Shown: positions 1-64,000 of the stretch, piece after piece
Position numbering within the stretch: the stretch's first letter is position 1
Layout: each line of letters starts with the position of its first letter
NCBI RefSeq assembly: GCF_035084215.1
Contig: NW_027139401.1
Coordinates: 62,001 to 126,000, forward strand
Direction of reading: 5' to 3'
Origin: Heptranchias perlo
Taxonomy: Eukaryota
Length of the DNA: 64,000 nucleotides
The notes under the pieces: generated by a model
What the model was told of the DNA's origin: nothing
Seen by the model: the letters and a program-made list of their open reading frames with translations, nothing else
Database searches by the model: none
Program-made: the position numbers and the translations under genes

Positions 1-340
1 TGGGTTAGACCACACTTGGAGCACTGTGCACAGTTCTGGTCTCCACATACCTGGGTTAGGCCACGCTTGGAGCACTGTGCACAGTTCTGGTCTCCATATA
101 CCTGGGTTACACCACACTTGGAGCACTGTGCACAGTTCTGGTCTCCATATACCTTGGTTAGTCCACACTTGGAGCACTGTGCACAGTTCTGATCTCTATA
201 TACCTGGGTTAGACCACACTTGGAGCACTGTGCACAGTTCTGGTCTCCACATACCTGGGTTAGGCCACGCTTGGAGCACTGTGCACAGTTCTGGTCTCCA
301 TATACCTCGATTAGGCCACACTTCGAACACTGTGCACAGT
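1..340 (+). repeat. 51-bp tandem repeat derived from the CR1 ORF2 C-terminal segment (VRPHLEHCAQFWSP), about 6.5 copies, truncated by the window start
   Basis: Unit tgggttagaccacacttggagcactgtgcacagttctggtctccacatacc. Confidence 0.85.
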
Positions 341-1275
341 GGCTGGAGTCATACCTAGCACAAAGGAAGATGGTAGTGGTTGTTGGAGGCCAATCATCTC
401 AGCCCCAGGGCATTGCTGCAGGAGTTCCTCAGGGCAGTGTCCGAGGCCCAACCATCTTCAGCTGCTTCATCAATGACCTTCCCTCCATCATAAGGTCATA
501 AGGTCAGAAATGGGGATGTTCGCTGATGATTGCACAGTGTTCAGTTCCATTCGCAACCCCTCAGATAATGAAGCAGTCCGTGCCCGCATGCAGCAAGAAC
601 TGGACAACATCCAGGCTTGGGCTCATAAGTGGCAAGTAACATTCGTGCCAGATAAGTGCCAGGCAAAGACCATCTCCAACAATAGAGAATCTAACCACCT
701 CCCCATGACATTCAACGGCATTACCATCGCCGAATCCCCCACCATCAACATCCTGAGGGTCACCATTGACCAGAAACTTAACTGGACTAGCCACATAAAC
801 GCTCAAGAAGTTCGACACCATCCAAGATAAAGCAGCCCGCTTGATTGGCACCCCATCCACCACCCTAAACATTCGCTCCCTTCACCACCGGCGCACTGTG
901 TCTGCAGTGTGTACCATCCACAGGATGCACTGCAGCAACTCGCCAAGGCTTCTTCGACAGCACCTCCCAAACCCGCGACCTCTACCACCTAGAAGGACAA
1001 GGGCAGCAGGTACATGGGAACAACACCACCTGCACGTTCCCCTCCAAGTCACACACCATCCCGACTTGGAAATATATCGGCCGTTCCTTCATCGTCGCTG
1101 GGTCAAAATCCTGGAACTCCCTTCCTAACAGCACTGTGGGAGAACCTTCACCACACGGACTGCAGCGGTTCAAGAAGGCGGCTCACCACCACCTTCTCAA
1201 GGGGCAATTGGGGATGGGCAATAAATGCCGGCCTCGCCAGCGATGCCCACAACCCATCAACGAATAAAAAAAAAA
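341..1275 (+). mobile_element. 5'-truncated, decayed non-LTR retrotransposon (CR1/L2-group LINE), RT region to poly(A)
   Basis: GVPQGSV.GP.IFSCFINDL and MFADD RT motifs with frameshifts. Ends in aataaaaaaaaaa. Same family as 17893-19371. Confidence 0.85.
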
Positions 1276-1760
1276 TGGGTGGGGAGAGTCCATGATAGGG
1301 GAGAGTGTCCATGGGCTGTGGGGGGAGATTAAATGGGTGGGGAGAGTCCATGATAGGGGAGAGTGTCCATGGGCTGTGGGAGGAGATTAAACGGGTGGGG
1401 AGAGTCCATGATAGGGGAGAGTGTATATGGGCTGTGGGAGGAGATTAAATGGGTGGGGAGAGTCCATGATAGGGAAGAGTGTCCATGGGCTGTGGGAGGA
1501 GATTAAACGGGTGGGGAGAGTCCATGATAGGGGAGAGTGTATATGGGCTGTGGGAGGAGATTAAATGGGTGGGGAGAGTCCATGATAGGGGAGAGTGTAT
1601 ATGGGCTGTGGGAGGAGATTAAATGGGTGGGGAGAGTCCATGATAGGGGAGAGTGTCCATGGGCTGTGGGAGGAGATTAAACGGGTGGGGAGAGTCCATG
1701 ATAGGGGAGAGTGTCCATGGGCTGTGGGGGGAGATTAAATGGGTGGGGAGAGTCCATGAT
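1273..1760. repeat. 58-bp G-rich minisatellite, about 8 copies
   Basis: Unit aaatgggtggggagagtccatgataggggagagtgtccatgggctgtgggaggagatt. Confidence 0.9.
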
Positions 1761-1954
1761 CCGATGACTTTGTCCAAGTTCCCCTCTCGGTCCTCAGACC
1801 CCTCACTATCATTCAGTACCAAGTGAGATTATTTTGTCTCGAGACTGGGGGGAGTATTGGATTGAAAACTGGGTAAAAGAGGTCGGTTTTAAGGAACCTG
1901 TTCGAGGAGGTGGAGCTGGCTCTGTACGGTCAGTAAACTTGGAGACATTACACT

Positions 1955-2955
1955 CGGTCCCTTCATCTCAGTCATTGATATAGATTGTAAATAGCTGAGG
2001 CCCAAGCACTGATCCTCACGGCACCCCACTAGTTACAGCCTGCCAACCTGAGAATGACCCGTTTATCCCCACTCTCTGTTTTCTGTCCATTAACCAATCC
2101 TCTATCCATGCTAAGATATCACCCCCAACCCCACGAGCCCTTATCTTGTGTAACAACCTTTTATGTGGCACCTTATCGAATGCCTTTTGAAAATCCAAAT
2201 CTTCTACATCCACTGGTTCCCCTTTATCGACCCTGCGAGTTACACCATCAATAAACTCTAATAAATTTGTCAAACACGATTTCCCTTTCATAAAACCATG
2301 TTGACTCTGCCCAATCATATTCTGATTTTCTAAGTGCCCTGTCACCACTTCCTCAATAATGGATCCCAGCAGTTTCCCGACGACTGATGTCAGGCTAACG
2401 GGCCTGTAGTTCCCTTGTTTTCTCTCTCCCTCCTTTCTTTAGCAGCGAGGTTATATTTGCTACCTTCCAATCCACTGGGACCGTTCTAGAATCGAGGGAA
2501 TTTTGGACGATCACAACCAATGCATCCACTATCTCCGCAGCCCCCTCGTTTAAAACCCTCGGATGTCGGCCATCAGGTCCAGGGCATTTATCGGCTTTTA
2601 GTCCCATTAGTTTCTCCAGTACTTTCTCTCTACTGATATTAATTACTTTAAATTCCGCCCTCTCATTAGCCCCTTGGTTCCCCACTATTTCTGGTATGTT
2701 TTTTTGTGTCTTCTGCTGTGAAGACAGATACAAAATATTGGTTTAACGTCTCTGCCATTTCCTGATTCCCCCGTTATAATTTCTCCTGTCTCAGCCTCTA
2801 AGGGACCCACGTTTACTTTCGCTGCTCTCTTCCTTTTTACAGACTTGGAGAAGTTTATACAATCCGTTTCTGTATTTCTTGCTCGTTTTCTCTCACATTA
2901 TATTTCCTCCCTGTTTATCAATTCTCCGGTCGTCCTTTGCTGGTTTCTAAACCCA
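1955..2955 (-). mobile_element. CR1 LINE fragment (reverse transcriptase region), decayed
   Basis: Minus-strand ORFs with PGPDG.HPRVL, QHGFMKGKSCLTNLLEF, DFQKAFDKVPHKRLL and VTSGVP. Confidence 0.9.
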
Positions 2956-3011
2956 AGTCCAGAGGTACAGAGTGATGAGATTCCACAAGGTGATAGAGAA
3001 GGGAAACTTAC

Positions 3012-3113
3012 TTTTCAATGCGCTGAGCGAGCTCAGTCACTGCAGCAAACAATTCCACAGAAACACTGCTGGCAGGAGGACAAGACGCGACCCGAGCAGA
3101 CAGGGTGCAAAGG
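3012..3113 (-). other. Orphan 102-nt candidate exon on the minus strand
   Basis: Unique sequence between a CR1 and the 63-bp array. Minus-strand acceptor ctgattttgtttccttctcag and donor AA|gtaagt. Phase-1 reading xFAPCLLGSRLVLLPAVFLWNCLLQ*. The phase-2 reading is open throughout. Confidence 0.45.
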
Positions 3114-3164
3114 CTGAGAAGGAAACAAAATCAGTTGCTCTGAAACGTCAGGGAAAATTAAAGG

Positions 3165-6100
3165 TCAGGGTTAGAAACAGAGTAAAGCTCCCTCCACACT
3201 GTCCCATCAAACACTCCCAGGGCAGGTACAGGGTGAGATACAGAGTAAAGCTCCCTCCACACTGTCCCATCAAACACTCCCAGGGCAGGTACAGGGTGAG
3301 ATACAGAGTAAAGCTCCATCTACACTGTCCCATCAAACACTCCCAGGGCAGGTACAGGGTCAGATACAGAGTAAAGCTCCCTCTACACTGTCCCATCAAA
3401 CACTCCCAGGGCAGGTACAGGGTCAGATACAGAGTAAAGCTCCCTCTACACTGTCCCATCAAACACTCCCAGGGCAGGTACAGGGTTAGATACAGAGTAA
3501 AGCTCCCTCCACACTGTCCCATCAAACACTCCCAGGGCAGGTACAGGGTTAGATACAGAGTAAAGCTCCCTCTACACTGTCCCATCAAACACTCCCAGGG
3601 CAGGTACAGGGTTAGATACAGAGTAAAGCTCCCTCTACACTGTCCCATCAAACACTCCCAGGGCAGGAACAGGGTAAGATACAGAGTAAAGCTCCCTCCA
3701 CACTGTCCCATCAAACACTCCCAGGGCAGGTACAGGGTTAGATACAGAGTAAAGCTCACTGTACGCTGTCCCATCAAACACTCCCAGGGCAGGTACAGGG
3801 TTAGATACAGAGTAAAACTCCCACTACACTGTCCCATCAAACACTCCCAGGACAGGTACAGGGTTAGATACAGAGTAAAGCTCCCTCCACACTGTCCCAT
3901 CAAACACTCCCAGGGCAGGTACAGGGTTAGATACAGAGTAAAGCTCCCCCTACACTGTCCCATCAAACACTCCCAGGGCAGGTACAGGGTTAGATACAGA
4001 GTGAAGCTCCCTCTACACTGACCCATCAAACACTCCCAGGGCAGGTCCAGGGTGAGATACAGAGTAAAGTTCCCCCTACACTGTCCCATCAAACACTCCC
4101 AGGGCAGGTACAGGGTTAGATACAGAGTGAAGCTCCCTCTCCACTGTCCCGTCAAACACTCCCAGGGCAGGTACAGGGTTAGATACAGAGTAAAGCTCCC
4201 TCGACACTGACCCATCAAACTCTCCCAGGGCAGATACAGGGTTAGATACAGAGTGAAGCTCCCTCTACACTGTCCCATCAAACACTCACAGGGGCAGGTA
4301 CAGGGTTAGATACAGAGTAAAGCTCCCTCTACACTGACCCATCAAACTCTCCCAGGGCAGATACAGGGTTAGATACAGAGTGAAGCTCCCTCTACACTGT
4401 CCCATCAAACACTCACAGGGGCAGGTACAGGGTTAGATACAGAGTAAAGCTCCCTTCACACTGTCCCATCAAACACTCCAAGGGCAGGTACAGGGTTAGA
4501 AACAGAGTAAAGCTCCCTCCACACTGTCCCATCAAACACTCCCAGGGCAGGTACAGGGTTAGATACAGATTAAAGCTCCATCTACACTGTCCCATCAAAC
4601 ACTCCCAGGGCAGGTACAGGGTTAGATACAGAGGAAAGCTCCCTCTACACTGTCCCATCAAACACTCCCAGGGCAGGTACAGGGTTAGATACAGAGTAAA
4701 GCTCACTCTACACTGTCCCATCAAACACTCCCAGGGCAGGTACAGGGTTAGATACAGAGTAAAGCTCCCTCTACACCACCACATCAAACACTCCCAGGGC
4801 AGGTACAGGGTTAGATACAGAGTAAAGCTCCCTCTACACTGTCCCATCAAACACTCCCAGGGCAGGTACAGGGTTAGATACAGAGTAAAGCTCCCTCTGC
4901 ACTGTCCCATCAAACTCTCCCAGGGCAGATACAGGGTTAGATACAGAGTGAAGCTCCCTCTACACTGTCCCATCAAACACTCCCAGGGCAAGTACAGGGT
5001 TAGATACAGAGTAAAGCTCCCTCTACACTGTCCCATCAAACACTCCCAGGGGCAGGTACAGGGTTAGATGCAGAGTAAAGCTCCCTCTACACTGTCCCGT
5101 CAAACACTCCCAGGGCAGGTACAGCGTTAGATACAGAGTAAAGCTCCCTTTACACTGTCCCATAAAACACTCCCAGGGCAGGTACAGGGTTAGATACAGA
5201 GTAAAGCTCCCATACACTGTCCCATCAAACACTCCAAGGGCAGGTACAGGGTTAGAAACAGAGTAAAGCTCCCTCCACACTGTCCCATCAAACACTCCCA
5301 GGGCAGGTACAGGGTTAGATACAGAGTAAAGCTCCCTCTACACTGTCCCATCAAACACGCCCAGGGCAGGTACAGGGTTAGATACAGATTAAAGCTCCAT
5401 CTACACTGTCCCATCAAACACTCCCAGGGCAGGTACAGGGTTAGGTACAGAGTAAAGCTCCCTCTACACTGTCCCATCAAACACTCCCAGGGCAGGTACA
5501 GTGTTAGATACAGAGTAAAGCTCACTCTACACTGTTCCGTCAAACACTCCCAGGGCAGGTACAGGGTTAGATACAGAGTCAAGCTCCCTCTGCACTGTCC
5601 CATCAAAAACTCTCAGGGCAGATACAGGGTTAGATACAGAGTAAAGCTCCCTCTGCACTGTCCCATCAAACACTCCCAGGGCAGGTACAGGGTTAGATAC
5701 AGAGTAAAGCTCCCTCTACACTGTCCCATCAAACACTCCCAGGGCAGGTACAGGGTGAGATACAGAGTAAAGCTCCCTCTACACTGTCCCATCAAACACT
5801 CCCAGGGCAGGTACAGGGTTAGATGCAGAGTAAAGCTCCCTCCACACTGTCCCATCAAACACTCCCAGGGCAGGTACAGGGTTAGATACAGAGTAAAGCT
5901 CCCTCTACACTGTCCCATCAAACACTCCCAGGGCAGGTGCAGGGTTAGATACAGAGTAAAGCTCCCTCTGCACTGTCCCATCAAACACTCCCAGGGCAGG
6001 TACAGGGTTAGATACAGAGTAAAGCTCCCCCTGCACTGTCCCATCAAACACTCCCAGGGCAGGTACATTGTTAGATACAGAGTGAAGCTCCCTCTACACT

Positions 6101-6730
6101 GACCCATCAAACACTCCCAGGGCAGGTACAGGGTTAGATACAGAGTAAAGCTCCCTCTACACTGTCCCATCAAACACTCCCAGGGTCAGGTACAGGGTTA
6201 GATACAGAGTGAAGCTCCCTCTCCACTGTCCCGTCAAACACTCCCAGGGCAGGTACAGGGTTAGATACAGAGTGAAGCTCCCTCTACACTGTCCCATCAA
6301 ACACTCCCAGGGCAAGTACAGGGTTAGATACAGAGTAAAGCTCCCTCTACACTGTCCCATCAAACACTCCCAAGGCCAGCTGCAGGCTTAGATACAGAGT
6401 AAAGCTCCCTCTGCACTGTCCCATCAAACACTCCCAGGGGCAGGTACAGGGTTAGATAGAGAGTAAAGCTCCCTCTACACTGTCCCATCAAACACTCCCA
6501 GGGCAGGTACAGGGTTAGATACAGAGTAAAGCTCCCTTTACACTGTCCCATCAAACACTCCCAGGATAGGTACCGGGTTAGATATAGAGTAAAGCTCCCT
6601 CTACACTGTCCCATCAAACACTCCCAGGGCAGGTACAGGGTTAGATACAGAGTAAAGATCCCTCTACACTGTCCCATCAAACACTCCCAGGGCAGGTACA
6701 GGGTCAGATACAGAGTAAAGCTCCCTCCAG
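3165..6730 (+). repeat. 63-bp minisatellite array (about 56 units) upstream of gene 1, inverted relative to the intronic arrays
   Basis: Unit ctgtcccatcaaacactcccagggcaggtacagggttagatacagagtaaagctccctctaca. Confidence 0.95.
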
Positions 6731-6849
6731 ACTGTGCCCTCTGACAGTGCACCACATACATTTGATGGGACAGTGTCGAGTGAGTTTTACTCTGTATCTA
6801 ACCTGTGCTGTACATGCCCTGGGAGTTGAGAGACAGACAGAGATTCCCA

Positions 6850-7598
6850 TTCCCCCTTTTGCCATTCCCCCCATTGCCCCTGTGCCCCCTCTCTCTGAAA
6901 GATCTCTCCCCTCAGTCCCATTCCCCCATTCCCCATTCACCCCATCACCCCCTGTGCCCCTCTCTCTCTGAAAGATCTCTCCCCTCAGTCCCATTCCCCC
7001 TTTCCCCATTCACCCCATCGCCCCCAGTGCCCCTCTCTCTCTGAAAGATCTCTCCCCTCAGTCCCATTCCCCCTTTCCCCATTCACCCCATCACCCCCTG
7101 TGCTCCTCTCTCTCTGAAAGATCTCTCCCCTCAGTCCCATTCCCCCTTTCCCCATTCACCCCATCACCCCCTGTACCCCCCTCTCTCTCTGAAAGATCTC
7201 TCCCCTCAGTCCCATTCCCCCTTTCCCCATTCACCCCATCACCCCCTGTGCTCCTCTCTCTCTGAAAGATCTCTCCCCTCAGTCCCATTCCCCCTTTCCC
7301 CATTCACCCCATCACCCCCTGTACCCCCCTCTCTCTCTGAAAGATCTCTCCCCTCAGTCCCATTCCCCCTTTCCCCATTCACCCCATCACCTCCTGTGCC
7401 CCTCTCTCTGAAAGATCTCTCCGCTCAGTCCCATTCCCCCTTTCCCCATTCACCCCATCACCCCCTGTTCTCCTCTCTCTCTGAAAGATCTCTCCCCTCA
7501 GTCCCATTCCCCCTTTCCCCAATCACCCCATCACCTCCTGTGCCCCTCTCTCTTTGAAAGATCTCTCCCCTCAGTCCCATTCCCTCTGCTCCCCCCAC
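6850..7598. repeat. About 73-bp polypyrimidine minisatellite directly upstream of the gene 1 promoter (paralogs 21210-21990, 41323-41840, 56835-57352)
   Basis: Unit gaaagatctctcccctcagtcccattccccctttccccattcaccccatcaccccctgtgcccctctctctct. Confidence 0.9.
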
Positions 7599-7641
7599 TG
7601 TTTCTGATGCTCCCTCTCTGTGTGATGGAGATTACCCGACC

Positions 7642-7695
7642 AGATAGCAGTCTGTAGCACGAGTTACCTCAATTTGTGACAATAACCACTTCCTG
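7642..7695 (+). promoter_or_regulatory. Putative proximal promoter of gene 1: GATA site plus overlapping RUNX-like/ETS site
   Basis: AGATAG at 7642-7647. AACCACTTCCTG at 7684-7695 contains a perfect ETS core (CAGGAAGT on the minus strand) about 55 nt upstream of the ATG. The ETS core is conserved at 22079-22086, 41930-41937 and 57442-57449. Confidence 0.45.
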
Positions 7696-7748
7696 ATCCT
7701 CTGCTTCACCTCTTCGAGAGTCCCCGATGCTCTGAATAAAACCCAGAG

Positions 7749-10700
7749 ATGTGGCAGTTGTGTGCGGGACGGGTCTGGAGCCTTGTCTGTGTGTTCCTGT
7801 TTGCCATCTGTGTGGGTAAGAGATATTTTTTTAATCGATTGTGTGTGAAGAGCAGCGAGAAGTGTGAGAACATCCTAAACGTTTCCAGTGTGTGCGAAGG
7901 CCATTCGGCCCATTGTAGTCGGTCCCTGGGTCTCTACTAGGCCAAACATCGCAACAATTCCGTATCTCTCTCTCTCCCTCGCTGTCTCAGCCTCTCTATC
8001 TTCTATTTGTCTGTCTCTCTCTGTCGTTCTTTCTCTATGTGTGTCTGTGTCTTTCTGTCTCCCTCTCCCTCGCTCAGTGTCACTGTCGTGTCTGTATCTC
8101 TCCCTTCCTCTCTCTGTCTCTCGCTCTCTCTGTCTGTCTCTCTCACTCTCTCCCACCCTCTCTCGCACCCTCCAACTCTCTCCCTCCCTCTCCCTCTGTC
8201 TCACTCTCTCCCTCCCTCTCTCTCGCTCTCTTTTTCCCTCCCTCTCTCTCATNNNNNNNNNNNNNNNNNNNNNNNNNNNNNNNNNNNNNNNNNNNNNNNN
8301 NNNNNNNNNNNNNNNNNNNNNNNNNNNNNNNNNNNNNNNNNNNNNNNNNNNNNNNNNNNNNNNNNNNNNNNNNNNNNNNNNCTATCGAACTCCCTCTTTA
8401 CCCGTAGCCCTGCACCATTCTCTGATTAAAATATTTTTCGATTTGCCCTTTACAATAAACAACCTTCTCTTCCTGAACCATTTCCTGCCAGCACTCGCTG
8501 TATCTCACAATCTGTGAACTGCATCAGCAAATATCTCCCATTACAGAGAGAGCTCCTCACACCCTGGCTGAACATTTCCAATCTCTCACTGCACCTCGTG
8601 CGGTTTCATTTGTTCCAAAATCTTTTTCAGTTCTTTGTTTCTACAAATGTGTGAGGGCAAAGGAGAGACAAGTGTCCACCAGATAAAAACATACACTGTA
8701 TCTAAACTGTGCTGTACCTGCCCTGGGAGTGTTTGACGGGACAGTGTAGAGGGAGCTTTACTCTGTATCTAACCCTGTACCTGCCCTGGGAGTGTTTGAC
8801 GGGACAGTGTAGAGGGAGCTTTACTCTGTATCGAACCCTGTACCTGCCCTGGGAGTGTTTGACGGGACAGTGTAGAGGGAGCTTTACTCTGTATCTAACC
8901 CTGTACCTGCCCTGGGAGTGTTTGATGGGACAGTGTAGAGGGAGCTTTACTCTGTATCTAACCCTGTACCTGCCCTGGGAGTGTTTGACGGGACAGTGTA
9001 GAGGGAGCTTTACTCTGTATCTAACCCTGTACCTGACCCTGGGAGTGTTTGATGGGACAGTGTAGAGGGAGCTTTACTCTGTATCTAACCCTGACCCTGC
9101 CCTGGGAGTGTTTGACAGGACAGTGTAGAGGGAGCTTTACTCTGTATCTAACCCTGTACCTGCCCTGGGAGTGTTTGATGGGACAGTGTAGAGGGAGCTT
9201 TACTCTGTATCTAACCCTGTACCTGCCCTGGGAGTGTTTGATGGGACAGTGTAGAGGGAGCTTCACTCTGTATCTAACCCTGTACCTGCCCTGGGAGTGT
9301 TTGATGAGACAGTGTGGAGGGAGCTTTACTCTCACTCCTCAACAAATTATCTGCCCCATTTCCCTGTGTCCCAACGCTTCAAAAGTATTTATTGCCTTTC
9401 AGTCACTTTGAGACCCTGCGGAGATGTGGCACTGGGTTATCTATCTCTCCAATTCGTTCCTCAATCACTGAGCTTGTCCTGTTCCACAAACACTCACTGT
9501 CTCCTCCTGTTAACTCAGGTGAAATTCAGACTCTCCGTCCCCCTGTGAATGGAACCCTGGGTCAGTCGATTGTCTTACCTGTTGGGATCCCACCCACACC
9601 GGAGGATGTTGAGGTTGTTTGGAAACGCAAAGAACCCGACGCCAGAATAGCGAGATACATGAACGGGAATGTGAAAACGTTCGGCACTGAGGAGTACACA
9701 CGACGGATAAAGTTTCATCCAGAGAATTACAGTCTGCAAATCAGTGGCTTACAGAGAGAGGACAGTGGTGTGTATGAGGTGATTGTAACAGGAGAGTTAG
9801 GACGTGAAACTTCGGAGCTGGTTCGACTGGACGTGTACGGTGAGTGAGATTGTATCTGCTGATTCTGGGCTTCACCCATTACTGAAAGACCTTAATTAAT
9901 GGGTTGGGACAGATATTGTACATTACCAAGTTTATTGAATCGCTCCTGATTGTCGGTGCCCATACTGGGGTCACTGATCTCAGGGGTGTGGGAGTGAGGC
10001 AGCCTGAGTCTGGGGGTACACGCAGTACATTGCTGGATTTACTCAATCCCAGTGTAAACCCTGTTCCCATCGGAGGGATGGAGAGGGGAGATGAAACAGG
10101 TTCCCCACAATCTCAGACTCACTGTGAAATACCTCACTCAATCCCAGTGTGAACCCTGTTCCCATCGGAGGGATGGAGAGGGGAGATGAAACAGGTTCCC
10201 CACAATCTCAGACTCACTGTGAAATACCAGAATACAGTTCTGTGCCTTTCACCATCTTGTCCTGTTTGCTGTTCATTCACCTGCCTCGTGGAAATAAATC
10301 AGTTGTCGGTCTAAATCCCGAGTCTCCAGACATTCGGAGAATCTGGGAATCTTTTAACGAGAAGGATTGACAGGACAGCCCACAAAACGTTCCAGTAACC
10401 AGGGTACAGAGTCATTATTCCCGATCATAATCCCAGGGTCTCCCTCTTATTTAACGCGATCTAGGCCAGAACGAGAGGGCGCACTCCAGATCTTAAGGGA
10501 CACAGGCTCAGCTTACAGGAGTGAGTGATGACACGGAACCAGTGAGAATTCCCGGGATACAAACCCAAAAACGGTGAATTTGAGCGAAGGAGTGTGCGAT
10601 GCATGTGTGTGACTCTCCTCCATTTTGATCCGCGTGAAACCAGCGGGGCAGCGACACAGTTAAAATGGCGGATGGAAGACTGAGACGGGATCTGCTTGAA

Positions 10701-13700
10701 GTTGACTCGGGAGCATCGTAGACGACACGGGTGGAGGGGAGGGGATAGTTGGGTATTGAGCTGTCACACAAGGGCCTCCAATACTTTCTCACATGTCTGC
10801 CTGTGTTTTTCTTTCGATCCTAATGTCAGAGCGTGTGTCAGGAACGAACATCACGGCTACTGTCACCCAGGGGATCTGTAACATCACCCTGACCTGCTCA
10901 GTGACCTCAGGCGATCGCACCAGCTTCCGATGGTGGAGGGGACGAGAGGAGTTGGGGAATGACAGCAACCATTATCTCTCTGGACACGGAGAGGAACTCC
11001 GGATCTATTACACATCGGATGTCAAGGAGAGTGTGTACAGGTGTGAAGCCTGGAACCCAGTCAGGAAGGACATTGCACAGGTCGAGCTGAGTGGTGTCTG
11101 TAATATAACCGTATCTGGTAAGTGTCACAGTGAGAGAAACAAACAACTGCATTCAGGTATCAGACAGTCTCGTGTTGTACCTGCCCTGGGAGTGTTTGAT
11201 GGGACAGTGTAGAGGGAGCTTTACTCTGTATCTAACCCTGTACCTGCCCTGGGAGTGTTTGATGGGACAGCGTAGAGGGAGCTTTACTCTGTATCTAACC
11301 CTGTACCTGCCCTGGGAGTGTTCGAGGGGACAGTGTAGAGGGAGCTTTACTCTGTATCTAACCCTGTACCTGCCCTGGGAGTGTTTGACGGGACAGTGTA
11401 GAGGGAGCTTTACTCTGTATCTAACCCTGTACCTGCCCTGGGAGTGTTTGACGGGACAGTGTCGAGGGAGCTTTACCCTGTATCTAACCCTGTACCTGCC
11501 CTGGGAGTGTTTGATGGGACAGTGTCGAGGGAGCATTACTCTGTATCTAACCCTGTACCTGCCCTGGGAGTGTTCGAGGGGACAGTGTAGAGGGAGCTTT
11601 ACTCTGTATCTAACCCTGTACCTGACCCTGGGAGTGTTTGACGGGACAGTGTCGAGGGAGCTTTACTCTGTATCTAACCCTGTACCTGCCCTGGGATTGT
11701 TTGATCCTTGACCTCGCACGGAGCTCGACCTGATTTGGCCCACGGATTGCTCGGTGAGTTGCCTCCGTGATGGTGAAGATCATCCTGTAAAATTGTCCTA
11801 AATTGTCTCTGTCCTTTTCACATCTTCCAGGCGTATCTGTTACGAATTCATCTGACAGCAACTACATTGCCTTCCTCCTTGTTTTTTTAATTCCATGTGT
11901 CGCCTTCTCCATTTATAAATGCCGTCGACATTCCTCCCGTTCAGAAGGTAAGAGATCATCTTCATCTCAATCAATGGGTGTGTCAGACTGCTGACCTTTC
12001 ACCCTCTGGGGTGGGGAGCTTTTTGCGGGGGTGTCAAATCGAGCTGGTTTTATCCCGGGCCCTCAGTGTCTCTTGAACTCTCTCATCGTAGGCTTGGCAA
12101 ATGCTGCAGATGGTCGAAGCTTCGAACGTGCCTCGGTTCCCAACAATTACGTGAGTATTGATGTACCTCGACACGCACACACACACGGAGATCCCACAGC
12201 TTCCCTCACCACCTGTGTGCCCTCCGTAGCCATCAGCTCATCCAAACTCTCGGCTGCCCCCCCTCTCCGTATCCGCACTCGTCCCGTTCGCCCATCACCC
12301 CTCCCCCACATGCTGTCTGAACCCTCCGTTGGCGGCCCATGGTTATCCAAGCCTCTCCGGGGCTTAGAACGGTGCGAGCCCCCTTTTGGCCAAAACGCTT
12401 TGGACCTCTTATCGTTAGTACTGACGGTGAGGGCTGGTTTTGTTATCGTGAATCGGACAATGATGGCAATCAGAGCTTAACTCCATGGGCATTAAACAAC
12501 ACAGGAGCAGGAGGAGGCCATTCGGCCCCTCTAGCCCGTTCCGCCATTCATTGAGATCAGGGCTGATCTGTGACCTCTGCCCCATATCCCTTAATACCCT
12601 TCGGTTAACAAAAACTGAACAATCTGAGATTTAAAATGAACAACTGAGCTGGCATCGACTGCCGTTTGCGGGAGAGAGTTCCAAACTTCTCCCACCCTTT
12701 GCCTGTCGAAGTGTTTCCAAACCTCACCCCTGAAAGTCCTGCCTCGAATTTTTAGACGGTGTCCCCCAGTCCCAACATAAGAGCATAATACCGTAAGAGA
12801 TAGGAGCAGGAGTAGGCCATTCGGCCCCTCGAGCCTGCTCCGCCATTCAATGAGATCATGGCTGATCTGATTTTTACCACAACTCCACTTTCCCGCCCTT
12901 TCCCCATATCCTTTGACTCCCTCGCTGATCAGAAATGTGTCCAACTCGGCCTTGAATGTACTCAGTGACTCGGCCTCCACAGCTTTTTGGGGCAAAGAAT
13001 TCCAAAGATTCACGACCCCCTGGGAGAAGAAATTCCTCCTCATTTCCGTCTTACTCTGGGACTATGCCCCCTCGTTTTAGATTCCCCCATGAGGGATAAC
13101 ATCCTCTCAGCATCTACCCTGTCGAGTCCCCAACCAGCAGGAATAGTTTCTCTCTATCTCCCCTATCAGTTCCCCTTAATAGCTTAAAAACTTCGATCAA
13201 ATCACCCCTTAATCTTCTAAATTCCAGGGAATACAACCCTAGTTTGTGTGTTCTCTCCTCGGAATTTAACTCTTGGAGTCCAGGTATCGTTCTGGTGAAC
13301 CTACGCTGCACTCCCTCCAAGGCCACTATCTCCTTCCCAAGGTGCGGTGCCCAGAACTGAATCCAGTACTCCAGGTGTGGTCTAACCAGGGCTCTGTATC
13401 GCTGTACAATAACTTCTACCCCCCCCCACCACCTTGTATTCCAGTCCTCCGTATATAGAGTCCAGCAACAATAATCTGCATTTATCCAGTGCCTTTCAAC
13501 GTAGTGAAACGTCACAAGGTGCTTCCCAGGAGCGTAAATCAGGCAAAATGAGACCCCGAGCCACATATTAGGAGATATCAGGACAGGTGACCAAAAGCTT
13601 GGGTCAAAGAGGGAGTTTTAAGGAGAGTCTTAAAGGAGGAGAGAGAGGGGTGGAGAGGTTTAGGGAGGGAATTCCAGAGCACAGAGGCCCCAGGCAGCTG

Positions 13701-15817
13701 AAGGCACGGCCGCCAATGGTGGAGCGATGGGAATCGGGGGGATGGGCAAGAGGCCAGAATTGGAGAAGCGCAGAGATCCGGGGGGGGGGGTTGGGGGGCT
13801 GGTTGGAGAGGCTGGAGGAGGTTACAGAGATCTGGGAGGATTGGAGGGGCTGGTGGGGGTTGCAGAGATCTGGGAGGATTGGAGGGGCTGGAGGAGGTTA
13901 CAGAGATCTGGGAGGGTCGGAGGGGCTGGAGGAGGTTGCAGAGATCTGGGAGGATTGGAGGGGCTGGAGGATGTTACAAAGATCTGCGAGGGTTGGAGGG
14001 GCTGGAGGAGGTTACAAAGATCTGGGAGGGTCGGAGGGGCTGGAGGAGGTTACAGAGATCTGGGAGGGTTGGAGGGGCTGGAGGAGGTTAGAGATCTGGG
14101 AGGATTGGAGGGGCTGGAGGAGGTTAGAGATCTGGGAGGATTGGAGGGGCTGGAGGGGGTTGCAGAGATCTGGGAGGATTGGAGGGGCTGGAGGAGGTTA
14201 CAGAGATCTGGGAGGGTCGGAGGGGCTGGAGGAGGGTTACAGAGATCTGGGAGGGTCGGAGGGGCTGGAGGAGGGTTACAGAGATCTGGGAGGGTCGGAG
14301 GGGCTGGAGGAGGGTTACAGAGATCTGGGAGGGTCGGTGGGGCTGGAGGAGGTTAGAGATCTGGGAGGATTGGAGGGGCTGGAGGGGGTTACAGAGATCT
14401 AGGAGGATTGGAGGGGCTGGAGGAGGTTACAGAGATCTGGGAGGGTCGGAGGGGCTGGAGGAGGGTTACAGAGATCTGGGAGGGTCGGAGGGGCTGGAGG
14501 AGGGTTACAGAGATCTGGGAGGGTCGGAGGGGCTGGAGGAGGGTTACAGAGATCTGGGAGGGTCGGAGGGGCTGGAGGAGGTTACAGAGATCTGGGAGGG
14601 TCGGAGGGGCTGGAGGAGGTTACAGAGATCTAGGAGGGTTGGAGGGGCTGGAGGAGGTTACAGAGATCTGGGAGGGTCGGTGGGGCTGGAGGAGGTTAGA
14701 GATCTGGGAGGATTGGAGGGGCTGGAGGGGGTTGCAGAGATCTGGGAGCATTGGAGGGGCTGGAGGAGGTTACAGAGATCTGGGAGGGTCGGAGGGGCTG
14801 GAGGAGGGTTACAGAGATCTGGGAGGGTCGGAGGGGCTGGAGGAGGGTTACAGAGATCTGGGAGGGTCGGAGGGGCTGGAGGAGGGTTACAGAGATCTGG
14901 GAGGGTCGGAGGGGCTGGAGGAGGTTACAGAGATCTGGGAGGGTCGGAGGGGCTGGAGGAGGTTACAGAGATCTAGGAGGGTTGGAGGGGCTGGAGGAGG
15001 TTACAGGGATCTGGGAGGGTTGGAGGGGCTGGAGGAGGTTACAAAGATCTGCGAGGGTTGGAGGGGCTGGAGGAGGTTACAGGGATCTGAGAGGGTTGGA
15101 GGGGCTGGAGGAGGTTACAGGGATCTGGGAGGGTTGGAGGGGCTGGAGGGGGTTGCAGAGATCTGGGAGGATTGGAGGGGCTGGAGGAGGTTACAGAGAT
15201 CTGGGAGGGTCGGAGGGGCTGGAGGAGGTTACAGAGATCTGGGAGGGTCGGAGGGGCTGGAGGAGGTTACAGAGATCTGGGAGGGTTGGGGGGACTGGAG
15301 GAGGTTTCAGAGATCTGGGAGGGGTTGGGGGCGAGGGCCATGGAGGGGATTTGAACACGAGGATGGGATCATTTTAAAATCGAGGCATTGCTGGACCGGT
15401 TACCAATGTAGGTCCAGCGAGCACCGGGGGGGGTGACAGGTGAACGGGACCTAGGATGCGGGGGGCAGCAGAGTTTGGGACGAGTGGATGGTTACGGAGC
15501 GTGCAGAGGTGAGAAAGCATTGGGGAATACTCGAGTGTGGGGGTGACAAAGGGCACGGATGAGGATTTCAGCAACAGATGAGCTGAGGCGGGAAGTGGAG
15601 GGGGGGGGGCCGGAGACGGGCGATGTTACAGGAGGTGGAAGCAGGCAGTCTTGGTGATGGAGCAGAAATGTGGCCGCAATCGGACGCAAAGTTGAGAACA
15701 TTCCTGAGTGTGTCATTTTTTTTCCCTTCCCGTCCCGAGGCATCGCAGGTTAACAGCGAGAACCCGGAAAGCCCGCCCCCCGTCTCCGCAGAGGTACAAC
15801 GCTCGAGCGGAACGTGA
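7749..15817 (+). CDS. CD2/SLAM-family IgSF receptor, gene 1 (about 306 aa). Exons: 7749-7815 leader, 9519-9839 IgV, 10830-11117 IgC2, 11831-11947 TM, 12092-12150 cytoplasmic, 15749-15817 cytoplasmic plus stop (last exon least certain)
   Basis: Canonical GT-AG junctions with matching phases (1,1,1,1,0) give an open frame. Leader MWQLCAGRVWSLVCVFLFAICV. IgV has the C-strand Trp and LQISGLQREDSGVYEV but no B/F cysteines. IgC2 has CNITLTC...YRCEAWNPV...C (four Cys). TM YIAFLLVFLIPCVAFSIY then KCRR. Cys-less V plus two-disulfide C2 is the established CD2/SLAM architecture. Confidence 0.88.
7962..8381. repeat. CT-rich low-complexity tract followed by a 129-N run in intron 1 (paralogs 22352-22934, 42203-42785, 57715-58297)
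   Basis: Imperfect (CT)n tract, with N at 8253-8381, 22806-22934, 42657-42785 and 58169-58297. Confidence 0.9.
8695..9333 (-). repeat. 63-bp minisatellite array in intron 1 of gene 1 (about 10 units)
   Basis: Reverse complement of the upstream unit: gggagtgtttgatgggacagtgtagagggagctttactctgtatctaaccctgtacctgccct. Confidence 0.95.
10041..10228. repeat. 95-bp tandem repeat in intron 2: 2 copies in gene 1, 4 in gene 2 (29460-29836), 4 in gene 3 (44927-45303), 2 in gene 4 (60439-60626)
   Basis: Unit actcaatcccagtgtaaaccctgttcccatcggagggatggagaggggagatgaaacaggttccccacaatctcagactcactgtgaaatacctc. Confidence 0.9.
11176..11705 (-). repeat. 63-bp minisatellite array in intron 3 between the C2 and TM exons (paralogs 30785-31503, 46252-46970, 61574-62252)
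   Basis: Same unit and orientation as the intron 1 arrays. Confidence 0.95.
12495..13420 (-). mobile_element. Cluster of CR1 LINE 3' fragments in intron 5 (paralogs 32294-33219, 47761-48686)
   Basis: RRNFFSQGVVNLWNSLPQKAVEA and LVRPHLEY...LYSLEFRRLRGDLIEVFK ORF2 C-terminal motifs, and two ggccattcggcccct CR1 3'-end motifs. Confidence 0.85.
13464..15680 (-). mobile_element. L2-type LINE 3' fragment with an internal minisatellite expansion (paralogs about 33263-35293 and 48730-50803)
   Basis: Minus-strand SITKTACFHL / NIARLRP / LSSSVAEILIRA remnants, and an L2-like 3' end (tgcatttat..agtgcctt..aacgtagt on the + strand). Confidence 0.75.
13795..15320. repeat. 36-39-bp G-rich minisatellite inside the L2 (paralogs 33595-34935, 49065-50445)
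   Basis: Unit gagatctgggagggtcggaggggctggaggaggttaca. Confidence 0.92.
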
Positions 15818-16159
15818 AACGGACCCAGGATTCGGCCGGGCAAGGCATGAGGCGGACAAAGAATGCAGACGCCCGGGGAAGTGAGAGACGTCTGGGCCGG
15901 ACAGTCATGGGGAAAAACACCTCCCCCCACACCCCCCCGACAGTGGCCGAGAACAAACTGAGACAGATACCCGACCTTAATATCCTTCGTCCTTCAAACT
16001 CAATTTACCACCGTCCGTTCAGCTTAATACCCTTTCTAAAACCCTGGCCCCGGAGAGACCCTCCTTTATATCGCGCTGCACCTCACCTCGCGCACACTCC
16101 CACCCCCGAGGTTTCCAATACCACCGTTCACTAACCCCTCCCCATCCCTGCCGCCTCCC

Positions 16160-17123
16160 TGTGCTCACTGTTGTAATGTGGGAAACACGGCAGCCAATTT
16201 GTGCACAGCAAGATCCCATAAACAGCACCGTGATAAATGACCCAGATCATCTGTTTTTTTCGTGATGCTGTTCGAAAGATAAATATCGGGGCCCAGGACC
16301 CCGGGGAGAACTCCCCCCTGCTCTTCATCCAATAGTGGCCGTGGGATCTTTCACATCCACCTGAGAGGGGCAGACGGGGTCCTCGGTTTAAAGTCTCATC
16401 TGAAAGATGGCACCTCCGACAGTGCAGCACTCCCTCAGTACTGACCCTCCGACAGTGCGGCGCTCCCTCAGTACTGACCCTCCGACAGTGCAGCACTCCC
16501 TCAGTACTGACCCTCCGACAGTGCGGCGCGCCCTCAGTACTGACCCTCCGACAGTGCAGCGCTCCCTCAGTACTGACCCTCCGACAGTGCGGCGCTCCCT
16601 CAGTACTGACCCTCCGACAGTGCAGCACGCCCTCAGTACTGACCCTCCGACAGTGCAGCACTCCCTCAGTACTGACCCTCCGACAGTGCAGCACTCCCTC
16701 AGTACTGACCCTCTGACAGTGCAGCACTCCCTCAGTACTGACCCTCCGACAGTGTGGCGCTCCCTCAGTACTGACCCTCCGACAGTGCAGCGCTCCCTCA
16801 GTACTGACCCTCCGACAGTGCGGCGCTCCCTCAGTACTGACCCTCCGACAGTGCAGCGCGCCCTCAGTACTGACCCTCCGACAGTGCAGCACTCCCTCAG
16901 TACTGACCCTCCGACAGTGCAGCACTCCCTCAGTACTGACCCTCTGACAGTGCAGCACTCCCTCAGTACTGACCCTCCGACAGTGTGGCGCTCCCTCAGT
17001 ACTGACCCTCTGACAGTGCAGCACTCCCTCAGTACTGCCTCGACTTTGTGCTCAAGTCTCGAGAGTGGGACTTTCACCCACGACCTTCGAACTCAGAGGC
17101 GCGAGTGACCCCCGTTGAGCTCC
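16160..17123 (-). mobile_element. tRNA-derived Deu-domain SINE (SacSINE1-like) with an internal 33-bp expansion (paralogs 35775-36672, 51284-52148)
   Basis: Degenerate tRNA-like head on the minus strand at about 17050-17123. Deu-like core ggtttaaagtctcatctgaaagatggcacctccgacagtgcagcactccctcagtactg. The family assignment is from recalled consensus, not a search. Confidence 0.7.
16412..17037. repeat. 33-bp minisatellite: 19 units here, 17 in unit 2, 16 in unit 3. Short arrays also at 21035-21207, 41148-41320 and 56660-56832
   Basis: Unit ccctccgacagtgcagcactccctcagtactga. Confidence 0.92.
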
Positions 17124-17488
17124 GAGCAACTCAACGACAGAAGACAAGTTTGAAAGGAACTTTGCCCAGAAGAGTTCTGAAGCATCTTCAGGACGGTTCG
17201 AAGAGGGCCTTTGGTTCACAAGACAATGTACTTGGAGAAACGGTGCTGAAATAACCAGAGATCCTCGGGAAGAGATAAGTGCATTACGGGTAGAGTGAGG
17301 TTGCATGTGTTGCTTGATTTGCTTGTGCGAATTGTTTAAACCATGAAACATTATCCTCGAACGTGTGACCTTTTGTTTTTGACTGACCGTTGTCCGCGTT
17401 CAAGGGTCGCGGGAAAATCAGACGATTGAATCTTCATTTCAGGATCTGACGTTCCTCATTATCGTTCCGTGTCTTTCTGCTCCCTCTC

Positions 17489-17494
17489 AATAAA
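17489..17494 (+). terminator. Candidate polyadenylation signal of gene 1 (paralogs 37038-37043 and 52514-52519)
   Basis: AATAAA about 45 nt downstream of a good acceptor (tcttcatttcag, 17442), in non-repeat sequence after the last coding exon. Confidence 0.35.
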
Positions 17495-17512
17495 ACTGTC
17501 TGAAAGGCTTTC

Positions 17513-17882
17513 AGAGAATCGTAGAGTGGTTCCAACATAGAAGGAGGCCATTTGGCCCATCGAGCACCGTGCCAGCTCCACACAACTGGTCCCACTCCCC
17601 CCCGACTCCCGCCCTTTCCCCGTAGCTCTGCCAATTTTTTCCCTTCAGGTATTTATCCAACTCCCTTTCGAAAGCCACGATTGAATCTGCCTCCACCTCC
17701 CTTTCAGGCAACGTATTCCAGATCCTAACCACTCGCTGCGTAAAAAAGATTTTCCCCTGTCGCCTTTGGTTCTTTTGCCAGTCCCCTTAACTCTGCGTCC
17801 TCTGCTTCCCGACCCTTCCGCCAATGGGAACACTTTCTCATTGTTTGCTTTATCCAAAGCCATCATGATTTTGGACACTTCT
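17513..17882 (-). mobile_element. CR1 LINE 3' end fragment (paralogs 37062-37431, 52538-52907)
   Basis: VRIWNTLPEREVEADSIVAFERELDKYL plus the ggccatttggccc tail motif. Confidence 0.8.
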
Positions 17883-17892
17883 GTCCTGAAAT

Positions 17893-19371
17893 CACAGGTG
17901 ATATCAAGAAACGGCTGAGTGCACTGGATACAGCAAAGGCGATGGGCCCCGACAACATCCCGGCTGTAGTGCTGAAGTCTTGTGCTCCAGAACTAGCCGC
18001 GCCTCCAGCCAAACTGTTCCACTTCAGCTACAACACTGGCATCTACCCGACAATGTGGAAAATTGCCCAGGTATGTCCTGTCCACAAAAAGCAGGACAAA
18101 TCCAATCCGGCCAATTACCACCCCATCAGTCTACTCTCAATCACCAGCAAAGTGATGGAAGGTGTCGTCGACAGTGCTATCAAGCGGCACTTACTCACCA
18201 ATAACCTGCTCACCGATGCTCAGTTTGGGTTCCGCCAGGACCACTCGGCTCCAGACCTCATTACAGCCTTGGTCCAAACATGGACAAAAGAGCTGAATTC
18301 CAGAGGTGAGGTGAGGGTGACTGCCCTTGACATCAAGGCAGCATTTGACCGAGTGTGGCACCAAGGAGCCCGAGTAAAATTGAAGTCAAATTGAAGCGGG
18401 GAAAACTCTCCAGTGGCTGGAGTCATACCTAGCACAAAGGAAGATGGTAGTGGTTGTTGGAGGCCAATCATCTCAACCCTCAGGGTAGTGTCCTAGGCCC
18501 AACCATCTTCAGCTGCTGCATCAATGACCTTCTCTCCACCATAAGGCCAGAAATGGGGATGTTCGCTGATGATTGCACAGTGTTCAGTTCCATTCGCAAC
18601 CCCTCAGATAATGAAGCAGTCCGTGCCCGAATGCAGCAAGACCTGGACAACTTGCCACATATCAGGCTTGGGCTGATAAGTGGCAAGTATCATTCGCACC
18701 AGACAAGTGGCAGGCAATGACCATCTCCAAAAAGAGAGAGTCTAACCACCTCCCCTTGACATTCAACGGTATTACCATCACTGAATCCCCCACCATCAAC
18801 ATCTCGGTGGTCACCATTGATCAGAAACATAACTGGACCAACCATATAAATACTGTGGCAACAAGAGCAGGTCAGAGGCTGGGTATTCTGCGGCGAGTGA
18901 CTCACCTCCTGACTCCCCAAAGCCTTTTCACCATCTACAAGGCACAAGTCTGGAGCGTGATGGAATACTCTCCACTTGCCTGGATGAGAGCAGCTCCAAC
19001 AACACTCAAGAAGCTCGACAGGATTCACTGCAGCAACTCGCCAAGGCTTCTTCGACAGCACGCCCCAAACCCGCGACCTCTACCACCTGGAAGGACAAGA
19101 GCAGCAGGCACATGGGAACAACACCACCTGCACGTTCCCCTCCAAGTCACACACCATCCCGACTTGGAAATATATCGGCCGTTCCTTCATCGTCGCTGGG
19201 TCAAAATCCTGGAATTCCCTTCCTAACAGCACTGTGGGAGAACCGTCACCACACGGACTGCAGCGGTTCAAGAAGGCGGCTCACCACCACCTTCTCAAGG
19301 GGCAATTAGGGATGGGCAATAAATGCCGGCCTCGCCAGCGACGCCCACATCCCATGAACGAATAAAAAAAA
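17893..19371 (+). mobile_element. 5'-truncated decayed CR1/L2-group LINE with RT domain and poly(A)
   Basis: GPDNIP...NPANY.PISLLS...QFGFRQ...LDIKAAFDRVWH, PQGSVLGP and FADD motifs, with frameshifts and an A-tail. Confidence 0.88.
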
Positions 19372-19372
19372 G

Positions 19373-21025
19373 GTGCAGGATTAGATACACTGTCCCGTCA
19401 AACACTCCTGGGGCAAGTACCGGATTAGATACAGAGTAAAGCTCCATTTGCACTGTCCCATCAAACACTCCCAGGGCAGGTACAGGGAGTTGGATACAGA
19501 GTAAAGCTCCCTCTGCACTGTCCCATCAAACACTCCCAGGGCAGGTACAGGGAGTTAGATACAGAGTAAAGCTCCCTCTGCACTGTCCCATCAAACACTC
19601 CCAGGGCAGGTACAGGGAGTTAGATACAGAGGAAAGCTCCCTCTACACTTTCCCATCAAACACTCACAGGACAGGTACAGGGTTAGATACAGAGTAAAGC
19701 TCCCTCGACACTGTCCCATCAAACAAACCCAGGGCAGGTACAGGGAGTTAGATACAGAGTAAAGCTCCCTCTATACTGTCCCATCAAACACACCCAGGGC
19801 AGGTACAGGGAGTTAGATACAGAGTAAAGCTCCCTCTGCACTGTCCCATCAAACACTCCCAGGGCAGGTACAGGGAGTTAGATACAGAGGAAAGCTCCCT
19901 CTACACTTTCCCATCAAACACTCACAGGACAGGTACAGGGTTAGATACAGAGTAAAGCTCCCTCGACACTGTCCCATCAAACACTCCCAAGGCAGGTACA
20001 GGGTTCGATACAGAGTAAAGCTCCCTCTACACTGTCCCATCAAACACTCTCAGGGCAGGTACAGGGTTCGATACAGAGTAAAGCTCCCTCTACACTGTCC
20101 CATCAAACACTCCCAGGGCAGGTACAGGGTTAGATACAGAGTAAAGCTCCCTCTACACTGTCCCATCAAACACTCCCAGGGCAGGTACAGGGTTAGATAC
20201 AGAGTAAAGCTCCCTCTGCACTGTCCTGTCAAACACTCCCAGGGCAGGTACAGGGAGTTGGATACAGAGTAAAGCTCCCTCTACACCGTCCCATTAAACA
20301 CTCCCAGGGCAGGTACAGGGTTAGATACAGAGTAAAGCTCCCTCTACACTGTCCCATCAAACACTCCCAAGGCAGGTACAGGGTTCGATACAGAGTAAAG
20401 CTCCCTCTACACTGTCCCATCAAACACTCTCAGGGCAGGTACAGGGTTCGATACAGAGTAAAGCTCCCTCTACACTGTCCCATCAAACACTCCCAGGGCA
20501 GGTACAGGGTTGGATTGAGAGTAAAGCTCCCTCTACACTGTCCCATCAAACACTCTCAGGGCAGGTTCAGGGTTAGATACAGAGTAAAGCTCCCTCTACA
20601 CTGTCCCGTCAAACACTCCCAGAGCAGGTACAGGGTTAGATACAGAGTAAAGCTCCCTCTGCACTGTCCCATCAAACACTCCCAGGGCAGGTACCGGGTG
20701 AGATACAGAGTAAAGCTCCCTCTACACTGTCCCATCGAACACTCCCAGGGGCAGGTACAGGGTTAGATACAGAGTAAAGCTCCCTCTACACTGTCCCATC
20801 AAACACTCCCAGGGCAGGTACCGGGTGAGATACAGAGTAAAGCTCCCTCTACACTGTCCCATCAAACACTCCCAGGGCAGGTACAGGGTTAGATACAGAG
20901 TAAAGCTCTCTCTACACTGTCCCATCAAACATTCCCAGGGCAGGTACAGGGTTAGATTCAGAGTAAAGCTCCCTCCACACTGTCCCATCAAACACTCCCA
21001 GGGCAGGAACTGCACAGGTTAGATG
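19373..21025 (+). repeat. 63-bp minisatellite array upstream of gene 2
   Basis: Same unit and orientation as 3165-6730. Confidence 0.95.
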
Positions 21026-22139
21026 CACAGTGAAGCTCCCTCAGTACTGACCCTCCGACAGTGCAGCGCTCCCTCAGTGCTGACCCTCTGACAGTGCAGC
21101 GCTCCCTCAGTACTGACCCTCCGACAGTGCAGCGGTCCCTCAGTACCGACCCTCCGACAGTGCGGCGCTCCCTCAGTACTGACCCTCCGACAGTGCTGCG
21201 CTCCCTCCGTACCCCCTTTCCCCATTCACCCCATCGCCCCCTGTGCCCCTTCTCTCTGCAAGATCTCTCCCCTCAGTCCCATTCCCCCTTTCCCCCCCAT
21301 CACCCCCTGTGCCCCTCTCTCTCTGAAAGATCTCTCCCCTCAGTCCCATTCCCCCTTTCCCCATTCACCCCATCACCCCCTGTGCCCCTCTCTGAAAGAT
21401 CTCTCCCCTCAGTCCCATTCCCTCATTCACCCCATCACCCCCTGTGCCCCTCTCTCTCTGAAAGATCTCTCCCCTCAGTCCCATTCCCCCTTTCCCCATT
21501 CCCCCCCAGTGCCCCTCTCTCTCTGAAAGTTCTCTCCCCTCAGTCCCATTCCCTTTCCCCATTCACCCCATCACCCCCTGTGCCCCTCTCTCTGAAAGAT
21601 CTCTCCCCTCAGTCCCATTCCCTCTTTCCCCATTCACCCCATCATCCCCTGTGCCCCCCTCTCTCTGAAAGATCTCTCCCTTCAGTCCCATTCCCCCTTT
21701 CCCCATTCCCCCCCAGTGCCCCTCTCTCTCTGAAAGTTCTCTCTCCTCAGTCCCATTCCCTTTCCCCATTCACCCCATCACCCCCTGTGCCCCTCTCTCT
21801 GAAAGATCTCTCCCCTCAGTCCCATTCCCTCTTTCCCCATTCACCCCATCACCCCCTGTGCCCCCCTCTCTCTGAAAGATCTCTCCCTTCAGTCCCATTC
21901 CCCCTTTCCCCATTCACCCCTCGCCCCCTGTGTCCCCTCTCTCTCTGAAAGATCTCTCCCCTCAGTCCCATTCCCTCTGCTCCCCCCACTGTTTCTGATG
22001 CTCCCTCTCTGTGTGGTGGAGATTACCCTACCAGATAGCAGTCTGTAGCACGAGTTACCTCAATTTGTGACAATAACCACTTCCTGATCCTCTACTTCAA
22101 CTCTTCGAGAGACTCCGACGCTCTGAATAAAACCCAGAG

Positions 22140-25100
22140 ATGTGGCAGTTGTGTGCGGGACGGGTCTGGAGCCTTGTCTGTGTGTTCCTGTTTGCCATCT
22201 GCGTGGGTAAGAGATATTCTTTTCATCAATTGTGTGTGAAGAGCAGCGAGAAGTGTGAGAACATCCTAAACGTTTCCAGTGTGTGCGAAGGCCATTCGGC
22301 CCATCGTGGTTGGTCCCTGGGTCTCTACTAGGCCAAACATCGCAACAATTCCGTCGCTCTCTCTCGCTGTCTCTGCCGCTCTATTTTCTTTTTGTCTGTC
22401 TCTCTCTCTGTCTTTCTTTCTCTCTGTCTTTCTTCACTCTGTCTGTGTCTTTCTGTCATCATCTCCCTCTCTCTGTTTCTCTCTCTCTTTCCCACCCTGT
22501 CTGTCTCGTTCCCTCACTGTCTCTCTCTCACTGTGTCACTGTCTCTCCCACCCTCTCTCTCACCATCCGTCTCCCTCATTCCCTCTCCCTATTTCACTCT
22601 CGCCCTCCCTCTCTCTCACCCTCCCTCTGTCTCACTCTCTCTGTCTCTCTATCCCTCTCCCTCTCTCTATGTCACTCTCTTTCTGTCTCCCTCTCCCTCT
22701 TTCTCACTCTCCCTCTGTCTCATTCCCTCTCCCTCTCTCTGCATCCCTCTCTCCCCCTCTCTCTCTTTCTCTCTCCCTCTGTCTCATTCTCTCCCTCTCT
22801 CTCTCNNNNNNNNNNNNNNNNNNNNNNNNNNNNNNNNNNNNNNNNNNNNNNNNNNNNNNNNNNNNNNNNNNNNNNNNNNNNNNNNNNNNNNNNNNNNNNN
22901 NNNNNNNNNNNNNNNNNNNNNNNNNNNNNNNNNNCCTCTTTACCCGTAGACGTGCACCATTCTCTCCTTAAAATAATTCTCACTTTGCCGTTTACAATAA
23001 ACCATTTCCTGCCAGCACTCGCTGTATCTTGCAGTCTGTGAACTGCATCAGCAAATATCTCCCATTACAGAGAGAGCTCCTCACACCCTGGCTGAACATT
23101 TCCGATTTCTCACTGCACCTCGTGCGGTTTCATTTGTTCAAAAATCTTTTACAGTTCTTTGTTTCTACAAATGTGTGAGGGCAAAGGAGAGACAAGTGTC
23201 CACCAGATAAAAACATACCCTGTATCTAAACTGTGCTGTACCTGCCCTGGGAGTGTTTGATGGGTCAGTGCAGAGGGAGCTTTACTCTGTATCTAACCCT
23301 GTACCTGACCCTGGGAGTGTTTGATGGGACAGTGTAGAGGGAGCTTTACTCTGTATCTAACCCTGTACCTGCCCTGGGAGTGTTTGATGGGTCAGTGCAG
23401 AGGGAGCTTTACTCTGTATCTAACCCTGCACCTGCCCTGGGAGTGTTTGATGGGACAGTGTAGAGGGAGCTTTACTCTGTATCTAAGCCTGTACCTGCCC
23501 TGGGTGTGTTTGATGGGACAGTGTAGAGGGAGCTTTACTCTGTATCTAAGCCTGTAGCTGGCCCTGGGAGTGTTTGATGGGACAGTGTAGAGGGAGCTTT
23601 ACTCTGTATCTAACCCTGCACCTGCCCTGGGAGTGTTTGATGGGACAGTGTAGAGGGAGCTTTACTCTGTATCTAACCCTGTACCTGCCCTGGGAGTGTT
23701 TGATGGGACAGTGTAGAGGGAGCTTTACTCTGTATCTAACCCTGTACCTGACCCTGGGAGTGTTTGATGGGACAGTGTAGAGGGAGCTTTACTCTGTATC
23801 TAAGCCTGTACCTGGCCCTGGGAGTGTTTGATGGGACAGTGTAGAGGGAGCTTTACTCTGTATCTGAGCCTGTACCTGGCCCTGGGAGTGTTTGATGGGA
23901 CAGTGTAGAGGGAGCTTTACTCTGTATCTAACCCTGCACCTGACCCTGGGAGTATTTGATGGGACAGTGTACAGGGAGCTTTACTCTGTATCAAAGCCTG
24001 TACCTGGCCCTGGGAGTGTTTGATGGGACAGTGTAGAGGGAGCTTTACTCTGTATCTAACCCTGCACCTGCCCTGCGAGTGTTTGATGGGACAGTGTAGA
24101 GGGAGCTTTACTCTGCATCTAACCCTGTACCGGACCTGGGAGTGTTTGATGGGACAGTGTAGAGGGAGCTTTACTCTGTATCTAACCCTGTACCTGCCCT
24201 GGGAGTGTTTGATGGGACAGTGTAGAGGGAGCTTTACTCTGTATCTAACCCTGTACCTGACCATGGGAGTGTTTGATGGGACAGTGTAGAGGGAGCTTTA
24301 CTCTGTATCAAAGCCTGTACCTGGCCCTGGGAGTGTTTGATGGGACAGTGTAGAGTGAGCTTAACTCTGTATCTGAGCCTGTACCTGGCCCTGGGAGTGT
24401 TTGATGGGACAGTGTAGAGGGAGCTTTACTCTGTATCTAACCATGTACCTGCCCTGGGAGTGTTTGATGGGACAGTGTAGAGGGAGCTTTACTCTGTATC
24501 TAACCCTGTACCTGACCCTGGGAGTGTTTGATGGGACAGTGTAGAGGGAGCTTTACTCTGTATCTAAGCCTGTACCTGGCCCTGGGAGTGTTTGATGGGA
24601 CAGTGTAGAGGGAGCTTTACTCTGTATCTAACACTGCACCTGACCCTGGGAGTGTTTGATGGGACAGTGTAGAGGGAGCTTTACTCTGTATCTAAGCCTG
24701 TACCTGGCCCTGTGAGTGTTTGATGGGACAATGTAGAGGGAGCTTTACTCTGTATCTAACCCTGTACCTGCCCTGGGAGTGTTTGATGGGACAGTGTAGA
24801 GGGAGCTTTACTCTGTATCTAACACTGTACCTGACCCTGGGAGTGTTTGATGGGACAGTGTAGAGGGAGCTTTACTCTGTATCTCAGCCTGTACCTGGCC
24901 CTGGGAGTGTTTGATGGGACAGTGTGGAGGGAGCTTTACTCTGTATCTAACCCTGTACCTGCCCTGGGAGTGTTTGATGGGACAGTGTAGAGGGAGCTTT
25001 ACTCTGTATCTAACCCTGTACCTGCCCTGGGAGTGTTTGATGGGACAGTGTAGAGGGAGCTTTACTCTGTATCTAACCCTGTACCTGCCCTGGGAGTGTT

Positions 25101-28100
25101 TGATGGGTCAGTGCAGAGGGAGCTTTACTCTGTATCTAACCATGTACCTGCCCCTGGGAGTGTTTGATGGGACAGTGTAGAGGGAGCTTTACTCTGTATC
25201 TAAGCCTGTACCTGGCCCTGGGAGTGTTTGATGGGACAGTGTAGAGGGAGCTTTACTCTGTATCTAAGCCTGTACCTGGCCCTGGGAGTGTTTGATGGGA
25301 CAGTGTGGAGGGAGCTTTACTCTGTATCTGAGCCTGTACCTGGCCCTGGGAGTGTTTGATGGGACAGTGTAGAGGGAGCTTTACTCTGTATCTGAGCCTG
25401 TACCTGGCCCTGGGAGTGTTTGAAGGGACAGTGTAGAGGGAGCTTTACTCTGTATCTAACCCTGCACCTGACCCTGGGAGTATTTGATGGGACAGTGCAC
25501 AGGGAGCTTTACTCTGTATCTAAGCCTGTACCTGGCCCTGGGAGTGTTTGATGGGACAGTGTAGAGGGAGCTTTACTCTGTATCTAACCCTGCACCTGCC
25601 CTGGGAGTGTTTGATGGGACAGTGTAGAGGGAGCTTTACTCTGTATCTAACCCTGTACCGGACCTGGGAGTGTTTGATGGGACAGTGTAGAGGGAGCTTT
25701 ACTCTGTATCTAACCCTGTACCTGCCCTGGGAGTGTTTGATGGGACAGTGTAGAGGGAGCTTTACTCTGTATCTAACCCTGTACCTGACCCTGGGAGTGT
25801 TTGATGGGACAGTGTAGAGGGAGCTTTACTCTGTATCAAAGCCTGTACCTGGCCCTGGGAGTGCTTGATGGGACAGTGTAGAGTGAGCTTACCTCTGTAT
25901 CTGAGCCTGTACCTGGCCCTGGGAGTGTTTGATGGGACAGTGTAGAGGGAGCTTTACTCTGTATCTAACCATGTACCTGCCCTGGGAGTGTTTGATGGGA
26001 CAGTGTAGAGGGAGCTTTACTCTGTATCTAACCCTGTACCTGACCCTGGGAGTGTTTGATGGGACAGTGTAGAGGGAGCTTTACTCTGTATCTAAGCCTG
26101 TACCTGGCCCTGGGAGTGTTTGATGGGACAGTGTAGAGGGAGCTTTACTCTGTATCTAACACTGTACCTGACCCTGGGAGTGTTTGATGGGACAGTGTAG
26201 AGGGAGCTTTACTCTGTATCTAAGCCTGTACCTGGCCCTGTGAGTGTTTGATGGGACAGTGTAGAGGGAGCTTTACTCTGTATCTAACCCTGTACCTGCC
26301 CTGGGAGTGTTTGATGGGACAGTGTAGAGGGAGCTTTACTCTGTATCTAACCCTGTACCTGCCCTGGGAGTGTTTGATGGGACAGTGTAGAGGGAGCTTT
26401 ACTCTGTATCTAACCCTGTACCTGCCCTGGGAGTGTTTGATGGGTCAGTGTAGAGGGAGCTTTACTCTGTATCTAAGCCTGTACCTGGCCCTGGGAGTGT
26501 TTGATGGGACAGTGCAGAGGGAGCTTTACTCTGTATCTAACACTGTATCTGACCCTGGGAGTGTTTGATGGGACAGTGTAGAGGGAGCTTTACTCTGTAT
26601 CTAAGCCTGTACCTGGCCCTGGGAGTGTTTGATGGGACAGTGCAGAGGGAGCTTTACTCTGTATCTAACCCTGTACCTGCCCTGGGATTCTTTGATGGGA
26701 CAGTGTAGAGGGAGCTTTACTCTGTATCTAACCCTGTACCTGCCCTGGGAGTGTTTGATGGGACAGTGTAGAGGGAGCTTTACTCTGTATCTAACCCTGT
26801 ACCTGCCCTGGGAGTGTTTGATGGGTCAGTGCAGAGGGAGCTTTACTCTGTATCTAACCATGTACCTGCCCCTGGGAGTGTTTGATGGGACAGTGTAGAG
26901 GGAGCTTTACTCTGTATCTAAGCCTGTACCTGGCCCTGGGAGTGTTTGATGGGACAGTGTAGAGGGAGCTTTACTCTGTATCTAAGCCTGTACCTGGCCC
27001 TGGGAGTGTTTGATGGGACAGTGTAGAGGGAGCTTTACTCTGTATCTGAGCCTGTACCTGGCCCTGGGAGTGTTTGATGGGACAGTGTAGAGGGAGCTTT
27101 ACTCTGTATCTAACCCTGTACCTGACCCTGGGAGTATTTGATGGGACAGTGTGCAGGGAGCTTTACTCTGTATCTAAGCCTGTACCTGGCCCTGGGAGTG
27201 TTTGATGGGACAGTGTAGAGGGAGCTTTACTCTGTATCTAAGCCTGTAGCTGGCCCTGGGAGTGTTTGATGGGACAGTGTAGAGGGAGCTTTACTCTGTA
27301 TCTAACCCTGCACCTGCCCTGGGAGTGTTTGATGGGACAGTGTAGAGGGAGCTTTACTCTGTATCTAACCCTGTACCGGACCTGGGAGTGTTTGATGGGA
27401 CAGTGTAGTGGGAGCTTTACTCTGTATCTAACCCTGTACCTGCCCTGGGAGTGTTTGATGGGACAGTGTAGAGGGAGCTTTACTCTGTATCTAACCCTGT
27501 ACCTGACCCTGGGAGTGTTTGATGGGACAGTGTAGAGGGAGCTTTACTCTGTATCTAAGCCTGTACCTGGCCCTGGGAGTGTTTGATGGGACAGTGTAGA
27601 GGGAGCTTTACTCTGTATCTGAGCCTGTACCTGGCCCTGGGAGTGTTTGATGGGACAGTGTAGAGGGAGCTTTACTCTGTATCTAACCCTGTACGTGCCC
27701 TGGGAGTGTTTGACAGGACAGTGTGGAGGGAGCTTTACTCTGTATCTAAACCTGTACCTGCCCTGGGAGTGTTTGATGGGACAGTGTAGAGGGAGCTTTA
27801 CTCTGTATCTAACCCTGTACCTGCCCTGGGAGTGTTTGATGGGACAGTGTAGAGGGAGCTTTACTCTGTATCTAAACCTGTACCTGCCCTGGGAGTGTTT
27901 GATGGGACAGTGTAGAGGGAGCTTTACTCTGTATCTAACCCTGTACCTGCCCTGGGAGTGTTTGATGGGACAGTGTAGAGGAAGCTTTACTCTGTATCTA
28001 ACCCTGTACCTGCCCTGGGAGTGTTTGATGGGACAGTATAGAGGGAGCTTTACTCTGTATCTAACCCTGTACCTGCCCTGGGTGTGTTTGACGGGACAGT

Positions 28101-31100
28101 GTGGAGGGAGCTTTACTCTGTATCTAACCCTGTACCTGCCCTGGGAGTGTTTGATGGGACAGTGTAGAGGGAGCTTTACTCTGTATCTAACCCTGTACCT
28201 GCCCTGGGAGTGTTTGATGGGACAGTGTAGAGGAAGCTTTACTCTGTATCTAACCCTGTACCTGCCCTGGGAGTGTTTGATGGGACAGTATAGAGGGAGC
28301 TTTACTCTGTATCTAACCCTGTACCTGCCCTGGGTGTGTTTGACGGGACAGTGTGGAGGGAGCTTTACTCTGTATCTAACCCTGTACCTGCCCTGGGAGT
28401 GTTTGATGTGACAGTGTAGAGGGAGCTTTACTCTGTATCTAAGCCTGTACCTGCCCTGGGAGTGTTTGATGGGACAGTGTAGAGGGAGCTTTACTCTGTA
28501 TCTAACCCTGTACCTGCCCTGGGAGTGTTTGATGGGACAGTGTGGAGGGAGCTTTACTCTGTATCTAACCCTGTACCTGCCCCTGGGAGTGTTTGATGGG
28601 ACAGTGTAGAGGGAGCTTTGCTCTGTATCTAATCCTGTACCTGCCCTGGGAGTGTTTGATGGGACAGTGTAGAGGGAGCTTTACTCTGTATCTAACCCTG
28701 TCCCTGCCCTGGGAGTGTTTGATGGGACAGTGTCGAGGGTTCTTGACTCGAACTCCTCCACAAATTATCTGCCCCATTTCTCACGTTCCAACACTTCAAA
28801 AGTATTTCCTTGCCTTTCAGTCACTTTGAGACCCTGTGGAGATGTGGCACTGGGTTATGTATCTCTCCAACTCGTTCCTCAATCACTGAGCTTGTCCTGT
28901 TCCACAAACACTCACTGTCTCCTCCTGTTAACTCAGGTGAAATTCAGACTCTCCGTCCCCCTGTGAATGGAACCCTGGGTCAGTCGATTGTCTTACCTGT
29001 TGGGATCCCACCCACACCGGAGGATGTTGAGGTTGTTTGGAAACGCAAAGAACCCGACGCCAGAATAGCGAGATACACGAACAAGAATGTTGAAACGTTC
29101 GGCACTGATGAGTACACACGACGGATAAAGTTTCATCCAGAGAATTACAGTCTGCAAATCAGTGACTTACAGAGAGAGGACAGTGGTGTGTATGAGGTGA
29201 TTGTAACAGGAGAGTTAGGACGTGAAACTTCGGAGCTGGTTCGACTGGACGTGTACGGTGAGTGAGATTGTATCTGCTGATTCTGGGCTTCACCCATTAC
29301 TGAAAGACCCCAAATTAATGGGTCGGGACAGATATTGTACATTGCAAAGTTTATTGAATCGCTCCTGATTGTCAGTGCCCATACTGGGGTCACTGATCTC
29401 AGGGGTGTCGGGGTGAGGCAGCCTGAGTCTGGGGGTACACGCAGTGCATTGCAGGATTTACTCAATCCCAGTGTAAACCCTGTTTCCATTGGAGGGATGG
29501 AGAGGGGAGATGAAACAGGTTCCCCACAATCTCAGACTCACTGTGAAATACCTCACTCAATCCCAGTGTGAACCCTGTTCCCATCGGAGGGATGGAGAGG
29601 GGAGATGAAACAGGTTCCCCACAATCTCAGACTCACTGTGAAATACCTCACTCAATCCCAGTGTAAACCCTGTTCCCATCGGAGGGATGGAGAGGGGAGA
29701 TGAAACAGGTTCCCCACAATCTCAGACTCACTGTGAAATACCTCACTCAATCCCAGTGTGAACCCTGTTCCCATCGGAGGGATGGAGAGGGGAGATGAAA
29801 CAGGTTCCCCACAATCTCAGACTCACTGTGAAATACCAGAATACAGTTCTGTGCCTTTCACCATCTTGTCCTGTTTGCTGTTCATTCACCTGCCTCGTGG
29901 AAATAAATCAGTTGTCGGTCTAAATCCCGAGTCTCCAGACATTCGGAGAATCTGGGAATCTTTTAACGAGAAGGATTGACAGGACAGCCCACAAAACGTT
30001 CCAGTAACCAGGGTACAGAGTCATTATTCCCGATCATAATCCCAGGGTCTCCCTCTTATTTAACGCGATCTAGGCCAGAACGAGAGGGCGCACTCCAGAT
30101 CTTAAGGGACACAGGCTCAGCTTACAGGAGTGAGTGATGACACGGAACCAGTGAGAATTCCCGGGATACAAACCCAAAAACGGTGAATTTGAGCGAAGGA
30201 GTGTGCGATGCATGTGTGTGACTCTCCTCCATTTTGATCCGCGTGAAACCAGCGGGGCAGCGAGACAGTTAAAATGGCGGATGGAGGACTGAGACGGGAT
30301 CTGCTTAAAGTTGACTCGGGAGCATCGTTGACGACACGGGTGGCGGGGAGGGGATTGTTGGGTATCGAACTGTCACACAAGGGCCTCCATTACTTTCTCA
30401 CAGGCCTGCCTGTGTTTTTCTTTCTATCCTAATGTCAGAGCGTGTGTCAGGAACGAAGATCAGGTCTACTGTCACCCAGGGGATCTGTAACATCACCCTG
30501 ACCTGCTCAGTGACCTCAGGCGATCTCACCAGCTTCCGATGGTGGAGGGGACGAGAGGAGTTGGGGAATGACAGCAACCATTATCTCTCTGGATACGGAG
30601 AGGAACTCCGGATCTATTACACATCGGATGTCAAGGAGAGTGTGTACAGGTGTGAAGCCTGGAACGCAGTCAGTAAGGACACTGCACAGGTCGAGCTGAG
30701 TGATGTCTGCAATATACCCGTATCTGGTGAGTGTCACAGTGAGAGAAACAAACAACTACATTCAGGTATCAGACAGTCTCGTGTTGTACCTGCCCTGGGA
30801 GTGTTTGATGGGACAGTGTAGAGGGAGCTTTACTCTGTATCTAACCCTGTACCTGCCCTGGGAGTGTTTGATGGGACAGTGTAGAGGGAGCTTTACTCTG
30901 TATCTAACCCTGTACCTGCCCCTGGGAGTGTTTGATGGGACAGTGTAGAGGGAGCTTTAATCTGTATCTAACCCTGTACCTGACCCTGGGAGTGTTTGAT
31001 GGGACAGCGTAGAGGGAGCTTTACTCTGTATCTAACCCTGTACCTGCCCTGGGAGTGTTCGAGGGGACAGTGTAGAGGGAGCTTTACTCTGTATCTAACC

Positions 31101-34100
31101 CTGTACCTGCCCTGGGAGTGTTTGATGGGACAGTGTGGAGGGAGCTTTACTCTGTATCTAACCCTGTACCTGCCCTGGGAGTGTTTGATGGGACAGTGTC
31201 GAGGGAGCTTTACTCTGTATCTAACCCTGTACCTGCCCTGGGAGTGTTCGAGGGGACAGTGTAGAGGGAGCTTTACTCTGTATCTAACCCTGTACCTGCC
31301 CTGGGAGTGTTTGACGGGACAGTGTAGAGGGAGCTTTACTCTGTATCTAACCCTGTACCTGCCCTGGGAGTGTTCGAGGGGACAGTGTAGAGGGAGCTTT
31401 ACTCTGTATCTAACCCTGTACCTGCCCTGGGAGTGTTTGACGGGACAGTGTCGAGGGAGCTTTACTCTGTATCTAACCCTGTACCTGCCCTGGGATTGTT
31501 TGATCCTTGACCTCGCACGGAGCTCGACCTGATTTGGCCCACGGATTGCTCGGTGAGTTGCCTCCGTGATGGTGAAGATCATCCTGTAAAATTGTCCTAA
31601 ATTGTCTCTGTCCTTTTCACATCTTCCAGGCGTATCTGTTACGAATTCATCTGACATCAACTGCATTGCCCTCCTCCTTGTTTTTTTAATTCCATGTGTC
31701 GCCTTCTCCATTTATAAATGCCGTCGACATTCCTCCCGTTCAGAAGGTAAGAGATCATCTTCATCTCAATCAATGGGTGTGTCAGACTGCTGACCTTTCA
31801 CCCTCTGGGGTGGGGAGCTTTTTGCGGGGGTGTCAAATCGAGCTGGTTTTATCCCGGGCCCTCAGTGTCTCTTGAACTCTCTCATCGTAGGCTTGGCAAA
31901 TGCTGCAGATGGTCGAAGCTTCGAACGTGCCTCGGTTCCCAACAATTACGTGAGTATTGATGTACCTCGCCACGCACACACACACGGAGATCCCACAGCT
32001 TCCCTCACCACCTGTGTGCCCTCCGTAGCCATCAGCTCATCCAAACTCTCGGCTGCCCCCCCTCTCCGTATCCGCACTCGTCCCGTTCGCCCATCACCCC
32101 TCCCCCACATGCTGTCTGAACCCTCCGTTGGCGGCCCATGGTTATCCAAGCCTCTCCGGGGCTTAGAACGGTGCGAGCCCCCTTTTGGCCAAAACGCTTT
32201 GGACCTCTTATCGTTAGTACTGACGGTGAGGGCTGGTTTTGTTGCAGTGAATCGGACAATGATGGCAATCAGAGCTTAACTCCATGGGCATTAAACAACA
32301 CAGGAGCAGGAGGAGGCCATTCGGCCCCTCGAGCCCGTTCCGCCATTCATTGAGATCAGGGCTGATCTGTGACCTCTGCCCCATATCCCTTAATACCCTT
32401 CGGTTAACAAAAACTGAACAATCTGAGATTTAAAATGAACAACTGAGCTGGCATCGACTGCCGTTTGCGGGAGAGAGTTCCAAACTTCTCCCACCCTTTG
32501 CCTGTCGAAGTGTTTCCAAACCTCACCCCTGAAAGTCCTGCCTCAAATTTTTAGACGGTGTCCCCCAGTCCCACCATAAGAGCATAAGACCGTAAGAGAT
32601 AGGAGCAGGAGTAGGCCATTCGGCCCCTCGAGCCTGCTCCGCCATTCAATGAGATCATGGCTGATCTGATTTTTACCACAACTCCACTTTCCCGCCCTTT
32701 CCCCATATCCTTTGACTCCCTCGCTGATCAGAAATGTGTCTAACTCGGCCTTGAATGTACTCAGTGACTCGGCCTCCACAGCTTTTTGGGGTAAAGAATT
32801 CCAAAGATTCACGACCCCCTGGGAGAAGAAATTCCTCCTCATTTCCGTCTTACTCTGGGACTATGCCCCCTCGTTTTAGATTCCCCCATGAGGGATAACA
32901 TCCTCTCAGCATCTACCCTGTCGAGTCCCCAACCAGCAGAAATAGTTTCTCTCTATCTCCCCTATCAGTTCCCCTTAATAGCTTAAAAACTTCGATCAAA
33001 TCACCCCTTAATCTTCTAAATTCCAGGGAATACAACCCGAGTTTGTGTGTTCTCTCCTCGGAATTTAACTCTTGGAGTCCAGGTATCGTTCTGGTGAACC
33101 AACGCTGCACTCCCTCCAAGGCCACTATCTCCTTCCCAAGGTGCGGTGCCCAGAACTGAACCCAGTACTCCAGGTGTTGTCTAACCAGGGCTCTGTATCG
33201 CTGTACAATAACTTCTACCCCCCCCCACCACCTTGTATTCCAGTCCTCCGTATATAGAGTCCAGCAACAATAATCTGCATTTATCCAGTGCCTTTTAACG
33301 TAGTGAAACGTCACAAGGTGCTTCCCAGGAGCGTAAATCAGGCAAAATGAGACCCCGAGCCACATATTAGGAGATATCAGGACAGGTGACCAAAAGCTTG
33401 GGTCAAAGAGGGAGTTTTAAGGAGAGTCTTAAAGGAGGAGAGAGAGGGGTGGAGAGGTTTAGGGAGGGAATTCCAGAGCACAGAGGCCCCAGGCAGCTGA
33501 AGGCACGGCCGCCAATGGTGGAGCGATGGGAATCGGGGGGATGGGCAAGAGGCCAGAATTGGAGAAGCGCAGAGATCCGGGGGGGGGGTTGGGGGGCTGG
33601 TTGGAGGGGCTGGAGGAGGTTACAGAGATCTGGGAGGATTGGAGGGGCTGGTGGGGGTTGCAGAGATCTGGGAGGATTGGAGGGGCTGGAGGAGGTTACA
33701 GAGATCTGGGAGGGTCGGAGGGGCTGGAGGAGGTTGCAGAGATCTGGGAGGATTGGAGGGGCTGGAGGAGGTTACAAAGATCTGCGAGGGTTGGAGGGGC
33801 TGGAGGAGGTTACAAAGATCTGGGAGGGTCGGAGGGGCTGGAGGAGGTTACAGAGATCTGGGAGGGTAGGAGGGGCTGGAGGAGGTTACAGAGATCTGGG
33901 AGGGTCGGAGGGGCTGGAGGAGGGTTACAGAGATCTGGGAGGGTCAGAGGGGCTGGAGGAGGGTTACAGAGATCTGGGAGGATTGGAGGGGCTGGAGGAG
34001 GTTACAGAGATCTGGGAGGGTCGGAGGGGCTGGAGGAGGGTTACAGAGATCTGGGAGGGTCGGAGGGGCTGGAGGAGGGTTACAGAGATCTGGGAGGGTC

Positions 34101-35432
34101 GGAGGGGCTGGAGGAGGGTTACAGAGATCTGGGAGGGTCGGAGGGGCTGGAGGAGGTTACAGAGATCTGGGAGGGTCGGAGGGGCTGGAGGAGGTTACAG
34201 AGATCTAGGAGGGTTGGAGGGGCTGGAGGAGGTTACAGAGATCTGGGAGGGTCGGTGGGGCTGGAGGAGGTTAGAGATCTGGGAGGATTGGAGGGGCTGG
34301 AGGGGGTTGCAGAGATCTGGGAGCATTGGAGGGGCTGGAGGAGGTTACAGAGATCTGGGAGGGTCGGAGGGGCTGGAGGAGGGTTACAGAGATCTGGGAG
34401 GGTCGGAGGGGCTGGAGGAGGGTTACAGAGATCTGGGAGGGTCGGAGGGGCTGGAGGAGGGTTACAGAGATCTGGGTGGGTCGGAGGGGCTGGAGGAGGT
34501 TACAGAGATCTGGGAGGGTCGGAGGGGCTGGAGGAGGTTACAGAGATCTAGGAGGGTTGGAGGGGCTGGAGGAGGTTACAGGGATCTGGGAGGGTTGGAG
34601 GGGCTGGAGGAGGTTACAAAGATCTGCGAGGGTTGGAGGGGCTGGAGGAGGTTACAGGGATCTGAGAGGGTTGGAGGGGCTGGAGGAGGTTACAGGGATC
34701 TGGGAGGGTTGGAGGGGCTGGAGGGGGTTGCAGAGATCTGGGAGGATTGGAGGGGCTGGAGGAGGTTACAGAGATCTGGGAGGGTCGGAGGGGCTGGAGG
34801 AGGTTACAGAGATCTGGGAGGGTCGGAGGGGCTGGAGGAGGTTACAGAGATCTGGGAGGGTCGGAGGGGCTGGAGGAGGTTACAGAGATCTGGGAGGGTC
34901 GGAGGGGCTGGAGGAGGTTACAGAGATCTGGGAGGGGTTGGGGGCGAGGGCCATGGAGGGGATTTGAACACGAGGATGGGATCATTTTAAAATCGAGGCA
35001 TTGCTGGACCGGTTACCAATGTAGGTCCAGCGAGCACCGGGGGGGGTGACAGGTGAACGGGACCTAGGATGCGGGGGGCAGCAGAGTTTGGGACGAGTGG
35101 ATGGTTACGGAGCGTGCAGAGGTGAGAAAGCATTGGGGAATACTCGAGTGTGGGGGTGACAAAGGGCACGGATGAGGATTTCAGCAACAGATGAGCTGAG
35201 GCGGGAAGTGGAGGTGGGGGGGGCCGGAGACGGGCGATGTTACAGGAGGTGGAAGCAGGCAGTCTTGGTGATGGAGCAGAAATGTGGCCGCAATCGGACG
35301 CCAAAGTTGAGAACATTCCTGAGTGTGTCATTTTTTTTCCCTTCCCGTCCCGAGGCATCGCAGGTTAACAGCGAGAACCCGGAAAGCCCGCCCCCCGTCT
35401 CCGCAGAGGTACAACGCTCGAGCGGAACGTGA
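22140..35432 (+). CDS. CD2/SLAM-family IgSF receptor, gene 2 (hybrid copy). Exons: 22140-22206, 28937-29257, 30439-30726, 31630-31746, 31891-31949, 35364-35432
   Basis: Same exon lengths (67, 321, 288, 117, 59, 69 nt), splice sites and open frame as gene 1. Intron 1 is enlarged by a roughly 5.5-kb minisatellite array. Confidence 0.86.
23215..28745 (-). repeat. Expanded 63/64-bp minisatellite array (about 5.5 kb) in intron 1 of gene 2, with internal block duplications
   Basis: Unit as in other introns. Variant patterns recur at offsets of 1528 and 1718 bp. Confidence 0.95.
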
Positions 35433-37441
35433 AACGGACCCAGGATTCGGCCGGGCAAGGCATGAGGCGGACAAAGAATGCAGACGCCCGGGGAAGTGAG
35501 AGACGTCTGGGCCGGACAGTCATGGGGAAAAACACCTCCCCCCACACCCCCCCGACAGTGGCCGAGAACAAACTGAGACAGATACCCGACCTTAATATCC
35601 TTCGTCCTTCAAACTCAATTTACCACCGTCCGTTCAGCTTAATACCCTTTCTAAAACCCTGGCCCCGGAGAGACCCTCCTTTATATCGCGCTGCACCTCA
35701 CCTCGCGCACACTCCCACCCCCGAGGTTTCCAATACCACCGTTCACTAACCCCTCCCCATCCCTGCCGCCTCCCTGTGCTCACTGTTGTAATGTGGGAAA
35801 AACGGCAGCCAATTTGTGCACAGCAAGATCCCATAAACAACACCGTGATAAATGACCCAGATCATCTGTTTTTTTCGTGATGTTGTTCGAAAGATAAATA
35901 TCGGGGCCCAGGACCCCGGGGAGAACTCCCCCCTGCTCTTCATCCAATAGTGGCCGTGGGATCTTTCACATCCACCTGAGAGGGGCAGACGGGGTCCTCG
36001 GTTTAAAGTCTCATCTGAAAGATGGCACCTCCGACAGTGCAGCACTCCCTCAGTACTGACCCTCCGACAGTGCGGCACTCCCTCAGTACTGACCCTCCGA
36101 CAGTGCAGCGCTCCCTCAGTACTGACCCTCCGACAGTGCGGCGCTCCCTCAGTACTGACCCTCCGACAGTGCAGCACGCCCTCAGTACTGACCCTCCGAC
36201 AGTGCAGCACTCCCTCAGTACTGACCCTCCGACAGTGCAGCACTCCCTCAGTACTGACCCTCTGACAGTGCAGCACTCCCTCAGTACTGACCCTCCGACA
36301 GTGTGGCGCTCCCTCAGTACTGACCCTCCGACAGTGCAGCGCTCCCTCAGTACTGACCCTCCGACAGTGCGGCGCTCCCTCAGTACTGACCCTCCGACAG
36401 TGCAGCGCGCCCTCAGTACTGACCCTCCGACAGTGCAGCACTCCCTCAGTACTGACCCTCCGACAGTGCAGCACTCCCTCAGTACTGACCCTCTGACAGT
36501 GCAGCACTCCCTCAGTACTGACCCTCCGACAGTGTGGCGCTCCCTCAGTACTGACCCTCTGACAGTGCAGCACTCCCTCAGTACTGCCTCGACTTTGTGC
36601 TCAAGTCTCGAGAGTGGGACTTTCACCCACGACCTTCGAACTCAGAGGCGCGAGTGACCCCCGTTGAGCTCCGAGCAACTCAACGACAGAAGACAAGTTT
36701 GAAAGGAACTTTGCCCAGAAGAGTTCTGAAGCATCTTCAGGACGGTTCGAAGAGGGCCTTTGGTTCACAAGACAATGTACTTGGAGAAACGGTGCTGAAA
36801 TAACCAGAGATCCTCGGGAAGAGATAAGTGCATTATGGGTAGAGTGAGGTTGCATGTGTTGCTTGATTTGCTTGTGCGAATTGTTTAAACCATGAAACAT
36901 TATCCTCGAACGTGTGACCTTTTGTTTTTGACTGACCGTTGTCCGCGTTCAAGGGTCGCGGGAAAATCAGACGATTGAATCTTCATTTCAGGATCTGACG
37001 TTCCTCATTATCGTTCCGTGTCTTTCTGCTCCCTCTCAATAAAACTGTCTGAAAGGCTTTCAGAGAATCGTAGAGTGGTTCCAACATAGAAGGAGGCCAT
37101 TTGGCCCATCGAGCACCGTGCCAGCTCCACACAACTGGTCCCACTCCCCCCCGACTCCCGCCCTTTCCCCGTAGCTCTGCCAATTTTTTCCCTTCAGGTA
37201 TTTATCCAACTCCCTTTCGAAAGCCACGATTGAATCTGCCTCCACCTCCCTTTCAGGCAACGTATTCCAGATCCTAACCACTCGCTGCGTAAAAAAGATT
37301 TTCCCCTGTCGCCTTTGGTTCTTTTGCCAGTCCCCTTAACTCTGCGTCCTCTGCTTCCCGACCCTTCCGCCAATGGGAACACTTTCTCATTGTTTGCTTT
37401 ATCCAAAGCCATCATGATTTTGGACACTTCTGTCCTGAAAT

Positions 37442-38919
37442 CACAGGTGATATCAAGAAACGGCTGAGTTCACTGGATACAGCAAAGGCGATGGGCCCCG
37501 ACAACATCCCGGCTGTAGTGCTGAAGTCTTGTGCTCCAGAACTAGCCGCGCCTCCAGCCAAACTGTTCCACTTCAGCTACAACACTGGCACCTACCCGAC
37601 AATGTGGAAAATTGCCCAGGTATGTCCTGTCCACAAAAAGCAGGACAAATCCAATCCGGCCAATTACCGCCCCATCAGTCTACTCTCAATCATCAGCAAA
37701 GTGATGGAAGGTGTCGTCGACAGTGCTATCAAGTGGCACTTACTCACCAATAACCTGCTCACCGATGCTCAGTTTGGGTTCCGCCAGGACCACTCGGCTC
37801 CAGACCTCATTACAGCCTTGGTCCAAACATGGACAAAAGAGCTGAATTCCAGAGGTGAGGTGAGGGTGACTGCCCTTGACATCAAGGCAGCATTTGACCG
37901 AGTGTGGCACCAAGGAGCCCGAGTAAAATTGAAGTCAAATTGAAGCGGGGAAAACTCTCCAGTGGCTGGAGTCATACCTAGCACAAAGGAAGATGGTAGT
38001 GGTTGATGGAGGCCAATCATCTCAACCCTCAGGGTAGTGTCCTAGGCCCAACCATCTTCAGCTGCTTCATCAATGACCTTCTCTCCACCATAAGGCCAGA
38101 AATGGGGATGTTCGCTGATGATTGCACAGTGTTCAGTTCCATTCGCAACCCCTCAGATAATGAAGCAGTCCGTGCCCGAATGCAGCAAGACCTGGACAAC
38201 TTGCCACATATCAGGCTTGGGCTGATAAGTGGCAAGTATCATTCGCGCCAGACAAGTGGCAGGCAATGACCATCTCCAAAAAGAGAGAGTCTAACCACCT
38301 CCCCTTGACATTCAACGGTATTACCATCACTGAATCCCCCACCATCAACATCTCGGTGGTCACCATTGACCAGAAACATAACTGGACCAACCATATAAAT
38401 ACTGTGGCAACAAGAGCAGGTCACAGGCTGGGTATTCTGCAGCGAGTGACTCACCTCCTGACTCCCCAAAGCCTTTTCACCATCTACAAGGCACAAGTCT
38501 GGAGCGTGATGGAATACTCCCCACTTGCCTGGATGAGAGCAGCTCCAACAACACTCAAGAAGCTCGACAGGATTCACTGCAGCAACTCGCCAAGGCTTCT
38601 TCGACAGCACGCCCCAAACCCGCGACCTCTACCACCTGGAAGGACAAGAGCAGCAGGCACATGGGAACAACACCACCTGCACGTTCCCCTCCAAGTCACA
38701 CACTATCCCGACTTGGAAATATATCGCCGTTCCTTCATCGTCGCTGGGTCAAAATCCTGGAACTCCCTTCCTAACAGCACTGTGGGAGAACCTTCACCAC
38801 ACGGACTGCAGCGGTTCAAGAAGGCAGCTCACCACCACCTTCTCAAGGGGCAATTAGGGATGGGCAATAAATGCCAGCCTTGCCAGCGATGCCCACATCC
38901 CATGAACGAATAAAAAAAA
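37442..38919 (+). mobile_element. Duplicated copy of the CR1/L2-group LINE (second segmental unit)
   Basis: Near-identical to 17893-19371, at the same position in the unit. Confidence 0.88.
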
Positions 38920-41138
38920 GGTGCAGGATTAGATACTCTGTCCCGTCAAACACTCCTGGGGCAAGTACCGGATTAGATACAGAGTAAAGCTCCATTTGCA
39001 CTGTCCCATCAAACACTCCCAGGGCAGGTACAGGGAGTTGGATACAGAGTAAAGCTCCCTCTATACCGTCCCATTAAACACACCCAGGGCAGGTACAGGG
39101 AGTTAGATACAGAGTAAAGCTCCCTCTGCACTGTCCCATCAAACACTCCCAGGGCAGGTACAGGGAGTTAGATACAGAGGAAAGCTCCCTCTACACTTTC
39201 CCATCAAACACTCACAGGACAGGTACAGGGTTAGATACAGAGTAAAGCTCCCTCGACACTGTCCCATCAAACACTCACAGGACAGGTACAGGGTTAGATA
39301 CAGAGTAAAGCTCCCTCTACACTGTCCCATCAAACACTCTCAGGGCAGGTACAGGGTTCGATACAGAGTAAAGCTCCCTCTACACTGTCCCATCAAACAC
39401 TCCCAGGGTCAGGTACAGGTTTAGATACAGAGTAAAGCTCCCTCTACACTGTCCCATCAAACACTCCCAGGGCAGGTACAGGGTTAGATACAGAGTAAAG
39501 CTCCCTCTACACTGTCCCATCAAACACTCCCAGGGCAGGTACAGGGTTAGATACAGAGTAAAGCTCCCTCTGCACTGTCCCATCAAACACTCCCAGGGCA
39601 GGTACAGGGTTAGATACAGAGTAAAGCTCCCTCCACACTGTCCCATCAAACACTCCCAGGGCAGGTACAGGGTTAGATACAGAGTAAAGCTCCCTCTACA
39701 CTGTCCCATCAAACACTCCCAGGGCAGGTACAGGGTTAGATACAGAGTAAAGCTCCCTCTGCACTGTCCCGTCAAACACTCCCAGGGCAGGTACAGGGAG
39801 TTGGATACAGAGTAAAGCTCCCTCTACACCGTCCCATTAAACACACCCAGGGCAGGTACAGGGAGTTAGATACAGAGGAAAGCTCCCTCTACACTGTCCC
39901 ATCAAACACTCACAGGACAGGTACAGGCTTAGATACAGAGTAAAGCTCCCTCTACACTGTCCCGTCAAACACTCCCAGGGCAGGTACAGGGTTAGATACA
40001 GAGTAAAGCTCCCTCTACACTGTCCCATCAAACACTCCCAGGGCAGGTACAGGGTTAGATACAGAGTAAAGCTCTCTCTACACTGTCCCATCAAACACTC
40101 CCAGGGCAGGTACAGGGTTAGATACAGAGTAAAGCTCCCTCGACACTGTCCCGTCAAACACTCACAGGGCAGGTACAGGGTTAGATACAGAGTAAAGCTC
40201 CCTCTACACTGTCCCATCAAACACTCCCAGGGTCAGGTACAGGGTTAGATACAGAGTAAAGCTCCCTCTACACTGTCCCGTCAAACACTCCCAGGGCAGG
40301 TACAGGGTTCGATACAGAGTAAAGCTCCCTCTACACTGTCCCATCAAACACTCCCAGGGCAGGTACAGGGTGAGATACAGAGTAAAGCTCCCTCCACACT
40401 GTCCCATCAAACACTCTCAGGGCAGGTACAGGGTTCGATACAGAGTAAAGCTCCCTCTACACTGTCCCGTCAAACACTCCCAGGGCAGGTACAGGGTTAG
40501 ATACAGAGTAAAGCTCCCTCTACACTGTCCCATCAAACACTCCCAAGGCAGGTTCAGGGTTAGATACAGAGTAAAGCTCCCTCTACACTGTCCCGTCAAA
40601 CACTCCCAGAGCAGGTACAGGGTTGGATTGAGAGTAAAGCTCCCTCTACACTGTCCCATCAAACACTCTCAGGGCAGGTTCAGGGTTAGATACAGAGTAA
40701 AGCTCCCTCTACACTGTCCCGTCAAACACTCCCAGAGCAGGTACAGGGTTAGATACAGAGTAAAGCTCCCTCTGCACTGTCCCATCAAACACTCCCAGGG
40801 CAGGTACCGGGTGAGATACAGAGTAAAGCTCCCTCTACACTGTCCCATCGAACACTCCCAGGGGCAGGTACAGGGTTAGATACAGAGTAAAGCTCCCTCT
40901 ACACTGTCCCATCAAACACTCCCAGGGCAGGTAACGGGTGAGATACAGAGTAAAGCTCCCTCTACACTGTCCCATCAAACACTCCCAGGGCAGGTACAGG
41001 GTTAGATACAGAGTAAAGCTCTCTCTACACTGTCCCATCAAACATTCCCAGGGCAGGTACAGGGTTAGATTCAGAGTAAAGCTCCCTCCACACTGTCCCA
41101 TCAAACACTCCCAGGGCAGGAACTGCACAGGTTAGATG
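38920..41138 (+). repeat. 63-bp minisatellite array upstream of gene 3
   Basis: Same unit and orientation as 3165-6730. Confidence 0.95.
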
Positions 41139-41990
41139 CACAGTGAAGCTCCCTCAGTACTGCCCCTCCGACAGTGCAGCGCTCCCTCAGTGCTGACCCT
41201 CTGACAGTGCAGCGCTCCCTCAGTACCGACCCTCCGACAGTGCAGCGGTCCCTCAGTACCGACCCTCCGACAGTGCGGCGCTCCCTCAGTACTGACCCTC
41301 CGACAGTGCGGCGCTCCCTCCGTACCCCCTTTCCCCATTCACCCCATCGCCCCCTGTGCCCCTTCTCTCTGCAAGATCTCTCCCCTCAGTCCCATTCCCC
41401 CTTTCCCCATTCCCCCCCATCACCCCCTGTGCCCCTCTCTCTCTGAAAGATCTCTCCCCTCAGTCCCATTCCCCCTTTCCCCATTCACCCCATCACCCCC
41501 TGTGCCCCTCTCTCTCTGAAAGATCTCTCCCCTCAGTCCCATTCCCCCTTTCCCCATTCCCCCCCAGTGCCCCTCTCTCTCTGAAAGTTCTCTCCCCTCA
41601 GTCCCATTCCCTTTCCCCATTCACCCCATCACCCCCTGTGCCCCTCTCTCTGAAAGATCTCTCCCCTCAGTCCCATTCCCTCTTTCCCCATTCACCCCAT
41701 CACCCCCTGTGCCCCCCTCTCTCTGAAAGATCTCTCCCTTCAGTCCCATTCCCCCTTTCCCCATTCACCCCTCGCCCCCTGTGTCCCCTCTCTCTCTGAA
41801 AGATCTCTCCCCTCAGTCCCATTCCCTCTGCTCCCCCCACTGTTTCTGATGCTCCCTCTCTGTGTGGTGGAGATTACCCTACCAGATAGCAGTCTGTAGC
41901 ACGAGTTACCTCAATTTGTGACAATAACCACTTCCTGATCCTCTACTTCAACTCTTCGAGAGACTCCGACGCTCTGAATAAAACCCAGAG

Positions 41991-44900
41991 ATGTGGCAGT
42001 TGTGTGCGGGACGGGTCTGGAGCCTTGTCTGTGTGTTCCTGTTTGCCATCTGCGTGGGTAAGAGATATTCTTTTCATCAATTGTGTGTGAAGAGCAGCGA
42101 GAAGTGTGAGAACATCCTTAACGTTTCCAGTGTGTGCGAAGGCCATTCGGCCCATCGTGGTTGGTCCCTGGGTCTCTACTAGGCCAAACATCGCAACAAT
42201 TCCGTCGCTCTCTCTCGCTGTCTCTGCCGCTCTATTTTCTTTTTGTCTGTCTCTCTCTCTGTCTTTCTTTCTCTCTGTCTTTCTTCACTCTGTCTGTGTC
42301 TTTCTGTCATCATCTCCCTCTCTCTGTTTCTCTCTCTCTTTCCCACCCTGTCTGTCTCGTTCCCTCACTGTCTCTCTCTCACTGTATCACTGTCTCTCCC
42401 ACCCTCTCTCTCACCATCCGTCTCCCTCATTCCCTCTCCCTATTTCACTCTCGCCCTCCCTCTCTCTCACCCTCCCTCTGTCTCACTCTCTCTGTCTCTC
42501 TATCCCTCTCCCTCTCTCTATGTCACTCTCTTTCTGTCTCCCTCTCCCTCTTTCTCACTCTCCCTCTGTCTCATTCCCTCTCCCTCTCTCTGCATCCCTC
42601 TCTCCCCCTCTCTCTCTTTCTCTCTCCCTCTGTCTCATTCTCTCCCTCTCTCTCTCNNNNNNNNNNNNNNNNNNNNNNNNNNNNNNNNNNNNNNNNNNNN
42701 NNNNNNNNNNNNNNNNNNNNNNNNNNNNNNNNNNNNNNNNNNNNNNNNNNNNNNNNNNNNNNNNNNNNNNNNNNNNNNNNNNNNNCCTCTTTACCCGTAG
42801 ACGTGCACCATTCTCTCCTTAAAATAATTCTCACTTTGCCGTTTACAATAAACCATTTCCTGCCAGCACTCGCTGTATCTTGCAGTCTGTGAACTGCATC
42901 AGCAAATATCTCCCATTACAGAGAGAGCTCCTCACACCCTGGCTGAACATTTCCGATTTCTCACTGCACCTCGTGCGGTTTCATTTGTTCAAAAATCTTT
43001 TACAGTTCTTTGTTTCTACAAATGTGTGAGGGCAAAGGAGAGACAAGTGTCCACCAGATAAAAACGTACCCTGTATCTAAACCGTGCTGTACCTGCCCTG
43101 GGAGTGTTTGATGGGTCAGTGCAGAGGGAGCTTTACTCTGTATCTAACCCTGTACCTGACCCTGGGAGTGTTTGATGGGACAGTGTAGAGGGAGCTTTAC
43201 TCTGTATCTAACCCTGTACCTGCCCTGGGAGTGTTTGATGGGACAGTGCAGAGGGAGCTTTACTCTGTATCTAACCCTGTACCTGACCCTGGGAGTGTTT
43301 GATGGGACAGTGTAGAGGGAGCTTTACTCTGTATCTAACCCTGTACCTGCCCTGGGAGTGTTTGATGGGACAGTGTAGAGGGAGCTTTACTCTGTATCTA
43401 ACTCTGTACCTGCCCTGGGAGTGTTTGATGGGACAGTGTCGAGGGAGCTTTACTCTGTATCTAAGCCTGTACCTGGCCCTGGGAGTGTTTGATGGGACAG
43501 TGTAGAGGGAGCTTTACTCTGTATCTAACACTGTACCTGACCCTGGGAGTGTTTGATGGGACAGTGTAGAGGGAGCTTTACTCTGTATCTAAGCCTGTAC
43601 CTGGCCCTGGGAGTGTTTGATGGGACAGTGTAGAGGGAGCTTTACTCTGTATCTAACACTGTACCTGACCCTGGGAGTGTTTGATGGGACAGTGTAGAGG
43701 GAGCTTTACTCTGTATCTAAGCCTGTACCTGGCCCTGGGAGTGTTTGATGGGACAGTGTAGAGGGAGCTTTACTCTGTATCTAACCCTGTACCTGCCCTG
43801 GGAGTGTTTGATGGGACAGTGTAGAGGGAGCTTTACTCTGTATCTAACCCTGTACCTGCCCTGGGAGTGTTTGACGGGACAGTGTGGAGGGAGCTTTACT
43901 CTGTATCTAACCCTGTACCTGCCCTGGGAGTGTTTGATGGGACAGTGTAGAGGGAGCTTTACTCTGTATCTAACCCTGTACCTGCCCTGGGAGTGTTTGA
44001 TGTGACAGTGTAGAGGGAGCTTTACTCTGTATCTAAGCCTGTACCTGCCCTGGGAGTGTTTGATGGGACAGTGTAGAGTGAGCTTTGCTCTGTATCTAAT
44101 CCTGTACCTGCCCTGGGAGTGTTTGATGGGACAGTGTAGAGGGAGCTTTACTCTGTATCTAACCCTGTCCCTGCCCTGGGAGTGTTTGATGGGACAGTGT
44201 CGAGGGTTCTTGACTCGAACTCCTCCACAAATTATCTGCCCCATTTCCCTACGTTCCAACACTTCAAAAGTATTTATTGCCTTTCAGTCACTTAAAGACC
44301 CTGTGGAGATGTGGCACTGGGTTATATATCTCTCCAACTCGTTCCTCAATCACTGAGCTTGTCCTGTTCCACAAACACTCACTGTCTCCTCCTGTTAACT
44401 CAGGTGAAATTCAGACTCTCCGTCCCCCTGTGAATGGAACCCTGGGTCAGTCGATTGTCTTACCTGTTGGGATCCCACCCACACCGGAGGATGTTGAGGT
44501 TGTTTGGAAACGCAAAGAACCCGACGCCAGAATAGCGAGATACATGAACAAGAATGTTGAAACGTTCGGCACTGAGGAGTACACGGGACGGATAAAGTTT
44601 CATCCAGAGAATTACAGTCTGCAAATCAGTGTCTTACAGAGAGAGGACAGTGGTGTGTATGAGGTGATTGTAACAGGAGCGTTAGGACGTGAAACTTCGG
44701 AGCTGGTTCGACTGGACGTGTACGGTGAGTGAGATTGTATCTGCTGATTCTGGGCTTCACCCATTACTGAAAGACCCCAAATTAATGGGTTGGGACAGAT
44801 ATTGTACATTACAAAGTTTATTGAATCGCTCCTGATTGTCAGTGCCCATACTGGGGTCACTGATCTCAGGGGTGTCGGGGTGAGGCAGCCTGAGTCTGGG

Positions 44901-47900
44901 GGTACACGCAGTACATTGCTGGATTTACTCAATCCCAGTGTAAACCCTGTTTCCATTGGAGGGATGGAGAGGGGAGATGAAACAGGTTCCCCACAATCTC
45001 AGACTCACTGTGAAATACCTCACTCAATCCCAGTGTGAACCCTGTTCCCATCGGAGGGATGGAGAGGGGAGATGAAACAGGTTCCCCACAATCTCAGACT
45101 CACTGTGAAATACCTCACTCAATCCCAGTGTAAACCCTGTTCCCATCGGAGGGATGGAGAGGGGAGATGAAACAGGTTCCCCACAATCTCAGACTCACTG
45201 TGAAATACCTCACTCAATCCCAGTGTGAACCCTGTTCCCATCGGAGGGATGGAGAGGGGAGATGAAACAGGTTCCCCACAATCTCAGACTCACTGTGAAA
45301 TACCAGAATACAGTTCTGTGCCTTTCACCATCTTGTCCTGTTTGCTGTTCATTCACCTGCCTCGTGGAAATAAATCAGTTGTCGGTCTAAATCCCGAGTC
45401 TCCAGACATTCGGAGAATCTGGGAATCTTTTAACGAGAAGGATTGACAGGACAGCCCACAAAACGTTCCAGTAACCAGGGTACAGAGTCATTATTCCCGA
45501 TCATAATCCCAGGGTCTCCCTCTTATTTAACGCGATCTAGGCCAGAACGAGAGGGCGCACTCCAGATCTTAAGGGACACAGGCTCAGCTTACAGGAGTGA
45601 GTGATGACACGGAACCAGTGAGAATTCCCGGGATACAAACCCAAAAACGGTGAATTTGAGCGAAGGAGTGTGCGATGCATGTGTGTGACTCTCCTCCATT
45701 TTGATCCGCGTGAAACCAGCGGGGCAGCGAGACAGTTAAAATGGCGGATGGAGGACTGAGACGGGATCTGCTTAAAGTTGACTCGGGAGCATCGTTGACG
45801 ACACGGGTGGCGGGGAGGGGATTGTTGGGTATCGAACTGTCACACAAGGGCCTCCATTACTTTCTCACAGGCCTGCCTGTGTTTTTCTTTCTATCCTAAT
45901 GTCAGAGCGTGTGTCAGGAACGAACATCAGGTCTACTGTCACCCAGGGGATCTGTAACATCACCCTGACCTGCTCAGTGACCTCAGGCGATCTCACCAGC
46001 TTCCGATGGTGGAGGGGACGAGAGGAGTTGGGGAATGACAGCAACCATTATCTCTCTGGATACGGAGAGGAACTCCGGATCTATTACACATCGGATGTCA
46101 AGGAGAGTGTGCACACGTGTGAAGCCTGGAACGCAGTCAGTAAGGACACTGCACAGGTCGAGCTGAGTGGTGTCTGCAATATACCCGTATCTGGTGAGTG
46201 TCACAGTGAGAGAAACAAACAACTACATTCAGGTATCAGACAGTCTCGTGTTGTACCTGCCCTGGGAGTGTTTGATGGGACAGTGTAGAGGGAGCTTTAC
46301 TCTGTATCTAACCCTGTACCTGCCCTGGGAGTGTTTGATGGGACAGTGTAGAGGGAGCTTTACTCTGTATCTAACCCTGTACCTGCCCCTGGGAGTGTTT
46401 GATGGGACAGTGTAGAGGGAGCTTTAATCTGTATCTAACCCTGTACCTGACCCTGGGAGTGTTTGATGGGACAGCGTAGAGGGAGCTTTACTCTGTATCT
46501 AACCCTGTACCTGCCCTGGGAGTGTTCGAGGGGACAGTGTAGAGGGAGCTTTACTCTGTATCTAACCCTGTACCTGCCCTGGGAGTGTTTGATGGGACAG
46601 TGTGGAGGGAGCTTTACTCTGTATCTAACCCTGTACCTGCCCTGGGAGTGTTTGATGGGACAGTGTCGAGGGAGCTTTACTCTGTATCTAACCCTGTACC
46701 TGCCCTGGGAGTGTTCGAGGGGACAGTGTAGAGGGAGCTTTACTCTGTATCTAACCCTGTACCTGCCCTGGGAGTGTTTGACGGGACAGTGTAGAGGGAG
46801 CTTTACTCTGTATCTAACCCTGTACCTGCCCTGGGAGTGTTCGAGGGGACAGTGTAGAGGGAGCTTTACTCTGTATCTAACCCTGTACCTGCCCTGGGAG
46901 TGTTTGACGGGACAGTGTCGAGGGAGCTTTACTCTGTATCTAACCCTGTACCTGCCCTGGGATTGTTTGATCCTTGACCTCGCACGGAGCTCGACCTGAT
47001 TTGGCCCACGGATTGCTCGGTGAGTTGCCTCCGTGATGGTGAAGATCATCCTGTAAAATTGTCCTAAATTGTCTCTGTCCTTTTCACATCTTCCAGGCGT
47101 ATCTGTTACGAATTCATCTGACATCAACTGCATTGCCCTCCTCCTTGTTTTTTTAATTCCATGTGTCGCCTTCTCCATTTATAAATGCCGTCGACATTCC
47201 TCCCGTTCAGAAGGTAAGAGATCATCTTCATCTCAATCAATGGGTGTGTCAGACTGCTGACCTTTCACCCTCTGGGGTGGGGAGCTTTTTGCGGGGGTGT
47301 CAAATCGAGCTGGTTTTATCCCGGGCCCTCAGTGTCTCTTGAACTCTCTCATCGTAGGCTTGGCAAATGCTGCAGATGGTCGAAGCTTCGAACGTGCCTC
47401 GGTTCCCAACAATTACGTGAGTATTGATGTACCTCGCCACGCACACACACACGGAGATCCCACAGCTTCCCTCACCACCTGTGTGCCCTCCGTAGCCATC
47501 AGCTCATCCAAACTCTCGGCTGCCCCCCCTCTCCGTATCCGCACTCGTCCCGTTCGCCCATCACCCCTCCCCCACATGCTGTCTGAACCCTCCGTTGGCG
47601 GCCCATGGTTATCCAAGCCTCTCCGGGGCTTAGAACGGTGCGAGCCCCCTTTTGGCCAAAACGCTTTGGACCTCTTATCGTTTGTACTGACGGTGAGGGC
47701 TGGTTTTGTTGCAGTGAATCGGACAATGATGGCAATCAGAGCTTAACTCCATGGGCATTAAACAACACAGGAGCAGGAGGAGGCCATTCGGCCCCTCGAG
47801 CCCGTTCCGCCATTCATTGAGATCAGGGCTGATCTGTGACCTCTGCCCCATATCCCTTAATACCCTTCGGTTAACAAAAACTGAACAATCTGAGATTTAA

Positions 47901-50900
47901 AATGAACAACTGAGCTGGCATCGACTGCCGTTTGCGGGAGAGAGTTCCAAACTTCTCCCACCCTTTGCCTGTCGAAGTGTTTCCAAACCTCACCCCTGAA
48001 AGTCCTGCCTCAAATTTTTAGACGGTGTCCCCCAGTCCCACCATAAGAGCATAAGACCGTAAGAGATAGGAGCAGGAGTAGGCCATTCGGCCCCTCGAGC
48101 CTGCTCCGCCATTCAATGAGATCATGGCTGATCTGATTTTTACCACAACTCCACTTTCCCGCCCTTTCCCCATATCCTTTGACTCCCTCGCTGATCAGAA
48201 ATGTGTCTAACTCGGCCTTGAATGTACTCAGTGACTCGGCCTCCACAGCTTTTTGGGGTAAAGAATTCCAAAGATTCACGACCCCCTGGGAGAAGAAATT
48301 CCTCCTCATTTCCGTCTTACTCTGGGACTATGCCCCCTCGTTTTAGATTCCCCCATGAGGGATAACATCCTCTCAGCATCTACCCTGTCGAGTCCCCAAC
48401 CAGCAGGAATAGTTTCTCTCTATCTCCCCTATCAGTTCCCCTTAATAGCTTAAAAACTTCGATCAAATCACCCCTTAATCTTCTAAATTCCAGGGAATAC
48501 AACCCGAGTTTGTGTGTTCTCTCCTCGGAATTTAACTCTTGGAGTCCAGGTATCGTTCTGGTGAACCAACGCTGCACTCCCTCCAAGGCCACTATCTCCT
48601 TCCCAAGGTGCGGTGCCCAGAACTGAACCCAGTACTCCAGGTGTTGTCTAACCAGGGCTCTGTATCGCTGTACAATAACTTCTACCCCCCCCCACCACCT
48701 TGTATTCCAGTCCTCCGTATATAGAGTCCAGCAACAATAATCTGCATTTATCCAGTGCCTTTTAACGTAGTGAAACGTCACAAGGTGCTTCCCAGGAGCG
48801 TAAATCAGGCAAAATGAGACCCCGAGCCACATATTAGGAGATATCAGGACAGGTGACCAAAAGCTTGGGTCAAAGAGGGAGTTTTAAGGAGAGTCTTAAA
48901 GGAGGAGAGAGAGGGGTGGAGAGGTTTAGGGAGGGAATTCCAGAGCACAGAGGCCCCAGGCAGCTGAAGGCACGGCTGCCAATGGTGGAGCGATGGGAAT
49001 CGGGGGGATGGGCAAGAGGCCAGAATTGGAGAAGCGCAGAGATCCGGGGGGGGGGGGGTTGGGGGGCTGGTTGGAGGGGCTGGAGGAGGTTACAGAGATC
49101 TGGGAGGATTGGAGGGGCTGGTGGGGGTTGCAGAGATCTGGGAGGATTGGAGGGGCTGGAGGAGGTTACAGAGATCTGGGAGGGTCGGAGGGGCTGGAGG
49201 AGGTTGCAGAGATCTGGGAGGATTGGAGGGGCTGGAGGAGGTTACAAAGATCTGCGAGGGTTGGAGGGGCTGGAGGAGGTTACAAAGATCTGGGAGGGTC
49301 GGAGGGGCTGGAGGAGGTTACAGAGATCTGGGAGGGTAGGAGGGGCTGGAGGAGGTTACAGAGATCTGGGAGGGTCGGAGGGGCTGGAGGAGGGTTACAG
49401 AGATCTGGGAGGGTCGGAGGGGCTGGAGGAGGGTTACAGAGATCTGGGAGGATTGGAGGGGCTGGAGGAGGTTACAGAGATCTGGGAGGGTCGGAGGGGC
49501 TGGAGGAGGGTTACAGAGATCTGGGAGGGTCGGAGGGGCTGGAGGAGGGTTACAGAGATCTGGGAGGGTCGGAGGGGCTGGAGGAGGGTTACAGAGATCT
49601 GGGAGGGTCGGAGGGGCTGGAGGAGGTTACAGAGATCTGGGAGGGTCGGAGGGGCTGGAGGAGGTTACAGAGATCTAGGAGGGTTGGAGGGGCTGGAGGA
49701 GGTTACAGAGATCTGGGAGGGTCGGTGGGGCTGGAGGAGGTTAGAGATCTGGGAGGATTGGAGGGGCTGGAGGGGGTTGCAGAGATCTGGGAGCATTGGA
49801 GGGGCTGGAGGAGGTTACAGAGATCTGGGAGGGTCGGAGGGGCTGGAGGAGGGTTACAGAGATCTGGGAGGGTCGGAGGGGCTGGAGGAGGGTTACAGAG
49901 ATCTGGGAGGGTCGGAGGGGCTGGAGGAGGGTTACAGAGATCTGGGAGGGTCGGAGGGGCTGGAGGAGGTTACAGAGATCTGGGAGGGTCGAAGGGGCTG
50001 GAGGAGGTTACAGAGATCTAGGAGGGTTGGAGGGGCTGGAGGAGGTTACAGGGATTTGGGAGGGTTGGAGGGGCTGGAGGAGGTTACAAAGATCTGCGAG
50101 GGTTGGAGGGGCTGGAGGAGGTTACAGGGATCTGAGAGGGTTGGAGGGGCTGGAGGAGGTTACAGGGATCTGGGAGGGTTGGAGGGGCTGGAGGGGGTTG
50201 CAGAGATCTGGGAGGATTGGAGGGGCTGGAGGAGGTTACAGAGATCTGGGAGGGTCGGAGGGGCTGGAGGAGGGTTACAGAGATCTGGGAGGGTCGGAGG
50301 GGCTGGAGGAGGTTACAGAGATCTGGGAGGGTCGGAGGGGCTGGAGGAGGTTACAGAGATCTGGGAGGGTCGGAGGGGCTGGAGGAGGTTACAGAGATCT
50401 GGGAGGGTCGGAGGGGCTGGAGGAGGTTACAGAGATCTGGGAGGGGTTGGGGGCGAGGGCCATGGAGGGGATTTGAACACGAGGATGGGATCATTTTAAA
50501 ATCGAGGCATTGCTGGACCGGTTACCAATGTAGGTCCAGCGAGCACCGGGGGGGGTGACAGGTGAACGGGACCTAGGATGCGGGGGGCAGCAGAGTTTGG
50601 GACGAGTGGATGGTTACGGAGCGTGCAGAGGTGAGAAAGCATTGGGGAATACTCGAGTGTGGGGGTGACAAAGGGCACGGATGAGGATTTCAGCAACAGA
50701 TGAGCTGAGGCGGGAAGTGGAGGGGGGGGGGGCCGGAGACGGGCGATGTTACAGGAGGTGGAAGCAGGCAGTCTTGGTGATGGAGCAGAAATGTGGCCGC
50801 AATCGGACGCCAAAGTTGAGAACATTCCTGAGTGTGTCATTTTTTTTCCCTTCCCGTCCTGAGGCATCGCAGGTTAACAGCGAGAACCCGGAAAGCCCGC

Positions 50901-50941
50901 CCCCCGTCTCCGCAGAGGTACAACGCTCGAGCGGAACGTGA
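41991..50941 (+). CDS. CD2/SLAM-family IgSF receptor, gene 3 (hybrid copy). Exons: 41991-42057, 44404-44724, 45906-46193, 47097-47213, 47358-47416, 50873-50941
   Basis: Same exon lengths and intact splice sites and frame as genes 1-2. The C2 F-strand reads VHTCEAWN instead of VYRCEAWN. Confidence 0.86.
43068..44210 (-). repeat. 63/64-bp minisatellite array in intron 1 of gene 3
   Basis: About 18 units. Confidence 0.95.
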
Positions 50942-52917
50942 AACGGACCCAGGATTCGGCCGGGCAAGGCATGAGGCGGACAAAGAATGCAGACGCCCGG
51001 GGAAGTGAGAGACGTCTGGGCCGGACAGTCATGGGGAAAAACACCTCCCCCCACAACCCCCCGACAGTGGCCGAGAACAAACTGAGACAGATACCCGACC
51101 TTAATATCCGTCGTCCTTCAAACTCAATTTACCACCGTCCGTTCAGCTTAATACCCTTTCTAAAACCCTGGCCCCGGAGAGACCCTCCTTTATATCGCGC
51201 TGCACCTCACCTCGCGCACACTCCCACCCCCGAGGTTTCCAATACCACCGTTCACTAACCCCTCCCCATCCCTGCCGCCTCCCTGTGCTCACTGTTGTAA
51301 TGTGGGAAAAACGGCAGCCAATCTGTGCACAGCAAGATCCCATAAACAACACCGTGATAAATGACCCAGATCATCTGTTTTTTTCGTGATGCTGTTCGAA
51401 AGATAAATATCGGGGCCCAGGACCCCGGGGAGAACTCCCCCCTGCTCTTCATCCAATAGTGGCCGTGGGATCTTTCACATCCACCTGAGAGGGGCAGACG
51501 GGGTCCTCGGTTTAAAGTCTCATCTGAAAGATGGCACCTCCGACAGTGCAGCACTCCCTCAGTACTGACCCTCCGACAGTGCGGCACTCCCTCAGTACTG
51601 ACCCTCCGACAGTGCGGCGCTCCCTCAGTACTGACCCTCCGACAGTGCAGCACGCCCTCAGTACTGACCCTCCGACAGTGCAGCACTCCCTCAGTACTGA
51701 CCCTCCGACAGTGCAGCACTCCCTCAGTACTGACCCTCTGACAGTGCAGCACTCCCTCAGTACTGACCCTCCGACAGTGTGGCGCTCCCTCAGTACTGAC
51801 CCTCCGACAGTGCAGCGCTCCCTCAGTACTGACCCTCCGACAGTGCGGCGCTCCCTCAGTACTGACCCTCCGACAGTGCAGCGCGCCCTCAGTACTGACC
51901 CTCCGACAGTGCAGCACTCCCTCAGTACTGACCCTCCGACAGTGCAGCACTCCCTCAGTACTGACCCTCTGACAGTGCAGCACTCCCTCAGTACTGACCC
52001 TCCGACAGTGTGGCGCTCCCTCAGTACTGACCCTCTGACAGTGCAGCACTCCCTCAGTACTGCCTCGACTTTGTGCTCAAGTCTCGAGAGTGGGACTTTC
52101 ACCCACGACCTTCGAACTCAGAGGCGCGAGTGACCCCCGTTGAGCTCCGAGCAACTCAACGACAGAAGACAAGTTTGAAAGGAACTTTGCCCAGAAGAGT
52201 TCTGAAGCATCTTCAGGACGGTTCGAAGAGGGCCTTTGGTTCACAAGACAATGTACTTGGAGAAACGGTGCTGAAATAACCAGAGATCCTCGGGAAGAGA
52301 TAAGTGCATTACGGGTAGAGTGAGGTTGCATGTGTTGCTTGATTTGCTTGTGCGAATTGTTTAAACCATGAAACATTATCCTCGAACGTGTGACCTTTTG
52401 TTTTTGACTGACCGTTGTCCGCGTTCAAGGGTCGCGGGAAAATCAGACGATTGAATCTTCATTTCAGGATCTGACGTTCCTCATTATCGTTCCGTGTCTT
52501 TCTGCTCCCTCTCAATAAAACTGTCTGAAAGGCTTTCAGAGAATCGTAGAGTGGTTCCAACATAGAAGGAGGCCATTTGGCCCATCGAGCACCGTGCCAG
52601 CTCCACACAACTGGTCCCACTCCCCCCCGACTCCCGCCCTTTCCCCGTAGCTCTGCCAATTTTTTCCCTTCAGGTATTTATCCAACTCCCTTTCGAAAGC
52701 CACGATTGAATCTGCCTCCACCTCCCTTTCAGGCAACGTATTCCAGATCCTAACCACTCGCTGCGTAAAAAAGATTTTCCCCTGTCGCCTTTGGTTCTTT
52801 TGCCAGTCCCCTTAACTCTGCGTCCTCTGCTTCCCGACCCTTCCGCCAATGGGAACACTTTCTCATTGTTTGCTTTATCCAAAGCCATCATGATTTTGGA
52901 CACTTCTGTCCTGAAAT

Positions 52918-54368
52918 CACAGGTGATATCAAGAAACGGCTGAGTTCACTGGATACAGCAAAGGCGATGGGCCCCGACAACATCCCGGCTGTAGTGCTGA
53001 AGTCTTGTGCTCCAGAACTAGCCGCGCCTCCAGCCAAACTGTTCCACTTCAGCTACAACACTGGCATCTACCCGACAATGTGGAAAATTGCCCAGGTATG
53101 TCCTGTCCACAAAAAGCAGGACAAATCCAATCCGGCCAATTACCACCCCATCAGTCTACTCTCAATCATCAGCAAAGTGATGGAAGGTGTCGTCGACAGT
53201 GCTATCAAGCGGCACTTACTCACCAATAACCTGCTCACCGATGCTCAGTTTGGGTTCCGCCAGGACCACTCGGCTCCAGACCTCATTACAGCCTTGGTCC
53301 AAACATGGACAAAAGAGCTGAATTCCAGAGGTGAGGTGAGGGTGACTGCCCTTGACATCAAGGCAGCATTTGACCGAGTGTGGCACCAAGGAGCCCGAGT
53401 AAAATTGAAGTCAAATTGAAGCGGGGAAAACTCTCCAGTGGCTGGAGTCATACCTAGCACAAAGGAAGATGGTAGTGGTTGATGGAGGCCAATCATCTCA
53501 ACCCTCAGGGTAGTGTCCTAGGCCCAACCATCTTCAGCTGCTTCATCAATGACCTTCTCTCCACCATAAGGCCAGAAATGGGGATGTTCGCTGATGATTG
53601 CACAGTGTTCAGTTCCATTCGCAACCCCTCAGATAATGAAGCAGTCCGTGCCCGAATGCAGCAAGACCTGGACAACTTGCCACATATCAGGCTTGGCCAG
53701 ACAAGTGGCAGGCAATGACCATCTCCAAAAAGAGAGAGTCTAACCACCTCCCCTTGACATTCAACGGTATTACCATCACTGAATCCCCCACCATCAACAT
53801 CTCGGTGGTCACCATTGACCAGAAACATAACTGGACCAACCATATAAATACTGTGGCAACAAGAGCAGGTCACAGGCTGGGTATTCTGCAGCGAGTGACT
53901 CACCTCCTGACTCCCCAAAGCCTTTTCACCATCTACAAGGCACAAGTCTGGAGCGTGATGGAATACTCCCCACTTGCCTGGATGAGAGCAGCTCCAACAA
54001 CACTCAAGAAGCTCGACAGGATTCACTGCAGCAACTCGCCAAGGCTTCTTCGACAGCACGCCCCAAACCCGCGACCTCTACCACCTGGAAGGACAAGAGC
54101 AGCAGGCACATGGGAACAACACCACCTGCACGTTCCCCTCCAAGTCACACACTATCCCGACTTGGAAATATATCGCCGTTCCTTCATCGTCGCTGGGTCA
54201 AAATCCTGGAACTCCCTTCCTAACAGCACTGTGGGAGAACCTTCACCACACGGACTGCAGCGGTTCAAGAAGGCAGCTCACCACCACCTTCTCAAGGGGC
54301 AATTAGGGATGGGCAATAAATGCCGGCCTTGCCAGCGATGCCCACATCCCATGAACGAATAAAAAAAA
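52918..54368 (+). mobile_element. Duplicated copy of the CR1/L2-group LINE (third segmental unit), with a private 27-bp deletion near 53697
   Basis: Near-identical to 37442-38919. Confidence 0.88.
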
Positions 54369-56650
54369 GGTGCAGGATTAGATACTCTTTCCCGTCAAAC
54401 ACTCCTGGGGCAAGTACCGGATTAGATACAGAGTAAAGCTCCATTTGCACTGTCCCATCAAACACTCCCAGGGCAGGTACAGGGAGTTGGATACAGAGTA
54501 AAGCTCCCTCTGTACCGTCCCATTAAACACACCCAGGGCAGGTACAGGGAGTTAGATACAGAGTAAAGCTCCCTCTGCACTGTCCCATCAAACACTCCCA
54601 GGGCAGGTACAGGGAGTTAGATACAGAGGAAAGCTCCCTCTACACTTTCCCATCAAACACTCACAGGACAGGTACAGGGTTAGATACAGAGTAAAGCTCC
54701 CTCGACACTGTCCCATCAAACACTCCCAAGGCAGGTACAGGGTTCGATACAGAGTAAAGCTCCCTCTACACTTTCCCATCAAACACTCACAGGACAGGTA
54801 CAGGGTTAGATACAGAGTAAAGCTCCCTCTACACTGTCCCATCAAACACTCTCAGGGCAGGTACAGGGTTCGATACAGAGTAAAGCTCCCTCTACACTGT
54901 CCCATCAAACACTCCCAGGGTCAGGTACAGGGTTAGATACAGAGTAAAGCTCCCTCTACACTGTCCCATCAAACACTCCCAGGGCAGGTACAGGGTTAGA
55001 TACAGAGTAAAGCTCCCTCTACACTGTCCCATCAAACACTCCCAGGGCAGGTACAGGGTTAGATACAGAGTAAAGCTCCCTCTGCACTGTCCCATCAAAC
55101 ACTCCCAGGGCAGGTACAGGGTTAGATACAGAGTAAAGCTCCCTCCACACTGTCCCATCAAACACTCCCAGGGCAGGTACAGGGTTAGATACAGAGTAAA
55201 GCTCCCTCTACACTGTCCCATCAAACACTCCCAGGGCAGGTACAGGGTTAGATACAGAGTAAAGCTCCCTCTGCACTGTCCCGTCAAACACTCCCAGGGC
55301 AGGTACAGGGAGTTGGATACAGAGTAAAGCTCCCTCTACACCGTCCCATTAAACACACCCAGGGCAGGTACAGGGAGTTAGATACAGAGGAAAGCTCCCT
55401 CTACACTGTCCCATCAAACACTCACAGGACAGGTACAGGGTTAGATACAGAGTAAAGCTCCCTCTACACTGTCCCGTCAAACACTCCCAGGGCAGGTACA
55501 GGGTTAGATACAGAGTAAAGCTCCCTCTACACTGTCCCATCAAACACTCCCAGGGCAGGTACAGGGTTAGATACAGAGTAAAGCTCTCTCTACACTGTCC
55601 CATCAAACACTCCCAGGGCAGGTACAGGGTTAGATACAGAGTAAAGCTCCCTCGACACTGTCCCGTCAAACACTCACAGGGCAGGTACAGGGTTAGATAC
55701 AGAGTAAAGCTCCCTCTACACTGTCCCATCAAACACTCCCAGGGTCAGGTACAGGGTTAGATACAGAGTAAAGCTCCCTCTACACTGTCCCGTCAAACAC
55801 TCCCAGGGCAGGTACAGGGTTCGATACAGAGTAAAGCTCCCTCTACACTGTCCCATCAAACACTCCCAGGGCAGGTACAGGGTGAGATACAGAGTAAAGC
55901 TCCCTCCACACTGTCCCATCAAACACTCTCAGGGCAGGTACAGGGTTCGATACAGAGTAAAGCTCCCTCCACACTGTCCCGTCAAACACTCCCAGGGCAG
56001 GTACAGGGTTAGATACAGAGTAAAGCTCCCTCTACACTGTCCCATCAAACACTCCCAAGGCAGGTTCAGGGTTAGATACAGAGTAAAGCTCCCTCTACAC
56101 TGTCCCGTCAAACACTCCCAGAGCAGGTACAGGGTTGGATTGAGAGTAAAGCTCCCTCTACACTGTCCCATCAAACACTCTCAGGGCAGGTTCAGGGTTA
56201 GATACAGAGTAAAGCTCCCTCCACACTGTCCCATCAAACACTCCCAGGGCAGGTACAGGGTTAGATACAGAGTAAAGCTCCCTCTGCACTGTCCCATCAA
56301 ACACTCCCAGGGCAGGTACCGGGTGAGATACAGAGTAAAGCTCCCTCTACACTGTCCCATCGAACACTCCCAGGGGCAGGTACAGGGTTAGATACAGAGT
56401 AAAGCTCCCTCTACACTGTCCCATCAAACACTCCCAGGGCAGGTACCGGGTGAGATACAGAGTAAAGCTCCCTCTACACTGTCCCATCAAACACTCCCAG
56501 GGCAGGTACAGGGTTAGATACAGAGTAAAGCTCTCTCTACACTGTCCCATCAAACATTCCCAGGGCAGGTACAGGGTTAGATTCAGAGTAAAGCTCCCTC
56601 CACACTGTCCCATCAAACACTCCCAGGGCAGGAACTGCACAGGTTAGATG
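54369..56650 (+). repeat. 63-bp minisatellite array upstream of gene 4
   Basis: Same unit and orientation as 3165-6730. Confidence 0.95.
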
Positions 56651-57502
56651 CACAGTGAAGCTCCCTCAGTACTGACCCTCCGACAGTGCAGCGCTCCCTC
56701 AGTGCTGACCCTCTGACAGTGCAGCGCTCCCTCAGTACTGACCCTCCGACAGTGCAGCGGTCCCTCAGTACCGACCCTCCGACAGTGCGGCGCTCCCTCA
56801 GTACTGACCCTCCGACAGTGCGGCGCTCCCTCCGTACCCCCTTTCCCCATTCACCCCATCGCCCCCTGTGCCCCTTCTCTCTGCAAGATCTCTCCCCTCA
56901 GTCCCATTCCCCCTTTCCCCATTCCCCCCCATCACCCCCTGTGCCCCTCTCTCTCTGAAAGATCTCTCCCCTCAGTCCCATTCCCCCTTTCCCCATTCAC
57001 CCCATCACCCCCTGTGCCCCTCTCTCTCTGAAAGATCTCTCCCCTCAGTCCCATTCCCCCTTTCCCCATTCCCCCCCAGTGCCCCTCTCTCTCTGAAAGT
57101 TCTCTCCCCTCAGTCCCATTCCCTTTCCCCATTCACCCCATCACCCCCTGTGCCCCTCTCTCTGAAAGATCTCTCCCCTCAGTCCCATTCCCTCTTTCCC
57201 CATTCACCCCATCACCCCCTGTGCCCCCCTCTCTCTGAAAGATCTCTCCCTTCAGTCCCATTCCCCCTTTCCCCATTCACCCCTCGCCCCCTGTGTCCCC
57301 TCTCTCTCTGAAAGATCTCTCCCCTCAGTCCCATTCCCTCTGCTCCCCCCACTGTTTCTGATGCTCCCTCTCTGTGTGGTGGAGATTACCCTACCAGATA
57401 GCAGTCTGTAGCACGAGTTACCTCAATTTGTGACAATAACCACTTCCTGATCCTCTACTTCAACTCTTCGAGAGACTCCGACGCTCTGAATAAAACCCAG
57501 AG

Positions 57503-60500
57503 ATGTGGCAGTTGTGTGCGGGACGGGTCTGGAGCCTTGTCTGTGTGTTCCTGTTTGCCATCTGCGTGGGTAAGAGATATTCTTTTCATCAATTGTGTGT
57601 GAAGAGCAGCGAGAAGTGTGAGAACATCCTTAACGTTTCCAGTGTGTGCGAAGGCCATTCGGCCCATCGTGGTTGGTCCCTGGGTCTCTACTAGGCCAAA
57701 CATCGCAACAATTCCGTCGCTCTCTCTCGCTGTCTCTGCCGCTCTATTTTCTTTTTGTCTGTCTCTCTCTCTGTCTTTCTTTCTCTCTGTCTTTCTTCAC
57801 TCTGTCTGTGTCTTTCTGTCATCATCTCCCTCTCTCTGTTTCTCTCTCTCTTTCCCACCCTGTCTGTCTCGTTCCCTCACTGTCTCTCTCTCACTGTATC
57901 ACTGTCTCTCCCACCCTCTCTCTCACCATCCGTCTCCCTCATTCCCTCTCCCTATTTCACTCTCGCCCTCCCTCTCTCTCACCCTCCCTCTGTCTCACTC
58001 TCTCTGTCTCTCTATCCCTCTCCCTCTCTCTATGTCACTCTCTTTCTGTCTCCCTCTCCCTCTTTCTCACTCTCCCTCTGTCTCATTCCCTCTCCCTCTC
58101 TCTGCATCCCTCTCTCCCCCTCTCTCTCTTTCTCTCTCCCTCTGTCTCATTCTCTCCCTCTCTCTCTCNNNNNNNNNNNNNNNNNNNNNNNNNNNNNNNN
58201 NNNNNNNNNNNNNNNNNNNNNNNNNNNNNNNNNNNNNNNNNNNNNNNNNNNNNNNNNNNNNNNNNNNNNNNNNNNNNNNNNNNNNNNNNNNNNNNNNCCT
58301 CTTTACCCGTAGACGTGCACCATTCTCTCCTTAAAATAATTCTCACTTTGCCGTTTACAATAAACCATTTCCTGCCAGCACTCGCTGTATCTTGCAGTCT
58401 GTGAACTGCATCAGCAAATATCTCCCATTACAGAGAGAGCTCCTCACACCCTGGCTGAACATTTCCGATTTCTCACTGCACCTCGTGCGGTTTCATTTGT
58501 TCAAAAATCTTTTACAGTTCTTTGTTTCTACAAATGTGTGAGGGCAAAGGAGAGACAAGTGTCCACCAGATAAAAACATACCCTGTATCTAAACCGTGCT
58601 GTACCTGCCCTGGGAGTGTTTGATGGGTCAGTGCAGAGGGAGCTTTACTCTGTATCTAACCCTGTACCTGACCCTGGGAGTGTTTGATGGGACAGTGTAG
58701 AGGGAGCTTTACTCTGTATCTAACCCTGTACCTGCCCTGGGAGTGTTTGATGGGACAGTGCAGAGGGAGCTTTACTCTGTATCTAACCCTGTACCTGACC
58801 CTGGGAGTGTTTGATGGGACAGTGTAGAGGGAGCTTTACTCTGTATCTAACCCTGTACCTGCCCTGGGAGTGTTTGATGGGACAGTGTAGAGGGAGCTTT
58901 ACTCTGTATCTAACTCTGTACCTGCCCTGGGAGTGTTTGATGGGACAGTGTCGAGGGAGCTTTACTCTGTATCTAAGCCTGTACCTGGCCCTGGGAGTGT
59001 TTGATGGGACAGTGTAGAGGGAGCTTTACTCTGTATCTAACACTGTACCTGACCCTGGGAGTGTTTGATGGGACAGTGTAGAGGGAGCTTTACTCTGCAT
59101 CTAAGCCTGTACCTGGCCCTGGGAGTGTTTGATGGGACAGTGTAGAGGGAGCTTTACTCTGTATCTAACACTGTACCTGACCCTGGGAGTGTTTGATGGG
59201 ACAGTGTAGAGGGAGCTTTACTCTGTATCTAAGCCTGTACCTGGCCCTGGGAGTGTTTGATGGGACAGTGTAGAGGGAGCTTTACTCTGTATCTAACCCT
59301 GTACCTGCCCTGGGAGTGTTTGATGGGACAGTGTAGAGGGAGCTTTACTCTGTATCTAACCCTGTACCTGCCCTGGGAGTGTTTGACGGGACAGTGTGGA
59401 GGGAGCTTTACTCTGTATCTAACCCTGTACCTGCCCTGGGAGTGTTTGATGGGACAGTGTAGAGGGAGCTTTACTCTGTATCTAACCCTGTACCTGCCCT
59501 GGGAGTGTTTGATGTGACAGTGTAGAGGGAGCTTTACTCTGTATCTAAGCCTGTACCTGCCCTGGGAGTGTTTGATGGGACAGTGTAGAGTGAGCTTTGC
59601 TCTGTATCTAATCCTGTACCTGCCCTGGGAGTGTTTGATGGGACAGTGTAGAGGGAGCTTTACTCTGTATCTAACCCTGTCCCTGCCCTGGGAGTGTTTG
59701 ATGGGACAGTGTCGAGGGTTCTTGACTCGAACTCCTCCACAAATTATCTGCCCCATTTCCCTACGTTCCAACACTTCAAAAGTATTTATTGCCTTTCAGT
59801 CACTTAAAGACCCTGTGGAGATGTGGCACTGGGTTATATATCTCTCCAACTCGTTCCTCAATCACTGAGCTTGTCCTGTTCCACAAACACTCACTGTCTC
59901 CTCCTGTTAACTCAGGTGAAATTCAGACTCTCCGTCCCCCTGTGAATGGAACCCTGGGTCAGTCGATTGTCTTACCTGTTGGGATCCCACCCACACCGGA
60001 GGATGTTGAGGTTGTTTGGAAACGCAAAGAACCCGACGCCAGAATAGCGAGATACATGAACAAGAATGTTGAAACGTTCGGCACTGAGGAGTACACGGGA
60101 CGGATAAAGTTTCATCCAGAGAATTACAGTCTGCAAATCAGTGACTTACAGAGAGAGGACAGTGGTGTGTATGAGGTGATTGTAACAGGAGCGTTAGGAC
60201 GTGAAACTTCGGAGCTGGTTCGACTGGACGTGTACGGTGAGTGAGATTGTATCTGCTGATTCTGGGCTTCACCCATTACTGAAAGACCCCAAATTAATGG
60301 GTTGGGACAGATATTGTACATTACAAAGTTTATTGAATCGCTCCTGATTGTCAGTGCCCATACTGGGGTCACTGATCTCAGGGGTGTCGGGGTGAGGCAG
60401 CCTGAGTCTGGGGGTACACGCAGTACATTGCTGGATTTACTCAATCCCAGTGTAAACCCTGTTTCCATTGGAGGGATGGAGAGGGGAGATGAAACAGGTT

Positions 60501-63500
60501 CCCCACAATCTCAGACTCACTGTGAAATACCTCACTCAATCCCAGTGTAAACCCTGTTCCCATCGGAGGGATGGAGAGGGGAGATGAAACAGGTTCCCCA
60601 CAATCTCAGACTCACTGTGAAATACCAGAATACAGTTCTGTGCCTTTCACCATCTTGTCCTGTTTGCTGTTCATTCACCTGCCTCGTGGAAATAAATCAG
60701 TTGTCGGTCTAAATCCTGAGTCTCCAGACATTCGGAGAATCTGGGAATCTTTTAACGAGAAGGATTGATAGGACAGCCCACAAAACATTCCAGTAACCAG
60801 GGTACAGAGTTATGATTCCCTATCACAAGCCAAGGGTCTCCCTCTTGTTTAACGCGATCTAGGCCAGAACGAGAGGGCGCACTCCAGATCTTAAGGGACA
60901 CAGGTTCAGCTTACAGGAGTGAGTAACAACACTGAACCAGAGAGAACTCCCGGGATACAAACCCAAAAACGGTGAATTTGAGCGAAGGAGTGTGTGATGC
61001 ATGTGTGTGATTCTCCTCCATTTTGATCCACGTGAAACCAGCGGGGGAGCGAGACAGTTAAAATGGCGGATGGAGGACTGAGACGGGATCTGCTTAAAGT
61101 TGACTCGGGAGCATCGTAGACGACACGGGTGGCGGGGAGGGGATAGTTGGGTATTGAGCTGTCACACAAGGGCCTCCATTACTTTCTCACATGTCTGCCT
61201 GTGTTTTTCTTTCGATCCTAATGTCAGAGCGTGTGTCAGGAACGAACATCACGGCTACTGTCACCCAGGGGATCTGTAACATCACCCTGACCTGCTCAGT
61301 GACCTCAGGCAATCTCACCAGCTTCCGATGGTGGAGGGGACGAGAGGAGTTGGGGAATGACAGCAACCATTATCTCTCTGGACACGGAGAGGAACTCCGG
61401 ATCTATTACACATCGGATGTCAAGGAGAGTGTGTACAGGTGTGAAGCCTGGAACCCAGTCAGTAACGACACCGCACAGATCAAGCTGAGTGATGTCTGTA
61501 ATATAACCGTATCTGGTAAGTGTCACAGTGAGAGAAGCAAACAACTGCTTTCAGGTATCAGACAGTCTCGTGTTGTACCTGCCCTGGGAGTGTTTGATGG
61601 GACAGTGTAGAGGGAGCTTTACTCTGTATCCAACCCTGTACCTGCCCTGGGAGTGTTTGATGGGACAGTGTAGATGGAGCTTTACTCTGTATCTAACCCT
61701 GTACCTGACCCTGGGAGTGTTTGATGGGACAGTGTAGAGGGAGCTTTACTCTGTATCTAACCCTGTACCGACCCTGGGAGTGTTTGATGGGACAGTGTAG
61801 AGGGAGCTTTACTCTGTATCTAACCCTGTACCAGCCCTGGGAGTGTTTGATGGGACAGTGTAGAGGGAGCTTTATTCTGTATCTAACCCTGCACCAGCCC
61901 TGGGAGAGTTCGAGGGGACAGTGTAGAGGGAGCTTTACTCTGTATCTAATCCTGTACCTGCCTTGGGAGTGTTTGACGGTAGAATGTAGAGGGAGCTTTA
62001 CTCTGTATCTAACCCTGTACCTGCCCTGGGAGTGTTTGAGGGGACAGTGTAGAGGGAGCTTTACTCTGTATCTAACCCTGTACCTGCCTTGGGAGTGTTT
62101 GACGGTAGAATGTCGAGGGAGCTTTACTCTGTATCTAACCCTGTACCTGCCCTGGGAGTGTTTGATGGGACAGTGTTGAGGGAGCTTTACTCTGTATCTA
62201 ACCCTGAACCTGCCCCTGGGAGTTTTTGATAGGACAATGTAGAGGGAGCTTTAAATTGGGAGGGGTCGGGATTGGAGGGGAGGGGAATTTGGAGGGGAAG
62301 GGAATCGGAGGGGAGGGGATTGGAGGGCAGGGGAATTAGAGTGGAAGGAAATTGGATGGTAGGGGATTGGATGGTAGGGGATTGGAGGGGAGGGAATTGG
62401 AGGGGAGGGAATTGGAGGGGAGGGGATTGGAAGGGAAGGGAATTGGGGGGGAAGGGAATTGGGGGGGAAGGGAATTGGGGGGGTGGAGGGGATTGGGGGG
62501 AGGGGATTGGGGGGGGAGGGGAGGGGATTGGAGAGGAGGTGAATTGGACGGCAGGGGATTGGAGGGGAGGGGATTGTAGGAGAGGGGATTGGAGGGGAAG
62601 GGATTGGAGGGGAAGGGAATTGGAGGGGAAGGGAATTGGAGGGGAAGGGAATTGGAGGGGAAGGGAATTGGAGGGGAGGGGATTGGAGGGGGGGGAATTG
62701 GAGGGGGGAATTGGAGAGGACGAGAATTGAAGGGGAGGGGATTGGAGGGGAGGGGATTGGAGGGGAGGGAATTGAAGAGGAGGGGAATTGGAGGGGAGTG
62801 GATTGGAGGAGAGTGAATTGGAGGCGAGGGGAATTGGAGGCGAGGGGAAGTGGAGGCGAGGGGAAGTGGAGGCGAGGGGAAGTGGAGGCGAGGGGAATTG
62901 GAGGCGAGGGGAAGTGGAGGCGAGGGGAATTGGAGGCGAGGGGAATTGGAGGCGAGGGGAATTGGAGGGCAGGGGATTGGAGGGGAGGGAATTGGAGGCG
63001 AGGGGAATTGGAGGCGAGGGGAATTGGAGGCGAGGGGAATTGGAGGCGAGGGGAATTGGAGGCGAGGGGAATTGGAGGCGAGAGGAATTGGAGGCGAGGG
63101 GAATTGGAGGCGAGGGGAATTGGAGGGCAGGGGATTGGAGGGCAGGGGATTGGAGGGCAGGGGATTGGAGGGCAGGGGTTTGGAGGGGAGGGAATTGGAG
63201 GGGAGGGGATTGGAGGGGAGGGGATTGGAGTGGAGGGAATTGGAGGGGAGAGGATTGGAGGGGAGGGGATTGGAGGGGAGGGGATTGGAGGGGAGGGGAT
63301 TGGAGTGGAGGGAATTGGAGGGGAGGGGATTGGAGGGGAGGGGATTGGAGGGGAGGGGATTGGAGGTGGAGAACGTGTTGCTGTGCCCATGAAGATTGGA
63401 TGGAGTAATATCTGTGAGAATGTTTCTCCTCCCCAGGGACACAGTCATCTACTGCCACAGTGGTTATAGTGCTGATGCTCGTCATTCTATTGGCCGGTCT

Positions 63501-63532
63501 ATTATTCATTCTCTACAAGAATAAAGAAACAA
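57503..63532 (+). CDS. CD2/SLAM-family IgSF receptor, gene 4, 3'-incomplete in window. Exons: 57503-57569, 59916-60236, 61228-61515, and a distinct TM exon 63437-63532
   Basis: Leader, V and C2 exons are paralogous to genes 1-3. The next exon has acceptor tttctcctccccag and donor gtaagt, is 96 nt, phase 1-1, and encodes GTQSSTATVVIVLMLVILLAGLLFILYKNKET. Cytoplasmic exons lie beyond the window. Confidence 0.85.
58580..59722 (-). repeat. 63/64-bp minisatellite array in intron 1 of gene 4
   Basis: About 18 units, nearly identical to the gene 3 array. Confidence 0.95.
62255..63365. repeat. 15-16-bp purine-rich tandem repeat in intron 3 of gene 4
   Basis: Units ggaggggaggggatt, ggaggggaagggaatt and ggaggcgaggggaatt. 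Confidence 0.92.
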
Positions 63533-63694
63533 GTAAGTCGCTGAACCCTAAAATTCCTGGGTCTGAGGAGCTCCCGATTCTGGGGGTGTGCGGGGAATTG
63601 TGTCAGTACTGTTTGGGGCAGCAAACCTTCCTGCCAAAGGTCCTCCCCCTTTAATTCCCCTCCATCGGCCTCGCCCCTCCCCATCTCTGTAACT

Positions 63695-64000
63695 GGGTAC
63701 AGTTCTGGTCTCCTAACCTAAGGAAGGATAGACTTGACTTCGAGGGGGGGCAACGAAGGTTCACTGGATTGATTCCTGGGATGAGAGGGTTGTCCTATGA
63801 GGAGAGATTGAGTGGAATGGGCCGATACTCTCTGGAGTTTAGAAGAATGAGAGGTGATCTTATTGAAACATATAAGATTCTGAGGGGGCTTGAGAGGGTA
63901 GATGCTGAGAGGCTGTTTCCCCCTTGGCTGGAGAGTCTAGAACGAGGGGGCATCGTCTCAGGATAAGGGGTCGGACATTTAGGACCGAGATGAGGAACAG
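63695..64000 (+). mobile_element. CR1 LINE ORF2 C-terminal fragment, truncated by the window end
   Basis: IPGMRGLSYEERL...YSLEFRRMRGDLIETYKILRG. Confidence 0.85.

What the first reader, a model, noticed from the sequence alone, without database searches (positions are those of the whole stretch)
7749..63532. Tandem CD2/SLAM-like receptor cluster: one near-identical V+C2 ectodomain attached to two unrelated membrane/signalling modules
Seen: four spliced genes with identical leader peptides and V/C2 domains that differ at only a handful of residues. Genes 1-3 use the TM exon GVSVTNSSD..IA.LLVFLIPCVAFSIYKCRRHSSRSE. Gene 4 uses an unrelated exon, GTQSSTATVVIVLMLVILLAGLLFILYKNKET (63437-63532). 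Established: a Cys-less IgV plus four-Cys IgC2 defines the CD2/SLAM family, and shared ectodomains with different tails typify paired immune receptors. Inference: this is a recently expanded, modular paired-receptor-like system in a cartilaginous fish, with homogenised ligand-binding exons and distinct outputs. Neither TM carries the charged residue typical of adaptor-coupled activating receptors.
Basis: partly seen in the sequence, partly recalled or inferred. Interest (0 to 1): 0.8.

Follow-up and report, generated by a model that had tools for sequence, protein, structure and literature searches.

The report
Shark SLAM receptor genes swapping tails
Four neighbouring immune-receptor genes of a sevengill shark share almost the same outer part, but one keeps the family's usual signalling tail while three carry a borrowed tail whose signalling motif is destroyed; this is an ordinary, already predicted kind of gene cluster with a neat modular twist.

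Summary
The window carries four tandem units, each with a leader, a Cys-less IgV exon and a four-Cys IgC2 exon. All splice sites are AG/GT and all Ig-exon junctions are phase 1. Units 1-3 continue into one TM exon (TM-A); unit 4 continues into an unrelated one (TM-B, 63437-63532).

The four N runs lie in intron 1 and touch no coding frame.

The genes are already RefSeq predictions for Heptranchias perlo and match the window exons at 100%. Gene 4 is 'CD48 antigen-like', gene 3 is 'SLAM family member 5-like', and genes 1 and 2 are merged as 'Ly-9-like'.

CD2/SLAM membership is supported by profile and fold searches. SLAMF6, CD48, CD2 and CD58 rank first; CEACAM is close by sequence.

New here:
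- Gene 4's tail, which lies beyond the window, has two ITSMs and is the conserved elasmobranch tail.
- The TM-A tail is 87% identical to the tail of a neighbouring SLAM gene with a different ectodomain. In genes 1-3 its ITSM (TIYAEV) reads PVSAEV.
- A third tail with a conserved Arg/Lys in the TM exists in a paralogue outside the window.

'Homogenised exons' is not supported. Whole units are alike, and the differences are mostly nonsynonymous and patchwork.

No transcript evidence was obtained for the C2-to-TM-B joint. The scan had noted related SLAM genes elsewhere in this genome.

The parts
7749..7815 (+). Gene 1 leader exon (MWQLCAGRVWSLVCVFLFAICV, phase 1 donor)
   Evidence: matches RefSeq P0171/P0003
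8253..8381 (.). N run in intron 1 of gene 1. Equivalent runs lie at 22806-22934, 42657-42785 and 58169-58297 in intron 1 of genes 2-4. None touches coding sequence.
9519..9839 (+). Gene 1 IgV exon, no Cys
   Evidence: 100% to P0171 residues 23-129
10830..11117 (+). Gene 1 IgC2 exon, four Cys, four N-glycosylation sequons
11831..11947 (+). Gene 1 TM-A exon
12092..12150 (+). Gene 1 cytoplasmic exon GLANAADGRSFERASVPNNY (phase 1 in, phase 0 out)
15740..15817 (+). Gene 1 last exon (ASQ)VNSENPESPPPVSAEVQRSSGT plus stop, with an alternative acceptor at 15749. The former ITSM place reads PVSAEV.
22140..22206 (+). Gene 2 leader exon with its own ATG
28937..29257 (+). Gene 2 IgV exon
30439..30726 (+). 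Gene 2 IgC2 exon (two sequons)
31630..31746 (+). Gene 2 TM-A exon
31891..31949 (+). Gene 2 cytoplasmic exon
35355..35432 (+). Gene 2 last exon (alternative acceptor at 35364)
41991..42057 (+). Gene 3 leader exon
44404..44724 (+). Gene 3 IgV exon
   Evidence: 100% to P0170
45906..46193 (+). Gene 3 IgC2 exon
   Evidence: 100% to P0170
47097..47213 (+). Gene 3 TM-A exon
47358..47416 (+). Gene 3 cytoplasmic exon
50864..50941 (+). Gene 3 last exon (alternative acceptor at 50873 gives RefSeq isoform X2)
57503..57569 (+). Gene 4 leader exon
59916..60236 (+). Gene 4 IgV exon
   Evidence: 100% to P0153. The V>C2 joint 60235>61227 is seen in RNA contigs of 3 of 4 runs, although the long contigs of X1 and X2 that span it carry letters of paralogues.
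61228..61515 (+). Gene 4 IgC2 exon (six sequons)
   Evidence: 100% to P0153
61574..63373 (.). 63-bp satellite (61574-62253) followed by a 15-bp G-rich repeat (62254-63373) in gene 4's C2-TM intron. Similarity to units 1-3 ends at this satellite.
63437..63532 (+). Gene 4 TM-B exon. The ITSM-bearing exons lie beyond the window's end.
   Evidence: 100% to P0153 residues 226-257. No read depth here in 4 of 4 runs.

Best explanation
This is part of a tandem array of CD2/SLAM-family receptor genes of the sharpnose sevengill shark. The array was built by very recent unequal crossing-over and patchy gene conversion.

Each unit offers the same cassette: leader, Cys-less IgV and four-Cys IgC2 exons, all in phase 1. 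The cassette is joined to different membrane and tail modules.

Gene 4 is the canonical member. Its TM-B exon leads to a tail, encoded beyond the window, with two ITSMs (TVYAEV, TVYDTI). That tail type is conserved across sharks and rays. By analogy with other SLAM receptors it should recruit SAP-type SH2 adaptors or phosphatases (inferred).

Genes 1-3 are chimeras. They carry the same ectodomain on the TM and tail module of a neighbouring SLAM gene whose ectodomain is only distantly related. In that module the single ITSM has been destroyed (TIYAEV has become PVSAEV). They should therefore see the same ligand, probably family members themselves, without giving the ITSM signal. That would make them ligand-only or damping partners, like CD48 or SLAMF8/9 (inferred).

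The ectodomains are not held uniform. They differ mainly by amino-acid-changing sites and by N-glycosylation sequons, many of them shared in patches with other paralogues.

Shown: anatomy, family membership, tail homologies, loss of the motif, mosaic identity. Inferred: expression of each window gene, ligand, signalling outcome.
For: - Exon anatomy and phases.
- RefSeq models match the exons at 100%. P0153 is gene 4, P0170/P0169 are gene 3, and P0171/P0003 are genes 1+2.
- Family: Pfam V-set 2.5e-10 and 5e-12, Receptor_2B4 21.5 bits against a cut-off of 21. A profile of 22 elasmobranch proteins hits SLAMF6 at 1.8e-18 over both domains. Foldseek's top 7 are NTB-A, CD48, CD2 and CD58. V has 0 Cys and C2 has 4 Cys in 4 of 4 genes.
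- Tail B: homologous to the tails of many ray and shark SLAM-like proteins; two ITSMs in P0153 and P0186.
- Tail A: 87% identical to the tail of P0140. The whole proteins are 49% identical, mostly because of the tail. An ITSM is present at the aligned place in P0140, Chiloscyllium P0143 and Mobula P0045 and absent from genes 1-3. The last exon is identical in the 3 units (S6).
- Mosaic: units 3 and 4 are 100-99.9% identical from upstream through the V region but only 95.1% around C2. Units 2 and 3 are 99.6% identical there.
- Diversification: 24 of 28 variable bases are nonsynonymous. C2 sequons number 4, 2, 2 and 6.
Against: - No transcript was tied to any window gene. In the 4 coded runs (one sample) the TM-B exon has zero depth and no 61515>63437 joint. 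The long spliced V-C2 contigs of X1 and X2 carry letters of paralogues outside the window.
- TM-A usage and the tail exons of genes 1-3 rest on RefSeq predictions and intact splice sites only.
- The nonsynonymous excess is not significant. The binomial test gave p = 0.076 before I moved one site to the synonymous class. The ratio is about 1.9 (my arithmetic's counts), which also fits relaxed constraint.
- CEA and CEACAM1 score nearly as well as SLAMF6 by sequence profile: 2.7e-17 and 7e-17.
- RefSeq treats genes 1 and 2 as one four-Ig gene.
- Units that are 100% identical over kilobases, on an unplaced 240 kb contig that is half tandem repeat, could include assembly error.
Confidence: 0.7

Rival explanations
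1. Genes 1-3 are young, functionally decaying duplicates (nascent pseudogenes). The lost ITSM and the amino-acid changes would then reflect relaxed constraint and not a new role.
For: The ratio of nonsynonymous to synonymous change is about 1.9 and not significantly above 1. Four consecutive codons are changed at the ITSM. No read evidence exists for these genes (one search covered gene 4 only).
Against: All open frames, all AG/GT sites and all phases are intact in 3 of 3 copies. The tail exons are identical or nearly so among the three copies: 0 of 78 and 0-3 of 176 bases differ. The PNNY motif of the tail is also kept in Chiloscyllium. RefSeq lists two isoforms that differ by a 9-nt acceptor shift. 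I take this to suggest transcript support, based on recalled Gnomon practice and not tested here.
Confidence: 0.15
2. Genes 1 and 2 are really one Ly-9-like gene with four Ig domains (V-C2-V-C2), as RefSeq models it. The array would then be a mixture of two-Ig and four-Ig genes.
For: RefSeq XP_067834900.1 and XP_067834901.1 join gene 1's C2 exon to gene 2's V exon. All exons are phase 1, so the joint keeps the frame. V-C2-V(-C2) proteins are predicted in rays (P0012, P0016).
Against: Gene 1 has its own intact TM-A, cytoplasmic and last exons. Gene 2 has its own ATG leader. Its upstream region differs from that of the stand-alone genes 3 and 4 at only 2 of 762 bases. The joint would skip 17.8 kb and five good exons. 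No reads were laid on it.
Confidence: 0.2
3. Part of the four-fold repetition is an assembly artefact: haplotypes or repeat copies wrongly laid in tandem in a satellite-rich unplaced contig.
For: Units 3 and 4 are 100% identical over 829 + 280 bases and differ at 1 of 708 bases in the V region. Half of the window is tandem repeat, 32056 of 64000 bases. The contig is only 240,190 bases.
Against: The units differ in structure. The intron-1 satellite is 5.5 kb in unit 2 against 1.1 kb in units 3 and 4. The 95-bp repeat has 4 copies in some units and 2 in others. Unit 4 has a different 3' end. The units also differ at coding sites shared with other paralogues, which errors would not produce.
Confidence: 0.1

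Closest known systems
SLAMF6 (NTB-A) and SLAMF5 (CD84): classical ITSM-bearing SLAM receptors
   Same: Cys-less IgV plus four-Cys IgC2, one TM and a tail with two T-x-Y-x-x-V/I motifs (gene 4 through RefSeq P0153). Best profile hit and best fold hit.
   Different: About 28% identity to NTB-A, so no orthology to a particular mammalian member can be claimed. Ligand and SAP binding are untested. The gene sits in a very young tandem array.
ITSM-less members of the family: CD48 (GPI-anchored), SLAMF8 and SLAMF9 (short tails). Their properties are recalled, not tested here.
   Same: A family ectodomain without an ITSM output, as in genes 1-3. NCBI's automatic names for relatives here include 'CD48 antigen-like'.
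   Different: Genes 1-3 have a TM and a cytoplasmic part of about 57-60 residues (my count from the sequences). It derives from an ITSM tail whose Tyr is replaced. They are neither GPI-anchored nor anciently tail-less.
Expanded CD2/SLAM family of Xenopus (Guselnikov et al. 2011, Immunogenetics 63:679). I saw it only as a reference, plus one summarising passage in PMC4536121.
   Same: A lineage-specific expansion of the family with diversified signalling modules, including charged (NxxR) TMs.
   Different: A different lineage. Here the same near-identical ectodomain is found on three tail modules within one contig. The charged TM seen here (R/K near the outer end) was not compared with NxxR.
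Paired receptor families (KIR, LILR/PIR, SIRP, Ly49; recalled)
   Same: Near-identical ectodomains, different tails, tandem arrays, gene conversion, fast-evolving ectodomains.
   Different: No charged-TM activating member lies inside the window. The 'other' partner here is a motif-dead tail and not an adaptor-coupled one. The ITSM is a switch motif and not a plain ITIM.
CEACAM family
   Same: Cys-less N-terminal IgV and IgC2 domains with the NPVS motif. It is a close second by sequence.
   Different: C2 here has four Cys that align with SLAMF6's, including the last one. The fold ranking puts CEACAM1 at rank 15 and lower.

Membership tests
CD2/SLAM family | N-terminal IgV domain without the canonical intradomain disulfide | tested here: met
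   V-set 2.5e-10 and 5e-12; 0 Cys in the V exon in 4 of 4 genes
CD2/SLAM family | Membrane-proximal IgC2 domain with four Cys (two disulfides). That this defines the family is recalled. | tested here: met
   Cys at residues 146, 152, 201 and 220 in 4 of 4 genes. All four are invariant in 22 elasmobranch relatives. The final Cys aligns with SLAMF6's.
CD2/SLAM family | Closest sequence relatives among solved proteins are family members | tested here: met
   Profile search: SLAMF6 1.8e-18 first; CD48/CD2 chimera, CD2, CD48 and SLAMF5 between 3e-15 and 5e-13. CEA at 2.7e-17 and CEACAM1 at 7e-17 come second and third, so the margin is narrow. With the single V exon, SLAMF5 8e-6, CD48 5e-5, SLAMF6 8e-5 and CEACAM1 1e-4. 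The single C2 exon hits CEACAM1 and NCAM2 first.
CD2/SLAM family | Two-domain fold closest to CD2/CD48/CD58/SLAM ectodomains | tested here: met
   AlphaFold model of RefSeq P0153: mean pLDDT 70.5, and above 85 over most of the Ig domains. Foldseek ranks 1-7 are NTB-A, CD48, CD2 twice, NTB-A twice and CD58.
SLAM subfamily (ITSM receptors) | Cytoplasmic T-x-Y-x-x-V/I motifs | tested here: met
   Met for gene 4 only, and only through RefSeq P0153, whose tail lies beyond the window: TVYAEV at 274 and TVYDTI at 314. Not met for genes 1-3: 0 ITSMs in P0170, P0169 and P0171.
SLAM subfamily (ITSM receptors) | Binding of SAP/EAT-2 and homophilic or intrafamily ligand binding | not testable with these tools
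   Needs binding assays
Paired activating/inhibitory receptors | Near-identical ectodomains on different tails | tested here: met
Paired activating/inhibitory receptors | An activating partner with a charged TM residue and a short tail | tested here: not met
   Not met inside the window: TM-A and TM-B have no charged residue, and no TM-C-like exon is in the window. A candidate lies outside the window. P0001 is on the same contig, has an ectodomain 85% identical, and has R/K in the TM in 5 of 5 homologues.
CEACAM family (considered) | IgC2 domains with a single disulfide (recalled); best matches to CEACAMs | tested here: not met
   Four Cys in C2; CEACAM1 is at fold rank 15 or lower; second by sequence profile
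Ly-9 (SLAMF3) type, four Ig domains | One transcript encoding V-C2-V-C2 | not tested
   Only the RefSeq model joins gene 1 to gene 2.

The most novel reading that the evidence does not exclude
The satellite arrays that sit in nearly every intron and spacer of this cluster act as recombination substrates. These are the 63-bp unit, a third of the window and present in both orientations, and the 95-bp repeat in the V-C2 intron. They would shuffle a fast-diversifying, phase-1 V-C2 cassette among at least three tail modules: a double ITSM, an ITSM-dead tail and an Arg/Lys-TM tail. That would give an early-branching shark a three-way paired SLAM receptor system, with signalling, silent and adaptor-coupled arms. 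It would arise by a mechanism, satellite-guided exon shuffling, that has not been described for this family.
Probability: 0.25. Interest if true: 0.65.

Novelty: new member of a known kind. Interest (0 to 1): 0.4.

Why it matters
SLAM receptors tune lymphocyte and NK-cell responses.

Published context seen here:
- A figure legend reports slamf genes in the white-shark MHC (PMC10751288).
- A passage reports Slamf6 in nurse-shark Tfh-like cells (PMC10529500).

I found no paper on how the family is organised in sharks. Two full-text searches bear on this. Supplements were not opened.

This locus shows, at base resolution, how one ligand-binding cassette is re-used on a signalling tail and on a silenced tail within a few tens of kilobases. 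A charged-TM version lies nearby. If the genes are expressed, this is a simple natural system for two questions: how ITSM-less partners modulate SLAM signalling, and how paired receptor sets arise. It remains one more lineage-specific expansion of a known family, and the genes are already in RefSeq as predictions.

Tried and rejected
Table:
  - Genes 2 against 3, C2 region: 4 of 288 exon bases differ, 0 of 659 intron bases (Fisher p = 0.008).
  - Genes 3 against 4, V region: 1 of 321 exon, 0 of 387 intron.
  - Genes 1 against 2, C2: 11 of 288 exon, 14 of 659 intron.
  - Only the leader and V exons of the older unit 1 are better kept than their surroundings: 1 of 67 against 67 of 587, and 7 of 321 against 20 of 385.
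- A search of the window for a TM-C-like exon, for gene 4's ITSM exons and for the neighbour's ectodomain (tblastn). Among the first 40 output lines, all of them tail-C rows, there were only low-complexity chance matches. No line for the other three queries was in view.
- Transcript test of 61515>63437. There was no depth on 62229-63735 in 4 of 4 runs. I had set likeness to 97, which also shuts out the paralogue's 91% TM-B. The runs are contigs, from one sample.
- A phylogeny with human CD2, CD48, CD58 and SLAMF proteins was not made. Profile and fold ranking were used instead.
- Literature. 'SLAM + cartilaginous fish + ITSM' gave 0 papers. 'SLAM family + Xenopus + expansion + ITSM' gave 1 irrelevant paper. 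The first search gave only unrelated papers.
- My own spliced models were never joined or searched. Exons were searched one by one.
Full report
WHAT IS THERE

The window is 64 kb and half of it is tandem repeat: 32,056 bases, of which 20,880 belong to one 63-bp satellite. It holds four head-to-tail units of about 15-20 kb on the + strand.

Reading the borders directly, each unit has three shared exons:
- a leader exon with its own ATG;
- a 321-nt IgV exon;
- a 288-nt IgC2 exon.

All are flanked by AG and GT and all are in phase 1. Units 1-3 go on to a 117-nt TM exon (TM-A). Unit 4 goes on to a 96-nt TM exon (TM-B, 63437-63532), again in phase 1.

THE N RUNS

There are four N runs of 129 letters each. 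They lie at the same relative place in intron 1 of each unit. No frame runs through them. In units 2-4 the flanks on both sides keep the same offsets. I did not fill them or look them up.

HOW ALIKE THE GENES ARE

- The leader peptide is identical in 4 of 4 genes.
- V differs at 7 of 106 residues and C2 at 16 of 95.
- V has no Cys and C2 has four, in 4 of 4 genes.

WHOSE GENES THEY ARE

A search with the V exon alone against 1.8 billion representative proteins and two word-indexed searches led to RefSeq predictions for Heptranchias perlo. These match the window exons at 100%:
- XP_067834893.1 'CD48 antigen-like' (P0153, 327 aa) is gene 4, including TM-B.
- XP_067834894.1 and XP_067834895.1 'SLAM family member 5-like' (P0170, P0169) are gene 3.
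- XP_067834900.1 and XP_067834901.1 'Ly-9-like' (P0171, P0003) join gene 1's L-V-C2 to gene 2's V-C2-TM-A-tail.

The cluster is therefore already predicted in a public annotation. The names are automatic.

The models also revealed two small cytoplasmic exons behind TM-A, which I then located:
- GLANAADGRSFERASVPNNY at 12092-12150, 31891-31949 and 47358-47416.
- (ASQ)VNSENPESPPPVSAEVQRSSGT plus stop at 15740-15817, 35355-35432 and 50864-50941, with a second acceptor 9 nt further on.

FAMILY

- Exon by exon, Pfam gives V-set for V. Receptor_2B4 sits just over its cut-off, 21.5 against 21 bits, and C2 gives generic Ig models.
- Against solved structures the V exon finds SLAMF5, CD48 and SLAMF6, with CEACAM1 close behind. 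The C2 exon finds CEACAM1 and NCAM2 first.
- A profile of 22 full-length elasmobranch relatives (A1) puts SLAMF6 first, at 1.8e-18 over both domains. CEA and CEACAM1 follow, then CD48, CD2 and SLAMF5.
- An AlphaFold model of P0153 has high confidence over the two Ig domains. Its seven best Foldseek matches are NTB-A, CD48, CD2 and CD58.

With the Cys pattern and the ITSMs below, membership of the CD2/SLAM group is supported. The margin over CEACAM is narrow by sequence and clearer by fold and by the four-Cys C2.

THE TAILS

Tail B. Residues 258-327 of P0153 lie beyond the window and carry TVYAEV and TVYDTI. This TM-plus-tail is homologous to the tails of many SLAM-like predictions from catshark, sawfish, skates and stingrays. 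They share a PPEG(N/D) stretch between the two motifs. It is the family's conserved tail in elasmobranchs.

Tail A. This is not an unrelated invention. It is 87% identical to the tail of P0140 (XP_067834897.1), a SLAM-like gene on the same 240,190-base contig. P0140's V and C2 domains align only weakly with the window's; the whole proteins are 49% identical, the tail included. P0140 reads SPRTIYAEVQRS where genes 1-3 read SPPPVSAEVQRS. More distant tail-A relatives in Chiloscyllium (TVYAVV) and Mobula (TIYANV) also keep the motif. Genes 1-3 thus carry a borrowed tail whose only ITSM is gone. All three copies share this: 0 of 78 bases differ in that exon. One Tyr remains, in VPNNY, a motif also kept in Chiloscyllium. 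In the short isoform it reads YVNS, which fits the Grb2 SH2 preference as I recall it. This is a weak lead only.

Tail C. A third module is found in P0001 ('CD48 antigen-like', same contig, ectodomain 85% identical). It has an Arg or Lys near the outer end of the TM in 5 of 5 homologues. It is not in the window.

HOW THE ARRAY AROSE

With satellites masked, self-comparison shows a mosaic:
- Units 3 and 4 are identical from 660 nt upstream of the leader exon (41167/56679) through the V region: 0 of 762, 1 of 281 and 1 of 708 bases differ. They differ by 4.9% around C2.
- Units 2 and 3 differ there at only 4 of 947 bases.
- Unit 4's C2 region is nearest to unit 1's.
- Unit 1's upstream region and intron 1 differ by 11% from the others, yet its 3' half is 99% identical to units 2 and 3.

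The switches fall at tandem repeats. One is the 95-bp repeat of the V-C2 intron, with 2 copies in units 1 and 4 and 4 copies in units 2 and 3. The other is the 63-bp satellite after C2, where unit 4's similarity to the others ends. This fits repeated unequal crossing-over and conversion with breakpoints in the repeats (inference).

The exons are not specially homogenised. In the youngest pairs every difference is exonic and amino-acid-changing. The four differences between genes 2 and 3 in C2 are each shared with some other paralogue. That points to short conversion patches.

Overall, 24 of 28 variable bases are nonsynonymous. One search counted 25; one base of codon 81 is silent. The ratio is about 1.9 (my arithmetic's counts) and is not significant.

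N-glycosylation sequons in C2 number 4, 2, 2 and 6 in genes 1-4. In the model, 4 of the 7 variable V residues (70, 72, 75, 115) lie on the C', C'' strands and the FG loop. As I recall, this is the face used for ligand binding in this family.

TRANSCRIPTS

One sample with four coded runs holds the family. I laid the runs on 59900-63999 at 97% likeness.
- Spliced contigs show the V>C2 joint (60235>61227, GT..AG) in 3 of 4 runs. The runs are therefore RNA and this splice is real.
- The abundant X1 and X2 contigs carry letters that match the paralogue P0186 or a relative, not the window genes.
- The pieces with no differences are too short to tell gene 4 from paralogues.
- The TM-B exon has no depth and no joint in 4 of 4 runs.

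Contigs show presence, not absence. The joint rests on three things: the RefSeq model, the same architecture in paralogue P0186, and the conservation of tail B.

VERDICT

This is a real, recently expanded SLAM-family array, already predicted in RefSeq. Gene 4 is the canonical ITSM receptor. Genes 1-3 are same-ectodomain chimeras with an ITSM-dead tail taken from a neighbouring family member. A charged-TM version lies outside the window.

It is a new member of a known kind of system: lineage-specific CD2/SLAM expansion with diversified tails, as cited for Xenopus. I saw that Xenopus work only in a passage of PMC4536121 and in reference lists. The finding is of moderate interest.

My own spliced models were not joined or searched.

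Noticed in passing
window 3162-6739, 8692-9332, 11176-11705, 19386-21053, 23216-28739 and the equivalent places in units 3 and 4: One 63-bp satellite fills about a third of the window (20,880 bases). It lies in one orientation upstream of each gene and in the opposite orientation in intron 1 and in the C2-TM intron. Array length differs greatly between units: 5.5 kb in unit 2's intron 1 against 0.6-1.1 kb in the others.
   Followed up: partly
window 8253-8381, 22806-22934, 42657-42785, 58169-58297: The four N runs have the same length (129) and sit at the same relative place in each unit's intron 1: 829 nt after the start of the shared upstream block in units 2-4. This looks like a mask laid on a repeated element and not like true assembly gaps.
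   Followed up: no
window 17744-18391, 37293-37940, 52769-53416, also 341-1272 and 63655-63963: Open frames with reverse-transcriptase-like sequence of a LINE sit between the genes and are duplicated with the units. A related fragment lies at the window's start, so the array probably continues upstream. The 'LINE/RT' label is my reading of the translations, not a database hit.
   Followed up: no
window 62254-63373 and 13801-15328, 33599-34936, 49069-50453: G-rich minisatellites lie inside tail introns: a 15-bp GGAGGGGAGGGGATT array of about 72 copies only in gene 4's C2-TM intron, and a 38-bp array of 35-40 copies between the two cytoplasmic exons of genes 1-3.
   Followed up: no
outside the window (RefSeq P0001, P0042, P0038, P0163, P0164): A third SLAM tail type has a conserved Arg/Lys and a conserved His in the TM, in sharks and rays (5 of 5). 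In H. perlo it sits on an ectodomain 85% identical to the window's.
   Followed up: partly
runs X1 and X2 laid on window 59915-61454: The most abundant spliced V-C2 contigs in the only sample found belong to paralogues outside the window. X2's letters give S35, D80, V81, R84, L88, L89, K115, Q118 and Y182, all as in P0186.
   Followed up: yes
outside the window (RefSeq P0182, P0183): Two predicted isoforms of the neighbouring tail-A gene read through the donor after ...VPNNY into the intron for about 140 residues. The same open frame exists in the window behind genes 1-3, for example 11995-12477.
   Followed up: no
window 7586-8252 against 21977-22805: Gene 1's upstream region and first intron differ by 11% and 188 gap columns from those of genes 2-4, which are nearly identical to each other. 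The leader exon differs by one silent base. Gene 1 may be regulated differently.
   Followed up: no
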